Source: an uncultured archaeon (GTDB lineage Archaea > Micrarchaeota > Micrarchaeia > Micrarchaeales > CABMGC01). From it: a stretch of 64,000 bases of DNA. Within the stretch, counting starts at the first letter, position 1. Every line of letters begins with the position of its first letter. The DNA lies in NCBI GenBank assembly GCA_963787445.1, contig CAWBCT010000005.1, positions 64,001 to 128,000 on the forward strand, in the 5' to 3' direction. The translations under genes were made by a program, and so were the position numbers. Of this stretch, positions 1 through 64,000 are shown piece after piece. Under the pieces are notes generated by a model. That model ran no database searches, had not been told where the DNA came from, and saw only the letters and a list, made by a program, of their open reading frames with translations.

Positions 1-726
1 CGCGATCGCGCCGATCGCCATTTCGTCGTTATGGGCATAGACGATGGTTGCGTCGGCATGGGCCTGGAGCAAAGTCTCGGCCACCTGGCGGCCCTTGTCG
101 CGGGCGAAGTCGCCGGACTGGCTGGCGAGGAGGACCATATCGGGGGCCTTCGCCTTGATCGTGTCGTCGAAACCTTTCTTGCGGTCGTTGGCGGGCGACG
201 CGCCGACGGTGCCCTCGAGCTCGATGATCTTGCCCTTGCCGCCGGTCTTGGCGATCGTCCATTCGGCGACGCGCTGGCCCTCGAGAATGAAGTTGGAGCC
301 GACAAACGCGAGGTAGTCCTCGCCGGCCTTGGCCAGCGACGGATCGACGGAACGATCGATCAGGAGCACGGGGATGCCGGCCTTCTTGGCCGCCATCACC
401 GCGGGAATCAGCGGCTTCTCCTCGCGCGGCGCCAGGAAGATGAAGTCGACGCCCTGAGCGATCATGCTGTTGACGTCGGCGACCTGCTTGGCCGCCGAGC
501 CTGCGGCGTCGGTGTAGACGAGCTGGCAATTCCGCTTCTTGGCTTCGTCCTGCATGCTGGCGGTTTGCGCCAGGCGCCAAGGATTGTTGCTTTCGGTCTG
601 CGCGAAGCCGACCTTGTAGGTGTCTTTCTTCTTCAACGGCGGCACGGCGCCGAACGCCGGCAACACCGCCATGCCGACCGCGCCTGCGGCCGAACTGACG
701 AGCAAAGTGCGACGGGTGATCAACAT
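1..726 (-). CDS. Sugar ABC transporter periplasmic binding protein (YtfQ/RbsB-like), 3' partial, with Tat-like signal
   Basis: Manual translation from ATG 726 (GGGAGG RBS upstream): MLITRRTLL...KVGFAQTESNNPWR...IDRSV...YAHNDEMAIGAIA. The frame stays open to the window edge. Not in the ORF track because it has no stop. Confidence 0.9.
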   Translation of the reverse strand, partial: MLITRRTLLVSSAAGAVGMAVLPAFGAVPPLKKKDTYKVGFAQTESNNPWRLAQTASMQDEAKKRNCQLVYTDAAGSAAKQVADVNSMIAQGVDFIFLAPREEKPLIPAVMAAKKAGIPVLLIDRSVDPSLAKAGEDYLAFVGSNFILEGQRVAEWTIAKTGGKGKIIELEGTVGASPANDRKKGFDDTIKAKAPDMVLLASQSGDFARDKGRQVAETLLQAHADATIVYAHNDEMAIGAIA

Positions 727-983
727 CTTATGGTCCTCCCAGTTGCATTGTGGATCGCGTGTGGGCGCCGATAGACCCCGTGGGATCGGAACCGGATACG
801 CGTGGCGTTTTCTTTGGATCGGCTTCGGTAGGCGCCCCCACACTCCGAGCTTCCAACTATGGTCCCACCGATGATAATATTTGTCAATCGGACTTCGGCG
901 GCGCGCTGGCAGAGGGAGCACGAATGCAATTTATTTTGTTACATTTCAATGGTCTATTTTGCTAATAATATGCGCAACAAATA

Positions 984-2085
984 GTGGCAATGGAAACCAA
1001 CAGTGCGAGCAAAGGTAGATCGGTGAAAAACTCGGCGGGTGCCGGCGGAACCGCCGGGCGAGCGGGTTCGAAGCGCCCACGCCCAACGCGACGGCCGACC
1101 ATGACCGATGTCGCCAACGAGGCTGGCGTGTCGCAGACCACGGTCTCGCTGGTGCTCAACCATGCGGACGGCGCGCGGCTCTCGGCGCAGACACGCGAGC
1201 GGGTGGTCAGGGCGGCCAAGAAGGTCGGCTACCGACTTGCCCGCCGCGGCCCGGGAACCGGCACGGAAGGCGCCGCCGTCGGTTTCCTGTGCGACGAGAT
1301 TTCCACCGATCCCTGGACCGCGATCGGACTCGACGGAGTCCGCGAGAAGGCCTGGGAGCATGGGCTGACGGTCAGCGTCGCCGTCACCCGCGGCGACGAG
1401 GAGATGGAACGCGAGGTGCTGGCCCAGATGGCGAATCAGCCCCTGGTCGGGCTGATCTACGCCACGATCAACACCCGCGAGGTTTCGCCGCCGGCCATAT
1501 TGGAGCGCATCCCGACGGTGCTGCTGAACTGCTATGTCGCCGACCGCTCGCTGCCCTCGGTGGTGCCGGGCGAAGTCGGGGGGCGGACACGCCGCCACCG
1601 ATTTCCTGCTGCGCGCCGGCCACCGGCGGATCGGCTTCATCAACGGCGAGCCGCGCATGGACGCGTCGCGCGACCGGTTGAAGGGATATCGCCAGGCACT
1701 GGCCACCGCCGACCTGCCGATCGATCCCGAACTGTTGGTGGCCGGCAACTGGCAACCGGCCTCGGGCTATCAACGCACCCTTGAGCTGATGCGGCTGCCG
1801 ATTCCGCCGACCGCGATCTTCTGCGCCAACGACCTGATGGCGATTGGCTGCTACGAGGCCTTGCGCGAGCTCGGACTGAGAATTCCCGACGATGTCGCGG
1901 TGATGGGCTACGATGACCGCGAGATCGCGCAGCACCTGCACCCGCCGCTGACCACCGTGCTGTTGCCGCATCTCGAAATGGGCGCGCTGGCCGCCGAGCA
2001 ATTGCTGGACCTGTCCGCGCGCTCGATCAATAGGCCGCGGCAGATCAAGGTCGAATGTCCGATCGTCGAGAGAAGTTCGGTTTGA
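984..2085 (+). CDS. LacI-family transcriptional regulator, frameshifted at G6 run 1578-1583
   Basis: HTH PTMTDVANEAGVSQTTVSLVLN lies in ORF 984-1784 and the C-terminal half (GHRRIGFING...PTAIFCANDLMAIG...PPLTTV) in ORF 1534-2085. Removing one G joins them as EVGGGHAAT. Confidence 0.9.
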
Positions 2086-2113
2086 ACCGATAAAACGACA
2101 GGGGGAAAACCCA

Positions 2114-2677
2114 ATGGCCGAATCGCTTGCCACTTTGTCCAAGGGCGCGCTCGCGGATTTGAGCGGCGTGTTCGCCCGGCTGCCCGAGGATGCGGCCAAC
2201 TCGTTAATCGAGGCCATCGTGGCCGCCAATCGCATCGTGCTGTTCGGCCTCGGCCGCGAGGGCCTGCAGATGCACGGCTTCGCGATGCGGCTGTTCCACA
2301 TGGGCCGCAACGTATCGGTTTGGGCCGACATGACGACGCCGCCCGTGGGGCCGGGCGATCTGCTGTTCGTCTCGGCCGGACCCGGCGATCTGGCGATGGC
2401 GGAAACGCTCGTGAAAATCGCGCGCAAGGCCGGGGCCAGGACGGCGCTGGTCACGGCCCAGCCCGGCGGCGGCTTGGCCAAGCTGGTCGATATCGTCACG
2501 GTGATTCCGGCGCAGACCATGGCCGACGATCGCGGCGGCAAATTGTCGGTGCTGCCGATGGGCTCGCTGTTCGAGACCGCGCAGATGATCTTCTTCGAGC
2601 TCGTCATCCTCAAGCTGCGCCCGCGCTTCGCCGAAACATCCGAGACGATGCGCGCGCGGCACACCAATCTTGAGTGA
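2114..2677 (+). CDS. SIS-domain sugar isomerase (6-phospho-3-hexuloisomerase/HxlB-like)
   Basis: Motifs RIVLFGLGREGL...FAMRLFHMG...SAGPG...LPMGSLFE and C-terminal RHTNLE are typical of the PHI family. Confidence 0.85.
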   Translation: MAESLATLSKGALADLSGVFARLPEDAANSLIEAIVAANRIVLFGLGREGLQMHGFAMRLFHMGRNVSVWADMTTPPVGPGDLLFVSAGPGDLAMAETLVKIARKAGARTALVTAQPGGGLAKLVDIVTVIPAQTMADDRGGKLSVLPMGSLFETAQMIFFELVILKLRPRFAETSETMRARHTNLE

Positions 2678-2707
2678 AGCCACCATGTCGGCGGGGACGA
2701 AATGCCG

Positions 2708-2884
2708 TCACGCGTGCGGATAGACCCGCCGGATAGCGCCCACGATATAGACCACCGCGAACACGACCAGCAGGCCGCCGAAGATCTCCATGCCGAGATC
2801 GACCGCCCGTCCGGCGACATAGATGCCGAGCACGGCGAGCAGCGCCGCGACCAACGAAAGAATGCTGTTTGTAGAGTCCCACAT
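2708..2884 (-). CDS. Small two-TM membrane protein (58 aa) downstream of ccoS
   Basis: ATG 2884 with AAGGAG RBS; MWDSTNSILSLVAALLAVLGIYVAGRAVDLGMEIFGGLLVVFAVVYIVGAIRRVYPHA*; GC3-rich codons. Below the size cut-off of the ORF track. Confidence 0.7.
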   Translation of the reverse strand: MWDSTNSILSLVAALLAVLGIYVAGRAVDLGMEIFGGLLVVFAVVYIVGAIRRVYPHA

Positions 2885-2898
2885 ATCGATCTCCTTCC

Positions 2899-3111
2899 TT
2901 AGTGCCGTTCAATCCTGGCCCGCACCGGCCGGGCAATTTCCTTCGGAGCCGGACGGCCGCCAGCGCCTGGGTCCTCGTCGTCGAAGAGAATGCGACTGGC
3001 GGCGCCGTCGAGATCGTCGAACTGACCCGACCGCAATGCCCACATGAAGGCCAGCAGCCCGATCAGCCCGAGCAGCAGCGCCGCGGGAATCAGATAGAGG
3101 AGGATCGTCAT
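2899..3111 (-). CDS. ccoS: cbb3-type oxidase assembly protein CcoS/FixS
   Basis: MTILLYLIPAALLLGLIGLLAFMWALRSGQFDDLDGAASRILFDD; ATGA overlap with the ccoI stop. Confidence 0.93.
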   Translation of the reverse strand: MTILLYLIPAALLLGLIGLLAFMWALRSGQFDDLDGAASRILFDDEDPGAGGRPAPKEIARPVRARIERH

Positions 3112-5516
3112 CGCGACCGCCCGCGCGCCAGGCGCAGCGCATTGACGACGACGACGATCGAGGAACTCGACATGGCGATGGCGGCGACCAGCGGCGTGAC
3201 CAGTCCCAGGATCGCCAGCGGCACGGCGCAGAGATTGTAGAACAATGCGAACGAGATGTTCTGGCGGATCAGCCGCTGACTGGCCCTCGCCACCCGCCAC
3301 GCCTCATGAACCGGCGCAAGGTCGCTTCCCTGGAATACGATATCGGCGGCGGTCTGGCTGATATCGGCGGCCGTCGAGGGCGACAGCGAGACTTCGGCGG
3401 CCGACAGGGCCGGCGCGTCGTTGATCCCGTCGCCGATCATCGCCACGCGCCGATGCTGGCCGCGCAGCTCGGCGATCCGCGCGCATTTCGCCTCCGGCGT
3501 CTGGCCCGCCTGCCACCGCCGAATGCCGGCGGCGCGCGCCACCGCTTCGACCGTGTCCGCGCGATCTCCGGACAGCAGCTCGATCACCAGGCCGGATGCG
3601 GCGAGCGTCGCGATCGTCGCTGCGGTGTCGTTGCGCAATCGGTCGGCGAAAGCGAAGCGAATGGCGGGTTGGCCCGGCCGGGCGAGCCAGAGCTCCGGTC
3701 CCGACGCGCCGAGGGCATCGTCGGCAACTCCGCAGAAATTCCGATTGCCGAGCCGGACTTCCCCTTCGGGCGTGGCCAGCGACAATCCCTGTCCGGGAAT
3801 TTCGGCGACCCCGGTGGCGGCGGGCACGCCCGGCGCCATGCGGCACAATACCCGCGCCAGGGGATGGCGGCTGGATGCGGCGAGGCTGGCGGCGGCGCGC
3901 AAATCCGCGTCGCCGGGCCGCGGTTCGACCGGCTCGAGCCGACCCTCCGTCAGCGTGCCGGTCTTGTCGAACACCATGGTGTCGATGGCGGCGAGGCGCT
4001 CGAGCGCGGTGGCGGATTTGAGCAGGATGCCCCGACGCATCAGCCGGCCGCTGGCCGCCACCTGAACCGCGGGCACCGCCAGCGCCAGGGCACAGGGGCA
4101 GGTAATGATCAGCACGGCGACGGCGTAGAGCAGCGCCTCCTGCCAGGCCGCGCCCACAATGAAGTACCAGCCGAGAAAGGTGAGCAGCGCGGTCAGATGC
4201 ACCACCGGCGCATAGGCGCGCGAGACCCGGTCGGCCAGCGCCACCCAGCGCGTGCGGCCGCGTTCCGCCGCCTCCATCAGGCGCACGATCTCGGCGAGCA
4301 GGGTTCCCTCGCCGGCCGCGGTGACGGCAATTCTGAGCGGCGCCGCGAGATTGATCATGCCGCCGAACACCGCAGCGCCCTCGGTCACCGCCACCGGCAG
4401 CGACTCGCCGGTCACTAAGCTGGCGTCGACCTCCGAGCGTCCATCGATCACAGTGCCGTCGACGCCGATCCGCTCGCCGGCAGCGACCTGGACGATGTCG
4501 CCCGCGGTCACCGACTCCGGCCGCCGGACCTCGATCCCGCCATCGGGCCGCACGACGCGCAGATCGCCGGCGCCCAGCAATATGAGCTGCTCGGCCGCCG
4601 AGCGGACGCGTCCCCGCGCCCGCAGATCGAGATAGCGGCCGATCAGCAGGAAGAAGATCAGCGCCAGGGCGGAATCGAAATAGGCCTCGGGCGCCGAGCG
4701 GATCGTCTGGAACAGGCTCATCCCGGTGGCGAGCAGGATGCCAACGGATATCGGCACATCCATGTTGGTGCGGCCGCCGCGCAAGGCACGCGCCGCCGAA
4801 CGGATGAACGGCTGCGCGGCGTAGGCGATCGCCGGCATGGCGATCAACGCCGACGCCCAATGCAGGAGATCGCGGGTGGCGGCGCCCATGCTGCCGCCGC
4901 CGAACCAGACCGAGACCGAGAGCAGCATGACGTTGCCGGCGGCGAATCCCGCCACCGTGACCGCCCGCAGCAATTGCCGCTCGGCTTGGGGGATCGCGGC
5001 GGCGAGGCAAGCAGGATCATAGGGCAGCACGCGGAAACCCAACCGGGTCAGCTTGCCCACCAGCGCCGGCGCCTCGGCCGCCGCGCCACGCCAGCGCAAC
5101 CGCAGCCGGTGAGTGGTCATGTTGACGCGGCCCTCGATCACGGCGGGTTCACGCGCCAGCACGGTCTCGATCAGCCACACGCAGGCGGCGCATTGCAAGC
5201 CGTCGACCATGAGATTGAGAGTCGCGATGCCGGTCTTGGCGTCGGTGGCGACATAATTCGCATAGCCGATCTCGGCGGCTTCTTCGTCGGGTTTCAGGGG
5301 CCGGAGTTTGGGATCGAGGACACGACGCGCATAGAAGGCGTCGAGCCCCAGCCCCTCGATCATCGCGTGCGCGGCGGCGCAGCCCGCGCAACAATAAGCG
5401 CCCTCACTCCCCGTTCCCAGCGCGCTGCCGCAATGAATGCAGCACCCGTCTTCGCCGGTCCGCGCGCGATCGGGCGGCGTGGCGTCGAGCGTCAGGACGG
5501 AGTCGAATGGGCTCAC
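3108..5516 (-). CDS. ccoI: Cu-translocating P1B-type ATPase CcoI/FixI
   Basis: N-terminal CxHC...CCxGC, HMA-like CAAC, TGES, CPC, DKTGT, HP and GDGIND motifs; sits in the cco operon. Confidence 0.95.
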   Translation of the reverse strand: MSPFDSVLTLDATPPDRARTGEDGCCIHCGSALGTGSEGAYCCAGCAAAHAMIEGLGLDAFYARRVLDPKLRPLKPDEEAAEIGYANYVATDAKTGIATLNLMVDGLQCAACVWLIETVLAREPAVIEGRVNMTTHRLRLRWRGAAAEAPALVGKLTRLGFRVLPYDPACLAAAIPQAERQLLRAVTVAGFAAGNVMLLSVSVWFGGGSMGAATRDLLHWASALIAMPAIAYAAQPFIRSAARALRGGRTNMDVPISVGILLATGMSLFQTIRSAPEAYFDSALALIFFLLIGRYLDLRARGRVRSAAEQLILLGAGDLRVVRPDGGIEVRRPESVTAGDIVQVAAGERIGVDGTVIDGRSEVDASLVTGESLPVAVTEGAAVFGGMINLAAPLRIAVTAAGEGTLLAEIVRLMEAAERGRTRWVALADRVSRAYAPVVHLTALLTFLGWYFIVGAAWQEALLYAVAVLIITCPCALALAVPAVQVAASGRLMRRGILLKSATALERLAAIDTMVFDKTGTLTEGRLEPVEPRPGDADLRAAASLAASSRHPLARVLCRMAPGVPAATGVAEIPGQGLSLATPEGEVRLGNRNFCGVADDALGASGPELWLARPGQPAIRFAFADRLRNDTAATIATLAASGLVIELLSGDRADTVEAVARAAGIRRWQAGQTPEAKCARIAELRGQHRRVAMIGDGINDAPALSAAEVSLSPSTAADISQTAADIVFQGSDLAPVHEAWRVARASQRLIRQNISFALFYNLCAVPLAILGLVTPLVAAIAMSSSSIVVVVNALRLARGRSR

Positions 5517-6028
5517 TTCGGCGGCACCACGATCCGTTGCCCGCCATGCATCACGTCACCATCGCGCTTGGCCGAAAGATAGATGTCCCACTGCCCGGCG
5601 CGCGGCACGCTCACGGACGCGATATACATGCCCTGCCCTTGGGCTACGAATTCCACGGGAATTTGAGCCATTTGCTCGACCGGGCGAATGATTTCCCCGG
5701 TCACCGTGGCGCCGTCGACCGGAGCGCCGCCGGCGTCGCGCAGGGTAATCTCCACCTTGCCACCGACGGCCGGCACGGGATGGAAGGCGATATCCAGGTG
5801 CCAGCCCAGCTTGGCTTCTTTCTCCTCCTGGTCGATCACGCGGTTGTAGGCGATGCCTTCGTTGTAGGCATGATCGGTCGTCAGGCCCGGCCAGCTTTTT
5901 GCCGCGAAGAAGACCAACCCGCCATTCACGGCCACCACCAGCAACATGCCGCCGATGAACGCCCAGGGGATCCAGCGGTAGCTGGGTTTGCGGCGGAGAT
6001 CGTCCGAAAATGCGACGTACTGGGTCAT
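5513..6028 (-). CDS. ccoH: CcoH/FixH accessory protein
   Basis: N-terminal TM (WIPWAFIGGMLLVVAVNG), AYNEGIAYN...LGW, GQWD; lies between ccoG and ccoI. Confidence 0.9.
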   Translation of the reverse strand: MTQYVAFSDDLRRKPSYRWIPWAFIGGMLLVVAVNGGLVFFAAKSWPGLTTDHAYNEGIAYNRVIDQEEKEAKLGWHLDIAFHPVPAVGGKVEITLRDAGGAPVDGATVTGEIIRPVEQMAQIPVEFVAQGQGMYIASVSVPRAGQWDIYLSAKRDGDVMHGGQRIVVPPK

Positions 6029-6030
6029 GA

Positions 6031-7572
6031 TCACTGAATCCGGATTCGGTTGCGGGTGCGATGAAGATCGATTTCGTGTTCGGCGCTCTCGCCGCTGGCA
6101 CGATCGCGCGTCACGAAGGCGATCGAGGTCTCGGCATTGCGGCCCTCGAGGTGAGTGTCGTGCCCGCGTCCGAGTTCGTCATGTGGGACGGTCACATACA
6201 TCCGGTACGAGACGACTCCGTCGGCCGGCGCGGACACCGTCAGCGTATCGGTCTGGCTGCCGGTCCGATCCAGCCCGACCGCGTTGACGCGATAGGCCGA
6301 AAGACCCTTGATGCTCAAGTCGTAGGTCCGAGGTTCGTGGGTCTTGTTGAGGACGCGGATGGTGTAGCCGTTGCGGATATCGCCGCCCGACATCGATACG
6401 AATAGCGGATTGCGCTCGTGCAGGACGGTGACGTCGATATGCGAGCGCAGCAACAGCGCCGCCAACATGATCGCGCCGACCAGGACCAACACGCAGGCGT
6501 AGATGATGGTGCGCGGCCTCACCAGGTGCCACGCCGCCTTGCAGCCGGCCGCCTCGGCCGCCTGGTTGGCGAAGGTGTCGAAGGTGATCAGGTTGCGCGG
6601 CCGGCCGATCTGCGTCATCACCGTGTTGCAGGCGTCGATGCACAGGCCGCAGCCGATGCATTCAAGCTGCGAGCCGTCGCGGATGTCGATGCCGGTGGGA
6701 CAGACCGCGACGCATTTGCCGCAGTCGATGCAGTCGCCGCGATGTTCATGGGCGGCGGCGCCTTTCAGCTTGCCGCGCGGTTCGCCGCGCCAGTTCTCGT
6801 AGGTGACGATCAGCGACTGTTCGTCGAGCATCGCCGATTGGAAGCGCGGCCAGGGGCACATATAGGTGCAGACCTGCTCGCGCGCCCAGCCGGCGAGCAG
6901 ATAGGTGGTCGTGGTGAACAGGCCGATGAAGAAATAGGTCGTCACCGCGGCCTGGCCGGTGAAGATGCGCACGAAGCCGGTGGGCGCGTCCTGGAAATAG
7001 AAAACCCAGGCCCCGCCGGTTGCCGCGGCGATGATCAGCCAGGCGCTATGCTTCGCGGTCCGCTTGAGGAGTTTCGAACCGGAAAGCGGCGCCTTGTCGA
7101 GACGGATGCGCGCATTGCGGTCGCCCTCGATCAGCCGCTCGACCAGCATGAACAGGTCGGTCCAGACGGTCTGCGGGCAGGCGTAGCCGCACCATACCCG
7201 GCCGAATAGGCTGGTGACCAGGAACAAGCCGATCGCGGCCAGGATCAGCAGGCCGGTGACGAAATAGATCTGCTGCGGCCAGATTTCGAGATTGAACAGA
7301 TAGGCGCGCTGATGCGGCAGGTCGATCAGCAGCGCCTGGTGCGGCGCGTTCGGGCCGCGGTCCCAGCGCACCCAGGGCATGAAATAGTAGACGGCGAGGC
7401 ACAGCGCGAGGACCGCCCACTTGATTCGCCGGAAGGTGCCGTCGATGCGCTGCGGATGGACCTTGATCCGGCTGGCGTAGAGCGGCGTCGCCTCGCGCTG
7501 AGCGCGTACCGAGACGATGGCTTCGTCGTCGGCGTCGCTATGTCCGCGAGGCAAGTCCTCCAACACTCCCAT
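6031..7572 (-). CDS. ccoG: CcoG/FixG polyferredoxin (cupric reductase); possible indel near the C-terminus
   Basis: GRVWCGYACPQTVW, CTYMCPWPRFQ, CIDCGKCVAVCPTGIDIR, CIGCGLCIDAC. Confidence 0.95.
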   Translation of the reverse strand: MGVLEDLPRGHSDADDEAIVSVRAQREATPLYASRIKVHPQRIDGTFRRIKWAVLALCLAVYYFMPWVRWDRGPNAPHQALLIDLPHQRAYLFNLEIWPQQIYFVTGLLILAAIGLFLVTSLFGRVWCGYACPQTVWTDLFMLVERLIEGDRNARIRLDKAPLSGSKLLKRTAKHSAWLIIAAATGGAWVFYFQDAPTGFVRIFTGQAAVTTYFFIGLFTTTTYLLAGWAREQVCTYMCPWPRFQSAMLDEQSLIVTYENWRGEPRGKLKGAAAHEHRGDCIDCGKCVAVCPTGIDIRDGSQLECIGCGLCIDACNTVMTQIGRPRNLITFDTFANQAAEAAGCKAAWHLVRPRTIIYACVLVLVGAIMLAALLLRSHIDVTVLHERNPLFVSMSGGDIRNGYTIRVLNKTHEPRTYDLSIKGLSAYRVNAVGLDRTGSQTDTLTVSAPADGVVSYRMYVTVPHDELGRGHDTHLEGRNAETSIAFVTRDRASGESAEHEIDLHRTRNRIRIQ

Positions 7573-7584
7573 GAGGTTCCGGCA

Positions 7585-8454
7585 CTATTTGCCGCCTCCC
7601 AGCGAGTGGACATAGACCGCCAGCATCTTGACGGTGGCGTCGTCGAACCGTTCCGACCAGGCGGGCATGCCCGAGTTGCGTGCGTAGGTGACGGTTTCGA
7701 CGATGGTGGCCTTGTCGCCGCCATAGAGCCAGATGCCATTGTTCAACTGTTTGGCGCCGACCTCGATATTGCCCTGCCCCTTTTCGCCGTGGCACGCGGC
7801 GCAGTTGTCGGCGAACACCTTGGCGCCGCGCTCGGCGGCGGCGGCGTCCGTCGATTTCTTGGTCAGCGACAGGACGAACTCGGCGACGTCGTTGATCTGA
7901 TCGGCCGTGAGGATCTTATCGACGCCGAAGCGCGGCATCGCCGACTGATGCGACTTGTCGTTGCTGTTGCGAATGCCGAAGGCGACCGTCTGGTAGATCT
8001 GATCCAGCGTGCCGCCCCACAGCCAATCGTCGTCGGCGAGGTTGGGGAAGCCCTTCGCGCCGGCACCGCCCGGTCCGTGGCAGGCCGCGCAATTCTCGGC
8101 GAAGATCGCCTTGCCGCCGCCCAGCGCGAAATTCAGGAGATTCGAATCCTTCTCGATATCGGCCAACGCGGACGATTTGATCTTGTCGACCATCGGCGCG
8201 CGGCGGGCATTTTCGGCGGCGACCTTCTCCTCGAGGCCGACGCGGGTCGAATAACCGAGCAACCCGTGGAAATAGCCGGAGAGGCCCGGCCAGGACGGGA
8301 ACAGGACGGAATAGACGATGGCGAACAGGATGCAGGCATAGAACACCTGCAGCCACCATTTCGGCAGCGGCGTGTCGAGCTCCCTGATGCCGTCCCATTC
8401 GTGGCCGCGGATTTCCGTGCCCGAAATGGCATCCTTCTCGATCTTGGTCGGCAT
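7585..8454 (-). CDS. ccoP: cbb3-type cytochrome c oxidase subunit III (diheme)
   Basis: [18 protein letters not shown] and two CAACH heme motifs. Confidence 0.97.
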
Positions 8455-8467
8455 GGGTGCGCCTTTC

Positions 8468-8620
8468 CTACTCGTCGTTGCGCAGTGGAATCTGGGCGTC
8501 GCGTTCGAACCGCGCCCGCGACTTGGGCCAATAGGCCCAGGCGGCGATGCCGATGAAAACCAGGACCACCACCACCGTCACGATGGGAGCGACCTGCGTG
8601 TAATAGGTCATCGTGTCCAC
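8468..8620 (-). CDS. ccoQ: cbb3-type oxidase subunit IV
   Basis: Manual translation from GTG with GGAG RBS: [50 protein letters not shown]; lies between ccoO and ccoP. Confidence 0.9.
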
Positions 8621-8629
8621 GGCCGGCTC

Positions 8630-9353
8630 CTATTGTTGCAAGTCTTTGGCGGTGTAGTCGTTGAAGTTGATCAGGGTGCCCAGCATCTGCAGGTAGGCGA
8701 CCAGGGCATCCATTTCGGTGGCGTGCGCGGGATCGCCGGTGGCCGTGCCGATCACCGCCTTGGGATAGCGGCCGATCAGGCCCTTCGAATTCGGCGTCCG
8801 GATTGAGCTGCGCTTCGACATCGGCCTTGGCATTGGCGATCATATCGTCGGAATACGGAACGCCGACGGCACGCAACGTGCGCAGATGCTCGGCGATATC
8901 GGCATAGTCGAGCGGCGTCTCGGCCAGGAAGGCGTAGCGCGGCATGATCGATTCCGGGACGACCGAACGCGGATCGGCCAGATGCGCCACCTGCCAGGCG
9001 CTGGTGAATTTGCCGCCGACGCGGGCCAGATCGGGCCCGTTGCGCTTCGAACCCCATTGGAAGGGGTGATCGAACATGCTCTCGGCGGCCAAGCTATAGT
9101 GGCCGTAGCGCTCGACCTCGTCGCGGAACGGGCGGATCTGCTGGCTGTGGCACAGGTAGCAGCCCTCGCGGATGTAAATGTCGCGGCCGGCGAGTTCGAG
9201 CGGAGAATAGGGCCGCATGCCCTTCACCTTCTCGATGGTCGATTCGATGGTGAACAGCGGAACGATCTGCACCAGACCGCCGATGGCGACAACCACCAGG
9301 GCCAGCACGGCGAGGAGCGTGACGTTCTTTTCGATGGTTTCGTGGCGAATCAT
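8630..9353 (-). CDS. ccoO: cbb3-type oxidase subunit II, frameshifted near 8790
   Basis: [20 protein letters not shown]...[12 protein letters not shown]. The C-terminus [15 protein letters not shown] is in a second frame (ORF 8630-8833). Confidence 0.95.
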
Positions 9354-9363
9354 GATCGCGCCC

Positions 9364-10841
9364 TCACTCTGCCGCGCCGGCGACCGCCGGCCTCGGACGG
9401 CCCACCTCGCTATCGGACACCGGGGCGCTGCCGATCGTGCGCACCAGGTTGTAGATCATGATCAGCATGCCGGAGAAGAACAGGATGCCGCCCAGCGCGC
9501 GGATGATGTAGAAGGGATGCATCGCCGCCACCGTCTCGACGAACGAATATTGCAGGAAGCCGAGATTGTCGTAGGCGCGCCACATCAGCCCTTGCATGAT
9601 CCCGGACACCCACATCGAGGTGATGTAGAGCACGATGCCCATGGTGGCGATCCAGTAGTGCCAGGCCACCAGGCGGAGCGAATAGAGCTGCGAGCGTTTC
9701 CACAGCACCGGACAGAGATGGTAGGCGCGCCGAAGACGATGAAGGCGACCCAGCCGAGCACGCCGGAATGGACATGGCCGATGGTCCAGTCGGTGTAGTG
9801 GCTGAGCGCATTGACCGGGCGGATCGACATGACCGGGCCTTCGAAGGTCGACATGCCGTAGAAGCCGACCGCGGTGACCATGAAACGCAGCACCGGGTCG
9901 TAGCGCAGCTTTTCCCAGGCGCCGGAGAGCGTCATCAGGCCGTTGATCATGCCGCCCCATGACGGCATCCACAGCATGACCGAGAAGATCATCCCCAGCG
10001 TCTGGGTCCAGTCCGGCAGCGCCGTGTAGTGCAAATGGTGCGGGCCGGCCCAGATGTAGAGGAAGATCAGCGACCAGAAATGGACGATCGACAACCGGTA
10101 GGAATAGATCGGCCGCTCGGCGCGCTTGGGCACGAAGTAATACATCATGCCGAGGAAACCGGCGGTGAGGAAGAAGCCGACGGCGTTATGGCCGTACCAC
10201 CATTGCACCATCGCGTCCTGCACGCCGGAAAAGATCGGATAGCTCTTGGTGCCGAACCACGACACCGGTAGCGTCAGGTCGTTGACGATATGCAGCACGG
10301 CGATCGTCATGATGAAGGACAGGTAGAACCAGTTGGCGACATAGATATGCGGTTCGCGGCGCTTCATGATCGTGCCGAAGAAGGCGACGAAGTAGAGCAC
10401 CCAGATCAGGGTCAGCCATAGGTCGGTGTACCATTCGGGCTCGGCATATTCCTTCGACTTGGTGATGCCGAGCACATAGCCCGACGCGGCGAGCACGATG
10501 AACAGCTGGTAGCCCCAGAAGATGAACGCGCCAAGCGCCTCGCCGCCGAACAGACGGGCGCGGCAGGTGCGCTGGACGACGAAGAAGGAGGTGCCGAGCA
10601 GCGCATTGCCGCCGAAGGCGAAGATGCCCGCCGAGGTGTGCACCGGCCGCAGCCGCGCCCAGTTGAACCAGGGTTCGATATTGAGATGGGGAAAGGCGAG
10701 CTCGAGCGCGATATAAACGCCGACGAGAAAGGCAATCAGCCCCCAAAAGATGGTCGCCAGCATGAAGGCGCAAATCACATCGTCGGCATAGGGCTCCGCC
10801 GGCCGCGCCGCGGCCATCGTCATCGTGCCGGTTTCCGCCAT
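9364..10841 (-). CDS. ccoN: cbb3-type oxidase subunit I, frameshifted near 9726
   Basis: [39 protein letters not shown]. The C-terminal part ([17 protein letters not shown]) is in another frame (ORF 9364-9972). Confidence 0.95.
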
Positions 10842-10961
10842 GAAACACCCCCGTGCCGCGTGGACATAATTTCCGCCAATCCGACTTGACCACATCCGCC
10901 TACGGACGGGACGGTGCACCAAATCGACCGAGGCAGGATGGCGGATGGCTTAAGTCCGGCA

Positions 10962-10975
10962 TTGATCTAAATCAA
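10962..10975. promoter_or_regulatory. FNR/FixK box (anaerobox)
   Basis: TTGAT-CTAA-ATCAA is a perfect consensus match, upstream of ccoN and between divergent genes. Confidence 0.9.
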
Positions 10976-11066
10976 AGTGTCATCTCCGGCACGAGACGAC
11001 TTTATCGTTGATATTGAAAAAACTACCGCCCACGAAGGCGCGGCATAATTCGACCGGGAGGAACGC

Positions 11067-11841
11067 GTGAGCGAAGCGATCGAGGTGTTTCCGACGCCAA
11101 GTCCGAAAGTCCGAACTCGTGCCGATGGACCGGCCATGGGTTTGGCTTGCGGAAGGGTGGCGCGATCTGGTCCGCGCCCCCAGGGTCAGTTTGGCCTACG
11201 GCGTGGTGCTGGTGGTCCTGAGCTTCGTCATCACGCTGGGCTTCTACCTGGCCGACGCGCTCTATCTCCTGTTGCCGGCGACCGCGGGCTTCATGCTCGT
11301 CGCGCCGATCCTGGCGGTGGGCCTTTACGAGACCAGCCGACGGCTGGCGACCGGCGAGCCCATCTCGCTGGGCATCGCGATCGGCGCATGGCGGCGCAAC
11401 ACCAGTCAGATCGTGGCCTTCGGTCTGATCCTGATGCTGGCGCATCTATTCTGGATTCGCGTGGCGATGCTGCTTTATCCGCTGTTCTTCACCGGCGGCT
11501 ACCCGGCATCCAGCGACCTGATCTCGGTGGTGTTCTTTTCGCCGGTCAGCCTGCCCTTCCTGATCGTCGGCACGATCATCGGCGCCGGCCTCGCGGCATT
11601 GGTGTTCGCGGTCTCGGCCGTGTCGATCCCCATGCTGGTCGACCGCGAAGTCGGCGCGATCTCGGCCATCGCCACCAGCGTCGTGGCGGTGCGCGCCAAT
11701 CTCCGCGCGATGATGCTGTGGGCGGCGTTGATCGTGGGCTTCACCGCGCTGGGGCTGGCGCTGCTTTATGTCGGGCTGGCGGTCACGCTGCCGTTGATCG
11801 CCCATGCCAGTTGGCACTGCTACAAGGATTTGGTGGAATAG
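11067..11841 (+). CDS. DUF2189 integral membrane protein; probable GTG start at 11067 with an indel near 11114
   Basis: PWVWLAEGWRDL...GLYETSRR...PLIAHASWHCYKDLV; GGGAGG RBS precedes GTG 11067, whose N-terminus (MSEAIEVFPTPSPKVR) is out of frame by one base. Confidence 0.85.
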
Positions 11842-11847
11842 CGCGGC

Positions 11848-12616
11848 TCAGCCGAGGGCCCGCAGGGCCAGGAATCCGAGAAAGCCCGCATTGCCCAGCA
11901 TGAGCGGGATACCGATGGCGCGCGCGGCACGAGGCGCGCGGCGGCCAAAGAACACGCCGATATGGCCGACCAGGACCAGGCTGGGCACCGTTCCCAGCAC
12001 GAAGGCGGCCATGGCCATCGCGCCGCGCCAGGGTCCGCCGCTGCCCGCCGCCGCGCCGAGCGCTCCCCAAAGCAGGCCGCACGGCAGGAATCCGAGCAGG
12101 ACGCCCAGGGCATAGCCGCGCCAGCCGCCGGGTCGCGCCAGCAAGGGCCGAACCAGGCGGGTGAGCGGCGCCGCCAGCGGATTGGCGCCGCGTCCGGTCG
12201 CCAGGCCGATCCGGCGCAAGAACTCCCGACAGGCCTTGGGCGAGGAACACCAAGGCGGCGATGCCGAGCAGCAGGGCGGGCAGCCAGCGATAGCCGCTGA
12301 CGAAGACCGCCAGGCCGGTCGCTCCGCCGACCAGCGCGCCGAGGCCGACATAGGTGGTGAAGCGGCCCAGATGGTAGGGCAGCAGGAAGGCGCGGACGAG
12401 CCGCCGCCCTTCGCCGAGTCCGGGCCGGTTCAGCGTGGCACTGTCGGCGCTGACCTGGGCGAGGACAAACGGCCCGCACATGCCGGCGCAATGGGTGAGG
12501 CCGCCCAGCAATCCCGCCATGAACAGGATCGGCGCCGCGCCGGCGACGCCCAGCCAATGGCTCAGTCCGACCAGCCAGGGATGCGACGAGCAATAGGCGT
12601 TCAAGACGTCGATCAC
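11848..12616 (-). CDS. DsbD_2 / TauE-SafE-like membrane protein (cco-associated), frameshifted near 12227
   Basis: GLTHCAGMCGP and YHLGR are in one frame; GFLPCGLL and MAAFVLGTVP are in the next. Confidence 0.85.
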
Positions 12617-12688
12617 GATCCCGCCCTCAGGAAACCCGAAAACCGCCAACAGGAATTGACGATATAGGGTCGCGCGGCAGGGACCTCA

Positions 12689-12702
12689 TTGATTTTCGTC
12701 AA
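12689..12702. promoter_or_regulatory. FNR/FixK-like box
   Basis: TTGAT-TTTC-GTCAA (1 mismatch), upstream of the DsbD_2-like gene. Confidence 0.65.
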
Positions 12703-12795
12703 CGCGGTACTGGACGACGGGACCCCGCCGCGGCGGTTCCTTGCCAAGGCGGGAGGAGCCCGGGCCCGGGGCGCGATCGTTGAACCGCTCCAAGT

Positions 12796-12809
12796 TTGAC
12801 TTCGATCAA
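12796..12809. promoter_or_regulatory. FNR/FixK-like box
   Basis: TTGAC-TTCG-ATCAA (1 mismatch), ~75 bp upstream of the first 2OG oxygenase ATG. Confidence 0.65.
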
Positions 12810-12884
12810 TGCCCTGACGACCGATCGGTGCGAATAGCCGGATGTGCAATTCAAGAAATCGCTTTCTCGAATCGATCGTTGCTT

Positions 12885-13532
12885 ATGAGTTTTCTCGATC
12901 TCGCCCGCTTGGCCGACATCCCTTTGACGCGTCAGCCCTTCGACCATCTCGTGGTGCCGAACCTGATCGCGCCTGACGCGGTGCGCCGGATCATCGCCGA
13001 TTTTCCTGACATCCCGGGGGCGGGGCTGATGCCGCTGTCGGCGTTGCATTACGGCGGCGCGTTCGCCGAACTGGTCGAGGAAATCCAAGGCCCGGCGCTG
13101 ACCGAGGCGTTCTCGGCCAAGTTCGAACTCGATCTGACGCGCCGGCCGATGATGGTTACCGTGCGCGGCCGCAGCCGGCGGAAGGACGGCCGGATTCACA
13201 CCGACAGCGAGTCGAAGGTGATTTCGGCGCTGATCTATCTCAACGAGCACTGGGATGAGGATGGCGGCAGGTTCCGCATCCTGAACGGCCCCGACGATGT
13301 CGACGACTTCGCGGCGGAGGTCGCGCCCGAGGCCGGCACGCTCGCAGCGTTCCGGCGGACGGACAATTCCTACCACGGACACCGCCCCTTCGTCGGCGTC
13401 CGCCGCTACGTGATGTTCAACTGGATGGTCGACCAAGCCGCCGTGACGCGCGAACTGGCCCGCCATCGCCTGTCGGCCCAGGTGAAGCGCCTGGGCTTCC
13501 TGTCGCGGTTGGTCGAGGCCGGATATCGATGA
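12885..13532 (+). CDS. 2OG-Fe(II) oxygenase family protein
   Basis: PFDHLVV, HxD (IHTD), LIYLN..W, distal H (SYHGH) and R (GVRR). Confidence 0.85.
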   Translation: MSFLDLARLADIPLTRQPFDHLVVPNLIAPDAVRRIIADFPDIPGAGLMPLSALHYGGAFAELVEEIQGPALTEAFSAKFELDLTRRPMMVTVRGRSRRKDGRIHTDSESKVISALIYLNEHWDEDGGRFRILNGPDDVDDFAAEVAPEAGTLAAFRRTDNSYHGHRPFVGVRRYVMFNWMVDQAAVTRELARHRLSAQVKRLGFLSRLVEAGYR

Positions 13533-14191
13533 CTGCCGCCTCGCCCGCCCTCAAATCCCACCTGCATCGCGTCTTCGCGACCGCCGACCGACATGAGACG
13601 CCCTTCCGCTATTGGCTGCTCGCGGATGTGTTGCCCGCGGCGACGGCGCGCGCGGTGACCGCCCTGCCCTTTGCTCCGCCGGAGGTCGGCGACAGCCAGG
13701 GCCGGCGGGAAACGCACAATGCGTCGCGCATTTTCTTCGCGGCCGATAAAGGCGCGCTATTTCCCGTCGTCGATGCGGTCGCCGCGGCATTCCAGGACGA
13801 CGAAACCGTCGACAGGATCGAGTCATGCTTCGGCCTGTCCCTGGCCGGCAGTTTTCTCCGCATCGAATACTGCCAGGACACCGAAGGATTCTGGCTCGAA
13901 CCGCACACCGATATCTCCGCCAAACTGTTCACCATGCTGGTCTACCTGTCGAGCGGTCCCGAGGCGGAGGACTGGGGCACGGACCTCTACGACGCCGCGT
14001 TGCACCCGGCGGGACGGTCGCCCGGCGGCTTCAATAAGGGCCTGATCTTCCGGCCCGCCGGCGACACCTGGCACGGCTATGCCAAACGGCCGATGCGCGG
14101 GATCCGGAAATCGCTCATCATCAATTATGTCAAGGCGGACTGGCGCGCGCGCCAGGAACTGTGTTTTCCCGATCGGCCTTGCCTGGCCTGA
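13529..14191 (+). CDS. 2OG-Fe(II) oxygenase family protein
   Basis: LEPHTD, LVYL, GTDLY, TWHG, RKSLIINY; ATGA overlap with the upstream oxygenase. Confidence 0.85.
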   Translation: MTAASPALKSHLHRVFATADRHETPFRYWLLADVLPAATARAVTALPFAPPEVGDSQGRRETHNASRIFFAADKGALFPVVDAVAAAFQDDETVDRIESCFGLSLAGSFLRIEYCQDTEGFWLEPHTDISAKLFTMLVYLSSGPEAEDWGTDLYDAALHPAGRSPGGFNKGLIFRPAGDTWHGYAKRPMRGIRKSLIINYVKADWRARQELCFPDRPCLA

Positions 14192-14434
14192 GGGCCAGAT
14201 TTTCCGGTCGGATCGCGGGAAGGTCCTTGTATCCGCCGCTTGGCGGACCCACTTAGCATTTGTTGAGTATGGCTCGTGGGGGGAAGTCAACCCGCGATGC
14301 CGTCCGCGACTACAATTAATGTTTTTAATTGACTCAAGATTTTCTATTTTTAGTAGTATTTTGGTAATCGGACCGGGTCATACGATTGGGGATAGCCAGG
14401 TTTGACGGCCCGGAGGGGGGGGGTCGGACATCCA

Positions 14435-15017
14435 ATGGACATGGAGACCAACGCGACCTCTCGGCAGAAGGCGGGAAGGCATGGTCATTTCGATGGCACC
14501 GTACCCGTCGGGAGCGGCTTGCCGGCCGGGAACGAGGGTGCTCCAATTCAGCACGAGGCGGCGCCGCACTTTTTAAGATCGACGTACTGGCTTTTTCGGC
14601 GGCTCGAACCGATGCGCCTCAAGGCAATTCCCATAGTGGTTCTGGTGGTGGGACTGGCGCTCACTCTGATCGCCTTCCAGGAGGCGAAGCGTGTCGACGA
14701 GGAAAGGGTTAGCAATCTTCTGGAACTGCGCGCCGCTTGGCGCGTCCGCGATTTCGAAAACAAGATTCTCGAATTGTCGCTCCCGGTCGAATCGCTGGCG
14801 ACCTTCGTCGCGACGCGCGAGCATCTCGACGCGGCCGAGTTTCACAAGTTCGCTTTTGCCGCGCGAGGCGCCGATCCCATCGTCCGCCTTGCCTGGTCGC
14901 CGCTCGTTTCCGGCGATCGGCGTGGCGAATTCGAGGACATGGTCCGCCGGGCCGATGCCGCGTCCGACTTCGCGATCTCGGAGCTCGATGCGAGCGGCCG
15001 ACTGGTGCCGGCCGGTG
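14435..15017 (+). CDS. CHASE-domain sensor protein, truncated at the junction
   Basis: One TM followed by EFHKFA...LAWSPLVSGDRRGEFE...FAISELDASGRLVPA, which resembles a CHASE N-terminus; breaks into unrelated DNA. Confidence 0.75.
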
Positions 15018-15025
15018 GGTTATCT
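15012..15025. other. Junction between bacterial and archaeal sequence
   Basis: Abrupt change in GC and codon usage (GCG/CGC-rich to ATA/AGG/AAG-rich); the ORFs on both sides are truncated mid-domain. Confidence 0.9.
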
Positions 15026-15305
15026 CCCTGGTCCCCTTGATCTCTGCGAGGTTTTCCTGCGTTATCCGCTTTAGCGTCTGGGGATTTATCTTCCAGCCGT
15101 TCTTCCTGATGACCCGGTTGAGGTAAGTCTCCTCTTTTATCTTTCCGTGAAAAAGCGCCTCAAGGTCCTTGCCCCTTATCTTCTCGTGGACTGTTTCGGC
15201 ATCAACGCCTAGAAGTTCGCCCAGCCTCCTCTCTACCTCGAGCAGGCCCGTCAGATACACCTCGCCGACATCGAAAATTATCGTATTTATCATTTCCATC
15301 CCCAT
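15018..15305 (-). CDS. HAD-superfamily hydrolase, 3' truncated at the junction
   Basis: MINTIIFDVGEV (HAD motif I), cap-domain-like helices and GTREI, then reads into bacterial DNA. Confidence 0.75.
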
Positions 15306-15412
15306 TACGGACTGGAATCATTAACTCTATAAAGCGTTCCTACTAAACGCTTTACGGCAATACAAAATTGCGGAGATAAAAGGCTTATAAATAAGTATTC
15401 GGTATCTTTAGC

Positions 15413-16732
15413 ATGCAAAAGAGTCCAAGCATAAGCCCCCTCCTGGCCACGGCGGTAAGCCTAGGGGCGATAATAGGGGCGGGAATATTCGTGCTCAGCG
15501 GGACGGCCATCGCACTGGCGGGGAGCGCGGCGATAGCGGTATTCATAATAGTGGGAGTACTGGCGCTCATGATAGCCCTGCAGTCGGGAGAGCTCGCCTC
15601 CCTCTTTCCGGACTCAACGGGCTCTGTTTACACCTACGTCTACGAGGCCTTCGGAAGCGAGCTTGGGTTCATAACAGGGATAATCAGGTACTTCGGCGGC
15701 GCGACCTCGATCTCGGTGGTTGCCCTGGGCTTCGGCTCCTACCTTGCAAACATATTGGGATACGGCGGAGCATACCCGATCGGATTCGGGATAGGGATAA
15801 TAGTCGTGATAACGCTGGTCAACCTTTTTGGGATAAAGAAGGCCGCCAAGACCGACTTCCTGCTCGTCGCAACGAAGGTAGGAATACTCACGATCTTCGT
15901 GGCCTTCGCTCTTTATTACGCATTTTATCTCGGCCACTTCTCAGCCGGAAACTTCTCGCTGGCGGTGCCCAATGGCCTTCTTGGCGGATTCTTCGCGGCG
16001 GGCATTGCGGTCTTTTTCGCCTACTCGGGCTTCCAGACCATCACCAGCTTTACCAATGAGGTGAAGGGAGGGCCCAACGCCGCAGCTAGGGCGATAGCGG
16101 TCTCGGTGGTGATTAGCATGGTGCTCTATGTACTGATAGTGCTGGCGCTGCTGCTGCTTGCGCCGGCCTCATCCTATGCAATCAGCGCAGACCCGCTCTC
16201 GCTTGCGTTGCAGGCGGTTTCGGCTCCTGGCATCCTGATCCTGATAGTCGGGATAGGCGCCCTGGTCGCCACCACCTCAGCGGGAGTCGCGATGATGCTC
16301 AGCGCCTCCAGGAACGTCTACCAGATAAGCAAGGACAGGCTGCTGCCCAGGTTCCTGCGCGGATACAACGAGAAGCGGGAGGTTGCCGTCAACGGCGTTT
16401 TCCTTTCCGCATTCATAGCCATAGTGATGCTCTTCTCCGGGAACGTCTTCGTCATAGCGGCGATAGCAAACTTCGGGCTGATCTTCTCGTACATGATGAC
16501 CAGCCTTGCGCTTGTACACTTCAGAAGGGCGAAGAAGGAGGCGAGTTTCAGGTCGCCATTATATCCCTGGCTACCTGCCATCACCATCCTGGGGCTTCTG
16601 CTGATGTTCATCGGGATGCCTTCGGAATCGCTCGTGATAGGAGTGGTGATGGTGATAGGCCTCATCGTGGTCTACTACCTGCTGAGGGAGCTTGAGAACA
16701 AGAGGATAATCAAGGTGCGCCTGTTCGGCTGA
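15413..16732 (+). CDS. APC-family amino acid permease
   Basis: GAIIGAGIF, ELAS..P..G..Y, FFAYSGFQ, FRSPLYP; about 12 TMs. Confidence 0.92.
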   Translation: MQKSPSISPLLATAVSLGAIIGAGIFVLSGTAIALAGSAAIAVFIIVGVLALMIALQSGELASLFPDSTGSVYTYVYEAFGSELGFITGIIRYFGGATSISVVALGFGSYLANILGYGGAYPIGFGIGIIVVITLVNLFGIKKAAKTDFLLVATKVGILTIFVAFALYYAFYLGHFSAGNFSLAVPNGLLGGFFAAGIAVFFAYSGFQTITSFTNEVKGGPNAAARAIAVSVVISMVLYVLIVLALLLLAPASSYAISADPLSLALQAVSAPGILILIVGIGALVATTSAGVAMMLSASRNVYQISKDRLLPRFLRGYNEKREVAVNGVFLSAFIAIVMLFSGNVFVIAAIANFGLIFSYMMTSLALVHFRRAKKEASFRSPLYPWLPAITILGLLLMFIGMPSESLVIGVVMVIGLIVVYYLLRELENKRIIKVRLFG

Positions 16733-16849
16733 TCAGCTCTTCTGAAAGCTGGCCGGCGACCGTAGAAATCACGTTCCTGCTCTACCACCCATCTGACTGC
16801 CTTTTTATTCTTTTGGCGGCATATTACAAATCACGATGCAGGTGCGTGA

Positions 16850-17494
16850 TTGCCAAAAGGAGATAAGACTAGGGAAGAACGGCACATTAGTTTGAGGCTA
16901 GAGTCGCTCACGGACATGGTGTTCGGGCTCGCGCTTTCCATCGGGGCCGTGCTGCTAGCCATCTCGAACTCGGCGACAATCCCGGACATAGAGTCCAACA
17001 TGCTCTCCTTCGGGTTCAGCTTCCTGATACTTATCTTCGTCTGGATACGCTACACCAGTCTCATAGAGGTCCTGCCGGACTCGTTGCGCCAGAAGCGCAC
17101 AGTATTTTACATAAACGTGCTGCTCCTCTTCTTCGTCGCGATAGAGCCGTACCTGTTCAACATCCTCCACCTGAGCTCAACCCAGGCCCTCGCCTCCTTT
17201 GCGTCGTCCATGTACGCGCTGGACATCGGCGCCATAACCCTGATACTGTGGGTGCTGATACAGCTGCTGGTGAAGGAGTACAGGGACACCCACAGGGACC
17301 ACGTCCCGAGCGTCGGCCAGATGCGGATAGCATCGAGCAGCCTTGCCATGGCGGTGATGTTCTTCATCTCGGCAGCGCCCGTCTTCTGGGCAGTGCAGAT
17401 AGATGGGATCCCCACCAGGTTCGTGATCTGGGCGATTCTCATCCCGCTCATGCTGGTCGCCAGGAACAAGCGGCCCAGGAGAAGGGCAAGATAG
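16850..17494 (+). CDS. TMEM175-family (DUF1211) K+ channel homolog
   Basis: RLESLTDMVFGLALSI resembles the TMEM175 TM1 motif RLEAFSDGVFAIA; SFLILIFVW, NVLLLFFV. Confidence 0.75.
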   Translation: MPKGDKTREERHISLRLESLTDMVFGLALSIGAVLLAISNSATIPDIESNMLSFGFSFLILIFVWIRYTSLIEVLPDSLRQKRTVFYINVLLLFFVAIEPYLFNILHLSSTQALASFASSMYALDIGAITLILWVLIQLLVKEYRDTHRDHVPSVGQMRIASSSLAMAVMFFISAAPVFWAVQIDGIPTRFVIWAILIPLMLVARNKRPRRRAR

Positions 17495-17571
17495 AAAGGG
17501 CAGGGAGCAGGAAAACCGAATAATTCACTAAATATTATAAAGACTTAGATGGTATTATTTTGGGTAGTAGG

Positions 17572-17976
17572 ATGGGGGATAAAATAAAGACCAAATCTTT
17601 GAAGCAGACGGCGCTGTTCAGGGCGGCTCCTTCAGAAGTTTACGAGCTGATCATGGACTCAAAAAAGCATGCGGCTTTCAGCGGCGGCTCCGCAAAGATA
17701 AGCAGGAAGGTGGGCGGAAAGATTTCAGCCTATGACGGCTGGATAACCGGAAAGAACCTCAAGATTGTCCCAAACAGGAAGATAGTGCAGGAGTGGAGGG
17801 GCGATGACTGGCCAAAGGCACACTACTCAGTAGTTACGTTTGACTTCAGGAAGAGCGGGACAGGCACAAGACTGACGTTTACGCAGAAGGGCATCCCAGC
17901 CGTTGTTTACAACGACATAAAGGAGGGCTGGAGGGAGCACTACTGGTCGAAGATGAAAAATTACCTCGGTGAATAA
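17572..17976 (+). CDS. SRPBCC/AHSA1-like protein
   Basis: VGGKISAYDGWITG...KIVQEWR..W...GWREHYW. Confidence 0.88.
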   Translation: MGDKIKTKSLKQTALFRAAPSEVYELIMDSKKHAAFSGGSAKISRKVGGKISAYDGWITGKNLKIVPNRKIVQEWRGDDWPKAHYSVVTFDFRKSGTGTRLTFTQKGIPAVVYNDIKEGWREHYWSKMKNYLGE

Positions 17977-18002
17977 TCGTCTGCAGAGTCTGGGGTCTTA
18001 TT

Positions 18003-18719
18003 ATGAAACAACAGGAGAGGGTATTCCTAAATTCGGTGTTCTTCGTACTTGGCTTTACGGCAGTATTCTCGGTCGTGGGCATCCTGCTCCAGACTGTATT
18101 GCTCCACATCCCATTCGCAGCCAAGAACCTGCTGACGGTGGTTGGCGGAGTGATAATAATACTGTTCGGGATCATTCTGCTGGCCTCGGGCATGTACCTT
18201 CTGCCCATATTCTCCAGGACGTACAAGATAAACTTCAGGCGGCTGAAGAACAGCTTCGCCTCATCGTTCCTCTTCGGGATAGGCTTTGCGCTGGGCTGGA
18301 CGCCGTGCGTCGGGGCGATACTCGGCGCGATCTACACGCTTGCGGCCACCTCTCCGGGCATCGGGTTCCTGCTGCTTCTGGCGTTCTCGCTGGGCCTGGG
18401 CATCCCGTTCCTCATATTCGGCGCCTTCATCTCCAGGCTCTCCGCATTCATGAAGAGGATAGGCAGGTTCCTCAACTACTTCAACGTCATAGCCGGCCTC
18501 TTCCTCCTGGCCATAGGCGTGCTGGTGGTCACCGGCTACATAGGCCTCCTTGCGGTATTCCTGATAGGGCCGGGCTCGATGGCGGCGAGCAACCAGCTCA
18601 ACTTCCTGATAGCGCTTGTCGCAGGGGTGCTCACCTTCTTCTCCCCGTGCATACTGCCGCTGCTGCCGGCCTACGTCTCGTACATGGCAGGGACAACAAC
18701 TGAAGAGCTGAGGCCATGA
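18003..18719 (+). CDS. ccdA: CcdA/DsbD-beta disulfide transporter, circularly permuted
   Basis: GWTPCVGAIL lies mid-protein and AGVLTFFSPCILPLLPAY lies at the C-terminus; the latter is normally N-terminal. Confidence 0.88.
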   Translation: MKQQERVFLNSVFFVLGFTAVFSVVGILLQTVLLHIPFAAKNLLTVVGGVIIILFGIILLASGMYLLPIFSRTYKINFRRLKNSFASSFLFGIGFALGWTPCVGAILGAIYTLAATSPGIGFLLLLAFSLGLGIPFLIFGAFISRLSAFMKRIGRFLNYFNVIAGLFLLAIGVLVVTGYIGLLAVFLIGPGSMAASNQLNFLIALVAGVLTFFSPCILPLLPAYVSYMAGTTTEELRP

Positions 18720-19819
18720 GCGAAAACGAGAGCAAACAGAAGAAGGGAATGAACGTTTACGTTCTGGTGTTCGGGATAATAGTCGTGATCGTAGCCATAG
18801 CGGCGGCCTCCACGCTGGTGTTCAATAAAAATCTCGCATCGGTCTCGCTCAGCAACCTGAATAACTACGGACTGGCGCCGAACATTACAGGCGTCTCGCA
18901 GTGGATTAACTCTCAGCCGCTGACCATGCAGGGGCTGAAGGGCAAGGTCGTCCTGGTAGACTTCTGGACCTACTCGTGCATCAACTGCATCCGCTCGATA
19001 CCCTACCTGGAGGCGTGGCAGAAGGAGTACGGAAGCGACGGGCTGGTAATCATAGGCGTGCACACGCCGGAGTTCCAGTTTGAGCACAACTTCACCAACG
19101 TGGCGGAGGCGGTGAAGAGGTTCAACATAACCTACCCGGTGGTGCTCGACAACAATTACACAATATGGAATGCCTACAGCAACCAGTACTGGCCTGCCGA
19201 CTACCTGGTAGACAAGAACGGCTACGTGAGGTACTTGGCGCTGGGCGAGGGAGACTACAACCAGACCAACGCAATCATCAGGGAGCTTCTCGAGAATGCG
19301 AGCTACACGGTTCCGACTAGCCAGATCAACGTTACGAGCGCGACCAACTTCTCCCAGATCGGGAGCCCGGAAATCTACCTGGGCTACGCCGAGGCGGAGT
19401 CGAGGGGCGAGTCGCTGGGCAACCCGCAGGGCTTCTCGCCGAACCAGACGGTTAATTATACCGCGCCCGTCGTGAGCCAGAACAACACAGTCTACCTGTC
19501 GGGCAGCTGGTACAACGCACCCTACTACGTGGAGGCGACGGGCAACAGCTCCAGATTGTTCCTAATTTTCAAGGCGAAGAACCTGAATATCGTGGCGAGC
19601 GGAAGCGGGAGCCCGAGCAGGATAGCCCTAAGGCTCGACGGAGAGCCGCTGCCTGAAAACTACTTCGGCACCGATGTGGCTTCCTATAACGGCAGCGTGG
19701 TGAGCGAGGTGAACGGCTCTAGGCTGTACGACCTGGTCAACGCCCCGACCTACGGCTGGCACGAGCTAGAGATAGACGCGAGCCCCGGCCTGAGGATCTA
19801 CACATTCACTTTCGGCTAG
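18716..19819 (+). CDS. DipZ-like membrane-anchored thioredoxin with C-terminal beta domain
   Basis: N-terminal TM; KGKVVLVDFWTYSCINC...GVHTPEF; SPEIYLGY; RLYDLV...YTFTFG matches the DipZ C-terminus. Confidence 0.9.
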   Translation: MSENESKQKKGMNVYVLVFGIIVVIVAIAAASTLVFNKNLASVSLSNLNNYGLAPNITGVSQWINSQPLTMQGLKGKVVLVDFWTYSCINCIRSIPYLEAWQKEYGSDGLVIIGVHTPEFQFEHNFTNVAEAVKRFNITYPVVLDNNYTIWNAYSNQYWPADYLVDKNGYVRYLALGEGDYNQTNAIIRELLENASYTVPTSQINVTSATNFSQIGSPEIYLGYAEAESRGESLGNPQGFSPNQTVNYTAPVVSQNNTVYLSGSWYNAPYYVEATGNSSRLFLIFKAKNLNIVASGSGSPSRIALRLDGEPLPENYFGTDVASYNGSVVSEVNGSRLYDLVNAPTYGWHELEIDASPGLRIYTFTFG

Positions 19820-21711
19820 CCCAGATTAACCGGAGGCGGGGGTGGGTTGCTATAGATGGGCGGCTGCGGCGGCTCCTCCGGCTTAACGAAGCGCCTGAAC
19901 GAGATCCCGACGGCGGCTATGATGACCACCACGATGACCCCGACCACCCAGGCGGTTGTCGGAATCTGGAATCCGGAAGAGGAGCTGCTCACCGGAGAAG
20001 TTGCGTTTGTCTGCGAGGCGATGGTCGTGGGGTTGAGTATGTGGGTCAGGTTGCCTATCACCGCATTGGAGATGCCGGAGACCGCGTATAGGGACATCCC
20101 CGGGGACCTGGCATCGTAGAAGTAATTTGTGGAGTTGGAGCCGATTAGAGTCGTGACGAGCTTTGCCCAGGTGGAGGTGGTGGCGTTGAACCGGTATAGG
20201 GCGAGCGTGTTCGAGGTCAGGTTATTCCTGAGCAGGTAGGACCTGCTGACATTGAAGGTGTAGTTGACCGCGTTTATGCTGGAGTCGTTTGCCGTGCTGC
20301 TTATGGAGATGTAGCTTATGGGCAGGCCCGGCGGCTTCGGGACCTGCTTGCCGGAGAGCGTCAGGTTCGTGGTGTTTGCGGCGTAGGCCCTCACTCCCAG
20401 CACGTAGGTGGTGAAGTTCTGCCTGGTCGAGAAGGTTATGTTGTCGAATGGGAGGCTCGAACCCTTTACGTTGAGCGTGTCGTTGAAGCCGCTCACCAGG
20501 TTGGTCACGCTGACGACGGCCGACTGGTTGCCCCGGTAGGTCGTCTGGTTGGATGGCACGTACCTCACCGCGACGCTGTTCCCGTTCACAGTGTCGGTTA
20601 TGTAGATCTTCTGGGTGGTGGTCTCATTCACAGCTGATGTGCCGTTCAGGAACGCTTTCAGGTAGGGCGCCGCTGCCTTCACCGCAAGCGGGGTGGAGTT
20701 GCTGCTTGCGCTGTTTATCAGCTGACCCACAGCGCCGGAGCTCAGCGGGCTCCTGGTTGAGTTGCCCTGGGCCACCCAGGTTACCCTGACGGCAGAGCTG
20801 TTGGTCAGGAGATGCTGGACAGTGGTGTTTATCGTGACGAAACCAGTCGGAGTGTAGTTTGAAGTGAAGTGGGCGAGGGTGGTGGCGTTGTGGGCTATCA
20901 AAGTTGCCGGCGCAGGGCGGGCTCCGCCGGACAGCCCGGCTGAGGCGGAAGGTACCGGGAGCGAGGCGGCTGAGATGGAGCCGTTGCCGTTAAAGCCAAC
21001 TATCGGGTTTCCGATGGAGTTGGACGAGCAGCCCACGCACCCGAATTTTAGGCTTAGACCCGTGACAAGGTTCGGGTTCGCGGTCACATTTGCGATGATC
21101 TTCGCCTCGTTGGAAAGCGAGACGCCTATGCTCGACATTACATTCTGCGATGTGAATGAGGAGATGGAGTTGGCAGGCATGGTGGTGATGTTGCGAAGGC
21201 TCTGCGGCGGCGAGGGAGGAGCTGGTAGGGTGCTGACGCCCGTGACCGCCGTTGGAATGGGTCTTGGCGCCGTTGTATTTGCCGCCTTGGTGGTGCTTGT
21301 CGGGCTAGTAATTGTAGTGGATGGTATGGGCGGCGTGACGTTTGCTGTCTTTGGAGTTGGAGCTGGCAGAATTGTCGAGGTCGTTGGAAGGTTCACGTTT
21401 GCGCTTACGGGGATGGTGGTGGGCTGGGTTACCGGAGTGGTCCCGGGAATTATTGAGTTGCCTCCGCTTACAGAGTTAGGCGGGACCAGGGTTGTGGTTG
21501 GAGCAGTTGTCGAAACGGCGCGCGGCGGGATGGTGGTTGGGATTGGGTTGACCTGTATGGTCGTCGAGGTCGGGAGCACCGGGCCTATGACCACCGAATT
21601 CGGTGCTGTTGAGGAGCCTGTCGAAGAGATTCCCACGCTGTTCTGTGCCAGAATAATGCCGGCTGAAAGAGCAACAAAGGACAGAATAAGTAGGAACTTT
21701 GTGCTCTGCAT
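19816..21711 (-). CDS. Thr/Pro-rich cell-surface glycoprotein with PGF-pre-PGF-like domain and C-terminal TM
   Basis: Signal peptide, mucin-like T/P region, LYRFN...W..L...YDARSPGMSLYAV, many NxS/T sequons, C-terminal TM and Pro-rich tail. Confidence 0.8.
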   Translation of the reverse strand: MQSTKFLLILSFVALSAGIILAQNSVGISSTGSSTAPNSVVIGPVLPTSTTIQVNPIPTTIPPRAVSTTAPTTTLVPPNSVSGGNSIIPGTTPVTQPTTIPVSANVNLPTTSTILPAPTPKTANVTPPIPSTTITSPTSTTKAANTTAPRPIPTAVTGVSTLPAPPSPPQSLRNITTMPANSISSFTSQNVMSSIGVSLSNEAKIIANVTANPNLVTGLSLKFGCVGCSSNSIGNPIVGFNGNGSISAASLPVPSASAGLSGGARPAPATLIAHNATTLAHFTSNYTPTGFVTINTTVQHLLTNSSAVRVTWVAQGNSTRSPLSSGAVGQLINSASSNSTPLAVKAAAPYLKAFLNGTSAVNETTTQKIYITDTVNGNSVAVRYVPSNQTTYRGNQSAVVSVTNLVSGFNDTLNVKGSSLPFDNITFSTRQNFTTYVLGVRAYAANTTNLTLSGKQVPKPPGLPISYISISSTANDSSINAVNYTFNVSRSYLLRNNLTSNTLALYRFNATTSTWAKLVTTLIGSNSTNYFYDARSPGMSLYAVSGISNAVIGNLTHILNPTTIASQTNATSPVSSSSSGFQIPTTAWVVGVIVVVIIAAVGISFRRFVKPEEPPQPPIYSNPPPPPVNLG

Positions 21712-21758
21712 GGGTATATAACAAACGGCAATCTTTAAAAATACTCCTGCGGGGTTTG

Positions 21759-22028
21759 TTATCCCTTTTCCTTTCGGGCAAACAGCCCGGCCAACACTGA
21801 AAGATAGACAAGGTAGAATAGGACCATGCCGATCAGCAGGAGAATCGCCACGGCGAGCGAGACCCCTAACTGCACGCCGATGGCCCTAAGCGCGTAGATG
21901 CAGGCAAGCGCGGTGAGGAAGGAAAGGATTCCCGAGACAGCCTTGTACCTGAAAGGGAGCATGAGCAGCCGAATCAGGCCTACCAGAGGCCTGGTCTTCT
22001 CCCTGTTTTTTGACTCTGTCTCTGCCAT
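21759..22028 (-). CDS. Small membrane protein
   Basis: 89 aa with two hydrophobic helices; plausible start. Confidence 0.55.
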   Translation of the reverse strand: MAETESKNREKTRPLVGLIRLLMLPFRYKAVSGILSFLTALACIYALRAIGVQLGVSLAVAILLLIGMVLFYLVYLSVLAGLFARKEKG

Positions 22029-22099
22029 TCAATTACCCATAGTGATGCTTCGCAAACTCATAAATACGGAATGGATATAGAATATCTGTAGGTTTTGCA

Positions 22100-22477
22100 A
22101 TGCAGGGATACCAGCCAGGGGTTTGCAACATAGGCAAGAACGAGAAAAGAAAGAGATACACGCTTGCCGTGGTGGGCTTTCTCATAACGGTTTTGGCGGT
22201 GTACGCCATCGCCTCGTTGGCTTTGCCACAATGGGCGTATCTGTTGTCATTCATCCCGTTGGTGATAGGCTATGAGGGCCTCTACCAGGGCTATTTCAGC
22301 TTCTGCGCAGGATTTGCAGCAGCAGGCATCTCCGACTTTACCGGTTCGGGAGGCTCGAGGGCGAAAGTAACCGATCAAAAATCCCATGAGAAAGACATGC
22401 AAAAGGCCATGCAGATTCACATCTACTCGATCATCTCCAGCATAATAATAGTTGCCATCATCTACCTCCTTGTTTAG
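22100..22477 (+). CDS. Small membrane protein with YQPGVCNIG motif
   Basis: Three TMs; two Cys (CNIG, FCAG). Confidence 0.7.
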   Translation: MQGYQPGVCNIGKNEKRKRYTLAVVGFLITVLAVYAIASLALPQWAYLLSFIPLVIGYEGLYQGYFSFCAGFAAAGISDFTGSGGSRAKVTDQKSHEKDMQKAMQIHIYSIISSIIIVAIIYLLV

Positions 22478-22487
22478 ATGGAACCGG

Positions 22488-22796
22488 CTATTTCATGCTA
22501 GGCAAAACGACTTTTTCGCCAAGTGCGGTAAAAGCTGCACGCAAATCAGCAAGAATTCGTGTGCGATCCGCCCTAGAAATTTTCTCGTCAGTATGAGGGG
22601 GCTTCCAGCACCACTTCCGTGGCGGAAGGATTTCATATCCGATTGGTGATTCGCCCTTATAAAGTCGTTCCCTTCCGAAAATCATTACCCTGTCTCCAAT
22701 CGAGTAATAAACTTCGTACCTCCCACTGATTCCTACCTCGACATCTACGGAGCGGGCTGAAGCACCGGGTGAGACAACTCGAAATTTCTTTGACAT
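22488..22796 (-). CDS. Hypothetical protein, possibly Imm74-like immunity protein
   Basis: The C-terminal W.PPH..EKIS..DR.RIL..L..A pattern is recalled from Imm74-like proteins; AT-rich flanks. Confidence 0.45.
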   Translation of the reverse strand: MSKKFRVVSPGASARSVDVEVGISGRYEVYYSIGDRVMIFGRERLYKGESPIGYEILPPRKWCWKPPHTDEKISRADRTRILADLRAAFTALGEKVVLPSMK

Positions 22797-22963
22797 ACTA
22801 AAACCAAAATCCTTTTTTATGATTAAAAGTTCTAGGTAAAGATATAAAGGTTAATCGTCATTTTTAAGGACTTTATGTGCAAAGCCGTATTAATCTCGGT
22901 TCAATGGCAATAGGCATACAGACTATGGCATTTCAAAACAGGCTTACGTCGTCAAAGATGAAT

Positions 22964-22975
22964 TGGACTCTGCGG
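22964..22975 (-). repeat. 12-bp direct repeat of the tRNA-Ala 3' end (att-like)
   Basis: TGGACTCTGCGG is identical to 23814-23825. Confidence 0.75.
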
Positions 22976-23127
22976 ACATCCGACGGTGAGTCCGCCTTAC
23001 TTATCCTGTTCTTTACCATGATTGGGAGTGGATTATTTATATTTGCTAGCTTTTGATGTGAGAAACTTGTTTCTGGACAAAACAATTCTGTTGAATTATT
23101 GAGCATCCCAAACAACCACAAAGTATT

Positions 23128-23149
23128 TATATGTTAATATATACATATA
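23128..23149. promoter_or_regulatory. Inverted repeat over the vapB promoter (probable TA autorepression operator)
   Basis: TATATGT-N8-ACATATA, ending 12 bp before the vapB ATG. Confidence 0.55.
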
Positions 23150-23161
23150 CATCGTGATCGT

Positions 23162-23380
23162 ATGGCTAAACTTATAGCGGTTTCAGAAGAGGCCTATTTT
23201 AGACTCAGCAAGCTCAAGGGCGATGACAAGTCGTTTACGAAGGTAATAATGGAGTTGACAGAGGAGAAGAAAACGGACATAAGCGACCTGTTTGGCGCCA
23301 TAAGCCTGGATGCGAAAAAGCTGAAGGAGGTCAAGGAGACTATAAAGAAGGAGAGGGAGGGCATGTTTGCCAGGGGATGA
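23162..23380 (+). CDS. vapB: VapB-type antitoxin (DUF217-like)
   Basis: MAKLIAVSEEAYFRLSKLKGDDKSFTKVI...DLFG; overlaps the PIN gene. Confidence 0.85.
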   Translation: MAKLIAVSEEAYFRLSKLKGDDKSFTKVIMELTEEKKTDISDLFGAISLDAKKLKEVKETIKKEREGMFARG

Positions 23381-23760
23381 GCATGAGCGTTTTTGACACC
23401 AATATAATGATAGACTACTTGAACGGCTCAAAAAAGGCCGCCGGCATCATAGGCAAGTATAGGGGCTCGGGAGCCATCGGGATAACTTCCATAACCGGCT
23501 ACGAGCTTGTGAAGGGTATAGGGGATGTGGACAGGAAGACGCTCTCCACGCTGTTTGAGAGGGTGAGAATCTACAATATGGATCTGTCGGTCGCGTGGGT
23601 GGCTGGAGAGCTGTATAAAAAGCTGAAAGCTGCCGGGTTGACGCTTAGCGAGGCAGACCTGCTCATAGTGTCCACGGCGCTCGCCAACGGAGAGACGTTC
23701 GTGACCCAAGACGGGGACTTCAGGAGACTGGGAGCGGAGAAGATAATAGTAGTCCAGTAG
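23377..23760 (+). CDS. vapC: VapC PIN-domain toxin
   Basis: VFDTNIMID...YEL...DLLIVSTA...VTQDGDF acidic PIN residues. Confidence 0.92.
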   Translation: MSMSVFDTNIMIDYLNGSKKAAGIIGKYRGSGAIGITSITGYELVKGIGDVDRKTLSTLFERVRIYNMDLSVAWVAGELYKKLKAAGLTLSEADLLIVSTALANGETFVTQDGDFRRLGAEKIIVVQ

Positions 23761-23813
23761 CCTGCTCTTTGCGGCGCGGAAGGGAGTCGCACGCTGGGTA
23801 CGATGTACTTAAG

Positions 23814-23885
23814 TGGACTCTGCGGGATTCGCACCCGCGGCCTTTCCGTTGCGAACGGAACGCTCTACTCCTGAGCTAAGAGCCC
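23814..23885 (-). tRNA. tRNA-Ala(CGC), no encoded CCA, no intron
   Basis: GGGCTCT/AGAGTCC-A acceptor stem with G3:U70; anticodon arm TTCCG-TTCGCAA-CGGAA; T arm GCGGG-TGCGAAT-CCCGC. Confidence 0.93.
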
Positions 23886-23974
23886 ATGTCTCTTTATACT
23901 AGCTTCTTTTCCCTATAAATCCTTTGTGGAAGATGGATAATTCGCTTTATATTTGTTAGCATCATTATAGCTTT

Positions 23975-25354
23975 ATGAACTCTTCAGCAGAGAAGCGTGC
24001 GAAGCGGATCTTCGCGGAGATACTCCCGACCATCAAGCCAACGAAGAAGGAGACGGCGGAGATGACGGCGAAGGTAAACCTGCTCATGGCGCGCATGAAG
24101 AGGATAGTTCCAAAGAATGTTGAGCTTAGGGTTACCGGCTCGATCTCAAAGGGCACAAACCTGAAGGGAAACGCCGATATCGATCTCTTTATCCTATTCA
24201 GGAGCGGCACAACCAAAGAGAAGCTCATAGCTGACGGGCTGAAATACGCGAAGGGGCTGATAAAGGAGAAGGGCGACAAGTACGAGATAAAGTATGCGGA
24301 GCACCCTTATGTAAGAGTCTTCCTGAAGGGGCTTGGGCTCAGGGCAGACATAGTGCCAGCGCTCAGGATAGAGAACATAGAGGACCTCACTACAGCAGTG
24401 GACAGGACGCCGATGCACACCGCATTCATCAACGACAATCTTACTGAAAAGCAGCGCGATGATGTACGGCTTTTGAAACACCTGCTAAAGGCCCACTTAA
24501 TTTATGGTGCGGAGGCGAAGACGAGCGGCTTCTCGGGATACCTGTGCGAGCTGCTCATCTGCCAGTTCGGAAGCCTGTTCAAGCTGCTTGAAGCTGCAGG
24601 GGCATTCAAGAGCCCGCTGGTGATCAAACCAGGAGAGCATCACATCTCAAACGACAGGAAGACGGCGGAGAAGTTCAGCAGCAACTTTGTGGTCATCGAT
24701 CCGGTGGACCCGGAGAGGAACGTGGGGGCCGGGGTTTCACCCGATGTGATGGGCAACTTCGTCAGGCTCGCAAGAAGCTTCACGAAGAAGCCATCGATGG
24801 AGGCGTTTTACCCGCAGATCTTCAAGCCCGAGAAAGCGAAGGCGCGCATACAGAAGATAATGAGGAACTCAAGGCTTGAGACCTACCTGATAACCGTCCC
24901 GGTGCCGGACAAGAGCGAGGACGTGCTCTGGCCGCAGCTGAGGAAGAACGGGGAGATACTCGTGCAGTACCTGAAGCGGTTCGGGTTCGAGACCTACCTG
25001 CTGGTCCCGTGGATGGAGAAGAACGAGGGCTGCCTGCTTCTGCTTGCGCCTCTGCAGTACCTGGGCACGAGGATGTTCAAGGGCCCCTCCGTCTTCCACA
25101 AGGCGGCGGTGGAGGGCTTCGTGAAGGGCCACAAGGATGCGCTCGGCTTCACCTTTGTTGAGGACAGCATCTACGCGCTGGACAGGAACAAGTACGCGGA
25201 CGTGAAGGCGGCGATAGTGGGTGCGGTGAAGGAGAACGTGATGGAGCGCAACAAGGACGTGAGCATGAAGAAGGCGGAGCTGTTCATCAACCAGATCCCG
25301 CCCAGATATGCGGACTCGGCGTACCTGGAGCTGAGCATGAAGCTGCGCGACTAG
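23975..25354 (+). CDS. cca: Archaeal (class I) CCA-adding enzyme
   Basis: GSISKGTNL...DIDLF, YAEHPYV, AVDRTPMH, GFSGYLCELL, DPVDPERNV. Confidence 0.95.
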   Translation: MNSSAEKRAKRIFAEILPTIKPTKKETAEMTAKVNLLMARMKRIVPKNVELRVTGSISKGTNLKGNADIDLFILFRSGTTKEKLIADGLKYAKGLIKEKGDKYEIKYAEHPYVRVFLKGLGLRADIVPALRIENIEDLTTAVDRTPMHTAFINDNLTEKQRDDVRLLKHLLKAHLIYGAEAKTSGFSGYLCELLICQFGSLFKLLEAAGAFKSPLVIKPGEHHISNDRKTAEKFSSNFVVIDPVDPERNVGAGVSPDVMGNFVRLARSFTKKPSMEAFYPQIFKPEKAKARIQKIMRNSRLETYLITVPVPDKSEDVLWPQLRKNGEILVQYLKRFGFETYLLVPWMEKNEGCLLLLAPLQYLGTRMFKGPSVFHKAAVEGFVKGHKDALGFTFVEDSIYALDRNKYADVKAAIVGAVKENVMERNKDVSMKKAELFINQIPPRYADSAYLELSMKLRD

Positions 25355-25362
25355 GTATTTGC

Positions 25363-27093
25363 ATGTCCTACAACAAGCGCGTTGAGGAGCTCTTCAACGA
25401 GATAGCGGACATAATAGAGATAGAGGACGACAAGCGGATCTTCGAGATACGCGCCTACCGGAAGGCGGCGGTCAACATCGGGGAGCTGCAGGAGGACGTG
25501 GCAGAGATAATCAAGAAGAAGGGGATGGAGGGGCTCAAGGAGATCCCGGGAATAGGGGAGGGATTGGCCAAGAAGATAGAGGAGCTGGTCAGGACCGGCA
25601 GGATGAAGAAGTATGATGAACTGAAGAAGAAGTACCCCATAGACTTCACCAACCTCACCAGGATACAGAGCCTTGGTTCAAGAAAGGCGTTCAAGCTTTA
25701 CAAGGCGCTCAGGATCCGCAACGTGGAGGACCTGAAGAAGGCGGTGGAGGCGCACAAGATCCGCGACCTGGAGGGATTCGGAGAGGACAGCGAGGCGAAG
25801 CTCGCGAAGGGGCTGGAGCAGTTAGCCTCGACCAAGGGCAGGATACTTCTAGGGAAGGCACTGCCAGAGGCAGAATCCATAGTAAGAAAGCTGATCACCT
25901 CGAAACTGGTAGACAAGGTGGAGATAGCCGGTTCAATCAGGAGGATGAGGGAGACCGTGGGCGACATCGACATACTCGCGACTTCGAGCAAGCCGGAGAA
26001 GGTGATGGACGCGTTCTCAAAGCTCGACGAGGTGGAGAGCGTGATCGGGAAGGGGCCGACCAAGAGCACCGTGATGCTCAAGATAGGGATAACCTGCGAC
26101 CTCAGGGTGGTGGAGAGGAAGAGCTTCGGGGCGGCGATGCAGTATTTCATAGGAGGGAAGGACCACAACGTGAAGGTGCGCCAGATAGCGATAAAGAAGG
26201 GCTACAAGCTCAACGAGTACGGGCTGTTCGACCGGAAGGACAGGATAGTTGAGAGCCTGGACGAGTCCGAGATCTACAAGGCCCTGGGAATGGAGTGGCC
26301 CGAGCCGGAGATGAGGGAGAATCGGGGAGAGGTGGAGCTCGCGCTCAGCCACAAGCTGCCGAAGCTGGTCCAGCTGAAGGGGATGAAGGGAGATTTGCAC
26401 ACCCACACCACCAACAGCGACGGAGGAAACACGGTGGAGGAGATGGCGAGGAAGGCGATGGAGCTGGGCTACGAGTACATCGGGATAACGGATCACTCGA
26501 AGAGCGAGTACATCGCGCACGGGATGGACGAGAAGCGATTCCTGAAATACAGCAAGGAGATAGACGCTGCAAACAAGAAGCTGGGCGACAAGATAAGGAT
26601 TCTCAAAAGCGCTGAAACAGATATCTTGAAAGACGGAACACTTGACTTCAGCAAGGAAGCGCTGAAGGAGATGGACTACGTGCTTGCAAGCATCCACACA
26701 AGCCTCACCATGAGCAGGGAGGAGATGACGAAGAGGGTAGTGAAGGCCATGGAGAGCGGGCAGGTGGACATCTTCGGCCACCCGACCGACAGGCTGATTC
26801 AGCAGAGGGACCCGATAAACATGGACCTGGACAGGGTCTTCCAGGCAGCGAAGGACAATGGGGTTGTGATGGAGGTCGACGGATTTCCAGAGAGGCTTGA
26901 CCTGAACGATGAGAACATCTTCAAGGCAAGAGAATATGGATTAAGCTTCGCAATTGACACGGATGCACACAGAACAGGTCACATGGAGCTCATGCGCTAC
27001 GGGATAGGAATGGCGAAGCGTGGATGGCTAAGGAAGGAGGACGTCATAAACACTCAAAGCATTGATAAACTTTTAAAGTTCTTCAGCAAATAA
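25363..27093 (+). CDS. polX: Family X DNA polymerase with C-terminal PHP domain
   Basis: AYRKAA, HhH GIG, GSIRR..TVGDIDIL, DLR, LNEYGL; PHP motifs DLHTHT, TDHS, GHP, DTDAH. Confidence 0.96.
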   Translation: MSYNKRVEELFNEIADIIEIEDDKRIFEIRAYRKAAVNIGELQEDVAEIIKKKGMEGLKEIPGIGEGLAKKIEELVRTGRMKKYDELKKKYPIDFTNLTRIQSLGSRKAFKLYKALRIRNVEDLKKAVEAHKIRDLEGFGEDSEAKLAKGLEQLASTKGRILLGKALPEAESIVRKLITSKLVDKVEIAGSIRRMRETVGDIDILATSSKPEKVMDAFSKLDEVESVIGKGPTKSTVMLKIGITCDLRVVERKSFGAAMQYFIGGKDHNVKVRQIAIKKGYKLNEYGLFDRKDRIVESLDESEIYKALGMEWPEPEMRENRGEVELALSHKLPKLVQLKGMKGDLHTHTTNSDGGNTVEEMARKAMELGYEYIGITDHSKSEYIAHGMDEKRFLKYSKEIDAANKKLGDKIRILKSAETDILKDGTLDFSKEALKEMDYVLASIHTSLTMSREEMTKRVVKAMESGQVDIFGHPTDRLIQQRDPINMDLDRVFQAAKDNGVVMEVDGFPERLDLNDENIFKAREYGLSFAIDTDAHRTGHMELMRYGIGMAKRGWLRKEDVINTQSIDKLLKFFSK

Positions 27094-27101
27094 GCAACCA
27101 G

Positions 27102-27749
27102 TTACAGCTCATCCGGTGAAAAGGCGACTCCTGCAGCGCTAACAAGTTCCGGATATAGACGCTTGGACGTTATCACTGCGGCATCCTTCCAGGAAAGCCC
27201 GTAGGACCTGAGCCTTATCGCAGCCTGCCCCTCCAGATCCTCCCCATCATGGATGTGCGTTTCCAGGCTCAGCCTGCCATGGGAGAACCTGTCCACGTTT
27301 GAAACTGCCAGGCAGTTCGGGCATAGAGCCTCGGCCGCGCCCGCAACCGTTGAGCCTTCCATGGTAGCGATGAACACGTGCAGTCTTGGCACCCGCTCCC
27401 TGAGCTCAGCCACCTTTGGGTCCTGGTTGCGTCTGACGTAGGCCAGGGCAAACTCCCAAAAGGTCTCCTGGTCAAAAGAGTCCTGGTTTAGCAGCCCGTA
27501 GACCTCCTTAGTCAGTTCGGGGCTAGGCCGCCTCATTTTAAGGAGCCCGACGGAAAAGAGATGCCCAAGACGCTCCGACTTTTTGGGAGGATTCTCGTTA
27601 AACTGCCTTCTGCGAAGCTCCACGAAGAGATCCGCAGCGAAGTTGCCTGGCCAAAACCCCCTGTCACCGGTAATCACAAGCGCTTGCTTTGACTTTACCT
27701 GCTGCAGGACTGCCCCGTTGATTGCCATCGAAAGTATGCTATAGTTCAT
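27102..27749 (-). CDS. Hypothetical protein
   Basis: 215-aa ORF with an AT-rich divergent promoter; no confident motif. Confidence 0.6.
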   Translation of the reverse strand: MNYSILSMAINGAVLQQVKSKQALVITGDRGFWPGNFAADLFVELRRRQFNENPPKKSERLGHLFSVGLLKMRRPSPELTKEVYGLLNQDSFDQETFWEFALAYVRRNQDPKVAELRERVPRLHVFIATMEGSTVAGAAEALCPNCLAVSNVDRFSHGRLSLETHIHDGEDLEGQAAIRLRSYGLSWKDAAVITSKRLYPELVSAAGVAFSPDEL

Positions 27750-27825
27750 GATATAAATAACTTCTTAATCGGAAAATGTTGATTTATATATCAAAACAAA
27801 CCAAGGCATTTTAAGTGACTGGAAT

Positions 27826-28437
27826 ATGGACAATACAATTCGTGAAGGGTTCAGCTTTTCGCTGTACAGGGCCCTACGGGGGCCGGTAAGATCCTCAAGA
27901 GTAGTGGCCTGGATTGTTTTGCAGTCCAAGTACCTGGCCAGCCTTACAAACGATCCCGCGGTATCCAGCAGACCGGGAACGACTCTGGCCCACATAGCGA
28001 TTGGATACCACTCGGAGCTCGCGGACACGGTTTTCAAAAGCGAGTACCTATCAAACCTGAGGGATGAGAACGGCTGGAGCACGGTTCACACGGGAGCGCG
28101 CGCCTCAGGATCTGCGGCGACGAAGGCCATAGGGAACGAGAAGTTGAGGATGAAGATGGACCAACAGGGCTCGATAGTTCTGGGAGTGGGGCTCGAGAAC
28201 CATCTCGACGTGGCTGCGGCGGTGGCCGGGGACAGAAAGCTGCAGCCGCTCCTGGAGCTGAGAGATGGGAAGGGCACCAAAATGTTTGACCTAGTCTGCC
28301 GCGCGCACCTGAGCCATGAGGGATGCGTCGCGGTGTCGGAAGGTCGTGAACCGGTCGCAGTTCTCGGAAACATCCTGCGCAACAGGACTGTACTGGCTTC
28401 AGGTCTCAGAAAGATGCCGCACCGGGTTCTAGCCTAG
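27826..28437 (+). CDS. Hypothetical protein with degenerate ankyrin-like repeats
   Basis: GTTLAHIA, RDENGWSTVHTGA, DQQGSIVL and RDGKGTKMFD recur at ~33-37 aa spacing. Confidence 0.55.
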   Translation: MDNTIREGFSFSLYRALRGPVRSSRVVAWIVLQSKYLASLTNDPAVSSRPGTTLAHIAIGYHSELADTVFKSEYLSNLRDENGWSTVHTGARASGSAATKAIGNEKLRMKMDQQGSIVLGVGLENHLDVAAAVAGDRKLQPLLELRDGKGTKMFDLVCRAHLSHEGCVAVSEGREPVAVLGNILRNRTVLASGLRKMPHRVLA

Positions 28438-29004
28438 GCTTCCAAGGATCTCTTCGGTGCTTCTTACGCGGCCCATCCGCTTGAACGTTATCTCAAGGCT
28501 TATCCTGTGCGCCTCCTCGGACGGCCCGGCCATGGCATCCTCAGCAAAGATCTGCTGAAAGCCGTACTCATAGGCGAAACGGGCGGTGCTCTCGACTCCA
28601 TGGTTCGTGGAGATCCCGCAGAGCACGATCGTGTCCATCCCTCGTCTCCTTAACTGCAGTTCTAGGTCAGTGCCGTAGAAGGCGCCCCACTGCTTCTTTG
28701 TTATGATTATGTCGCTTTCCGCTTTTGCCAGCTCCGGAACAAAATCAGAGAAGTCCGCGCCCATCATGCCCGGGCGTGGAGTCCAGGAAGCGTCTGCCAG
28801 GACCTGAATCCTCTCCTTATCAGAAGAGACAACGTGCACCAGCATAACGGGCATCCCGTTCTTCCTGAAGGCGCCGGCAAGCTTTGCGGCATTGTCAATC
28901 ACCGTCTTTGAGGAGTGGGGCTTGGTCTCCATCATCGCTATCCCTTTTTGCAGGTCTATAACTACGAGTGCTGTTTTTTGCTTGTTTATCGCCAGGTCAT
29001 CCAT
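28429..29004 (-). CDS. Isochorismatase-family hydrolase (YecD-like)
   Basis: ALVVIDLQ, KKQWGAFYGTDL, GISTNHGVESTAR. Confidence 0.93.
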   Translation of the reverse strand: MDDLAINKQKTALVVIDLQKGIAMMETKPHSSKTVIDNAAKLAGAFRKNGMPVMLVHVVSSDKERIQVLADASWTPRPGMMGADFSDFVPELAKAESDIIITKKQWGAFYGTDLELQLRRRGMDTIVLCGISTNHGVESTARFAYEYGFQQIFAEDAMAGPSEEAHRISLEITFKRMGRVRSTEEILGSLG

Positions 29005-29079
29005 GATTTCACCGTTAAGCTTTAGCGGCACAAAAATATATTAATTGCAATAGAGGATACCTTACACCAAAGTGAGAGG

Positions 29080-29625
29080 ATGCCAAGGTCAGAAGAAAAG
29101 CTCGTTTACAAAGGTCCCCTGTTCAAGGTCTACCAATGGAGGCAGAGGATGTTCGACGGCTCCTACGAGATCTTTGAGAGGATAGAGAGGCCCTCTTTGG
29201 CAGAGGTTGTCGCAATAGTTGACGGCAAGATCGCAATCGGGTTCCAGAGGCAGCCAACCCACAGGTTCACCAGTGTATTCGGAGGGAGGATGGAAAAGGG
29301 AGAAAAACCACTTGATGCGGCAAAGAGGGAGTTGCTTGAAGAGTCGGGCCTGGTGGCCAAGAGGTGGAAACTTCTCAGGAAGTACAGATTTGGAGGGAAA
29401 GTGCATTATTCCAGCTACCTCTATGCCGCAATAGGCTGCAAGAAGATTGCGGAACAGAACCTCGATGCCGGCGAGATGATAAGGGTCGGCCATGTCACTT
29501 TTGGCAGATTCCTCAAAATGGTTAGAAATATGAGGGTAATGACGGACACCAAGCTGTACTTCATGGAGATAGGCTACGAACCGAAGAAGAGGAAGAAGCT
29601 TGAAAAGGAGCTAGGTATAAAGTAA
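29080..29625 (+). CDS. NUDIX hydrolase
   Basis: Nudix box GGRMEKGEKPLDAAKRELLEESG. Confidence 0.9.
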   Translation: MPRSEEKLVYKGPLFKVYQWRQRMFDGSYEIFERIERPSLAEVVAIVDGKIAIGFQRQPTHRFTSVFGGRMEKGEKPLDAAKRELLEESGLVAKRWKLLRKYRFGGKVHYSSYLYAAIGCKKIAEQNLDAGEMIRVGHVTFGRFLKMVRNMRVMTDTKLYFMEIGYEPKKRKKLEKELGIK

Positions 29626-29634
29626 TGTGATAGC

Positions 29635-30603
29635 ATGGAGGCAGTGATAATAACGCACGCGGCGGACCTGGACGGGATCTCCAGCGCAGCGCTGCTCATG
29701 AGGCAGTACAACATAGGCATCGAGAACGTGGTGTTCACTCATTACCAAAGAGAGAGCATCGAGATGGCGGTGAGGGAGGCTGACGAGCTGTTCAAGGAGG
29801 GGGGAACCCTTTTCATAACAGACCTTAACCCAGGAAAGGCGGTCGTTGACCTATTCTCAGAGGTTATTGACAACGTCAAGGCGAAGAACGGGAAGGTCTT
29901 CTGGTTCGATCATCACCCCTGGGATGCTGATGCGATAAGGTCGCTGGGAGGCAGATGCGATGTCGCCGTGGTCGGGGAGAACAAGGACTTCTGCGCCGCG
30001 GAGATAACTGCCAGGGAGATACGTGCGACCGGGGCTTTTGTAAAGCCGCTTCTGAGGGTTGTCCATCACTCGGATTTCAACATAACTCCAAAGGATAAAA
30101 AGACTTACAACATAATCGGCGATTATGTACTCAGCATGACCTACTTCAGCTCGCTTGATTGGGATTCTACGCTTCAAAAGCTCAGAGAGATGACCAAGGC
30201 CCTAAGCAACGAGATAATGATCCCGGAGTTCGTCCATGATGCCGCAGTAGAATTCACGAAGATCAATGACAAGAGGCTGAATGAGATGGAGAAGACTGTG
30301 ATCAACGGCGGTGTTGTCGCAGTAGGATTCAGCCCGTTCGTCGGAACCAGCGAGGCGTGCAGGCGGGTCAGCAAGGTTGCCGGGACAGACATCGGAGTTT
30401 ACATAAATGTCGATGAGTGCAGGGGGCACCTCAGAAGCGAGGAGAGCGATTGCTCGAAGCTCGCCCAGGCATTCGGCGGCGGAGGGCATCCCCATGCATC
30501 GGGTTTTGAGTTTGATTCAGAGAGATATAACCTCAAGACCCAGAGCGGGCGGGGCAAGCTTGCCCAGGATATAATACAAAAGGCGCTCGAGCTATACAAG
30601 TAG
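29635..30603 (+). CDS. DHH/DHHA1 phosphoesterase
   Basis: THAADLDG, ITDL, WFDHH, GGGHPHASG. Confidence 0.9.
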   Translation: MEAVIITHAADLDGISSAALLMRQYNIGIENVVFTHYQRESIEMAVREADELFKEGGTLFITDLNPGKAVVDLFSEVIDNVKAKNGKVFWFDHHPWDADAIRSLGGRCDVAVVGENKDFCAAEITAREIRATGAFVKPLLRVVHHSDFNITPKDKKTYNIIGDYVLSMTYFSSLDWDSTLQKLREMTKALSNEIMIPEFVHDAAVEFTKINDKRLNEMEKTVINGGVVAVGFSPFVGTSEACRRVSKVAGTDIGVYINVDECRGHLRSEESDCSKLAQAFGGGGHPHASGFEFDSERYNLKTQSGRGKLAQDIIQKALELYK

Positions 30604-31800
30604 CCCGAAGCCGCCCAGCTTCCAGCGCTGGCTGAAGTTCCTAAGAATAGAGATCTTTGTGGACTTGTCTATGCAGGCAGGCCTGTTCAACTTTATCTCC
30701 AGCCTGTTCTTCTTCACATTTGTGAGCAAGCCCACAAAGGTTCCTGTGCCGATGCCCAGAAGCACCTGCTCTGCCTGACGGAGCGCCTGCTTCGGGATGT
30801 CACTCCTGTTGAGTGAAGTGTAATTTATCGTTATCACGTCCGTGGACTCGGGAAGATGTCCGGCCTTACCCACTACCTGTCCAACAAGCCCGTCTGCCTT
30901 TGAGAAACCGGGATCTACTTCTGCCCCTACCGCAATCAAGCCGCCGGCTATGGCGCTGTCGAGCTTCTGATCACCAGCAGAGAGGCTGTCAATCTTCGTT
31001 ATGAGCGGTTCGTAGACTTCTCTCTTCGACTTGTCCCCTGAAAAGTTTACGCCCGGCCTTATTTCGATCTCGTCCCCGATCTTGAATGTTCCGCGGATTA
31101 TTGAGCCGCCTATTACCCCGCCGACCAGCTCCTTGATGGTTGTGCCTGGCCTGTTGACGTCGAATGACCTTGCAACGTACATAAATGGGTCTGCGGTCGT
31201 GTTGCGCTCTGGTATCTTAATTGACGCAATCTCAGAAAGAAGCGCATCGATGTTGATGTTCTTGTTCGCCATCAGAGGCACAACCGGCGAGTGCTCTACA
31301 ACAGTGCCCTTCACGAATGCTTTTATCTGGTCGTAGTGCTTCTTCGCCTGTTCCTTACCGACTATGTCGACCTTTGTCTGTGCGATTATCACGTTCTTGA
31401 TGCCAAGAGCGTTGATTATCATCAGGTGCTCGCGGGTCTGCTGCATCGGGCACGGTTCTGCTGCAGATATCACGAACATCGCGCAGTCAATTATGCTTGA
31501 GCTTGCGATTGCGGTTGCCATGAGGGTCTCGTGGCCAGGCGCATCAAGAAGTGAGATCTTGCGGAAAGGCGTAGGGACAGAGCCGTCTGCGCACTTCTCT
31601 CCAACAGTAAAAGGAAACACTCCGCCACCGCCGCACTTGTTTATCAGCGCATCAGCGTAGCCGAGCTTAATCGTCATGCTCCTCTTTACGCTCTCGCTGT
31701 GAACATCGGTCCAGGTGTGAGTAAGCGCAGAGACGAGCGTAGTCTTGCCGTGGTCCACGTGGCCAAGGGTACCGATGTTAAGCTCGCTTTGTTTTATCAT
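30592..31800 (-). CDS. eif2g: Translation initiation factor aIF2 gamma
   Basis: NIGTLGHVDHGKTTL, MTIKLGYA, DAPGHETLMAT, ARSFDVNRPG, GGVIGGS. Confidence 0.96.
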   Translation of the reverse strand: MIKQSELNIGTLGHVDHGKTTLVSALTHTWTDVHSESVKRSMTIKLGYADALINKCGGGGVFPFTVGEKCADGSVPTPFRKISLLDAPGHETLMATAIASSSIIDCAMFVISAAEPCPMQQTREHLMIINALGIKNVIIAQTKVDIVGKEQAKKHYDQIKAFVKGTVVEHSPVVPLMANKNINIDALLSEIASIKIPERNTTADPFMYVARSFDVNRPGTTIKELVGGVIGGSIIRGTFKIGDEIEIRPGVNFSGDKSKREVYEPLITKIDSLSAGDQKLDSAIAGGLIAVGAEVDPGFSKADGLVGQVVGKAGHLPESTDVITINYTSLNRSDIPKQALRQAEQVLLGIGTGTFVGLLTNVKKNRLEIKLNRPACIDKSTKISILRNFSQRWKLGGFGLLV

Positions 31801-31804
31801 TTGT

Positions 31805-32260
31805 TCACTCCGAAAGTATTTTCTTCTCTATAGCCGTTGAAGGGAACTTTCCAGCAGCTATAATCTTCAAACTATATTTTGTATATGAATCAATCTTTAG
31901 CTTTGGAACATCTTTTAAGCTGGTCCATTTGTATTCCTGAATCTCCTTATTATCAACTTTTACCTTACCCCCTTTATACTCACAAAGGAAGTCAAAAAAG
32001 AGGAAGTGCTTCTTTGTGTGAAACTCCTTTGGGTAAATCACCTGCTGTATCGCAAGGAGCCTTGTGATCTTTACTTTAAGCCCGACCTCTTCCGCAACCT
32101 CGCGGTGCAGCGCATCTACCATCGCTTCCCCATACTCAACATGACCGCCAGGAATGCTCCATTTGTCCTTCCACTTGTAGGATTTTACAAGAAGGATCTC
32201 TCCTTTTGCATTAGTAATGAACGCCCCCACAACTGGTTCAGGATAAATGGTTGTTTTCAT
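31805..32260 (-). CDS. NUDIX hydrolase (NudI-like), AT-rich
   Basis: PGGHVEYGEAMVDALHREVAEEVGL. Confidence 0.9.
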   Translation of the reverse strand: MKTTIYPEPVVGAFITNAKGEILLVKSYKWKDKWSIPGGHVEYGEAMVDALHREVAEEVGLKVKITRLLAIQQVIYPKEFHTKKHFLFFDFLCEYKGGKVKVDNKEIQEYKWTSLKDVPKLKIDSYTKYSLKIIAAGKFPSTAIEKKILSE

Positions 32261-32271
32261 TTGGGATTACC

Positions 32272-32664
32272 TTATTTCTCTTCGGTCTTCTCCTTAGGCT
32301 TGAAGATCTCCTCCGCTGACTTCGTCCCGAACTTCTCGATAGAGGTGTTGACCTGAACGGTGTCCGCGCTGATCGTGTTTCCGCGGACCAGCCTTCTTGA
32401 CCTGAAGCCCTTCCCGCCGTCGCGCATCCCGACTCCATAACTCAACAGGGGCCTCGCCTTTCGGGTGCCGTCTATCTCCTTCCTCGAAGGTGCACCGTTG
32501 TTGTCGCTTAGGCCGGTTATCTTGAGCTCAAATCCGTCAAGGCCGCCGAGCGAGCCGTCGATGACGTCTCCTATCTGCCTGCCCATGAGCTGTCCCTCTC
32601 TCTCCTTTGGAACGCTAGCCTGTCCTGTCTTTCCACTCTTTCTATCCGAGTAAACTATCTGCAT
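32272..32664 (-). CDS. rps6e: 30S ribosomal protein S6e
   Basis: SDRKSGK...IGD.IDG..LKITG.SD.NG.P...RLVRGNTIS. Confidence 0.95.
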   Translation of the reverse strand: MQIVYSDRKSGKTGQASVPKEREGQLMGRQIGDVIDGSLGGLDGFELKITGLSDNNGAPSRKEIDGTRKARPLLSYGVGMRDGGKGFRSRRLVRGNTISADTVQVNTSIEKFGTKSAEEIFKPKEKTEEK

Positions 32665-32685
32665 AATTTCACCTAATCTGAAGTA

Positions 32686-34839
32686 TCATCTGTACATGCT
32701 TGCCGGTTCGTCCTTAAATCTTCGTATCCTCTCCGCCACCTCCTTCGGTATCGCCGGCTTGACCTCCTCGAAGGCGCGCTCAAAGTCCTCCGCCTTGACT
32801 ATGTCGCGCTTCTTCCTGATCGTGTTCATGCCCGCCTCCCTGCAGAGGTTCTCTATCTCCGCGCCGGTGTAGCTCTCCGTCTTGTTCGCCAGGTCATCAA
32901 GGACTACGTCCTTGTCGAGCGGCATGCGCTTTGTATGAATCTTAAGTATCTGGAGCCTTGCAATTGCATCGGGCAGGGGTATCTCGACTATCTTGTCGAA
33001 TCTGCCGGGCCTAAGCAGGGCAGAGTCAAGCTCGTCGGGGCGGTTCGTTGCGGCGATGACCACAACGTTCTTCAGCTCCTGCAGCCCGTCCATCTCTGTG
33101 AGAAGCGTGTCGACCACGCGCTCGGTTACGCGGGCGTCGTCCGTGCCGCCGCGCGAGTGCGCGATGGCGTCGATCTCATCAATGAATATGATGCAGGGTG
33201 ATGCAAGTCGCGCCTTTCTGAATATCTCGCGCACGGTCTTCTCGCTCTCTCCAACGTACTTGCTTAGGACCTCCGGCCCCTTGATTGAGATGAAGTTTGA
33301 CTCGCGCTCGGTTGCCACCGCCTTTGCGAGCATTGTCTTTCCTACACCAGGGGGCCCGACAAGAAGGACGCCCTTGATCGGGCGTATGCCTATCTTCTCA
33401 AAGACCTCGGGTGACTTGAGCGGAAGTTCAACCGCTTCGCGCATCTCCTCCTTGACCTTCTCCATGCCGCCGACATCTGCCCAACGGACGTTGGGGCGCT
33501 CGACGAATACCTCGCGGAGCGCGCTGGGCTGGATGTTCTTGAGTGCCTCCATGAAGTTCTCGCGCGTTACTATCAGGCTTTCAAGTATCTCAGTGGGAAT
33601 GTTCTGCTTGTCCATTATCTTCGGGAGTATCAGGCGCAGGGTTGCCATGGCGGCCTCCCTGACAAGCGCGTTCAGGTCGGCTCCGGTGTAGCCGTGCGTT
33701 ATGCTCGCGAGCTCGTCGATGTTGACATCCTTGGCGAGTGGCATGTTGCGCGTGTGAATCTGGAGCACCTCCTTTCTAGCGTTCCTGTTGGGCACCCCGA
33801 TCTCAATCTCGCGGTCGAACCTGCCGGGCCTTCTCAGCGCCTGGTCTATGGCGTCGGGCCGGTTTGTCGCTGCGACTATTATTACCTGTCCGCGAGGCGG
33901 CATCCCGTCCATCAGGGTAAGCAGCTGCGAGACCATCCTTCTCTCGACCTCGTTTGTCGCCTCCTCTCTCTTGGGCGCGATCGCGTCTATCTCGTCCATG
34001 AAGATTATTGTTGGGGCCTTCTCGTTAGCCTGCTTGAAGATCTCTCGGAGCTTCTCCTCGCTCTCTCCCACGAACTTGCTCACCAGCTCTGGACCGGAGA
34101 TGGTAATGAAATGTGCATCGCTCTCGTTCGCCACGGCCTTGGCCAGAAGCGTCTTGCCCGTACCTGGAGGCCCGAACAGGAGCACCCCCTTAGGCGGGTC
34201 TATGCCAAGCCGCTCAAACAGCTGTGGATAACGAATAGGAAGCTCGATCATCTCGCGGATCTTGTTCTTTGCCTCATCAAGCCCGCCTATATCCTCGTAG
34301 TGGACGTCTGCAATCTTTACGATTGCGTCCGATACCGGCTCGTCCTTTATTACGAGGTTCGTGCTCGGAGTTATACGGATTACGCCGTGCGGGACCACCT
34401 GCACCACGAGGAAGTTGAATACGAAGCCAAACATGGGGATGGGGATGGAGTCGCCCTTCGTGAGGGGCTTGCCCTCAAGGCGCTTCTTTGCGTAGCCCAC
34501 GAAGTCGGCAGTGAGAGGGGCGCGCTGGCTTGGAGGAGGCGCCAGGATGACCTTCTCGGCGTCCTTGGCGTCCGCCTTGGTTATGAACAGCTTGTCGCCT
34601 ATTCCGACTCCCAGGTTCTGGCGCAGGTAACCGTCTATGCGTATGAAGCCCAGGCCCTCGTCGCTCGGGTGGGAGGGCATGACTATCGCTGCGGTGGACT
34701 TTATCTTGCCCTTGATCTCGATTATGTCGCCGGGGTTGACGGCAAGCTGCGTCCTCGATTTTGTGTCCACCTTGGCTATGCTCTTGCCTGAGTCTACCAC
34801 GAAGGCGTCCGCAACGGTAAGCTCAACACTATTAGTCAT
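32686..34839 (-). CDS. cdc48: CDC48/VCP AAA+ ATPase
   Basis: N domain, two AAA domains (GPPGTGKT, GPPGVGKT, RPGRFD twice), C-terminal MYR. Confidence 0.96.
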   Translation of the reverse strand: MTNSVELTVADAFVVDSGKSIAKVDTKSRTQLAVNPGDIIEIKGKIKSTAAIVMPSHPSDEGLGFIRIDGYLRQNLGVGIGDKLFITKADAKDAEKVILAPPPSQRAPLTADFVGYAKKRLEGKPLTKGDSIPIPMFGFVFNFLVVQVVPHGVIRITPSTNLVIKDEPVSDAIVKIADVHYEDIGGLDEAKNKIREMIELPIRYPQLFERLGIDPPKGVLLFGPPGTGKTLLAKAVANESDAHFITISGPELVSKFVGESEEKLREIFKQANEKAPTIIFMDEIDAIAPKREEATNEVERRMVSQLLTLMDGMPPRGQVIIVAATNRPDAIDQALRRPGRFDREIEIGVPNRNARKEVLQIHTRNMPLAKDVNIDELASITHGYTGADLNALVREAAMATLRLILPKIMDKQNIPTEILESLIVTRENFMEALKNIQPSALREVFVERPNVRWADVGGMEKVKEEMREAVELPLKSPEVFEKIGIRPIKGVLLVGPPGVGKTMLAKAVATERESNFISIKGPEVLSKYVGESEKTVREIFRKARLASPCIIFIDEIDAIAHSRGGTDDARVTERVVDTLLTEMDGLQELKNVVVIAATNRPDELDSALLRPGRFDKIVEIPLPDAIARLQILKIHTKRMPLDKDVVLDDLANKTESYTGAEIENLCREAGMNTIRKKRDIVKAEDFERAFEEVKPAIPKEVAERIRRFKDEPASMYR

Positions 34840-34997
34840 AAGCACCCACAGTAAATGTTATACTTGCTCATAAAACTTATATATACCTTAGGGCGGGATT
34901 GGGTTCGCTTCAGGCGTCGTCAAGAGGGGAAAACCTAGTCAAACAACCAATAAATACCTTTCCCTACAATATATAGCCGCTACTTAAAGGGTTTTTC

Positions 34998-35150
34998 ATG
35001 GGAAAGTTCGCATTGGCAGATGAGCTCCTCACTCGCGTCTGGGTGTGCCGAAGGTGCAAGGCCAGGAACCGCGCCGGCATAGAGAAGTGCAGGAAGTGCG
35101 GGAGCAGATACCTGCGCGTCAAGAGGAAGGAGAAGCGCGTCAAGAAATAG
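34998..35150 (+). CDS. rpl40e: 50S ribosomal protein L40e
   Basis: Manual translation MGKFALADELLTRVWVCRRCKARNRAGIEKCRKCGSRYLRVKRKEKRVKK*; Zn ribbon. Not in the ORF track. Confidence 0.93.
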   Translation: MGKFALADELLTRVWVCRRCKARNRAGIEKCRKCGSRYLRVKRKEKRVKK

Positions 35151-35191
35151 CTAAGTTGATTTTTCAAGGATCCAAACTTTGAGGTAATTAC

Positions 35192-35416
35192 ATGGTAGAT
35201 CTGACACCTATAGAGAGCGCAATCGTAGAGGCTATGAAGCAGCTCGGCGCCACGAGCGAAGAGAAGAAGAAGACCGCTGACGACATAGCGAAGAAGTCCA
35301 ACAGGCCGAAGAGCTTCGTCTCGAACGCCCTGGTCTCGCTGGACCAGAAGAAGGTCATCAAGCGCGTGGTGCGCGAGAAGGCATCTGGGTACTACGTCCT
35401 GCCTGTTCCCAAGTAG
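35192..35416 (+). CDS. Small winged-helix protein
   Basis: TADDIAK...VSNALVSLDQKKVIKR...YY, a wHTH pattern. Confidence 0.75.
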   Translation: MVDLTPIESAIVEAMKQLGATSEEKKKTADDIAKKSNRPKSFVSNALVSLDQKKVIKRVVREKASGYYVLPVPK

Positions 35417-35424
35417 GTCGTTTG

Positions 35425-35874
35425 ATGGCTGAAGGGGACGCTATAGAGTTCACGGCAAAGTACAGGGACTGGATCTCGATAAAGAAGCTCACCGTGAGGG
35501 AGAACACAACCCCGGAAGAGGTAGCATTCCACCTGGCAGCGATAAGGCAGACTCTGGACAAGAAGTCGTTCGAGTTCCTGGGCATGAATCTTACACCGCT
35601 TGACGCTTTCGCAGAGTCAACGACTGCGGGAAAGAAGAAGAGCTTCAAGGACCTCGCTGTTTGTATAGAGTCAATCTCTTCGCCCGAGGCAAAAACGGCA
35701 GTTGAAACCGCATGCGCAGTTAAAGAGGAGCTTAAGGAGATTGCAAACACCTACCTGATAAGGAGGATAATGCAGAACCTGAAGTTCGACACGGACATGA
35801 ACCAGGAGATGCTCGCGAAGGTCTATCCGAACCTGAAGCTGCCGAAGCCGAAGGGCAGGCTGCCAAAGAAATAA
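35425..35874 (+). CDS. DUF2666-like archaeal protein
   Basis: The IEFTAKYRDW N-terminus and YPNLKLPKPKGR C-terminus are recalled from the DUF2666 family. Confidence 0.65.
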   Translation: MAEGDAIEFTAKYRDWISIKKLTVRENTTPEEVAFHLAAIRQTLDKKSFEFLGMNLTPLDAFAESTTAGKKKSFKDLAVCIESISSPEAKTAVETACAVKEELKEIANTYLIRRIMQNLKFDTDMNQEMLAKVYPNLKLPKPKGRLPKK

Positions 35875-35906
35875 CTAAATTATCCGCAGTCTCACTTATC
35901 CTAAAC

Positions 35907-35980
35907 GGGGAGTTCTGCTAGCTTGGTCAGGCTTTGAGCTTTGGGAGCTTAAGACACGAGTTCAAATCTCGTACTCCCCA
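35907..35980 (+). tRNA. tRNA-Pro(TGG), no encoded CCA
   Basis: GGGGAGT/ACTCCCC-A acceptor; anticodon arm TGAGC-TTTGGGA-GCTTA; T arm ACGAG-TTCAAAT-CTCGT; weak D stem. Confidence 0.88.
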
Positions 35981-35983
35981 AAT

Positions 35984-36406
35984 TTATTTTTTGTTCATAG
36001 CCACAGCGGTACGAATAAGAGTCTTCATGGCCTTCTCGTTAATCTTGTCGCCTTCACGGAACTCTATGGCGCGCCATACCCTGGCGTCAAGGCTGGCATT
36101 GAAGAGGCCTGAAGGGTCGTCCAACGAGGCGCCTCTGGGAAATGTCATCCTTATGTGGTTCTTGTAGGCCTCGCAGGTGCAGATTCCTCCGTTGTGAGAC
36201 CAGATCGCTGTGCCAAGTGGGTTGTCTGCCTTTATCCACTTTACTTCCTCAACAGCTTCAGGATCAGCTTCCTTGATCAAAGCGCGGATGCGGGAGAACA
36301 TCTCTCCGCGCCAGTCGCCAAGCGACTTGATTCTCTTGTCTATGATTCCTCCTGAGATCTGCTTTCGTATGGCTTTCTTGTGCTCCACTTGCCTCTTGGT
36401 CATCAT
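35984..36406 (-). CDS. DUF1801 (YdhG-like) protein
   Basis: DWRGE..RIRALIKEADP...KW...GASLDDPSGLFNASL. Confidence 0.88.
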   Translation of the reverse strand: MMTKRQVEHKKAIRKQISGGIIDKRIKSLGDWRGEMFSRIRALIKEADPEAVEEVKWIKADNPLGTAIWSHNGGICTCEAYKNHIRMTFPRGASLDDPSGLFNASLDARVWRAIEFREGDKINEKAMKTLIRTAVAMNKK

Positions 36407-36495
36407 ACCACGCCTATACCTCCAACAAACAGGTTTTTATTATTTTCACTGCTCGATTGAACTCTAATAAAAGATGCGAAAGCGCATGTGGAGAC

Positions 36496-36759
36496 CTACC
36501 TGTTTTTGTAGGCCAGCTTGTAGGCGAGCATTATGGTCATCATCACGAACCCAAGGCTTCCGGAGATGATCAGGGGCCAGCTTGCGATCCCGAGGCCGTA
36601 GATGAAGAAAAGGAGCTGCCCCGCATCGAGTATTACGATCCAGGCCTCGGAAAGGTCGCGGGTGTGCTTCGCCCTTACGGTCTTATAGACTTCGGGGACG
36701 TAGGCCACGGTGACCAGCACGCTCGCAACCAGCCCTATGATCGTATTCCAATCAGTCAT
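36496..36759 (-). CDS. SemiSWEET / PQ-loop sugar transporter
   Basis: IGLVASVL..AYVPEVYKT.R.KHTRDLS...IYG...WPLI; three TMs. Confidence 0.85.
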   Translation of the reverse strand: MTDWNTIIGLVASVLVTVAYVPEVYKTVRAKHTRDLSEAWIVILDAGQLLFFIYGLGIASWPLIISGSLGFVMMTIMLAYKLAYKNR

Positions 36760-36800
36760 GTTCAACACTAGGTCTACTTCCTCATCACATATAAGCATTC

Positions 36801-36840
36801 CTAGGAGCTGTTGTAGAAGACTAGGAGCTGTTGTAGAAGA
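36801..36840. repeat. Perfect 20-bp tandem duplication including a stop codon
   Basis: CTAGGAGCTGTTGTAGAAGA x2. Confidence 0.9.
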
Positions 36841-37837
36841 CGTAGGCAGCTATCGAGCTGTCGGAGACGTTTGCCGGGAGGAGCTTGTAGGGGCCGGGCT
36901 GGGCCGGGTTGCAGATGAACAGCGAGGCGACGCTGCCCCCTAGGTAGCCAGCGGGCGATCCCGCCATGTTGCAGTCGCTGCCCTGGGGATACTGGATGCT
37001 GGGGCCGGGAAGGTTCTGGTTTAGCGTGGAATTTCCGCCCAGGTGCGCCTGGCCTGCGATTATGGCGACTACGAGCGAGTCGTTCTCGCTCACGTTGAAG
37101 GTCAATGTGTGAGAAGCAGTGCCGTACTGGGCGTATTGGTAGCGCCTGATCGCAAGGCCCACCAGCGCCGCGTTCTGCGCCGAGGAGTTTGTGTGCAGGA
37201 TGCAGGTGCTGCTGTTTTGGATGCCTATTGATGAGTAACCAGCTACGGAGGCGGACTGCTTCCAGGAAGCGTTGACAACTCCCGGCGCCCAGCCCGGGCT
37301 TGGGCTTGCGCTGGAGCCTCCGCAGATATAGTAGGTGTAATTCTTGGGGAGGAAGAGCTCGCCGTAGTTGTAGCCCTGGGTGAGAGGATAGGCCTCGGCC
37401 GTTGCGTAGGAGTAGGCATTAGCCGGATAATACTTCATGAAGTTCGCGATCTCAAGCAGGTTGTTGTTGACCGTTATCTCGAATGAGGAGTTCAGGCCTG
37501 CATAGCAGTCTGCTCCGGAACAGCCCCATCCGGTAAAGTTGAAGCCCTTGATTGGTTTCGCTGACACGGCGACCGTGGTGCCACCTAGGTAGTTTCCCGC
37601 CCCATACACGCTTCCTCCATAGACCGGAGAGGGGAGGACCCTGAGAAAATAGGTCGGCTTGGGCGAGGTTATGCTTGAATTCGTAAGGGTGGAGCTCGGG
37701 GTGTTCGAGGGCGCAACGTTGCCCTGAGAAAATAAGACTATAGCCACTGCGATCAGGACGAGGAGTCCCAGGATGCCGAACTCTATCCTGAACCTTCTCC
37801 CTTTTGCGCCTTCGTTGGGGTTCTCTTGGGTGGTCAT
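36821..37837 (-). CDS. N-terminally anchored surface protein with InlB B-repeat-like (Flg_new) domain
   Basis: TM followed by GGSVYGAGNY..GTTV.VSAKP..GFNFTGW; many sequons. Confidence 0.7.
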   Translation of the reverse strand: MTTQENPNEGAKGRRFRIEFGILGLLVLIAVAIVLFSQGNVAPSNTPSSTLTNSSITSPKPTYFLRVLPSPVYGGSVYGAGNYLGGTTVAVSAKPIKGFNFTGWGCSGADCYAGLNSSFEITVNNNLLEIANFMKYYPANAYSYATAEAYPLTQGYNYGELFLPKNYTYYICGGSSASPSPGWAPGVVNASWKQSASVAGYSSIGIQNSSTCILHTNSSAQNAALVGLAIRRYQYAQYGTASHTLTFNVSENDSLVVAIIAGQAHLGGNSTLNQNLPGPSIQYPQGSDCNMAGSPAGYLGGSVASLFICNPAQPGPYKLLPANVSDSSIAAYVFYNSS

Positions 37838-37849
37838 CGGATAGCCTTG

Positions 37850-38599
37850 CTAATCGTCATTCATATTCCTGAACGCCTGCTCCGGATTGCTTCTCCAGTT
37901 AGCTATCATGCCCTTCGAGGGGCCCAGCGAGATCTCGTACTCGTCGTTCCTGAAGCCCTTCATCAGCGCGGCGGCGACCTCAGCAGAGGAGCTGCTCCAC
38001 TCGCTCTTCGGCAGGTGCTTCTCACCGTGCAGGTAGGTGTCGTGCACCATTGGGGGAATTACCTCGAACACCTTTATCGGGGTCCTGCTGAGCTGGTGTC
38101 TCAATGACATGGTGAACGAGTGCAGCGCCGCCTTGGTGGCGCTGTAAACAGGAACCATCGCCAGCGGCACGAAGCCCAGCCCGGATGAGACATTGACTAT
38201 CGCCGCCTCCTTCCTCTTTGAGAACAGCGGGATGAAGTAGGCGGAGAAGTAGATCTGCGCCTTCAGGTTTATCTCGATCTCGTCCTCGGTCTTGAGCAGG
38301 GCGTCTATCCCCTTGCGCAGGTCTATGGGCCGCTGTATGCCGGCGTTGTTCACCAGCACGTTGATCCCGCTGAAGCTGGAGCTCACCCACTCGAACAGCT
38401 TCTTCCGGTCGCTCTCCTTTGAGACGTCGCACTTCCGTATGTTCAGCGCGGGGAGCCTCTCCTTCGCCTCCCTTAGCCTGTCCTCCCTCCTCCCGCAGAT
38501 TATCACCTCGTTCCCGAGCTTTAGGAACGACTCCGCAATCGCAAAGCCGATGCCGGTGGCCCCGCCGGTTATCAGGACCGTGTTATCATTGGTCTTCAT
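37850..38599 (-). CDS. Short-chain dehydrogenase/reductase (DltE-like)
   Basis: TGGATGIG, NNAGI, NVSS, YSATK. Confidence 0.93.
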   Translation of the reverse strand: MKTNDNTVLITGGATGIGFAIAESFLKLGNEVIICGRREDRLREAKERLPALNIRKCDVSKESDRKKLFEWVSSSFSGINVLVNNAGIQRPIDLRKGIDALLKTEDEIEINLKAQIYFSAYFIPLFSKRKEAAIVNVSSGLGFVPLAMVPVYSATKAALHSFTMSLRHQLSRTPIKVFEVIPPMVHDTYLHGEKHLPKSEWSSSSAEVAAALMKGFRNDEYEISLGPSKGMIANWRSNPEQAFRNMNDD

Positions 38600-38630
38600 C
38601 CAATCACTAATTAATCATTAACGCATCTTC

Positions 38631-41600
38631 TTAGTCTGTTCCCCTCTTCCTGAGCACCATGGCGATAGCGTCAGCTATCAGCTGCTGCTCCTTCTGCCTG
38701 CTGAGCCTCCTGCCCGAGAGTCCCGAGGCCCTCTTCTTTGCCCTGGAGAGTATCTCCTTGGCTGTGCCGCCGGAAGCCATCCTCTTCTCCGAGTCGGCCC
38801 GCATTCTCTTCGTCTCCTTCTCCGCATCGGCGAGTATCCTCTTTGCCTCTGCCCGGGACTGGGCCAGTATGGCCTCGCGCCGGGCGGACGGCGTTGGCTG
38901 CCTGCGCGCGGCGGGCGGGGCTGGGCGCGGGGAGAGCTTGCGCTGTGGGAGCTCTGGGGCGGCGGCCTCCGGCTCCTCCTCCTCCTCTTCCTCAGGCTCT
39001 ACCTTCTTGGGCTTTCTCTGCCGCCTCATCCTCCTGCCGATGAGCGACATCGCGGACACTATGGCGGACGGGCCGGCGCGCTTCTCCATCCTCCTTCTCC
39101 TTATTATGAGCCAGAGCGCGATGGCTATCAGGGCGATGGCGCCGGCCAGGCCCAGGGCGTCATAGAACGGCGTGTTGTTGACCGGAGGCGGTACCACCAC
39201 AGGTATGGTGGTGGTAGTGCTGGTGCCGAGGGTAGTGACCGTGGTGGGCACGGTGACGTTCCCTATGCCAACGAAGCTGGTCAGCGAGAGCACCGGGTCC
39301 TGGTTGAAGGTCATCGTCACCTCGCAGGCCTGGGAGTTGACCGTGAACTTGTCCACCATTGCCCAGGAGAAGTTCGAGAGTATGAACGGGACCACCTTGT
39401 AGTAGGGGATGGCGCAGTTGTACCTGACCGAGACGTTCATCGAGGTGTTCAGCTGGTGCTGCAGGTTCGTGGTGGGCCGGATGGAGAGATTCTCGGTCAG
39501 CTCCGGCTGGTAGCCGGCGGGCAGCGCCGGCAGGAACGGCGACTGGGTCAGGTTCCTGATCGAGAGCAGCTGGTAGGCCGTTATCGATGAGGTGAGGTTC
39601 AGCGTCGTGTCCTCCCGGAGCAGGTGGACTATGGTCGGAGTCGTGTTGTAGGTTATTATCTCGGAGCTGAAGTTGTCCGTCGTGACGTTCAGCACCACCC
39701 TCTTGGGCAGCGCCGTTATCCTCAGCACTATGGACTGCTGGAGCGGGATGTAGGAGATGTTGACTATCTGCATGGAGTAGACGTAGTTCGGGTTCTGGTC
39801 CTGGACTATCAGGGTGCTCCGGTTCTGGTAGATCACGTAGCTCTGCCCGTTCACGGTTATTCCGGAGTTCGTGGGCGAGATGAAGTTCTCGGTGAAGTTG
39901 AGGAGCAGCCCGAACAGGGTGACGTTGAAGATGTCGGGCACCGCTATGCCGAGCACCACGTAGCCGTTCTGGATGGGCAGGACGGTGGGCTTCAGCAGTC
40001 CGCCTCCGCCGGCGCCGCCTACCCCACCGCCGCCACCGCCTCCGCCGCCACCGCCGCCTCCGCCTCCGCCTCCGGTGGTGACGTTGTAGCCCAGGCTGTT
40101 GGACACCTGCACCTGGGTGGTGGCGCTGTCGGTCGCCAGGAGATGGGCGGTGAATGCCCCTGTGCCCCAGGAGGCCTGCTGGGCGTAAATGTAGCTCATG
40201 GTTGTCAGGCTCGAGCCCGAGACGAGGTTCTGCGTAACGAGTGAGCCGGCCGGGTTGTAGACCAGGAAGTTGTAGGTGTAGGGAGGCGTGCCGCCGCCGA
40301 TTGCCGCCTCAAGCAGCTGGCCGCCAGTGGTGGTCGTGGTCGGGTTGAGCGGGATGAACTGGGTGGAGATAAGCGGCGTGTTTGCGGCGTAGGCGAGCGT
40401 GTTCGAGACCGTGTTGGAGGTCGCATCGGTCACCAGGATGTTGGCCGTGAACCCTCCGGTGCCGAAAGCCGGGCTCTGGACGAAGAGGAAGGAGTTCGAG
40501 ATCTGCGGGCTGGCGTAGAGGGCGTTGGCGACCAGGGCACCGATCGAGTTGTAGACCAGGAAGTTGTAGGTGTAGGGGCTGAGGCCTCCGTTTATGTGCA
40601 TGCTAAGCGCCTGGTACTGGTTCTGGTCTATCAGGGAGTTGCCGGCGGTCCAGCTAATCTGGGTCAGCGGGCCGATGAGTGTGAATGTCAGCGTGTTGGA
40701 GACCGTGACAGGGACTCCGGCGTTGTCCGTCAGGTAGACGTTGGCGGTGTAGGTGCCGGTGCTCCAGGTGCCCAGGCTCTGGAAGAGGAAGGTGTTGCTG
40801 GTCGAGAGGCCCGTGTAAAGCTGGTTTGTCACCAGGGCGCCGATGGAGTTGTAGACCACGAAGTTGTAGGTGTAGGGGCTTGAGCCTCCGGTGAGCTGCG
40901 CGGAGAGCAGCTGGTACTGGTTGAAGTTTAGTACTGAGTTTGAGGCTGTGAACAGGCTCGAAACCAGCAGCGGGCTGATCGTCACTGTGCTGCTCTTTAC
41001 AGAATTTGCGGTCACCGCGTTCGCGGCGCTGTCGGTCACTATCACATTGGCCTGGATCGTGTTTCCTGCGTCAGAGTTCATCGTCGTGTAGGTGAAGGTG
41101 TTTGAGGCTGTTGGGACTGCGGTGTACAGCGCATTGGCGAACAGGTTGCCTGTTATCGTATTTACCACCAGGAAGTTGTAGGTGTAGGAGGATGTCCCGC
41201 CTCCGGCGGTTCCAGTGAAGGTTACCGTCTGGCCAGCATCGACCTCCAGGCTTGAGACTGTGATTGAAGGCGCAAGGGGGGGCTGGATGGTAAAGATTCC
41301 GGACAGTATGGAGTTGACGATTAACTGATTTGCGGAGGTGTCTATGACGAAGACGTTCGCGACTAGAGTGTTGCCGGCGTTCGCAGAGTTGACTGGGAAG
41401 GCGTAGGTGGTTCCTGACTGGCCGCCGGAAGTTCCTACCAAAGTGTTAGTGACCGAGTTATACACGAAGAAGTTGTAGGTGTAGGATCCTGTGCCGCCGG
41501 AGGCGGAGGCGGTGAAGATGATGGAGGTTCCCTGATCGTAGTTGGCGTTAGAGGATGGGGTTATGGTTGGGGTGTTGAGTGAGGTGAAGACTGTAAAGAC

Positions 41601-44600
41601 TCCTGACTTGATGGAGTTGACTGTTACCTGGTTTGCGGAGGTGTCTATGACGAAGACGTTCGCGACTAATGTGTTTCCGGCGTTCGCGGAGTTGACTGGG
41701 AAGGCGTAGGTGGTTCCTGCCTGGCCGCCGGAAGTTCCTACCAAAGTGTTAGTGACCGAGTTATACACGAAGAAGTTGTAGGTGTAACTGCCTGTGCCGC
41801 CGGAAGCGGAAGCGGTGAAGATGATGGAGGTTCCTTGGTCGTAGTTGGCGTTACTGGATGGGGTGATGGTCGGGGTGTTGAGTGAGGTGAAGACTGTAAA
41901 GACTCCTGACTTGATGGAGTTGACTGTTACCTGGTTTGCGGAGGTGTCTATGACGAAGACGTTTGCGACTAATGTGTTGCCTGCGTTCGCGGAGTTGACT
42001 GGGAAGGCGTAGGTTGTTCCTGCCTGGCCTCCGGAAGTCCCTACCAAAGTGTTAGTGACCGAGTTATACACGAAGAAGTTGTAGGTGTAGGATCCTGTGC
42101 CGCCGGAAGCGGAGGCGGTGAAGATTATACTTGTGCCCTGGTCGTAGTTGGCGTTAGAGGATGGGGTTATGGTCGGGGTACCAAGCGTAGGTTTCACGGT
42201 GAAGACTCCTGACTTTATGGAGTTGACTGTCACCTGGTTTGCGGAGGTGTCGATGACGAAGACGTTCGCGACCAGGGTGTTGCCGGCGTTCGCGGAGTTG
42301 ACTGGGAAGGCGTAGGTGGTTCCTGACTGGCCGCCGGAAGTTCCTACTAAGGTATTCGTAACCGAGTTATACACGAAGAAGTTGTAGGTGTAACTGCCTG
42401 TGCCGCCGAAGGCGGAGGCGGTGAAGATTATACTTGTGCCTTGGTCGTAGTTGGCGTTACTGGAGGGGGTTATGGTTGGGGTGTTGAGTGAGGTGAAGAC
42501 TGTAAAGACTCCTGACTTGATGGAGTTGACTGTTACCTGGTTTGCGGAGGTGTCGATGACGAAGACGTTCGCGACCAGGGTGTTGCCGGCGTTCGCGGAG
42601 TTGACTGGGAAGGCGTAGGTGGTTCCTGACTGGCCGCCGGAAGTTCCCACTAAGGTATTCGTAACCGAGTTATACACGAAGAAGTTGTAGGTGTAACTGC
42701 CGGTGCCGCCGGAAGCGGAAGCGGTGAAGATTATACTTGTGCCTTGGTCGTAGTTGGCGTTACTGGAGGGGGTTATGGTTGGGGTGTTGAGTGAGGTGAA
42801 GACTGTGAAGGTTCCGGAGTGGATGGAGTTAGCTGCGATAGAATTACCAGAATTGTCCGTAACGAAGACGTTCGCGACTAGGGTGTTGCCGGCGTTCGCG
42901 GAGTTGACTGGGAAGGCGTAGGTGGTTCCTGACTGGCCCCCGGAAGTTCCTACCAAAGTGTTAGTGACCGAGTTATACACGAAGAAGTTGTAGGTGTAGG
43001 ATCCTGTGCCGCCGGAAGCGGAAGCGGTGAAGATTATACTTGTGCCCTGGTCGTAGTTGGCGTTAGAGGATGGGGCGATGGTTGGGGTACCAAATGTAGG
43101 CTTCACGGTGAATGTGCCGGACTTGATGGAGTTGACTGTTACCTGGTTTGCGGAGGTGTCGGTCACGAAGACGTTTGCGACTAATGTGTTGCCTGCGTTC
43201 GCGGAGTTGACTGGGAAGGCGTAGGTGGCTCCTGGCTGGCCGCCGGAAGTCCCTACCAAAGTGTTAGTGACCGAGTTATACACGAAGAAGTTGTAGGTGT
43301 AAGATCCTGTGCCGCCGGAAGCGGAAGCGGTGAAGATGATAGAGGTTCCTTGGTCGTAGTTGGCGTTACTCGATGGGGCGATGGTTGGGGTGTTGAGTGA
43401 GGTGAAGACTGTAAAGACTCCTGACTTGATGGAGTTGACTGTTACCTGGTTTGCGGAGGTGTCTATGACGAAGACGTTCGCGACTAGAGTGTTGCCGGCG
43501 TTCGCGGAGTTGACTGGGAAGGCGTAGGTGGTGCCTGACTGACCGCCGGAAGTTCCTACTAAGGTATTCGTAACTGAGTTATACACGAAGAAGTTGTAGG
43601 TGTAGGATCCTGTGCCGCCTGAGGCGGAGGCTGTGAAGATTATACTCGTGCCCTGGTCGTAGTTGGCGTTACTGGAGGGGGTTATGGTCGGGGTGTTGAG
43701 TGAGGTGAAGACTGTGAAGACTCCTGACTTTATGGAGTTGACTGTTACCTGGTTTGCGGAGGTGTCTATGACGAAGACGTTTGCGACTAGGGTGTTGCCG
43801 GCGTTCGCGGAGTTGACTGGGAAGGCGTAGGTGGTTCCTGACTGGCCGCCAGAAGTTCCCACTAAGGTATTCGTAACCGAGTTATACACGAAGAAGTTGT
43901 AGGTGTAGGATCCTGTGCCGCCGGAAGCGGAGGCGGTGAAGATGATGGAGGTTCCTTGGTCGTAGTTGGCGTTACTGGATGGGGTGATGGTCGGGGTGTT
44001 GAGTGGGGTGAAGACTGTGAAGGTTCCGGAGTGGATGGAGTTAGCTGCGACAGAATTACCAGAATTGTCCGTAACGAAGACGTTCGCGACCAGGGTGTTG
44101 CCGGCGTTCGCGGAGTTGACTGGGAAGGCGTAGGTGGTTCCTGACTGGCCGCCGGAAGTTCCCACTAAGGTATTCGTAACCGAGTTATACACGAAGAAGT
44201 TGTAGGTGTAACTGCCTGTGCCGCCGGAGGCTGTCACGCTAAATATTATGTCTGTGCCTTGATCATAATTGGAGTTGCTTGCAGGGGAAATGGTTGGTGT
44301 TCCAAGCGCAGCGTATACTGTAAAGGTTCCGGAGTGGATGGAGTTAGTTACAATTGAATTACCCGAATTATCTGTTACGAAGACGTTTGCGACTAGGGTG
44401 TTTCCAGCGTTGGCGGAGTTGACTGGGAAGGCGTAGGTGGTTCCTGACTGGCCGCCGGAAGTTCCTACCAAAGTGTTAGTGACCGAGTTATACACAAAGA
44501 AGTTGTAGGTGTAACTGCCTGTGCCGCCGGAAGCGGAGGCGGTGAAGATTATACTTGTGCCCTGGTCGTAGTTGGCGTTAGAGGATGGGGTTATGGTCGG

Positions 44601-47600
44601 GGTACCAAGCGTAGGTTTCACGGTGAAGACTCCTGACTTTATGGAGTTGACTGTTACCTGGTTTGCGGAGGTGTCGATGACGAAGACGTTTGCGACTAGG
44701 GTGTTTCCAGCGTTGGCGGAGTTGACTGGGAAGGCGTAGGTGGTTCCTGACTGGCCGCCGGAAGTTCCTACCAAAGTGTTAGTGACCGAGTTATACACAA
44801 AGAAGTTGTAGGTGTAACTGCCTGTGCCGCCGGAGGCGGAGGCTGTGAAGATTATACTCGTGCCCTGGTCGTAGTTGGCGTTACTGGAGGGGGTTATGGT
44901 TGGGGTGTTGAGTGGGGTGAAGACTGTGAAGGTTCCAGAGTGGATTGAATTTACCGTTACCTGGTTTGCGGAGGTGTCTATGACGAAGACGTTTGCGACT
45001 AGGGTGTTGCCTGCGTTCGCAGAGTTGACTGGGAAGGCGTAGGTGGTTCCTGACTGGCCGCCGGAAGTTCCTACTAAGGTATTAGTGACCGAGTTATACA
45101 CAAAGAAGTTGTAGGTGTAGGATCCTGTGCCGCCGGAAGCGGAAGCGGTGAAGATGATGGAGGTTCCCTGATCGTAGTTGGCGTTAGAGGATGGGGTTAT
45201 GGTTGGGGTGTTGAGTGAGGTGAAGACTGTAAAGACTCCTGACTTGATGGAGTTGACTGTTACCTGGTTTGCGGAGGTGTCTATGACGAAGACGTTCGCG
45301 ACTAGAGTGTTGCCGGCGTTCGCGGAGTTGACTGGGAAGGCGTAGGTGGTGCCTGACTGACCGCCGGAAGTTCCTACTAAGGTATTCGTAACTGAGTTAT
45401 ACACGAAGAAGTTGTAGGTGTAACTGCCTGTGCCGCCGGAAGCGGAGGCGGTGAAGATTATACTTGTGCCCTGGTCGTAGTTGGCGTTACTGGAGGGGGT
45501 TATGGTCGGGGTGTTGAGTGAGGTGAAGACTGTGAAGGTTCCGGAGTGGATTGAGTTAGCTGCGATAGAATTACCAGAATTGTCCGTAACGAAGACGTTT
45601 GCGACTAGGGTGTTGCCGGCGTTCGCGGAGTTGACTGGGAAGGCGTAGGTTGTTCCTGACTGGCCGCCGGACATTCCGACCAGGGTATTGGTGACTGAGT
45701 TGTAGACTAGGAAGTTGTAGGTGTAACTGCCGGTACCGCCGGAAGCGGAGGCGGTGAAGATTATACTCGTGCCCTGGTCGTAGTTGGCGTTACTGGAGGG
45801 GGTTATGGTCGGAGTACCAAGTGCAGTATATACTGTGAAGGTTCCGGAGTGGATTGAATTTACCGTTACCTGGTTCGCGGAGGTATCGATCACGAAGACG
45901 TTTGCGACTAGGGTGTTGCCGGCGTTCGCGGAGTTGACTGGGAAGGCGTAGGTGGTTCCTGCCTGACCTCCAGAAGTTCCTACCAAAGTGTTAGTGACCA
46001 AGTTATACACGAAGAAGTTGTAAGTGTAACTGCCGGTGCCGCCGGAGGCGGAGGCGGTGAAGATTATACTTGTGCCCTGGTCGTAGTTGGCGTTACTGGA
46101 GGGGGTTATGGTCGGGGTACCAAGCGTAGGTTTCACGGTGAAGACTCCTGACTTTATGGAGTTGACTGTTACCTGGTTTGCGGAGGTGTCGATGACGAAG
46201 ACGTTTGCGACTAATGTGTTTCCGGCGTTCGCGGAGTTGACTGGGAAGGCGTAGGTGGTTCCTGACTGGCCGCCGGACATTCCGACCAGGGTATTGGTGA
46301 CTGAGTTGTAGACTAGGAAGTTGTAGGTGTAACTGCCGGTGCCGCCGGAAGCAGAGGCGGTGAAGATGATGGAGGTTCCTTGATCGTAGTTGGCGTTACT
46401 GGATGGGGTGATGGTCGGGGTTCCGAGTGTGGTTTTCACTGTGAGGACTCCTGAGAGTATAGAGTTCACCACCACCTGGTTTGCGGAGGTGTCGATGACG
46501 AAAACGTTCGCGACTAATGTGTTGCCGGCGTTCGCGGAGTTGACTGGGAAGGCGTAGGTCGTTCCTGACTGGCCGCCGGACATTCCGACCAGAGTGTTAG
46601 TTACTGAGTTGTAGACTAGGAAGTTGTAGGTGTAGGATCCTGTGCCGCCGGAGGCGGAGGCGGTGAAGATGATGGAGGTTCCTTGATCGTAGTTGGCGTT
46701 AGAGGATGGGGTGATGGTCGGGGTGTTGAGAGAGGTGAAGACTGTGAAGACTCCTGACTTTATGGAGTTGACTGTTACCTGGTTTGCGGAGGTGTCGATG
46801 ACGAAGACGTTTGCGACTAATGTGTTGCCGGCGTTCGCGGAGTTGACTGGGAAGGCGTAGGTGGTGCCTGACTGACCGCCGGAAGTTCCTACTAAGGTAT
46901 TCGTAACCGAGTTATACACGAAGAAGTTGTAGGTGTAACTGCCGGTGCCGCCGGAGGCGGAGGCGGTGAAGATGATGGAGGTTCCCTGGTCGTAGTTGGC
47001 GTTAGAGGATGGGGTTATGGTCGGGGTGTTGAGTGAGGTGAAGACTGTGAAGGTTCCGGAGTGGATGGAGTTAGCTGCGATAGAATTACCAGAATTGTCC
47101 GTAACGAAGACGTTCGCGACTAGGGTGTTGCCGGCGTTCGCGGAGTTGACTGGGAAGGCGTAGGTGGTTCCTGACTGGCCCCCGGAAGTTCCTACCAAAG
47201 TGTTAGTGACCGAGTTATACACGAAGAAGTTGTAGGTGTAGGATCCTGTGCCGCCGGAGGCGGAGGCGGTGAAGATTATACTTGTGCCCTGGTCGTAGTT
47301 AGCGTTACTGGATGGGGCGATGGTTGGGGTGTTGAGTGAGGTGAAGACTGTGAAGACTCCTGACTTTATGGAGTTGACTGTTACCTGGTTTGCGGAGGTG
47401 TCGATGACGAAGACGTTTGCGACTAATGTGTTGCCGGCGTTCGCGGAGTTGACTGGGAAGGCGTAGGTGGTGCCTGACTGACCGCCGGAAGTTCCTACTA
47501 AGGTATTCGTAACTGAGTTATACACGAAGAAGTTGTAGGTGTAGGATCCTGTGCCGCCGGAAGCGGAGGCGGTGAAGATGATGGAGGTTCCCTGATCGTA

Positions 47601-50600
47601 GTTGGCGTTAGAGGATGGGGTTATGGTCGGGGTGTTGAGTGAGGTGAAGACTGTGAAGACTCCTGACTTGATGGAGTTGACTGTTACCTGGTTGGCGGAG
47701 GTGTCTATGACGAAGACGTTTGCGACTAATGTGTTGCCGGCGTTCGCGGAGTTGACTGGGAAGGCGTAGGTGGTTCCTGACTGGCCCCCGGAAGTTCCTA
47801 CCAAAGTGTTAGTGACCGAGTTATACACGAAGAAGTTGTAGGTGTAGGATCCTGTGCCGCCGGAGGCGGAGGCGGTGAAGATGATACTTGTTCCTTGGTC
47901 GTAGTTGGCGTTACTGGATGGGGTGATGGTCGGGGTGTTGAGTGAGGTGAAGACTGTGAAGACTCCTGACTTGATGGAGTTGACTGTTACCTGGTTTGCG
48001 GAGGTGTCTATGACGAAGACGTTCGCGACTAGAGTGTTGCCGGCGTTCGCGGAGTTGACTGGGAAGGCGTAGGTGGTGCCTGACTGGCCGCCGGAAGTTC
48101 CTACTAAAGTATTAGTGACCGAGTTATACACGAAGAAGTTGTAGGTGTAACTGCCTGTGCCGCCGGAGGCGGAAGCGGTGAAGATTATACTTGTGCCTTG
48201 GTCGTAGTTGGCGTTACTGGAGGGGGTTATGGTCGGGGTGTTGAGTGAGGTGAAGACTGTGAAGACTCCTGACTTGATGGAGTTGACTGTTACCTGGTTT
48301 GCGGAGGTGTCTATGACGAAGACGTTCGCGACTAGGGTGTTGCCGGCGTTCGCGGAGTTGACTGGGAAGGCGTAGGTGGTTCCTGACTGGCCGCCGGAAG
48401 TTCCTACTAAGGTATTCGTAACCGAGTTATACACAAAGAAGTTGTAGGTGTAACTGCCTGTGCCGCCGGAAGCGGAGGCGGTGAAGATTATACTTGTGCC
48501 CTGGTCGTAGTTGGCGTTACTGGAGGGGGTTATGGTTGGGGTACCAAGCGTAGGTTTCACGGTGAAGACTCCTGACTTTATGGAGTTGACTGTTACCTGG
48601 TTTGCGGAGGTGTCGATGACGAAGACGTTTGCGACTAATGTGTTTCCGGCGTTCGCGGAGTTGACTGGGAAGGCGTAGGTGGTGCCTGACTGGCCGCTGG
48701 AAGTTCCGACCAGAGTATTAGTGACCGAGTTGTAGACTAGGAAGTTGTAGGTGTAGGATCCTGTGCCGCCTGAGGCGGAGGCGGTGAAGATGATGGAGGT
48801 TCCTTGATCGTAGTTGGCGTTAGAGGATGGGGTTATGGTCGGGGTGTTGAGTGAGGTGAAGACTGTGAAGACTCCTGACTTGATGGAGTTGACTGTTACC
48901 TGGTTTGCGGAGGTGTCTATGACGAAGACGTTCGCGACTAGAGTGTTGCCGGCGTTCGCGGAGTTGACTGGGAAGGCGTAGGTGGTGCCTGACTGACCGC
49001 CGGAAGTTCCTACTAAGGTATTCGTAACTGAGTTATACACGAAGAAGTTGTAGGTGTAACTGCCTGTGCCGCCGGAGGCGGAGGCGGTGAAGATGATGGA
49101 GGTTCCTTGGTCGTAGTTGGCGTTAGAGGATGGGGTTATGGTCGGTGTGTTGAGTGAGGTGAAGACTGTGAAGGTTCCAGAGTGGATTGAGTTAGCTGCG
49201 ATAGAATTACCAGAATTGTCCGTAACGAAGACGTTTGCGACTAGGGTGTTGCCGGCGTTTGCACTATTGACTGGGAAAGCGTAGGTGGTTCCTGACTGGC
49301 CGCCGGACATTCCGATCAGGGTGTTGGTTACTGAGTTATACACCAGGAAGTTGTAGGTGTAGGACCCTGTGCCGCCGGAAGCGGAGGCGGTGAAGATTAT
49401 ACTTGTGCCTTGGTCGTAGTTGGCGTTACTGGAGGGGGTTATGGTCGGAGTACCAAGTGCAGTATATACTGTGAAGGTTCCGGAGTGGATTGAATTTACC
49501 GTTACCTGGTTCGCGGAGGTATCGATCACGAAGACGTTTGCGACTAGGGTGTTGCCGGCGTTCGCGGAGTTGACTGGGAAGGCGTAGGTGGTTCCTGCCT
49601 GACCTCCAGAAGTTCCTACCAAAGTGTTAGTGACCAAGTTATACACGAAGAAGTTGTAAGTGTAACTGCCGGTGCCGCCGGAGGCGGAGGCGGTGAAGAT
49701 TATACTTGTGCCCTGGTCGTAGTTGGCGTTACTGGAGGGGGTTATGGTCGGGGTACCAAGCGTAGGTTTCACGGTGAAGACTCCTGACTTTATGGAGTTG
49801 ACTGTTACCTGGTTTGCGGAGGTGTCGATGACGAAGACGTTTGCGACTAATGTGTTTCCGGCGTTCGCGGAGTTGACTGGGAAGGCGTAGGTGGTTCCTG
49901 ACTGGCCGCCGGACATTCCGACCAGGGTATTGGTGACTGAGTTGTAGACTAGGAAGTTGTAGGTGTAACTGCCGGTGCCGCCGGAAGCAGAGGCGGTGAA
50001 GATGATGGAGGTTCCTTGATCGTAGTTGGCGTTACTGGATGGGGTGATGGTCGGGGTTCCGAGTGTGGTTTTCACTGTGAGGACTCCTGAGAGTATAGAG
50101 TTCACCACCACCTGGTTTGCGGAGGTGTCGATGACGAAGACGTTTGCGACTAATGTGTTGCCGGCGTTCGCGGAGTTGACTGGGAAGGCGTAGGTGGTTC
50201 CTGACTGGCCGCCGGACATTCCGACCAGAGTGTTAGTTACTGAGTTGTAGACTAGGAAGTTGTAGGTGTAGGATCCTGTGCCGCCGGAGGCGGAGGCGGT
50301 GAAGATGATGGAGGTTCCTTGATCGTAGTTGGCGTTAGAGGATGGGGTGATGGTCGGGGTGTTGAGAGAGGTGAAGACTGTGAAGGTTCCGGAGTGGATT
50401 GAATTGACTGTTACCTGATTTGCGGAGGTGTCGATGACGAAGACGTTTGCGACTAATGTGTTGCCGGCGTTCGCGGAGTTGACTGGGAAGGCGTAGGTGG
50501 TTCCTGACTGGCCGCCGGAAGTTCCTACCAAAGTGTTAGTGACCGAGTTATACACAAAGAAGTTGTAGGTGTAACTGCCGGTGCCGCCGGAGGCGGAGGC

Positions 50601-53600
50601 GGTGAAGATGATGGAGGTTCCCTGGTCGTAGTTGGCGTTAGAGGAGGGGGTTATGGTCGGGGTGTTGAGTGAGGTGAAGACTGTGAAGGTTCCGGAGTGG
50701 ATTGAATTGACTGTTACCTGGTTCGCGGAGGTGTCGATGACGAAGACGTTGGCGACTAATGTGTTTCCGGCGTTCGCGGAGTTGACTGGGAAGGCGTAGG
50801 TGGTTCCTGACTGGCCGCCGGACATTCCGACCAGGGTATTGGTGACTGAGTTGTAGACTAGGAAGTTGTAGGTGTAACTGCCGGTGCCGCCGGAGGCGGA
50901 GGCGGTGAAGATGATACTTGTGCCTTGGTCGTAGTTGGCGTTAGAGGATGGGGCGAGGGTTGGGGTGTTGAGTGAGGTGAAGACTGTGAAGACTCCTGAC
51001 TTGATGGAGTTGACTGTTACCTGGTTTGCGGAGGTGTCTATGACGAAGACGTTCGCGACTAATGTGTTTCCGGCGTTCGCGGAGTTGACTGGGAAGGCGT
51101 AGGTGGTGCCTGACTGACCGCCGGAAGTCCCTACCAAAGTGTTAGTGACCGAGTTATACACGAAGAAGTTGTAGGTGTAACTGCCGGTGCCGCCGGAAGC
51201 GGAGGCGGTGAAGATGATAGAGGTTCCTTGATCGTAGTTGGCGTTAGAGGATGGGGTTATGGTCGGGGTGTTGAGTGAGGTGAAGACTGTGAAGACTCCT
51301 GACTTGATGGAGTTGACTGTTACCTGGTTTGCGGAGGTGTCTATGACGAAGACGTTCGCGACTAGAGTGTTGCCGGCGTTCGCGGAGTTGACTGGGAAGG
51401 CGTAGGTGGTGCCTGACTGACCGCCGGAAGTTCCTACTAAGGTATTCGTAACTGAGTTATACACGAAGAAGTTGTAGGTGTAACTGCCGGTGCCGCCGGA
51501 GGCGGAGGCGGTGAAGATGATGGAGGTTCCTTGGTCGTAGTTGGCGTTAGACGATGGGGTTATGGTTGGGGTACCGAGCGTAGGTTCCACCGTAAATATT
51601 CCAGATAGTATGGAGTTCACCGTTACATGGGTTGTTGCTGAGTCAGTGACGAAGACATTCGCGACCAGAGTATTTCCGGCGTTCGCGGAGTTGACTGGGA
51701 AGGCGTAGGTGGCTCCTGGCTGGCCGCCGGACATTCCGACTAGGGTGTTGGTTACTGAGTTGTAGACCAGGAAATTATAGGTGTAGGATCCTGTGCCGCC
51801 GGAGGCGGAGGCGGTGAAGATGATGGAGGTTCCTTGGTCGTAGTTGGCGTTAGAGGATGGGGTGATTGAGACTGTGGGGGCTGGACTAATCGTGAATGTT
51901 GAGGTGTAAACAGAGTTGACGGTGGTGGGGTTCGTATCGGTTAGGACAACATTCGCCTTTTCTGGCGAGTTCGCCACGTCTGAGGAGATTACCTGGTAGG
52001 TGAAGGTGCTTGTGGTGCTTGAGACCGACTGGAACAGAGCATTATGGGCTATCGTCCCTAGGGTGACTGAGTTTACAACAAGGAAGTTGTAGGTGAATGA
52101 GGTTGTTGACCCGCCCGCCTCGGTGGCAGTAAAGGTCTCGTACTGGCCCACGTCCACAAGGGAGTTGCTGGGTGCCGAGATTGTGACGGCAGGGGGTGTG
52201 TAGCTCGAAATCACAGTAAGGGTGCCGCTCGGGACGCTGTTGGTGGTCTCGACGTTGGCAGCAGAGTCGGTGATTATGACATTGGCTTGCAAGGTGTTTC
52301 CAATGTCGGCTAGGGGAATAAGCCAGGTGAACGAGTTTGAGGTGAAGGTGTTCGTGGTGAGGTAGTTGGCGGCCAGCGAGCCGGTTATCGTGTTAACCAC
52401 AAGGAAGTTTACAGTGTAGGACGACACTCCTCCAGACCATGAGGCGGTGTATGTAATCGTGTTACCGACTGCCCATGAAGCAGGGAGCGTTGGGTTCGAT
52501 GTCAACATGGGGATGCCCAATGCGGAGTAAACTGTAAACGTGCCAGAGTAGATAGAATTGGCGGCTATGGCATTGCCAGAAGTATCTGTAACAAATACAT
52601 TAGCTACTAAAGTGTTACCAGCATTGGCGGAGTTGACTGGGAAGGCGTAGGTGGCTCCTGGCTGGTCGCCGGAAGTCCCTACCAAAGTGTTGGTGACCGA
52701 GTTGTAGACTAGGAAGTTGTAGGTGTAACTGCCGGTGCCGCCGGAAGCGGAGGCGGTGAAGATGATTGAGGTTCCTTGATCGTAGTTGGCGTTACTGGAT
52801 GGGGTGATGGTCGGGGTTCCGAGTGTGGTTTTCACTGTGAGGACTCCTGAGAGTATAGAGTTCACCACCACCTGGTTTGCGGAGGTGTCGGTCACGAAGA
52901 CGTTCGCGACCAGGGTATTGCCGGCGTTTGCACTATTGACTGGGAAGGCGTAGGTGGTTCCTGACTGGCCTCCGGAAGTCCCTACCAAAGTGTTAGTGAC
53001 CGAGTTATACACGAAGAAGTTGTAGGTGTAACTGCCTGTGCCGCCGGAGGCGGAGGCGGTGAAGATTATACTTGTGCCCTGGTCGTAGTTGGCGTTACTT
53101 GATGGGGTGATGGTTGGGGTGTTGAGTGTAGGTTTCACGGTGAAGACTCCTGAGAGTATAGAATTCACTGCCACCTGGTTTGCGGAGGTGTCGATGACGA
53201 AGACGTTTGCGACCAGGGTGTTGCCGGCGTTCGCGGAGTTGACTGGGAAGGCGTAGGTTGTTCCTGATTGGCCGCCGGACATTCCGACCAGGGTATTGGT
53301 GACTGAGTTGTAGACTAGGAAGTTGTAGGTGTAACTGCCGGTACCGCCGGAGGCGGAGGCGGTGAAGATTATACTCGTGCCCTGGTCGTAGTTGGCGTTA
53401 GAGGATGGGGTGATGGTCGGGGTACCAAGCGTAGGTTTCACGGTGAAGACTCCTGACTTTATGGAGTTGACGGTTACCTGGTTTGCGGAGGTGTCGATGA
53501 CGAAGACGTTTGCGACTAATGTGTTGCCGGCGTTCGCGGAGTTGACTGGGAAGGCGTAGGTGGTTCCTGACTGGCCGCCGGACATTCCGACCAGAGTGTT

Positions 53601-56600
53601 AGTTACTGAGTTGTAGACTAGGAAGTTGTAGGTGTAGGATCCTGTGCCGCCGGAGGCGGAGGCGGTGAAGATGATGGAGGTTCCTTGATCGTAGTTGGCG
53701 TTAGAGGATGGGGTGATGGTCGGGGTGTTGAGAGAGGTGAAGACTGTGAAGGTTCCGGAGTGGATTGAATTGACTGTTACCTGATTTGCGGAGGTGTCGA
53801 TGACGAAGACGTTTGCGACTAATGTGTTTCCGGCGTTCGCGGAGTTGACTGGGAAGGCGTAGGTGGTTCCTGACTGGCCGCCGGACATTCCGACCAGGGT
53901 ATTGGTGACTGAGTTGTAGACTAGGAAGTTGTAGGTGTAACTGCCGGTACCGCCGGAAGCAGAGGCGGTGAAGATGATGGAGGTTCCTTGATCGTAGTTG
54001 GCGTTACTGGATGGGGTGATGGTCGGGGTTCCGAGTGTGGTTTTCACTGTGAGGACTCCTGAGAGTATAGAGTTCACCACCACCTGGTTTGCGGAGGTGT
54101 CGATGACGAAGACGTTTGCGACTAATGTGTTGCCGGCGTTCGCGGAGTTGACTGGGAAGGCGTAGGTGGTTCCTGACTGGCCGCCGGACATTCCGACCAG
54201 AGTGTTAGTTACTGAGTTGTAGACTAAGAAGTTGTAGGTGTAGGATCCTGTGCCGCCGGAGGCGGAGGCGGTGAAGATGATGGAGGTTCCTTGATCGTAG
54301 TTGGCGTTAGAGGATGGGGTGATGGTCGGGGTGTTGAGAGAGGTGAAGACTGTGAAGGTTCCGGAGTGGATTGAATTGACTGTTACCTGGTTTGCGGAGG
54401 TGTCGATGACGAAGACGTTTGCGACTAATGTGTTTCCGGCGTTCGCGGAGTTGACTGGGAAGGCGTAGGTGGTTCCTGACTGGCCTCCGGAAGTTCCTAC
54501 CAAAGTGTTAGTGACCGAGTTATACACGAAGAAGTTGTAGGTGTAACTGCCGGTGCCGCCGGAGGCGGAGGCGGTGAAGAGTATACTCGTGCCCTGGTCA
54601 TAGTTGGCGTTACTGGAGGGGGTTAGGGTTGGGGTACCAAGTGTAGATTTCACGGTGAAGACGCCTGATTTTATGGAGTTGACCGTTACCTGGTTGGCGG
54701 AGGTGTCGATGACGAAGACGTTGGCGACTAATGTGTTTCCGGCGTTCGCGGAGTTGACTGGGAAGGCGTAGGTGGTTCCTGACTGGCCGCCGGACATTCC
54801 GACCAGAGTATTGGTGACTGAGTTGTAGACTAGGAAGTTGTAGGTGTAACTGCCGGTGCCGCCGGAGGCGGAGGCGGTGAAGATGATTGAGGTTCCTTGA
54901 TCGTAGTTGGCGTTAGAGGATGGGGCGATGGTTGGGGTGTTGAGTGAGGTAAAGACTGTGAAGACTCCTGACTTGATGGAGTTGACTGTTACCTGATTTG
55001 CGGAGGTGTCGATGACGAAGACGTTTGCGACTAATGTGTTTCCGGCGTTCGCGGAGTTGACTGGGAAGGCGTAGGTGGTTCCTGACTGGCCGCCGGAAGT
55101 TCCTACCAAAGTGTTAGTGACCGAGTTATACACAAAGAAGTTGTAGGTGTAACTGCCGGTGCCGCCGGAGGCGGAGGCGGTGAAGATGATGGAGGTTCCC
55201 TGATCGTAGTTGGCGTTAGAGGATGGGGCGATGGTTGGGGTGTTGAGTGAGGTGAAGACTGTGAAGACTCCTGACTTTATGGAGTTGACTGTTACCTGGT
55301 TTGCGGAGGTGTCGATGACGAAGACGTTTGCGACTAATGTGTTTCCGGCGTTCGCGGAGTTGACTGGGAAGGCGTAGGTTGTTCCTGACTGGCCGCCGGA
55401 CATTCCGACCAGAGTGTTAGTTACTGAGTTGTAGACTAGGAAGTTGTAGGTGTAACTGCCGGTGCCGCCGGAAGCGGAGGCGGTGAAGATGATTGAGGTT
55501 CCTTGATCGTAGTTGGCGTTACTGGATGGGGTGATGGTCGGGGTTCCGAGTGTGGTTTTCACTGTGAGGACTCCTGAGAGTATAGAGTTCACCACCACCT
55601 GGTTTGCGGAGGTGTCGGTCACGAAGACGTTCGCGACCAGGGTATTGCCGGCGTTTGCACTATTGACTGGGAAGGCGTAGGTGGTTCCTGCCTGGCCGCC
55701 GGACATTCCGACCAGGGTATTGGTGACTGAGTTGTAGACTAGGAAGTTGTAGGTGTAGGATCCTGTGCCGCCGGAAGCGGAAGCGGTGAAGATGATGGAG
55801 GTTCCCTGGTCGTAGTTGGCGTTAGAGGATGGGGTTATGGTCGGGGTGTTGAGTGAGGTGAAGACTGTGAAGACTCCTGACTTTATGGAGTTGACTGTTA
55901 CCTGGTTTGCGGAGGTGTCGATGACGAATACGTTTGCGACCAGGGTGTTGCCTGCGTTCGCGGAGTTGACTGGGAAGGCATAGGTGGTTCCTGCCTGGCC
56001 GCCGGAAGTTCCTACTAAAGTATTAGTGACCGAGTTATACACGAAGAAGTTGTAGGTGTAACTGCCTGTGCCGCCGGAGGCGGAGGCGGTGAAGATTATA
56101 CTTGTGCCCTGGTCGTAGTTGGCGTTAGAGGATGGGGTTATGGTCGGGGTACCAAGCGTAGGTTTCACGGTGAAGACTCCTGACTTTATGGAGTTGACTG
56201 TTACCTGATTTGCGGAGGTGTCGATGACGAAGACGTTCGCGACTAGAGTGTTGCCGGCGTTCGCGGAGTTGACTGGGAAGGCGTAGGTGGTTCCTGCCTG
56301 GCCGCCGGACATTCCGACCAGGGTATTGGTGACTGAGTTGTAGACTAGGAAGTTGTAGGTGTAGGATCCTGTGCCGCCGGAAGCGGAAGCGGTGAAGATG
56401 ATGGAGGTTCCCTGGTCGTAGTTGGCGTTACTGGAGGGGGTTATGGTCGGGGTGTTGAGTGAGGTGAAGACTGTGAAGACTCCGGAGTGGATGGAGTTGG
56501 TTGTTACTTGTGTCGTTGCAGTGTCGGTCACAAAGACGTTTGCAACTAAGGTATTACCTGCGTTTGCACTATTTACTGGGAAGGCGTAGGTGCTTGATGC

Positions 56601-59600
56601 CTGTGGCCCTGACATGCCTACTATCGTGTTGGTGACCGAGTTGTAGACTAGGAAGTTGTAGGTGTAACTGCCGGTGCCGCCGGAAGCGGAGGCGGTGAAG
56701 ATGATACTTGTGCCCTGGTCGTAGTTGGCGTTGGATGAGGGTGTGATGCCCGGTGTGTTGAGCGCCGAGTAGACTGTGATGGTGTAGGGTATCGTATTGA
56801 AGGTCACCGGGCTGGATGCCTGGTCTTTCGCGATCACGTTGTAGGTGTAGGTGCCTGCACCAAGGGTTGACGCGAGGACTGTGAGCACGTTTGTGGTCAG
56901 GGAGGTGTAGGGGGAGTTGGAGGAGTATACTGGTGTTCCGCCGTTATAGATTATCTGGTTGTAGGTGAACTGCGGGGTTCCGCCCGTGATTGTTGCGGTC
57001 TGGATTACGGTCTGGCCTATATCATAGGACGTTGTGCCGGGGGATGACGAGATCGACGGCGCCGTATTGACCGTTATCTGGTTTGTCCCGGTGTAGGCAA
57101 TCTCGTTGGTGGTTGCGCCGTCCACCTCCTTTACGCAGTAGTAGGTGGGGGAGGAGGGTGTGAAGGTCTGGGAGAGCCCGGTGGTCCCGGTGGTGGTGTC
57201 GGAAGTGCAGGTTGCGGAGGCTCCTGAGAACCAGGTGTAGGTGTAGCCCGGCGAGCCCGTGCTTGCGGCGGGGATGGTCAGGGTCGTGGATTGCCCGTTG
57301 TCTATCACAACATTGGAAGGGTTAGGCGTGGTTAGGGTTGAGTTGGAGCTGTAGGTCACCAGGTTGTTGATGGTCATGTAGTAGACGGAGTTGGTGGTGA
57401 CTATGTCGTTCGCCCACCTCTGCATGTTCAGGTCCATGGAGTAGGTGATCGCGTTGAGCGGAATGTTGTTGTTTGCCTGGACGAAGCCCATCTTCGCGCC
57501 GTTCAGGTAGAAGCTGGCCACGGAGTTGCTTGCGGTCCTGCTCAGCTGGACGAGGAAGTTTCCGTTGTATTGAATCGTCCCGGTCGTGCTTGCGGGGCGA
57601 AGGACCGTGTAGTTGAAGTCGCCCCCGCCCGACTGGATGTAGCCCAGCATCGAGCCGTCGGCGATCTTGACTATTATCCCGTACTGCGCTCCGGTCGCGC
57701 TGGAGGCATAGACGTCGTAGTCGTCCTCGCCGTTGGCGGCGTTATTGACTACGCCGTTGAACACCCCGTTGAACGAGTAGGCATAGATCTGGTTCGAGGT
57801 TCCGGTGTACTGGGAGTAGCTCGGCACCGCGCAGATGTTGTTTCCTGGGAAGAGCAGCGTGAACAGGGTGAGCTGGTTTGAGGAGGCGGCTCCCGAAGTT
57901 CCGGCGCAGGTGGTGGCCGCGGTGAGCATGGTGTTGGTCACGGTGGTTATTATCTGCGCGCCGTTGGCGGTGAACGGCGAGTTCTCTATGACGCTGCTGG
58001 CCCCGCTGCACACCTGGGTCTGGGTATCGGTGAGGCTGTAGGAGTAGCTGGAGGTCGTGCTGGTGTAGGGTACGGTGGGCTGCGGCTCGGAGAAGAGGGT
58101 CGTGCCTGCGCCCAGTGGTGTGCCTGCGCAGGAGGCGAATCGGTAGTAGGACATGGTATAGGGCGCAACGCCGCCGGTCGGGTTTCCTGTGAGAAGGGTG
58201 TTCTGGCCGAAGTCGACTATGGTGTTGGAGACGGTCAGGGGGTTGGCGAAGAGGGTAGAGTAGGTGAGGGTTATAGGACCAGAGCACACCGCCCCGTTTG
58301 AGGAGTCGGCGACCCGGTAGCTGTAGGTGTTGGAGGCCAGGGGCGAGGCTGCATAGGTCGGCAGGGTCGCTCCGGCTATCACGTTGGCGGCGTTGCAGGC
58401 GGGGTTGCCGGCGCTGTTCACATACCAGGTGTAGGTGTAGGGCGAGATGCCGTTGAAGGCGTGGGCGCCGATCGGATAGGGCTCGGTCTGCTGTGCGACG
58501 TAGTAGGTCGGCATGGTGTGGTAGGTGGTCAGGTTGGAGACTATCATGTAGTCAACGGAGTTGCTGCTTATCCAGCCGTTGGAGGCCCTGGCTACCCCGA
58601 TCACCGACCAGAACGAGAGCGAGTTGAGGGGGAAGGTGTTGCCGGCGTCGGCGACCGACCCGAGCAGCAGCCCATTCAGGTAGAACGAGGCCGTCGTCCT
58701 GACTCCGTTGTAGGTCAGTGCCGCGTAGAAGTTGCCAGTGTAGGAGATGGGGGAGTTGGAAGGCCCGGCGGCGTGCAGTATGGCGTACTGGAAGTCCAGG
58801 TTGTTTGACTGGAGGTAGCCCAGGAGCGAGCCGTCGGCGATCTTTGAGATGAACCCGAACTCCACGCCGTTGAAGAAGAGCGAGTTGGCCATGAAGATGT
58901 TTTCGATGTCGTTAGGCCCGGCGAGGGTGTTCGACATCCCGTTGAAGGCCCCGTTGTAGCTGAACGAGTCAAGCGGGTCAGGGCCGCCGTTGGCCCCTTG
59001 TCCGGTCATCTGGATATACTGGGCGGTGTTCGGAAGGCCGCAGACGCCGTTGTTCGGCATTATGACCTTGAACTGGTAGAGGAGCGGCGAGCTGACGTCG
59101 CCGTTGGCGCCGTTGCAGTCGGTGGAGCCGGTCATCTGGGTGCTGTTTATGAGTATGGCAGAGGTGGGAGTGTTTGCGGTGACGGCGATGTAGGCCGTTC
59201 CGATGGTTGTGTAGGGCAGGATGCCGTTCGGCGGATAGATGCGGGCGCGGGCCCAGATTATGTTCACCGCAAACGGGGTGATTGGGCCGTTGCCGCCTAT
59301 CACCAATGCAAGAGTGTTGGCTCCGACCGAGGTGACCAGCCCGTTGCCCGAGTCTGAGGTGATCACACTGTATCCTGCAGAGTAGAACTGGGTGCTGGCA
59401 GCGGGCCAGGCAACGCCTATCACGTTGGGTTGGGAGGTGACTATCCTGGTGCCGTAGACTCGGGACGCACCCGTGCTGGTATAGACTATGGCATTGACCG
59501 CGGTGAGCGCGTTGAAGCCGACGCCGTAGCCGCTGTCGAAGCCGTTGGTGCCGAACGTCGGGGTTCCAGACACGATCTCAACGCCAGGCAGCTTCAGGGC

Positions 59601-61634
59601 GCTGTTGGTGCTGGACCTGATGCCCGCCTCAAACCAGAACTGGCCGCTCAGCGTACTGGCTGAGCTGAGGCCTATCGCATTAACTCCAACGGAGTTCATG
59701 GTGAGGCCGTTGTTTATGATTGCGTTGTCCGCGAATGCGTTGGCTCCGCCGGCGCTGACGGCCACCTTGGCCCAGAGCGAGCCCGGGACCTTGGGACCGA
59801 TGCCGTTGAAGTTGTCATAGAACGAGAACATAGAATAGCCGTCGTCGTACTGGCCGTAGTTGCAATTCGTCGTTGTGACCGTGCCTATCGAACATGAGAG
59901 CTGGGGTGCTTCACCCGTGTTTACGTTGTTGAGAAGTATGTTGGCAGCAATCTGGCCGTTTCCCAAGCTGTTTTGGGCCCAGCCCAGGTAGATCGTGTTG
60001 GTCGTCGGAGTGCCCGTGTTGGCCGGGAGGAAGGTGCTGGGCCACGGAGCCTTGACCCAGTAAAGTATATTGGCGCTGTTTATCAGCGAGTTGGCAGAGG
60101 ATGGAGCCGTGCACAGGCCGTTTGCAGTGGTCTCGCCGACAAGGTTGCCCTCCAGCCAGGAGTTGATGACCATGCCGTTCGGGAAGAAGAACTCGGCGTT
60201 GTCAAGGTTGCAGGTGTAGTACTGGGCGTAGGTCTTGGCCGAGAAGCCGGTGACGACGTTTCCCGGCTGTACGCCGACGGCCAGGGGAGTGCCCGAGGCT
60301 ATCGCTGCATTCTGCTGGTTCGTGAATGTTATCGGAAGAAACTCCACGATGGGTGTGGGAAGTATTATCGCCGTCGGGTCGAGGGGAGTGTAGTTCGCAT
60401 TGCCGAACGTGTCAAAGGTGATATTTAGTGGCAGGCTTGCGGGCACCACGAAGGTCGAGAGGTTCAGGGCGAAGGCGCCGTGCGTTTCCGTCGTGTTGAT
60501 TAGGGTGGTATTGCCCTCCTTCACCGTTATCCTGTAGTTCATCGTGTTGTTGTCAACCACGCTGCCCAGGAGGGAGGGGGTGATGTTGTAGAATGCGCGG
60601 TTTTGGAGCTGCCCGTTGACCACGTAGCCCAGGGGCTCGGTGAGGGTGGTCACGCCGGCGGTGGTGATGTTCTGGCCGAGCACGCGTATGTCCAACCCGG
60701 GCCGGGCCTTTTTCACCGTGACGTTCAGGAGGGCGATTGAGTTGCCCGAAACAATGGCGAAGGTCAGATTTGAATTTGCATTCACGTACTTTCCTGACTG
60801 CCGGATAGAACCATAGGTGACGTTTATGCTGACGTTATTGATCGTTGCCGGGGCACCTCCTCTCGTATAGTTCCTGATCGCCTCACGCACCCTAAGCACC
60901 TGGCTTCTGTTGAGGGCAGTAAGGTTGGACAGTTGGGCGTAGTCCTGGAATCCTAGGATCGTGCCGTTGTAGCTCCCGTTCAAAACCCTTCTGAAGAGTG
61001 GGGAGAGGGATGACAGGCTGTTTGAGATGAAGAGGGAGTTCCTACCGAATGCGGTGTTGAGCCGACGCAGGGTCGTGGACAAGCTAGTAAGTGAGCCAAG
61101 CCGTTTGCCCAGAATGGAATTCGAGATGAGTGAGTTGGAGATGAGTGAATTTGAGATTAGGGAGTTGGTGGTGTTTAGGGCAGGTATCGTGGTTGTCGTG
61201 TTCAGGGTTGTCGTGGTCGTGTTCAGGGTGGTGGTCGTTATGTTCAGAGTAGTGGTTGTTGGAAGGGTGGTGGTTGTCGTTGTTTTGTTTATGGTCGTCG
61301 TTGGGAGAGTGGTGGTTGTCTTGTTTATGGTTGTGGTCGGAATGGTGGTGGTTGTGGTGTTTAGGGTCGTGGTCGGGAGCGTTGTGGTGTTGAGGCTGGT
61401 GGTCGGGAGGGTCGTGGTGTTGAGGGTGGTCGTGGTGTTCAAGGTGGTTGTGCTGGAGCTGGAGAGGTTTAGGATCGTCGTGACGGTTGTGGAGTTTATG
61501 CTTACGATGGAGTTGGAGGTGGTGTTTAACGTGCTGCTGGAGACGGTCGTGTTGGAGGCTGCCGCCACGGTTAGCAGTGCGAAGACGAATGCCACCGCCA
61601 TCAGCAACACTACAAATGCAACTTCGCCCTTCAT
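38631..61634 (-). CDS. Giant (~7,670 aa) membrane-anchored surface protein / putative adhesin with tandem Ig/PKD-like repeats
   Basis: Uninterrupted 23-kb ORF: signal peptide, Thr-rich region, DUF2341-like domain (GEAPQLS...YGQYDDG..F.FYDNF), two lectin-like domains, Ig-like repeats (GG..YTYNF), poly-Gly linker, TM, charged tail. Confidence 0.92.
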   Translation of the reverse strand: MKGEVAFVVLLMAVAFVFALLTVAAASNTTVSSSTLNTTSNSIVSINSTTVTTILNLSSSSTTTLNTTTTLNTTTLPTTSLNTTTLPTTTLNTTTTTIPTTTINKTTTTLPTTTINKTTTTTTLPTTTTLNITTTTLNTTTTTLNTTTTIPALNTTNSLISNSLISNSLISNSILGKRLGSLTSLSTTLRRLNTAFGRNSLFISNSLSSLSPLFRRVLNGSYNGTILGFQDYAQLSNLTALNRSQVLRVREAIRNYTRGGAPATINNVSINVTYGSIRQSGKYVNANSNLTFAIVSGNSIALLNVTVKKARPGLDIRVLGQNITTAGVTTLTEPLGYVVNGQLQNRAFYNITPSLLGSVVDNNTMNYRITVKEGNTTLINTTETHGAFALNLSTFVVPASLPLNITFDTFGNANYTPLDPTAIILPTPIVEFLPITFTNQQNAAIASGTPLAVGVQPGNVVTGFSAKTYAQYYTCNLDNAEFFFPNGMVINSWLEGNLVGETTANGLCTAPSSANSLINSANILYWVKAPWPSTFLPANTGTPTTNTIYLGWAQNSLGNGQIAANILLNNVNTGEAPQLSCSIGTVTTTNCNYGQYDDGYSMFSFYDNFNGIGPKVPGSLWAKVAVSAGGANAFADNAIINNGLTMNSVGVNAIGLSSASTLSGQFWFEAGIRSSTNSALKLPGVEIVSGTPTFGTNGFDSGYGVGFNALTAVNAIVYTSTGASRVYGTRIVTSQPNVIGVAWPAASTQFYSAGYSVITSDSGNGLVTSVGANTLALVIGGNGPITPFAVNIIWARARIYPPNGILPYTTIGTAYIAVTANTPTSAILINSTQMTGSTDCNGANGDVSSPLLYQFKVIMPNNGVCGLPNTAQYIQMTGQGANGGPDPLDSFSYNGAFNGMSNTLAGPNDIENIFMANSLFFNGVEFGFISKIADGSLLGYLQSNNLDFQYAILHAAGPSNSPISYTGNFYAALTYNGVRTTASFYLNGLLLGSVADAGNTFPLNSLSFWSVIGVARASNGWISSNSVDYMIVSNLTTYHTMPTYYVAQQTEPYPIGAHAFNGISPYTYTWYVNSAGNPACNAANVIAGATLPTYAASPLASNTYSYRVADSSNGAVCSGPITLTYSTLFANPLTVSNTIVDFGQNTLLTGNPTGGVAPYTMSYYRFASCAGTPLGAGTTLFSEPQPTVPYTSTTSSYSYSLTDTQTQVCSGASSVIENSPFTANGAQIITTVTNTMLTAATTCAGTSGAASSNQLTLFTLLFPGNNICAVPSYSQYTGTSNQIYAYSFNGVFNGVVNNAANGEDDYDVYASSATGAQYGIIVKIADGSMLGYIQSGGGDFNYTVLRPASTTGTIQYNGNFLVQLSRTASNSVASFYLNGAKMGFVQANNNIPLNAITYSMDLNMQRWANDIVTTNSVYYMTINNLVTYSSNSTLTTPNPSNVVIDNGQSTTLTIPAASTGSPGYTYTWFSGASATCTSDTTTGTTGLSQTFTPSSPTYYCVKEVDGATTNEIAYTGTNQITVNTAPSISSSPGTTSYDIGQTVIQTATITGGTPQFTYNQIIYNGGTPVYSSNSPYTSLTTNVLTVLASTLGAGTYTYNVIAKDQASSPVTFNTIPYTITVYSALNTPGITPSSNANYDQGTSIIFTASASGGTGSYTYNFLVYNSVTNTIVGMSGPQASSTYAFPVNSANAGNTLVANVFVTDTATTQVTTNSIHSGVFTVFTSLNTPTITPSSNANYDQGTSIIFTASASGGTGSYTYNFLVYNSVTNTLVGMSGGQAGTTYAFPVNSANAGNTLVANVFVIDTSANQVTVNSIKSGVFTVKPTLGTPTITPSSNANYDQGTSIIFTASASGGTGSYTYNFFVYNSVTNTLVGTSGGQAGTTYAFPVNSANAGNTLVANVFVIDTSANQVTVNSIKSGVFTVFTSLNTPTITPSSNANYDQGTSIIFTASASGGTGSYTYNFLVYNSVTNTLVGMSGGQAGTTYAFPVNSANAGNTLVANVFVTDTSANQVVVNSILSGVLTVKTTLGTPTITPSSNANYDQGTSIIFTASASGGTGSYTYNFLVYNSVTNTLVGMSGGQSGTTYAFPVNSANAGNTLVANVFVIDTSANQVTVNSIKSGVFTVFTSLNTPTIAPSSNANYDQGTSIIFTASASGGTGSYTYNFFVYNSVTNTLVGTSGGQSGTTYAFPVNSANAGNTLVANVFVIDTSANQVTVNSIKSGVFTVFTSLNTPTIAPSSNANYDQGTSIIFTASASGGTGSYTYNFLVYNSVTNTLVGMSGGQSGTTYAFPVNSANAGNTLVANVFVIDTSANQVTVNSIKSGVFTVKSTLGTPTLTPSSNANYDQGTSILFTASASGGTGSYTYNFFVYNSVTNTLVGTSGGQSGTTYAFPVNSANAGNTLVANVFVIDTSANQVTVNSIHSGTFTVFTSLNTPTITPSSNANYDQGTSIIFTASASGGTGSYTYNFLVYNSVTNTLVGMSGGQSGTTYAFPVNSANAGNTLVANVFVIDTSANQVVVNSILSGVLTVKTTLGTPTITPSSNANYDQGTSIIFTASASGGTGSYTYNFLVYNSVTNTLVGMSGGQSGTTYAFPVNSANAGNTLVANVFVIDTSANQVTVNSIHSGTFTVFTSLNTPTITPSSNANYDQGTSIIFTASASGGTGSYTYNFLVYNSVTNTLVGMSGGQSGTTYAFPVNSANAGNTLVANVFVIDTSANQVTVNSIKSGVFTVKPTLGTPTITPSSNANYDQGTSIIFTASASGGTGSYTYNFLVYNSVTNTLVGMSGGQSGTTYAFPVNSANAGNTLVANVFVIDTSANQVAVNSILSGVFTVKPTLNTPTITPSSNANYDQGTSIIFTASASGGTGSYTYNFFVYNSVTNTLVGTSGGQSGTTYAFPVNSANAGNTLVANVFVTDTSANQVVVNSILSGVLTVKTTLGTPTITPSSNANYDQGTSIIFTASASGGTGSYTYNFLVYNSVTNTLVGTSGDQPGATYAFPVNSANAGNTLVANVFVTDTSGNAIAANSIYSGTFTVYSALGIPMLTSNPTLPASWAVGNTITYTASWSGGVSSYTVNFLVVNTITGSLAANYLTTNTFTSNSFTWLIPLADIGNTLQANVIITDSAANVETTNSVPSGTLTVISSYTPPAVTISAPSNSLVDVGQYETFTATEAGGSTTSFTYNFLVVNSVTLGTIAHNALFQSVSSTTSTFTYQVISSDVANSPEKANVVLTDTNPTTVNSVYTSTFTISPAPTVSITPSSNANYDQGTSIIFTASASGGTGSYTYNFLVYNSVTNTLVGMSGGQPGATYAFPVNSANAGNTLVANVFVTDSATTHVTVNSILSGIFTVEPTLGTPTITPSSNANYDQGTSIIFTASASGGTGSYTYNFFVYNSVTNTLVGTSGGQSGTTYAFPVNSANAGNTLVANVFVIDTSANQVTVNSIKSGVFTVFTSLNTPTITPSSNANYDQGTSIIFTASASGGTGSYTYNFFVYNSVTNTLVGTSGGQSGTTYAFPVNSANAGNTLVANVFVIDTSANQVTVNSIKSGVFTVFTSLNTPTLAPSSNANYDQGTSIIFTASASGGTGSYTYNFLVYNSVTNTLVGMSGGQSGTTYAFPVNSANAGNTLVANVFVIDTSANQVTVNSIHSGTFTVFTSLNTPTITPSSNANYDQGTSIIFTASASGGTGSYTYNFFVYNSVTNTLVGTSGGQSGTTYAFPVNSANAGNTLVANVFVIDTSANQVTVNSIHSGTFTVFTSLNTPTITPSSNANYDQGTSIIFTASASGGTGSYTYNFLVYNSVTNTLVGMSGGQSGTTYAFPVNSANAGNTLVANVFVIDTSANQVVVNSILSGVLTVKTTLGTPTITPSSNANYDQGTSIIFTASASGGTGSYTYNFLVYNSVTNTLVGMSGGQSGTTYAFPVNSANAGNTLVANVFVIDTSANQVTVNSIKSGVFTVKPTLGTPTITPSSNANYDQGTSIIFTASASGGTGSYTYNFFVYNLVTNTLVGTSGGQAGTTYAFPVNSANAGNTLVANVFVIDTSANQVTVNSIHSGTFTVYTALGTPTITPSSNANYDQGTSIIFTASASGGTGSYTYNFLVYNSVTNTLIGMSGGQSGTTYAFPVNSANAGNTLVANVFVTDNSGNSIAANSIHSGTFTVFTSLNTPTITPSSNANYDQGTSIIFTASASGGTGSYTYNFFVYNSVTNTLVGTSGGQSGTTYAFPVNSANAGNTLVANVFVIDTSANQVTVNSIKSGVFTVFTSLNTPTITPSSNANYDQGTSIIFTASASGGTGSYTYNFLVYNSVTNTLVGTSSGQSGTTYAFPVNSANAGNTLVANVFVIDTSANQVTVNSIKSGVFTVKPTLGTPTITPSSNANYDQGTSIIFTASASGGTGSYTYNFFVYNSVTNTLVGTSGGQSGTTYAFPVNSANAGNTLVANVFVIDTSANQVTVNSIKSGVFTVFTSLNTPTITPSSNANYDQGTSIIFTASASGGTGSYTYNFFVYNSVTNTLVGTSGGQSGTTYAFPVNSANAGNTLVANVFVIDTSANQVTVNSIKSGVFTVFTSLNTPTITPSSNANYDQGTSIIFTASASGGTGSYTYNFFVYNSVTNTLVGTSGGQSGTTYAFPVNSANAGNTLVANVFVIDTSANQVTVNSIKSGVFTVFTSLNTPTITPSSNANYDQGTSIIFTASASGGTGSYTYNFFVYNSVTNTLVGTSGGQSGTTYAFPVNSANAGNTLVANVFVIDTSANQVTVNSIKSGVFTVFTSLNTPTIAPSSNANYDQGTSIIFTASASGGTGSYTYNFFVYNSVTNTLVGTSGGQSGTTYAFPVNSANAGNTLVANVFVTDNSGNSIAANSIHSGTFTVFTSLNTPTITPSSNANYDQGTSIIFTASASGGTGSYTYNFFVYNSVTNTLVGTSGGQSGTTYAFPVNSANAGNTLVANVFVIDTSANQVTVNSIKSGVFTVFTSLNTPTITPSSNANYDQGTSIIFTASASGGTGSYTYNFLVYNSVTNTLVGMSGGQSGTTYAFPVNSANAGNTLVANVFVIDTSANQVVVNSILSGVLTVKTTLGTPTITPSSNANYDQGTSIIFTASASGGTGSYTYNFLVYNSVTNTLVGMSGGQSGTTYAFPVNSANAGNTLVANVFVIDTSANQVTVNSIKSGVFTVKPTLGTPTITPSSNANYDQGTSIIFTASASGGTGSYTYNFFVYNLVTNTLVGTSGGQAGTTYAFPVNSANAGNTLVANVFVIDTSANQVTVNSIHSGTFTVYTALGTPTITPSSNANYDQGTSIIFTASASGGTGSYTYNFLVYNSVTNTLVGMSGGQSGTTYAFPVNSANAGNTLVANVFVTDNSGNSIAANSIHSGTFTVFTSLNTPTITPSSNANYDQGTSIIFTASASGGTGSYTYNFFVYNSVTNTLVGTSGGQSGTTYAFPVNSANAGNTLVANVFVIDTSANQVTVNSIKSGVFTVFTSLNTPTITPSSNANYDQGTSIIFTASASGGTGSYTYNFFVYNSVTNTLVGTSGGQSGTTYAFPVNSANAGNTLVANVFVIDTSANQVTVNSIHSGTFTVFTPLNTPTITPSSNANYDQGTSIIFTASASGGTGSYTYNFFVYNSVTNTLVGTSGGQSGTTYAFPVNSANAGNTLVANVFVIDTSANQVTVNSIKSGVFTVKPTLGTPTITPSSNANYDQGTSIIFTASASGGTGSYTYNFFVYNSVTNTLVGTSGGQSGTTYAFPVNSANAGNTLVANVFVTDNSGNSIVTNSIHSGTFTVYAALGTPTISPASNSNYDQGTDIIFSVTASGGTGSYTYNFFVYNSVTNTLVGTSGGQSGTTYAFPVNSANAGNTLVANVFVTDNSGNSVAANSIHSGTFTVFTPLNTPTITPSSNANYDQGTSIIFTASASGGTGSYTYNFFVYNSVTNTLVGTSGGQSGTTYAFPVNSANAGNTLVANVFVIDTSANQVTVNSIKSGVFTVFTSLNTPTITPSSNANYDQGTSIIFTASASGGTGSYTYNFFVYNSVTNTLVGTSGGQSGTTYAFPVNSANAGNTLVANVFVIDTSANQVTVNSIKSGVFTVFTSLNTPTIAPSSNANYDQGTSIIFTASASGGTGSYTYNFFVYNSVTNTLVGTSGGQPGATYAFPVNSANAGNTLVANVFVTDTSANQVTVNSIKSGTFTVKPTFGTPTIAPSSNANYDQGTSIIFTASASGGTGSYTYNFFVYNSVTNTLVGTSGGQSGTTYAFPVNSANAGNTLVANVFVTDNSGNSIAANSIHSGTFTVFTSLNTPTITPSSNANYDQGTSIIFTASASGGTGSYTYNFFVYNSVTNTLVGTSGGQSGTTYAFPVNSANAGNTLVANVFVIDTSANQVTVNSIKSGVFTVFTSLNTPTITPSSNANYDQGTSIIFTASAFGGTGSYTYNFFVYNSVTNTLVGTSGGQSGTTYAFPVNSANAGNTLVANVFVIDTSANQVTVNSIKSGVFTVKPTLGTPTITPSSNANYDQGTSIIFTASASGGTGSYTYNFFVYNSVTNTLVGTSGGQAGTTYAFPVNSANAGNTLVANVFVIDTSANQVTVNSIKSGVFTVFTSLNTPTITPSSNANYDQGTSIIFTASASGGTGSYTYNFFVYNSVTNTLVGTSGGQAGTTYAFPVNSANAGNTLVANVFVIDTSANQVTVNSIKSGVFTVFTSLNTPTITPSSNANYDQGTSIIFTASASGGTGSYTYNFFVYNSVTNTLVGTSGGQSGTTYAFPVNSANAGNTLVANVFVIDTSANQLIVNSILSGIFTIQPPLAPSITVSSLEVDAGQTVTFTGTAGGGTSSYTYNFLVVNTITGNLFANALYTAVPTASNTFTYTTMNSDAGNTIQANVIVTDSAANAVTANSVKSSTVTISPLLVSSLFTASNSVLNFNQYQLLSAQLTGGSSPYTYNFVVYNSIGALVTNQLYTGLSTSNTFLFQSLGTWSTGTYTANVYLTDNAGVPVTVSNTLTFTLIGPLTQISWTAGNSLIDQNQYQALSMHINGGLSPYTYNFLVYNSIGALVANALYASPQISNSFLFVQSPAFGTGGFTANILVTDATSNTVSNTLAYAANTPLISTQFIPLNPTTTTTGGQLLEAAIGGGTPPYTYNFLVYNPAGSLVTQNLVSGSSLTTMSYIYAQQASWGTGAFTAHLLATDSATTQVQVSNSLGYNVTTGGGGGGGGGGGGGGGGGVGGAGGGGLLKPTVLPIQNGYVVLGIAVPDIFNVTLFGLLLNFTENFISPTNSGITVNGQSYVIYQNRSTLIVQDQNPNYVYSMQIVNISYIPLQQSIVLRITALPKRVVLNVTTDNFSSEIITYNTTPTIVHLLREDTTLNLTSSITAYQLLSIRNLTQSPFLPALPAGYQPELTENLSIRPTTNLQHQLNTSMNVSVRYNCAIPYYKVVPFILSNFSWAMVDKFTVNSQACEVTMTFNQDPVLSLTSFVGIGNVTVPTTVTTLGTSTTTTIPVVVPPPVNNTPFYDALGLAGAIALIAIALWLIIRRRRMEKRAGPSAIVSAMSLIGRRMRRQRKPKKVEPEEEEEEEPEAAAPELPQRKLSPRPAPPAARRQPTPSARREAILAQSRAEAKRILADAEKETKRMRADSEKRMASGGTAKEILSRAKKRASGLSGRRLSRQKEQQLIADAIAMVLRKRGTD
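41290..51870 (-). repeat. Tandem array block 1: 35 x 303-bp coding repeats
   Basis: The YDQG codons recur every 303 bp from ~41531 to ~51832 (34 intervals). Confidence 0.9.
52515..56760 (-). repeat. Tandem array block 2: 14 x 303-bp coding repeats
   Basis: The YDQG codons recur from ~52774 to ~56713 (13 intervals); separated from block 1 by two divergent units. Confidence 0.9.
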
Positions 61635-61807
61635 ACGCAATCACTCAGAATTTTTGGTTCTGAGCCCTTTTTCTGTGTGAAGCGGTCACCACAACCCCTA
61701 AAGCGCAACTTCACTACTCTTGCGCACTTCGCTTCACTGATTTTCAATGTTTTATAATAGACTTAAGCTTATTAAGCCTTCCCCGTCAAAGCTGAGAGCC
61801 GAAAATA

Positions 61808-61829
61808 GGCTTTTTTGGCCAAAAAAGCC
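61808..61829. promoter_or_regulatory. Perfect 22-bp palindrome in the divergent promoter region of the giant gene
   Basis: GGCTTTTTTGGCCAAAAAAGCC. Confidence 0.5.
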
Positions 61830-62003
61830 CAAAAAAATGAAAAGTTCCGCTATTCAAGCCGTAAAAAATCAAAAAGTTTATTAAAATTCATGCAAAAATA
61901 ATGATTATCGGGGATTAGTGGACAGGCTATTCGTCGGTTTTGGCTGCAAATTTGCACTTTTGGGTAGGATGCTTTACGATACTTATTTAATCCTAGCCAG
62001 TTT

Positions 62004-62714
62004 ATGGTAATCATGGAGACGGAGGAGGCAGGGACGATAGAATACATACTTAGCGGGATAATACACAACCCCAAGACCTGGGAGGTGCTCCTGCCCGATT
62101 TTCTGAATCAGTTATTGGAGTACAGCGAAGCCCAGAGGAAAAGAATCATTGACGACATTATAAACGTTGCCCTAGAGGAGCTCTCCCAGGAGAACTATGA
62201 GACCTTCGTGGAGAGAGTTATCATGAGCATCGGGAAGCTTCCGGATGACGTGAGGTACGCGGTCCTCACAAGCAGCATAATCTCCCCAGAGGGAGTTAAA
62301 GGGGATAAGAGTGAAAAGGTGAGCATTACACTGGGCCACATAATTAAAAAGGTGACCGCTCAGGACAATGAGGATATGCAGGGGGTGATAAGGGCCGTAC
62401 TTGAGGCGATGCTTACGATGAGGGAAGAGGATGGGATTGCAGTGATGCGCGCAGTTGTCGCCAACTCCCGGAGGTTCAGCAGGGCCAACTACCTAAGGTA
62501 CGCGGTCTCGTGGCTGAATGTTGCAGGCGATATGGACAAGGCCTCGCTGAAGAAGTTCCTGAGAATGAGGGGAGAGGTGCTGGCTGAGGTGGAACCAATA
62601 AAACAGCTCATAAGCAATGACACGCTCATAAAGGTTGCAATGATGAGGATAACTGAGGAGAGGAGGAGAAGGATACTGGAGGCCACAGAGAGCCTGAATA
62701 AAGAGTCCAGGTAA
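62004..62714 (+). CDS. Hypothetical alpha-helical protein
   Basis: 236-aa ORF with archaeal codon usage; no recognised motif. Confidence 0.7.
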   Translation: MVIMETEEAGTIEYILSGIIHNPKTWEVLLPDFLNQLLEYSEAQRKRIIDDIINVALEELSQENYETFVERVIMSIGKLPDDVRYAVLTSSIISPEGVKGDKSEKVSITLGHIIKKVTAQDNEDMQGVIRAVLEAMLTMREEDGIAVMRAVVANSRRFSRANYLRYAVSWLNVAGDMDKASLKKFLRMRGEVLAEVEPIKQLISNDTLIKVAMMRITEERRRRILEATESLNKESR

Positions 62715-62723
62715 ATAAAGTCT

Positions 62724-63929
62724 TTACTTTTGCTTTAGGATAGTTGAAGGCTGCACCTTGGAGGCAAGAGCTATCGCATCGGACAGATCCTCCGACACCT
62801 GACCCTCTGCGCCTTTTAATCCGCACCTCAAAAAATAACTTCCAACCGCCATCGGAGAGGGAGAAGTGATGGAAGATTCGGATTTGGTTGGCACAAAATG
62901 AAGTATGTCTTCGTATATTTTCGCCCCGGAACGGCTGGCAAACCCTCTTTCCTGTTTCAGAACCATCTGGAATCCCTGTCCAGCAGCCAAAGCATACAAA
63001 AGCGCAGAGTTTTCAAACCCGATGTTCTTTATTCTGGATTCCCGGCCTATGACGACGATTATCCTGCCGCTTTCCTTCAATGTGCGCTTGATCTCCTTCA
63101 TCGCGGTTGACATGTCAATCGAGTATTGGATTATTGTGAGGAACCTATTTCCAAGGTTCTTCTTGTCGGAGCCGATCTCGCACTCGTCAATCTCGGATTG
63201 CTTGAATCCTGCAAGCCACAGCGCCTTTTTGTAATTCCTGCTGTAGTTGAATACGCCAGGATAGGGCGGTGATGTCAGGACCAGATCCACTGACCTGTTT
63301 TTTATCGGCAGGCTTCGAGCGTCGGCCTTGAACACAACACACTTTCTGACGCTGTAGGGCAACTCGTTTATTATCTTTTTGTGGATGTTGAACGCATTCG
63401 TCAGGCTCTTTGCCATCTCCTTTTCGTCGAGTAGGGAAGCCCTCATCAGGACGTTTGCCAGAATATTGTACACCAGGGGCCTCTTTGACGCATCCTTTAG
63501 CATGGATCTCATGTTGGAGTCAAAAGAGTTTGGTTCTTTAAGGTTTTTTTCTATCATTTTCATTGCTGTGTCAAGATATTTCTTCCGCTCGTTTTTCTTT
63601 AGATTGCAGAAAACAGCGGTCCTTGCCAGTTCAACTGCGGCAGGACTTATCTCCGAACCAAGACAGGAACGTGATTTATGCGCGGCCTCAAAAAGCGTTG
63701 TTCCGCTGCCGACAAAAGGATCCAGGATTACGGAGTTGGGTTTTGAATACTTGTCAAGAAGAACCTCAACCAGTTCCGGTGGGAACTGTCCGCTCCATTG
63801 AAACAGGCTTTTCCTGCTGCGCTCCTCCAAATCCAATTTGCTTTTCGGTATGGATGATCTGTCTACGGGAAAATCATGGAACTCCTTAATCAGGGATGGG
63901 ATTTTATAATCTGGGATTTCTTCGGGCAT
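62724..63929 (-). CDS. Site-specific DNA amino-methyltransferase (probably N4-cytosine)
   Basis: Motif I DPFVGSGTT precedes motif IV TSPPY. Confidence 0.88.
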   Translation of the reverse strand: MPEEIPDYKIPSLIKEFHDFPVDRSSIPKSKLDLEERSRKSLFQWSGQFPPELVEVLLDKYSKPNSVILDPFVGSGTTLFEAAHKSRSCLGSEISPAAVELARTAVFCNLKKNERKKYLDTAMKMIEKNLKEPNSFDSNMRSMLKDASKRPLVYNILANVLMRASLLDEKEMAKSLTNAFNIHKKIINELPYSVRKCVVFKADARSLPIKNRSVDLVLTSPPYPGVFNYSRNYKKALWLAGFKQSEIDECEIGSDKKNLGNRFLTIIQYSIDMSTAMKEIKRTLKESGRIIVVIGRESRIKNIGFENSALLYALAAGQGFQMVLKQERGFASRSGAKIYEDILHFVPTKSESSITSPSPMAVGSYFLRCGLKGAEGQVSEDLSDAIALASKVQPSTILKQK

Positions 63930-63944
63930 GGTTTCCTCTCAAAA

Positions 63945-64000
63945 TCAAACTTCCTTTTTGGGATCCAGAATTTTCTCAAGTGTTTTCCTGTCAAGAACCC
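63945..64000 (-). CDS. 3' end of a gene, possibly fumarase/aspartase family
   Basis: ...VLDRKTLEKILDPKKEV* resembles the C-terminus of this superfamily; only 17 codons are visible. Confidence 0.4.
   Translation of the reverse strand, partial: VLDRKTLEKILDPKKEV

Follow-up and report, generated by a model that had tools for sequence, protein, structure and literature searches.

The window, a 64,000-nt stretch of an archaeal contig, encodes on its minus strand a single ORF of 7,669 aa (38631..61640), which stays open across 23 kb. On balance, we consider it probable that the product, from a member of the Micrarchaeota, forms a giant surface fibril with a type-I membrane anchor, in which an Ig-like stalk carries a non-enzymatic, ligand-binding head. 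The ORF starts with TTG (61640), and its third codon is an ATG (61634), which was the end coordinate of the gene in the initial annotation of this DNA. The initial annotation had described an uninterrupted frame of ~7,670 aa and the order of its domains; both were borne out, the latter by translation, a hydropathy scan and a repeat HMM. The features, from the N-terminus to the C-terminus, are as follows.

61557..61640, minus strand: TTG/ATG start and N-terminal hydrophobic segment, aa 1-28 (hydropathy)
60999..61556, minus strand: Thr/Asn-rich low-complexity region with short tandem repeats, aa 29-214 (translation)
60375..60998, minus strand: N-terminal beta-rich domain, aa 215-422 (AF2 pLDDT mostly >85)
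59835..60374, minus strand: predicted DUF2341-like beta-sandwich, first half of the head module, aa 423-602 (AF2 confidence high)
59166..59834, minus strand: predicted ConA-like/GH16-like jelly roll, aa 603-825 (structure model, VIA/Foldseek)
58506..59165, minus strand: orphan jelly-roll-like domain 1 (jr1) with one Cys pair, aa 826-1045 (paralogue of jr2)
57939..58505, minus strand: two divergent Ig-like units of the PYTYTW type, aa 1046-1234 (relatives)
57345..57938, minus strand: orphan jelly-roll-like domain 2 (jr2), aa 1235-1432 (paralogue of jr1)
56772..57344, minus strand: two divergent Ig-like units, aa 1433-1623 (sub-threshold Ig_3, repeat HMM)
52530..56771, minus strand: canonical repeats 1-14, aa 1624-3037 (repeat analysis)
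51891..52529, minus strand: two divergent repeats that break the array, aa 3038-3250 (HMM E 2.9e-16 and 1.8e-10)
41286..51890, minus strand: canonical repeats 15-49, aa 3251-6785 (repeat analysis)
40077..41285, minus strand: four divergent repeats, aa 6786-7188 (HMM; AF2 all-beta, pLDDT 74-92)
39999..40076, minus strand: poly-Gly stretch, aa 7189-7214 (translation; predicted disordered)
39231..39998, minus strand: membrane-proximal all-beta C-terminal domain with one Cys pair, aa 7215-7470 (AF2 pLDDT 65-89)
39102..39230, minus strand: Thr/Pro linker, aa 7471-7493, TM helix, aa 7494-7513, and RRRR (hydropathy)
38634..39101, minus strand: cytoplasmic tail of 156 aa, aa 7514-7669 (translation, hydropathy)

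The gene occupies 2.2% of the 1.05-Mb assembly, in which the second-longest ORF is 2,026 aa. Thr, Ser, Asn and Gly make up 48% of the protein, which has eight Cys pairs, none of them in the stalk. The ectodomain has a pI of 4.4 and D+E+K+R account for <5% of residues; a haloarchaeal-type acidic protein was rejected because D+E amount to only 2.7%. When the ectodomain was compared with Pfam in eight protein pieces at E up to 10, nothing usable was obtained and no match was above threshold. Further, an NCBIfam scan (aa 1-1623, three repeats and aa 6786-7669) yielded PVV-CTERM as the sole match and none that was extracellular. The scan of these same pieces gave no match to TIGR01564 or TIGR01567, the S-layer domains reported for the SLP of Ca. 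Micrarchaeum harzensis (10.1101/2021.04.28.441871). No RNA run containing the gene was found.

The source organism is an uncultured soil archaeon of the Micrarchaeota (DPANN) with a genome of ~1 Mb. Among aIF2-gamma loci, the best 15 shared 64-74% identity with its own copy, and of the best 20, 18 carried the label Micrarchaeota; this placement and the 1.05-Mb genome agree with the initial assignment to DPANN. All of the related genomes (40/40) were 0.6-1.1 Mb in size. High-GC bacterial DNA of foreign origin makes up the first ~79 kb of the contig, with the chimeric join at 14-16 kb of the window, ~24 kb from the giant gene. Thus, at least one wrong join is present on this contig.

Between 41308 and 56732, Tandem Repeats Finder detected a 303-nt period in 50.8 copies (83% matches, 1% indels). 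In the protein register there were 49 canonical 101-aa units (14 + 35), a number that applies to the contig as assembled, and 10 divergent units, giving a stalk of ~59 domains in all; the count of 49 near-identical repeats and about ten divergent ones had been made before and stands for the assembled sequence. An HMM of the canonical unit recovered all 49 canonical and seven divergent units at significant scores, and another three Ig-like units, located in the head, emerged solely via relatives bearing Ig_3, SprB or PKD domains. The units at aa 1046-1234 were matched by 66 of the 252 fetched proteins, many with Ig_3, SprB or PKD domains of Pfam. For the pair that precedes the canonical array, the repeat HMM gave E 1.4e-7 on aa 1519-1623 and Ig_3 gave E 3.9e-4 on aa 1401-1623 (21.3 bits vs a cut-off of 30).

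At the DNA level, 47 of the 49 canonical units were distinct and 2 of the 1,176 unit pairs were identical. The differences between units were mostly synonymous (pS 0.372, pN 0.069, pN/pS 0.19), with 10,497, 7,147 and 34,998 differences at codon positions 1, 2 and 3, respectively, and 92 of the 101 third positions variable. Each repeat unit is therefore under purifying selection. Since assembly errors do not yield a synonymous bias of this kind, we rejected the idea that the array is an assembly echo of one unit.

A lesser form of this doubt is that the gene is real and its size is partly a product of assembly, the true array being shorter than the 49+ units or reordered. We regard this as rather unlikely. 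No contig in the four DNA runs, all of one study, spanned the whole array, in which 24% of 31-mers and 82% of 151-mers were unique. Further, units 20-22 and 32-34 form a segmental duplication (99-100% identical), the longest exact self-match (728 nt) linking stretches 12 units apart, and the wrong bacterial join lies on the same contig. On the other hand, the distinct units with their synonymous-biased differences argue against it, the reading frame is unbroken through 23 kb, and each of the four runs supplied short contigs at >=99% identity, for which no indel was reported, to 29-30 of the region's 30 bins. In run X1 the mean summed word depth was ~7.8 inside the array vs ~4.3 in the flanks; as most contigs fit several places, these depths are not convertible to copy number. 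In assemblies of relatives, repeat matches often lay within a few hundred bases of a contig start, as would be expected if genes of this type are broken up in those assemblies. Giant repeat genes of this sort need long-read confirmation.

The AlphaFold model of the stalk was all-beta and composed of beta-sandwich domains (pLDDT 80-92), and it matched tandem Ig/FN3 arrays at Z 11-14; the initial annotation had proposed beta-sandwich repeats, and structure prediction agreed. The canonical repeat matched no family in Pfam or NCBIfam. The domains PF13927, PF13573, PF00801 and PF18911 occur in its relatives, some of which bear the name 'PKD domain-containing protein'. In 16 of the 17 homologues having >=5 repeats, the mean identity between repeats was 32-64%. 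Allowing ~4 nm per domain of this type, an extended stalk would measure roughly 200-250 nm.

Bacterial giant adhesins likewise use a long array of ~100-aa beta-sandwiches to hold a ligand-binding region off the cell, and a tetra-tandem extender repeat of a bacterial large adhesion protein (6xi3) matched the stalk at Z 11.7 over 378 residues with 15% identity. Those adhesins are exported by type I secretion, plugged in the outer membrane by the N-terminus, stiffened by calcium and equipped with a C-terminal binding region. In contrast, the giant protein has an N-terminal signal, an N-terminal head and a C-terminal TM anchor. Each of its repeats has two Asp and no Glu, so calcium sites are not evident.

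The distribution of N-glycosylation sequons was strict. The stalk contained one N-x-S/T sequon vs 179 +/- 10 expected, and aa 423-825 contained none vs 7.5 expected. In contrast, there were 17 (4.3 expected) in the N-terminal domain (aa 215-422), 15 (5.0 expected) in the C-terminal domain (aa 7215-7470) and 14 in the Thr/Asn-rich region (aa 29-214; shuffled mean 11.3). Sequon avoidance in the stalk repeats extends to homologues: in 456 repeats of 117 homologues, Ser/Thr occurred at +2 of Asn in 7.1% of cases vs 21-45% at the other seven offsets. In this assembly, an AglB-like locus is split across at least four frames and N-glycosylation in this organism therefore stays putative. A literature search on sequon avoidance in archaeal surface repeats yielded nothing relevant, which is not proof of absence; the strict sequon map is a new detail of this protein.

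The head module (aa 423-825) begins with a domain that the initial annotation had called DUF2341-like. Pfam DUF2341 (PF10102; gathering score 23.4 bits) did not match aa 1-2000 or sub-pieces at E up to 10, and the giant protein has no Pfam hit of its own. In an alignment of 60 rows, made up of the query and 59 homologues, DUF2341 did match six at E up to 0.01, the best at 2.5e-5 and the query not among them; the best relative, P0002, scored 20.2 bits, which is below 23.4. Judged by sequence, aa 423-602 would be at most a distant relative of DUF2341. Modules of DUF2341 and a ConA-like/LamG domain resemble the giant protein in motif order (alignment A1), with a beta-sandwich and then a jelly roll.

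For the second half of the module, the structure model shows a Concanavalin A-like lectin/glucanase fold at aa 603-803 (model residues 389-589). VIA aligned 175 residues with 4w65 (Z 13.7, rmsd 3.1, 12-15% identity) and matched many GH16 chains at Z 11.6-13.5, and Foldseek gave probability 1.00 and E 2.7e-5. The catalytic motif of GH16 is E-x-D-x(x)-E. Scanning aa 423-850 and both jr domains did not reveal this motif, and aa 603-803 contain four Asp and two Glu in total. A GH16-type enzyme was rejected because the catalytic motif is missing.

Behind this module lie jr1 and jr2, which are paralogues (36% identity, E 9e-42). No relatives of these domains were found by local phmmer among the 252 fetched proteins, by a profile against PDB sequences, in a word-indexed search of proteins of 395-2000 aa (weak evidence) or, as close relatives of aa 826-1623, in JGI metagenome contigs. 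Pfam Laminin_G_3 (PF13385) did not match them, the AF2 model of jr1 had a pLDDT of <50, and hhalign of the jr1/jr2 profile with the head-alignment profile gave a probability of 0.3%. As a lead from a language model, the ESM-Atlas neighbours of jr1 were Laminin_G_3 clusters (score 0.95), and the 10 best family-bearing hits were all in one clan. The earlier description of two lectin-like domains finds weak support: jr1 and jr2 are paralogues of each other, they lack sequence relatives and a Pfam match, and only the language model points to LamG.

At the N-terminus, the Kyte-Doolittle window exceeded 1.8 across aa 3-31, and an AAA/S candidate cleavage site was spotted by eye. Two readings fit the segment, a signal peptide and an uncleaved signal anchor; with ~22 hydrophobic residues, it might escape cleavage. 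At the other end, the poly-Gly position is also Gly-rich in homologues (consensus GGxxGxGGxG; alignment A2). The adjoining C-terminal domain was shared with 7 of the 252 fetched proteins, of which four matched at near full length and no farther than ~100 residues from the C-terminus, the others in shorter pieces. It matched no named Pfam family, and ESM-Atlas returned only unnamed clusters below 0.9. The tail is basic (pI 11.4; 42 K+R, 22 D+E) and has a poly-Glu run, a Pro-rich stretch and, after these, a helix-type K/R/E/A segment. None of the 252 fetched proteins shared it, and V-ATPase_G_2 scored 26 bits, below the cut-off of 28. Ten other TM-anchored surface ORFs of the genome have tails of 3-26 aa.

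The topology may differ from a type-I anchor in one of two ways, which we consider quite improbable: a PVV-CTERM-type signal would be cut by an exosortase/archaeosortase, so that the tail is removed and the fibril lipid-anchored or released, or the N-terminus would be retained and both ends anchored. PVV-CTERM (NF051874) scored 25.7 bits at the TM helix and RRRR in the protein piece (cut-off 27) and 32 bits in a six-frame scan of the genome, which gave no other match. A PVV tripeptide is found 13 residues ahead of the TM helix. The genome also encodes an exosortase/archaeosortase-family ORF (TIGR04178, 55.3 bits vs a cut-off of 23), and the long N-terminal h-region is followed by a Thr-rich spacer. 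However, sortase signals of the PVV-CTERM class stop within a few residues of the protein end, whereas the giant protein continues for 156 aa past its Arg cluster and the match is limited to profile positions 8-33 of 38. Further, the 10 other surface ORFs have no shared C-terminal motif.

The architecture is modular across relatives. The head module is the core of 416 database relatives and is present in 31 of the 41 related genomes, and the repeat is present in 13 of the 41. The N-terminal beta-rich domain (aa 215-422), which has no Pfam match, was common to 20 of the 252 fetched proteins. Among giant relatives the closest is P0249, a protein of 5,538 aa with the label Micrarchaeota; it has only the stalk in common, and its head is a beta-propeller instead. 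These observations bear on the question whether the protein could be a coat or matrix component, that is, a brush, glycocalyx or biofilm linker, as for halomucin and bacterial matrix scaffolds, and not a host tether. The Thr/Ser/Asn/Gly content of 48% and the mucin-like N-terminal region would suit such a role, as would the fold match of the stalk to the biofilm scaffold RbmA (Z 11.5) and several smaller TM-anchored proteins of like composition in the genome. A cultivated Micrarchaeon is described as dependent on biofilm growth (PMC8975820). Yet the single-copy gene, the distal lectin-type head and the TM anchor are the layout of an adhesin, and the swapping of heads on a kept stalk fits ligand specificity better than bulk coating. 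We therefore think a coat or matrix role unlikely and favor the anchored, ligand-binding fibril.

Comparable large PKD/LamG surface proteins are in print (PMC5498576, PMC6642349, PMC11573180), so the initial suggestion of an undescribed system did not hold. Micrarchaeon Mia14 has strain-specific surface proteins with PKD-fold, beta-propeller and LamG-like domains; four of these make up almost 2.5% of its ~1-Mb genome, and a role in host interaction was proposed (Golyshina et al., 2017; PMC5498576). As far as that account describes them, they come from the same phylum as the giant protein and share PKD-superfamily repeats, jelly-roll LamG-like domains and a secreted or anchored state; they are likewise strain-specific and take a large share of the genome (2.5% by four vs 2.2% by one). 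In this comparison by description, the giant protein differs in being one polypeptide of 7,669 aa with 49 near-identical repeats and, set against the domains named there, in having no CARDB or propeller domain.

The SPEARE proteins of Nanohaloarchaeota are up to 8,553 aa long; proteomics confirmed the production of one of them, and host interaction was again proposed (Hamm et al., 2019; PMC6642349). They resemble the giant protein in that, by the published description, they are mostly extracytoplasmic with a TM segment near the C-terminus and a cytoplasmic C-terminal part. The same description gives them laminin-G and adhesion domains, to which the predicted ConA-type head of the giant protein corresponds, and adds serine-protease, toxin-like and type III restriction-enzyme domains. 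Compared with SPEARE by description, the giant protein contained no restriction-enzyme, protease or toxin-like families in Pfam or NCBIfam, and its tail is a 156-aa basic, helix-type segment without a family match. Archaeal 'huge proteins' of >5,000 aa with an N-terminal Laminin_G_3 have also been reported (PMC11573180); as described there, they share with the giant protein ConA-clan domain(s) near the N-terminus, a very great length and no assigned function. Unlike in the huge proteins, the head of the giant protein lies below the Pfam thresholds of Laminin_G_3 and DUF2341.

The analysis shows the gene with its topology signals, how the stalk and one head domain fold, the purifying selection and the sequon map; the export, extension, ligand binding and host attachment of the fibril we infer. 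A glycan-coated C-terminal domain and a flexible poly-Gly hinge would form the base and bear the Ig/PKD-like stalk of ~59 domains, whose repeats stay free of N-glycosylation sites between two densely sequon-bearing ends. The distal N-terminal head would comprise the DUF2341-like sandwich and the ConA-type jelly roll, followed by the paralogous, lineage-specific jr1 and jr2. Most likely, the ligand of the head would be a carbohydrate or some other surface molecule of a host cell or of matrix, and attachment to a host is the most likely function of the protein.

A bolder version, to which we give little credence, would make the protein a fishing line: a single polypeptide of about a quarter-micron would let a nano-sized archaeon reach hosts at the distance of a whole cell diameter, with the orphan lectin-like pair setting specificity. 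The N-glycan-free stalk would have been selected family-wide, perhaps for packing, sliding or recognition, and the long basic tail would transmit a pull or a binding event from the tip to something in the cell interior.

Physical contact with hosts sustains the DPANN archaea, and to our knowledge few of the molecules of first contact have been identified. With 7,669 aa, the product of this gene ranks with the largest archaeal proteins on record, the two longest described being of 8,553 aa and ~9,000 aa (PMC6642349). It offers a testable candidate with three handles, namely a modular head that varies among relatives with the same stalk, a repeat family with strong position-specific sequon avoidance, and a conserved module of poly-Gly, base domain and TM helix. 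The ligand of the head, if found, could identify the host of this uncultured soil Micrarchaeon.

The giant gene was found as one uninterrupted open reading frame (ORF) on the minus strand (38631..61640; 7,669 codons), which bears out the single long ORF of the initial annotation. The start codon is TTG, and an ATG follows two codons downstream at 61634, the end coordinate given earlier. The gene accounts for 2.2% of the 1,048,747 assembled bases, and no other ORF of the assembly exceeds 2,026 aa. Upstream lies a 360-nt AT-rich intergenic region (61641-62003) with TATA-like elements ~110-140 nt before the ATG, and beyond it a divergent gene (62004-62714) for a 236-aa helical protein without a family. 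Tandem Repeats Finder detected a period of 303 nt in 50.8 copies at 41308-56732.

Layout of the giant protein (protein register)
aa 1624-3037, minus strand: 14 canonical (near-identical) 101-aa units
aa 3038-3250, minus strand: two divergent units
aa 3251-6785, minus strand: 35 canonical units
aa 6786-7188, minus strand: four divergent units
Other parts: N-terminal hydrophobic segment, Thr/Asn-rich region, poly-Gly stretch, C-terminal beta domain, one transmembrane (TM) helix and tail

An HMM of the canonical unit recovered, with significant scores, all 49 canonical and seven divergent units. Three further Ig-like units in the head were detectable solely via relatives, and thus the total is ~59 Ig-like domains. 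The count agrees with the 49 near-identical and roughly ten divergent repeats noted initially, as do the poly-Gly stretch, the single TM helix and a tail put at ~160 aa, which has 156 aa and a pI of 11.4.

When the canonical units were compared with each other, their identity was 85.2% for DNA and 91.5% for protein; 47 of 49 DNA units were distinct, and just 2 of 1,176 pairs were identical. Differences between units at codon positions 1, 2 and 3 numbered 10,497, 7,147 and 34,998, respectively (pS 0.372, pN 0.069, ratio 0.19), and 92 of 101 third positions were variable. Because assemblers cannot produce such synonymous-biased variation, we concluded that the repeats are real and no assembler artefact. 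The substitution pattern marks the array as an expansion of moderate age whose units are under purifying selection. Unit identity was flat with distance (0.84-0.88 at 1-24 units apart), except where a segment has been duplicated: units 20-22 matched units 32-34 at 99-100% (exact match, 728 nt). In four soil-metagenome runs, all of one study, short contigs covered 29-30 of 30 bins of 40500-58500 at ≥99% identity without indels. None of these contigs spanned the array, and most placed ambiguously (more than one location). The content of the array is therefore supported, but not precisely how many units it has or in which order they stand. That the gene is real with an inflated repeat count or a wrong order is, in our judgement, quite unlikely.

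The first ~79000 positions of contig CAWBCT010000005.1 (C5; window 1-~15000) had a GC content of 62-72%, compared with ~54% in the rest of the contig. This segment carries, at window 1-14 kb, a cbb3-type cytochrome oxidase cluster (CcoN, FixO, FixG and P-type ATPase); the operon was 73-75% identical in nucleotides to alphaproteobacterial replicons, and FixO was found in 0 of 40 relatives. Together, these results indicate that the contig has one or more wrong joins at about window 14-16 kb, or that a large transfer took place there very recently; a chimeric join is likely and the transfer less likely. The 5.4% contamination estimate of the assembly would be accounted for by this bacterial segment. 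The giant gene sits in the 54%-GC archaeal part, adjoining genes for ribosomal protein S6e, aIF2-gamma, CDC48 and the archaeal CCA-adding enzyme. The SSU rRNA of the assembly was archaeal, aIF2-gamma was 64-74% identical to its best 15 loci, and 18 of its best 20 loci were labelled Candidatus Micrarchaeota. Further, all 40 sampled relatives had genomes of 0.6-1.1 Mb. These results support the earlier assignment to a probable DPANN archaeon.

Structure prediction and fold search supported the earlier proposal that the repeats fold as beta-sandwiches. In the model of aa 6685-7490, five such sandwiches (pLDDT 80-92) are followed by the poly-Gly stretch, which is disordered, and by a base domain that is all beta (pLDDT 65-89). 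For the stalk sandwiches, the fold search gave tandem Ig/FN3 arrays as matches, along with the extender of a bacterial large adhesion protein (Z 11-14).

The extracellular part gave no Pfam match above threshold and no NCBIfam match whatsoever. An exhaustive HMMER search with aa 201-1400 (E up to 0.001) retrieved 416 proteins with a common core at aa 423-850, a module present in two to six tandem copies in other proteins. In a 60-sequence alignment, the core showed conserved motifs in one set order, which we take to be that of DUF2341 followed by a LamG-type domain. Pfam DUF2341 was reached by 6 of the 60 aligned rows (query and 59 homologues) but not by the query; the domain earlier labelled "DUF2341-like" is thus a distant relative of that family at most. 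An AlphaFold model of aa 215-1050 was confident across aa 229-824, in which aa 603-803 matched GH16/ConA-fold structures (Z 13.7, rmsd 3.1, 175 residues aligned, 12-15% identity). Because this jelly roll lacks the E-x-D-x(x)-E motif and has hardly any acidic residues, it is predicted to be of a binding type; the missing motif rules out a catalytic, GH16-type domain. The two domains initially called lectin-like, jr1 (aa 826-1045) and jr2 (aa 1235-1432), proved to be paralogues (36% identity, E 9e-42), but searches of the fetched proteins, PDB sequences, the head alignment and, by word index, proteins of 395-2000 aa detected no relatives of either. AlphaFold did not resolve jr1. Protein-language-model features placed the pair beside Laminin_G_3 clusters (score 0.95), and a Laminin_G_3 kinship is a lead from these features only.

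The 51 N-x-S/T sequons of the giant protein were very unevenly spread.

Sequons observed versus expected (from shuffles)
Stalk, aa 1624-7188 (5,565 aa, 629 Asn): 1 versus 179 +/- 10
Head core, aa 423-825: 0 versus 7.5
N-terminal domain, aa 215-422: 17 versus 4.3
Base domain, aa 7215-7493: 15 versus 5.0

Since the repeats of this protein are copies of one another, we tested sequon avoidance in the repeats of relatives. Of 4,294 cases in 456 repeats of 117 proteins, 7.1% had Ser/Thr at +2 of Asn, compared with 21-45% at other offsets between -4 and +4 (39% at -2). These repeats contained 249 sequons versus 1,282 expected, and 93 of the 117 proteins had under half of the expected number. Since +2 and -2 behave so differently, simple beta-strand periodicity is ruled out as the cause, and the pattern in these sequences points to selection by an N-glycosylation system. 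However, Pfam STT3 had no match in the assembly (82% complete). Its sole AglB/STT3-like locus (C5:573470-575240) lies in pieces in at least four frames, which match AglB ORFs of the same genus; pseudogenization or a local misassembly may be the reason. STT3 was found in 24 of 40 relatives at E ≤ 0.01 and in 21 of 40 above the family cut-off (23 and 20 of 39 without the unpublished genome G038).

Other nearby surface ORFs were sequon-dense. A 631-aa ORF (19816-21711, minus strand) that matched no Pfam family combines a signal peptide, a Thr/Pro-rich region, a C-terminal TM helix and a Pro-rich tail, and N-x-S/T sequons are very numerous in it. It may be a major surface or S-layer-like glycoprotein. 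A 338-aa protein (36821-37837, minus strand), encoded in the same direction as the giant gene and two genes downstream, is N-terminally anchored and sequon-rich, with a divergent InlB B-repeat (Flg_new_2, E 2e-8).

The TM helix and RRRR of the giant protein scored 25.7 bits against NCBIfam PVV-CTERM as a protein piece (threshold 27) and 32 bits in a genome scan, in which the giant gene was the sole match. The genome also encodes a 496-aa exosortase/archaeosortase-family ORF with a TIGR04178 signature of 55 bits (C5:~291366-292856, minus strand). However, the 11 anchored surface ORFs had no shared C-terminal motif as a sign of sortase substrates, and 156 residues follow the Arg cluster, a long stretch that is atypical of PVV-CTERM-type signals. 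Other anchoring, by sortase-type processing or with the N-terminus left uncleaved, is in our judgement very improbable. The tail had no relatives among 252 fetched proteins or elsewhere in the genome, and its match to V-ATPase_G_2, under the cut-off, most likely reflects a charged helix. The tails of ten other anchored surface ORFs are 3-26 aa long, compared with these 156 aa.

Of 41 related genomes, 31 had the head core and 13, at E up to 1e-8, the repeat (30 and 12 of 40 when G038 is left out). Outside its own genome, head identity was at most 63% (82 residues only; longer matches 40-52%) and repeat identity in this survey at most 54%. The biggest frames in related genomes were 3,473 and 3,797 aa, and contigs start within a few hundred bases of many repeat matches. 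Relatives of the repeat are large proteins; they come from Micrarchaeota and Thermoplasmata, and some bear the name "PKD domain-containing protein". Poly-Gly, base domain and TM helix recur as a set at the C-termini of several relatives. In a search of database proteins 4,217-13,421 aa long, five matched; the closest, P0249 (5,538 aa, Micrarchaeota label), has nothing but the stalk repeats in common with the giant protein (up to 62% identity), and a YVTN-propeller stands at its N-terminus instead. Mean within-protein repeat identity was 32-64% in 16 of 17 relatives with at least five repeats, against which the 91.5% homogeneity of the giant protein is unusual. Its own genome also encodes three smaller paralogous surface ORFs of 903-1,301 aa (C5:193894-197631, C5:379843-383748 and C5:581383-584094) with repeats of this family (38-48% identity); a scan listed C-terminal TM anchors with short basic-residue tails for the first and third, and did not list the second.

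We propose, with modest confidence, that the giant protein is a type-I anchored fibril for attachment to a ligand of the host or matrix. Its non-enzymatic, lectin-type head would bind that ligand, held outward by ~59 beta-sandwich domains, and the poly-Gly stretch would act as a hinge above a glycosylated base. A beta-sandwich domain spans ~4 nm, and the fibril length would follow from this value. A role of the whole protein in a coat or matrix seems unlikely to us; the fibril with a binding head is the reading that we favor.

The initial observation was thus confirmed and its interpretation partly supported: organism and stalk folds stood, but an "undescribed system" was not borne out. The report on Micrarchaeon Mia14 describes surface proteins of PKD-fold and propeller type that are strain-specific, as well as an expanded set of LamG-like proteins with a jelly roll; four such proteins occupy almost 2.5% of the genome, and its authors proposed host interaction (Golyshina et al., 2017; PMC5498576). 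SPEARE proteins can be as long as 8,553 aa; their ectodomain bears laminin-G, a C-terminal TM helix and a cytoplasmic end follow, and they were detected by proteomics (Hamm et al., 2019; PMC6642349). A 2024 survey, where it treats archaeal proteins >5,000 aa, gives Laminin_G_3 near the N-terminus as their commonest architecture and calls their function not understood (PMC11573180). Given these precedents, the giant gene is a very large example of an already described kind of protein, and of interest in its own right are the homogeneity of its 49-unit array, the orphan pair jr1/jr2, the sequon map and the long tail.
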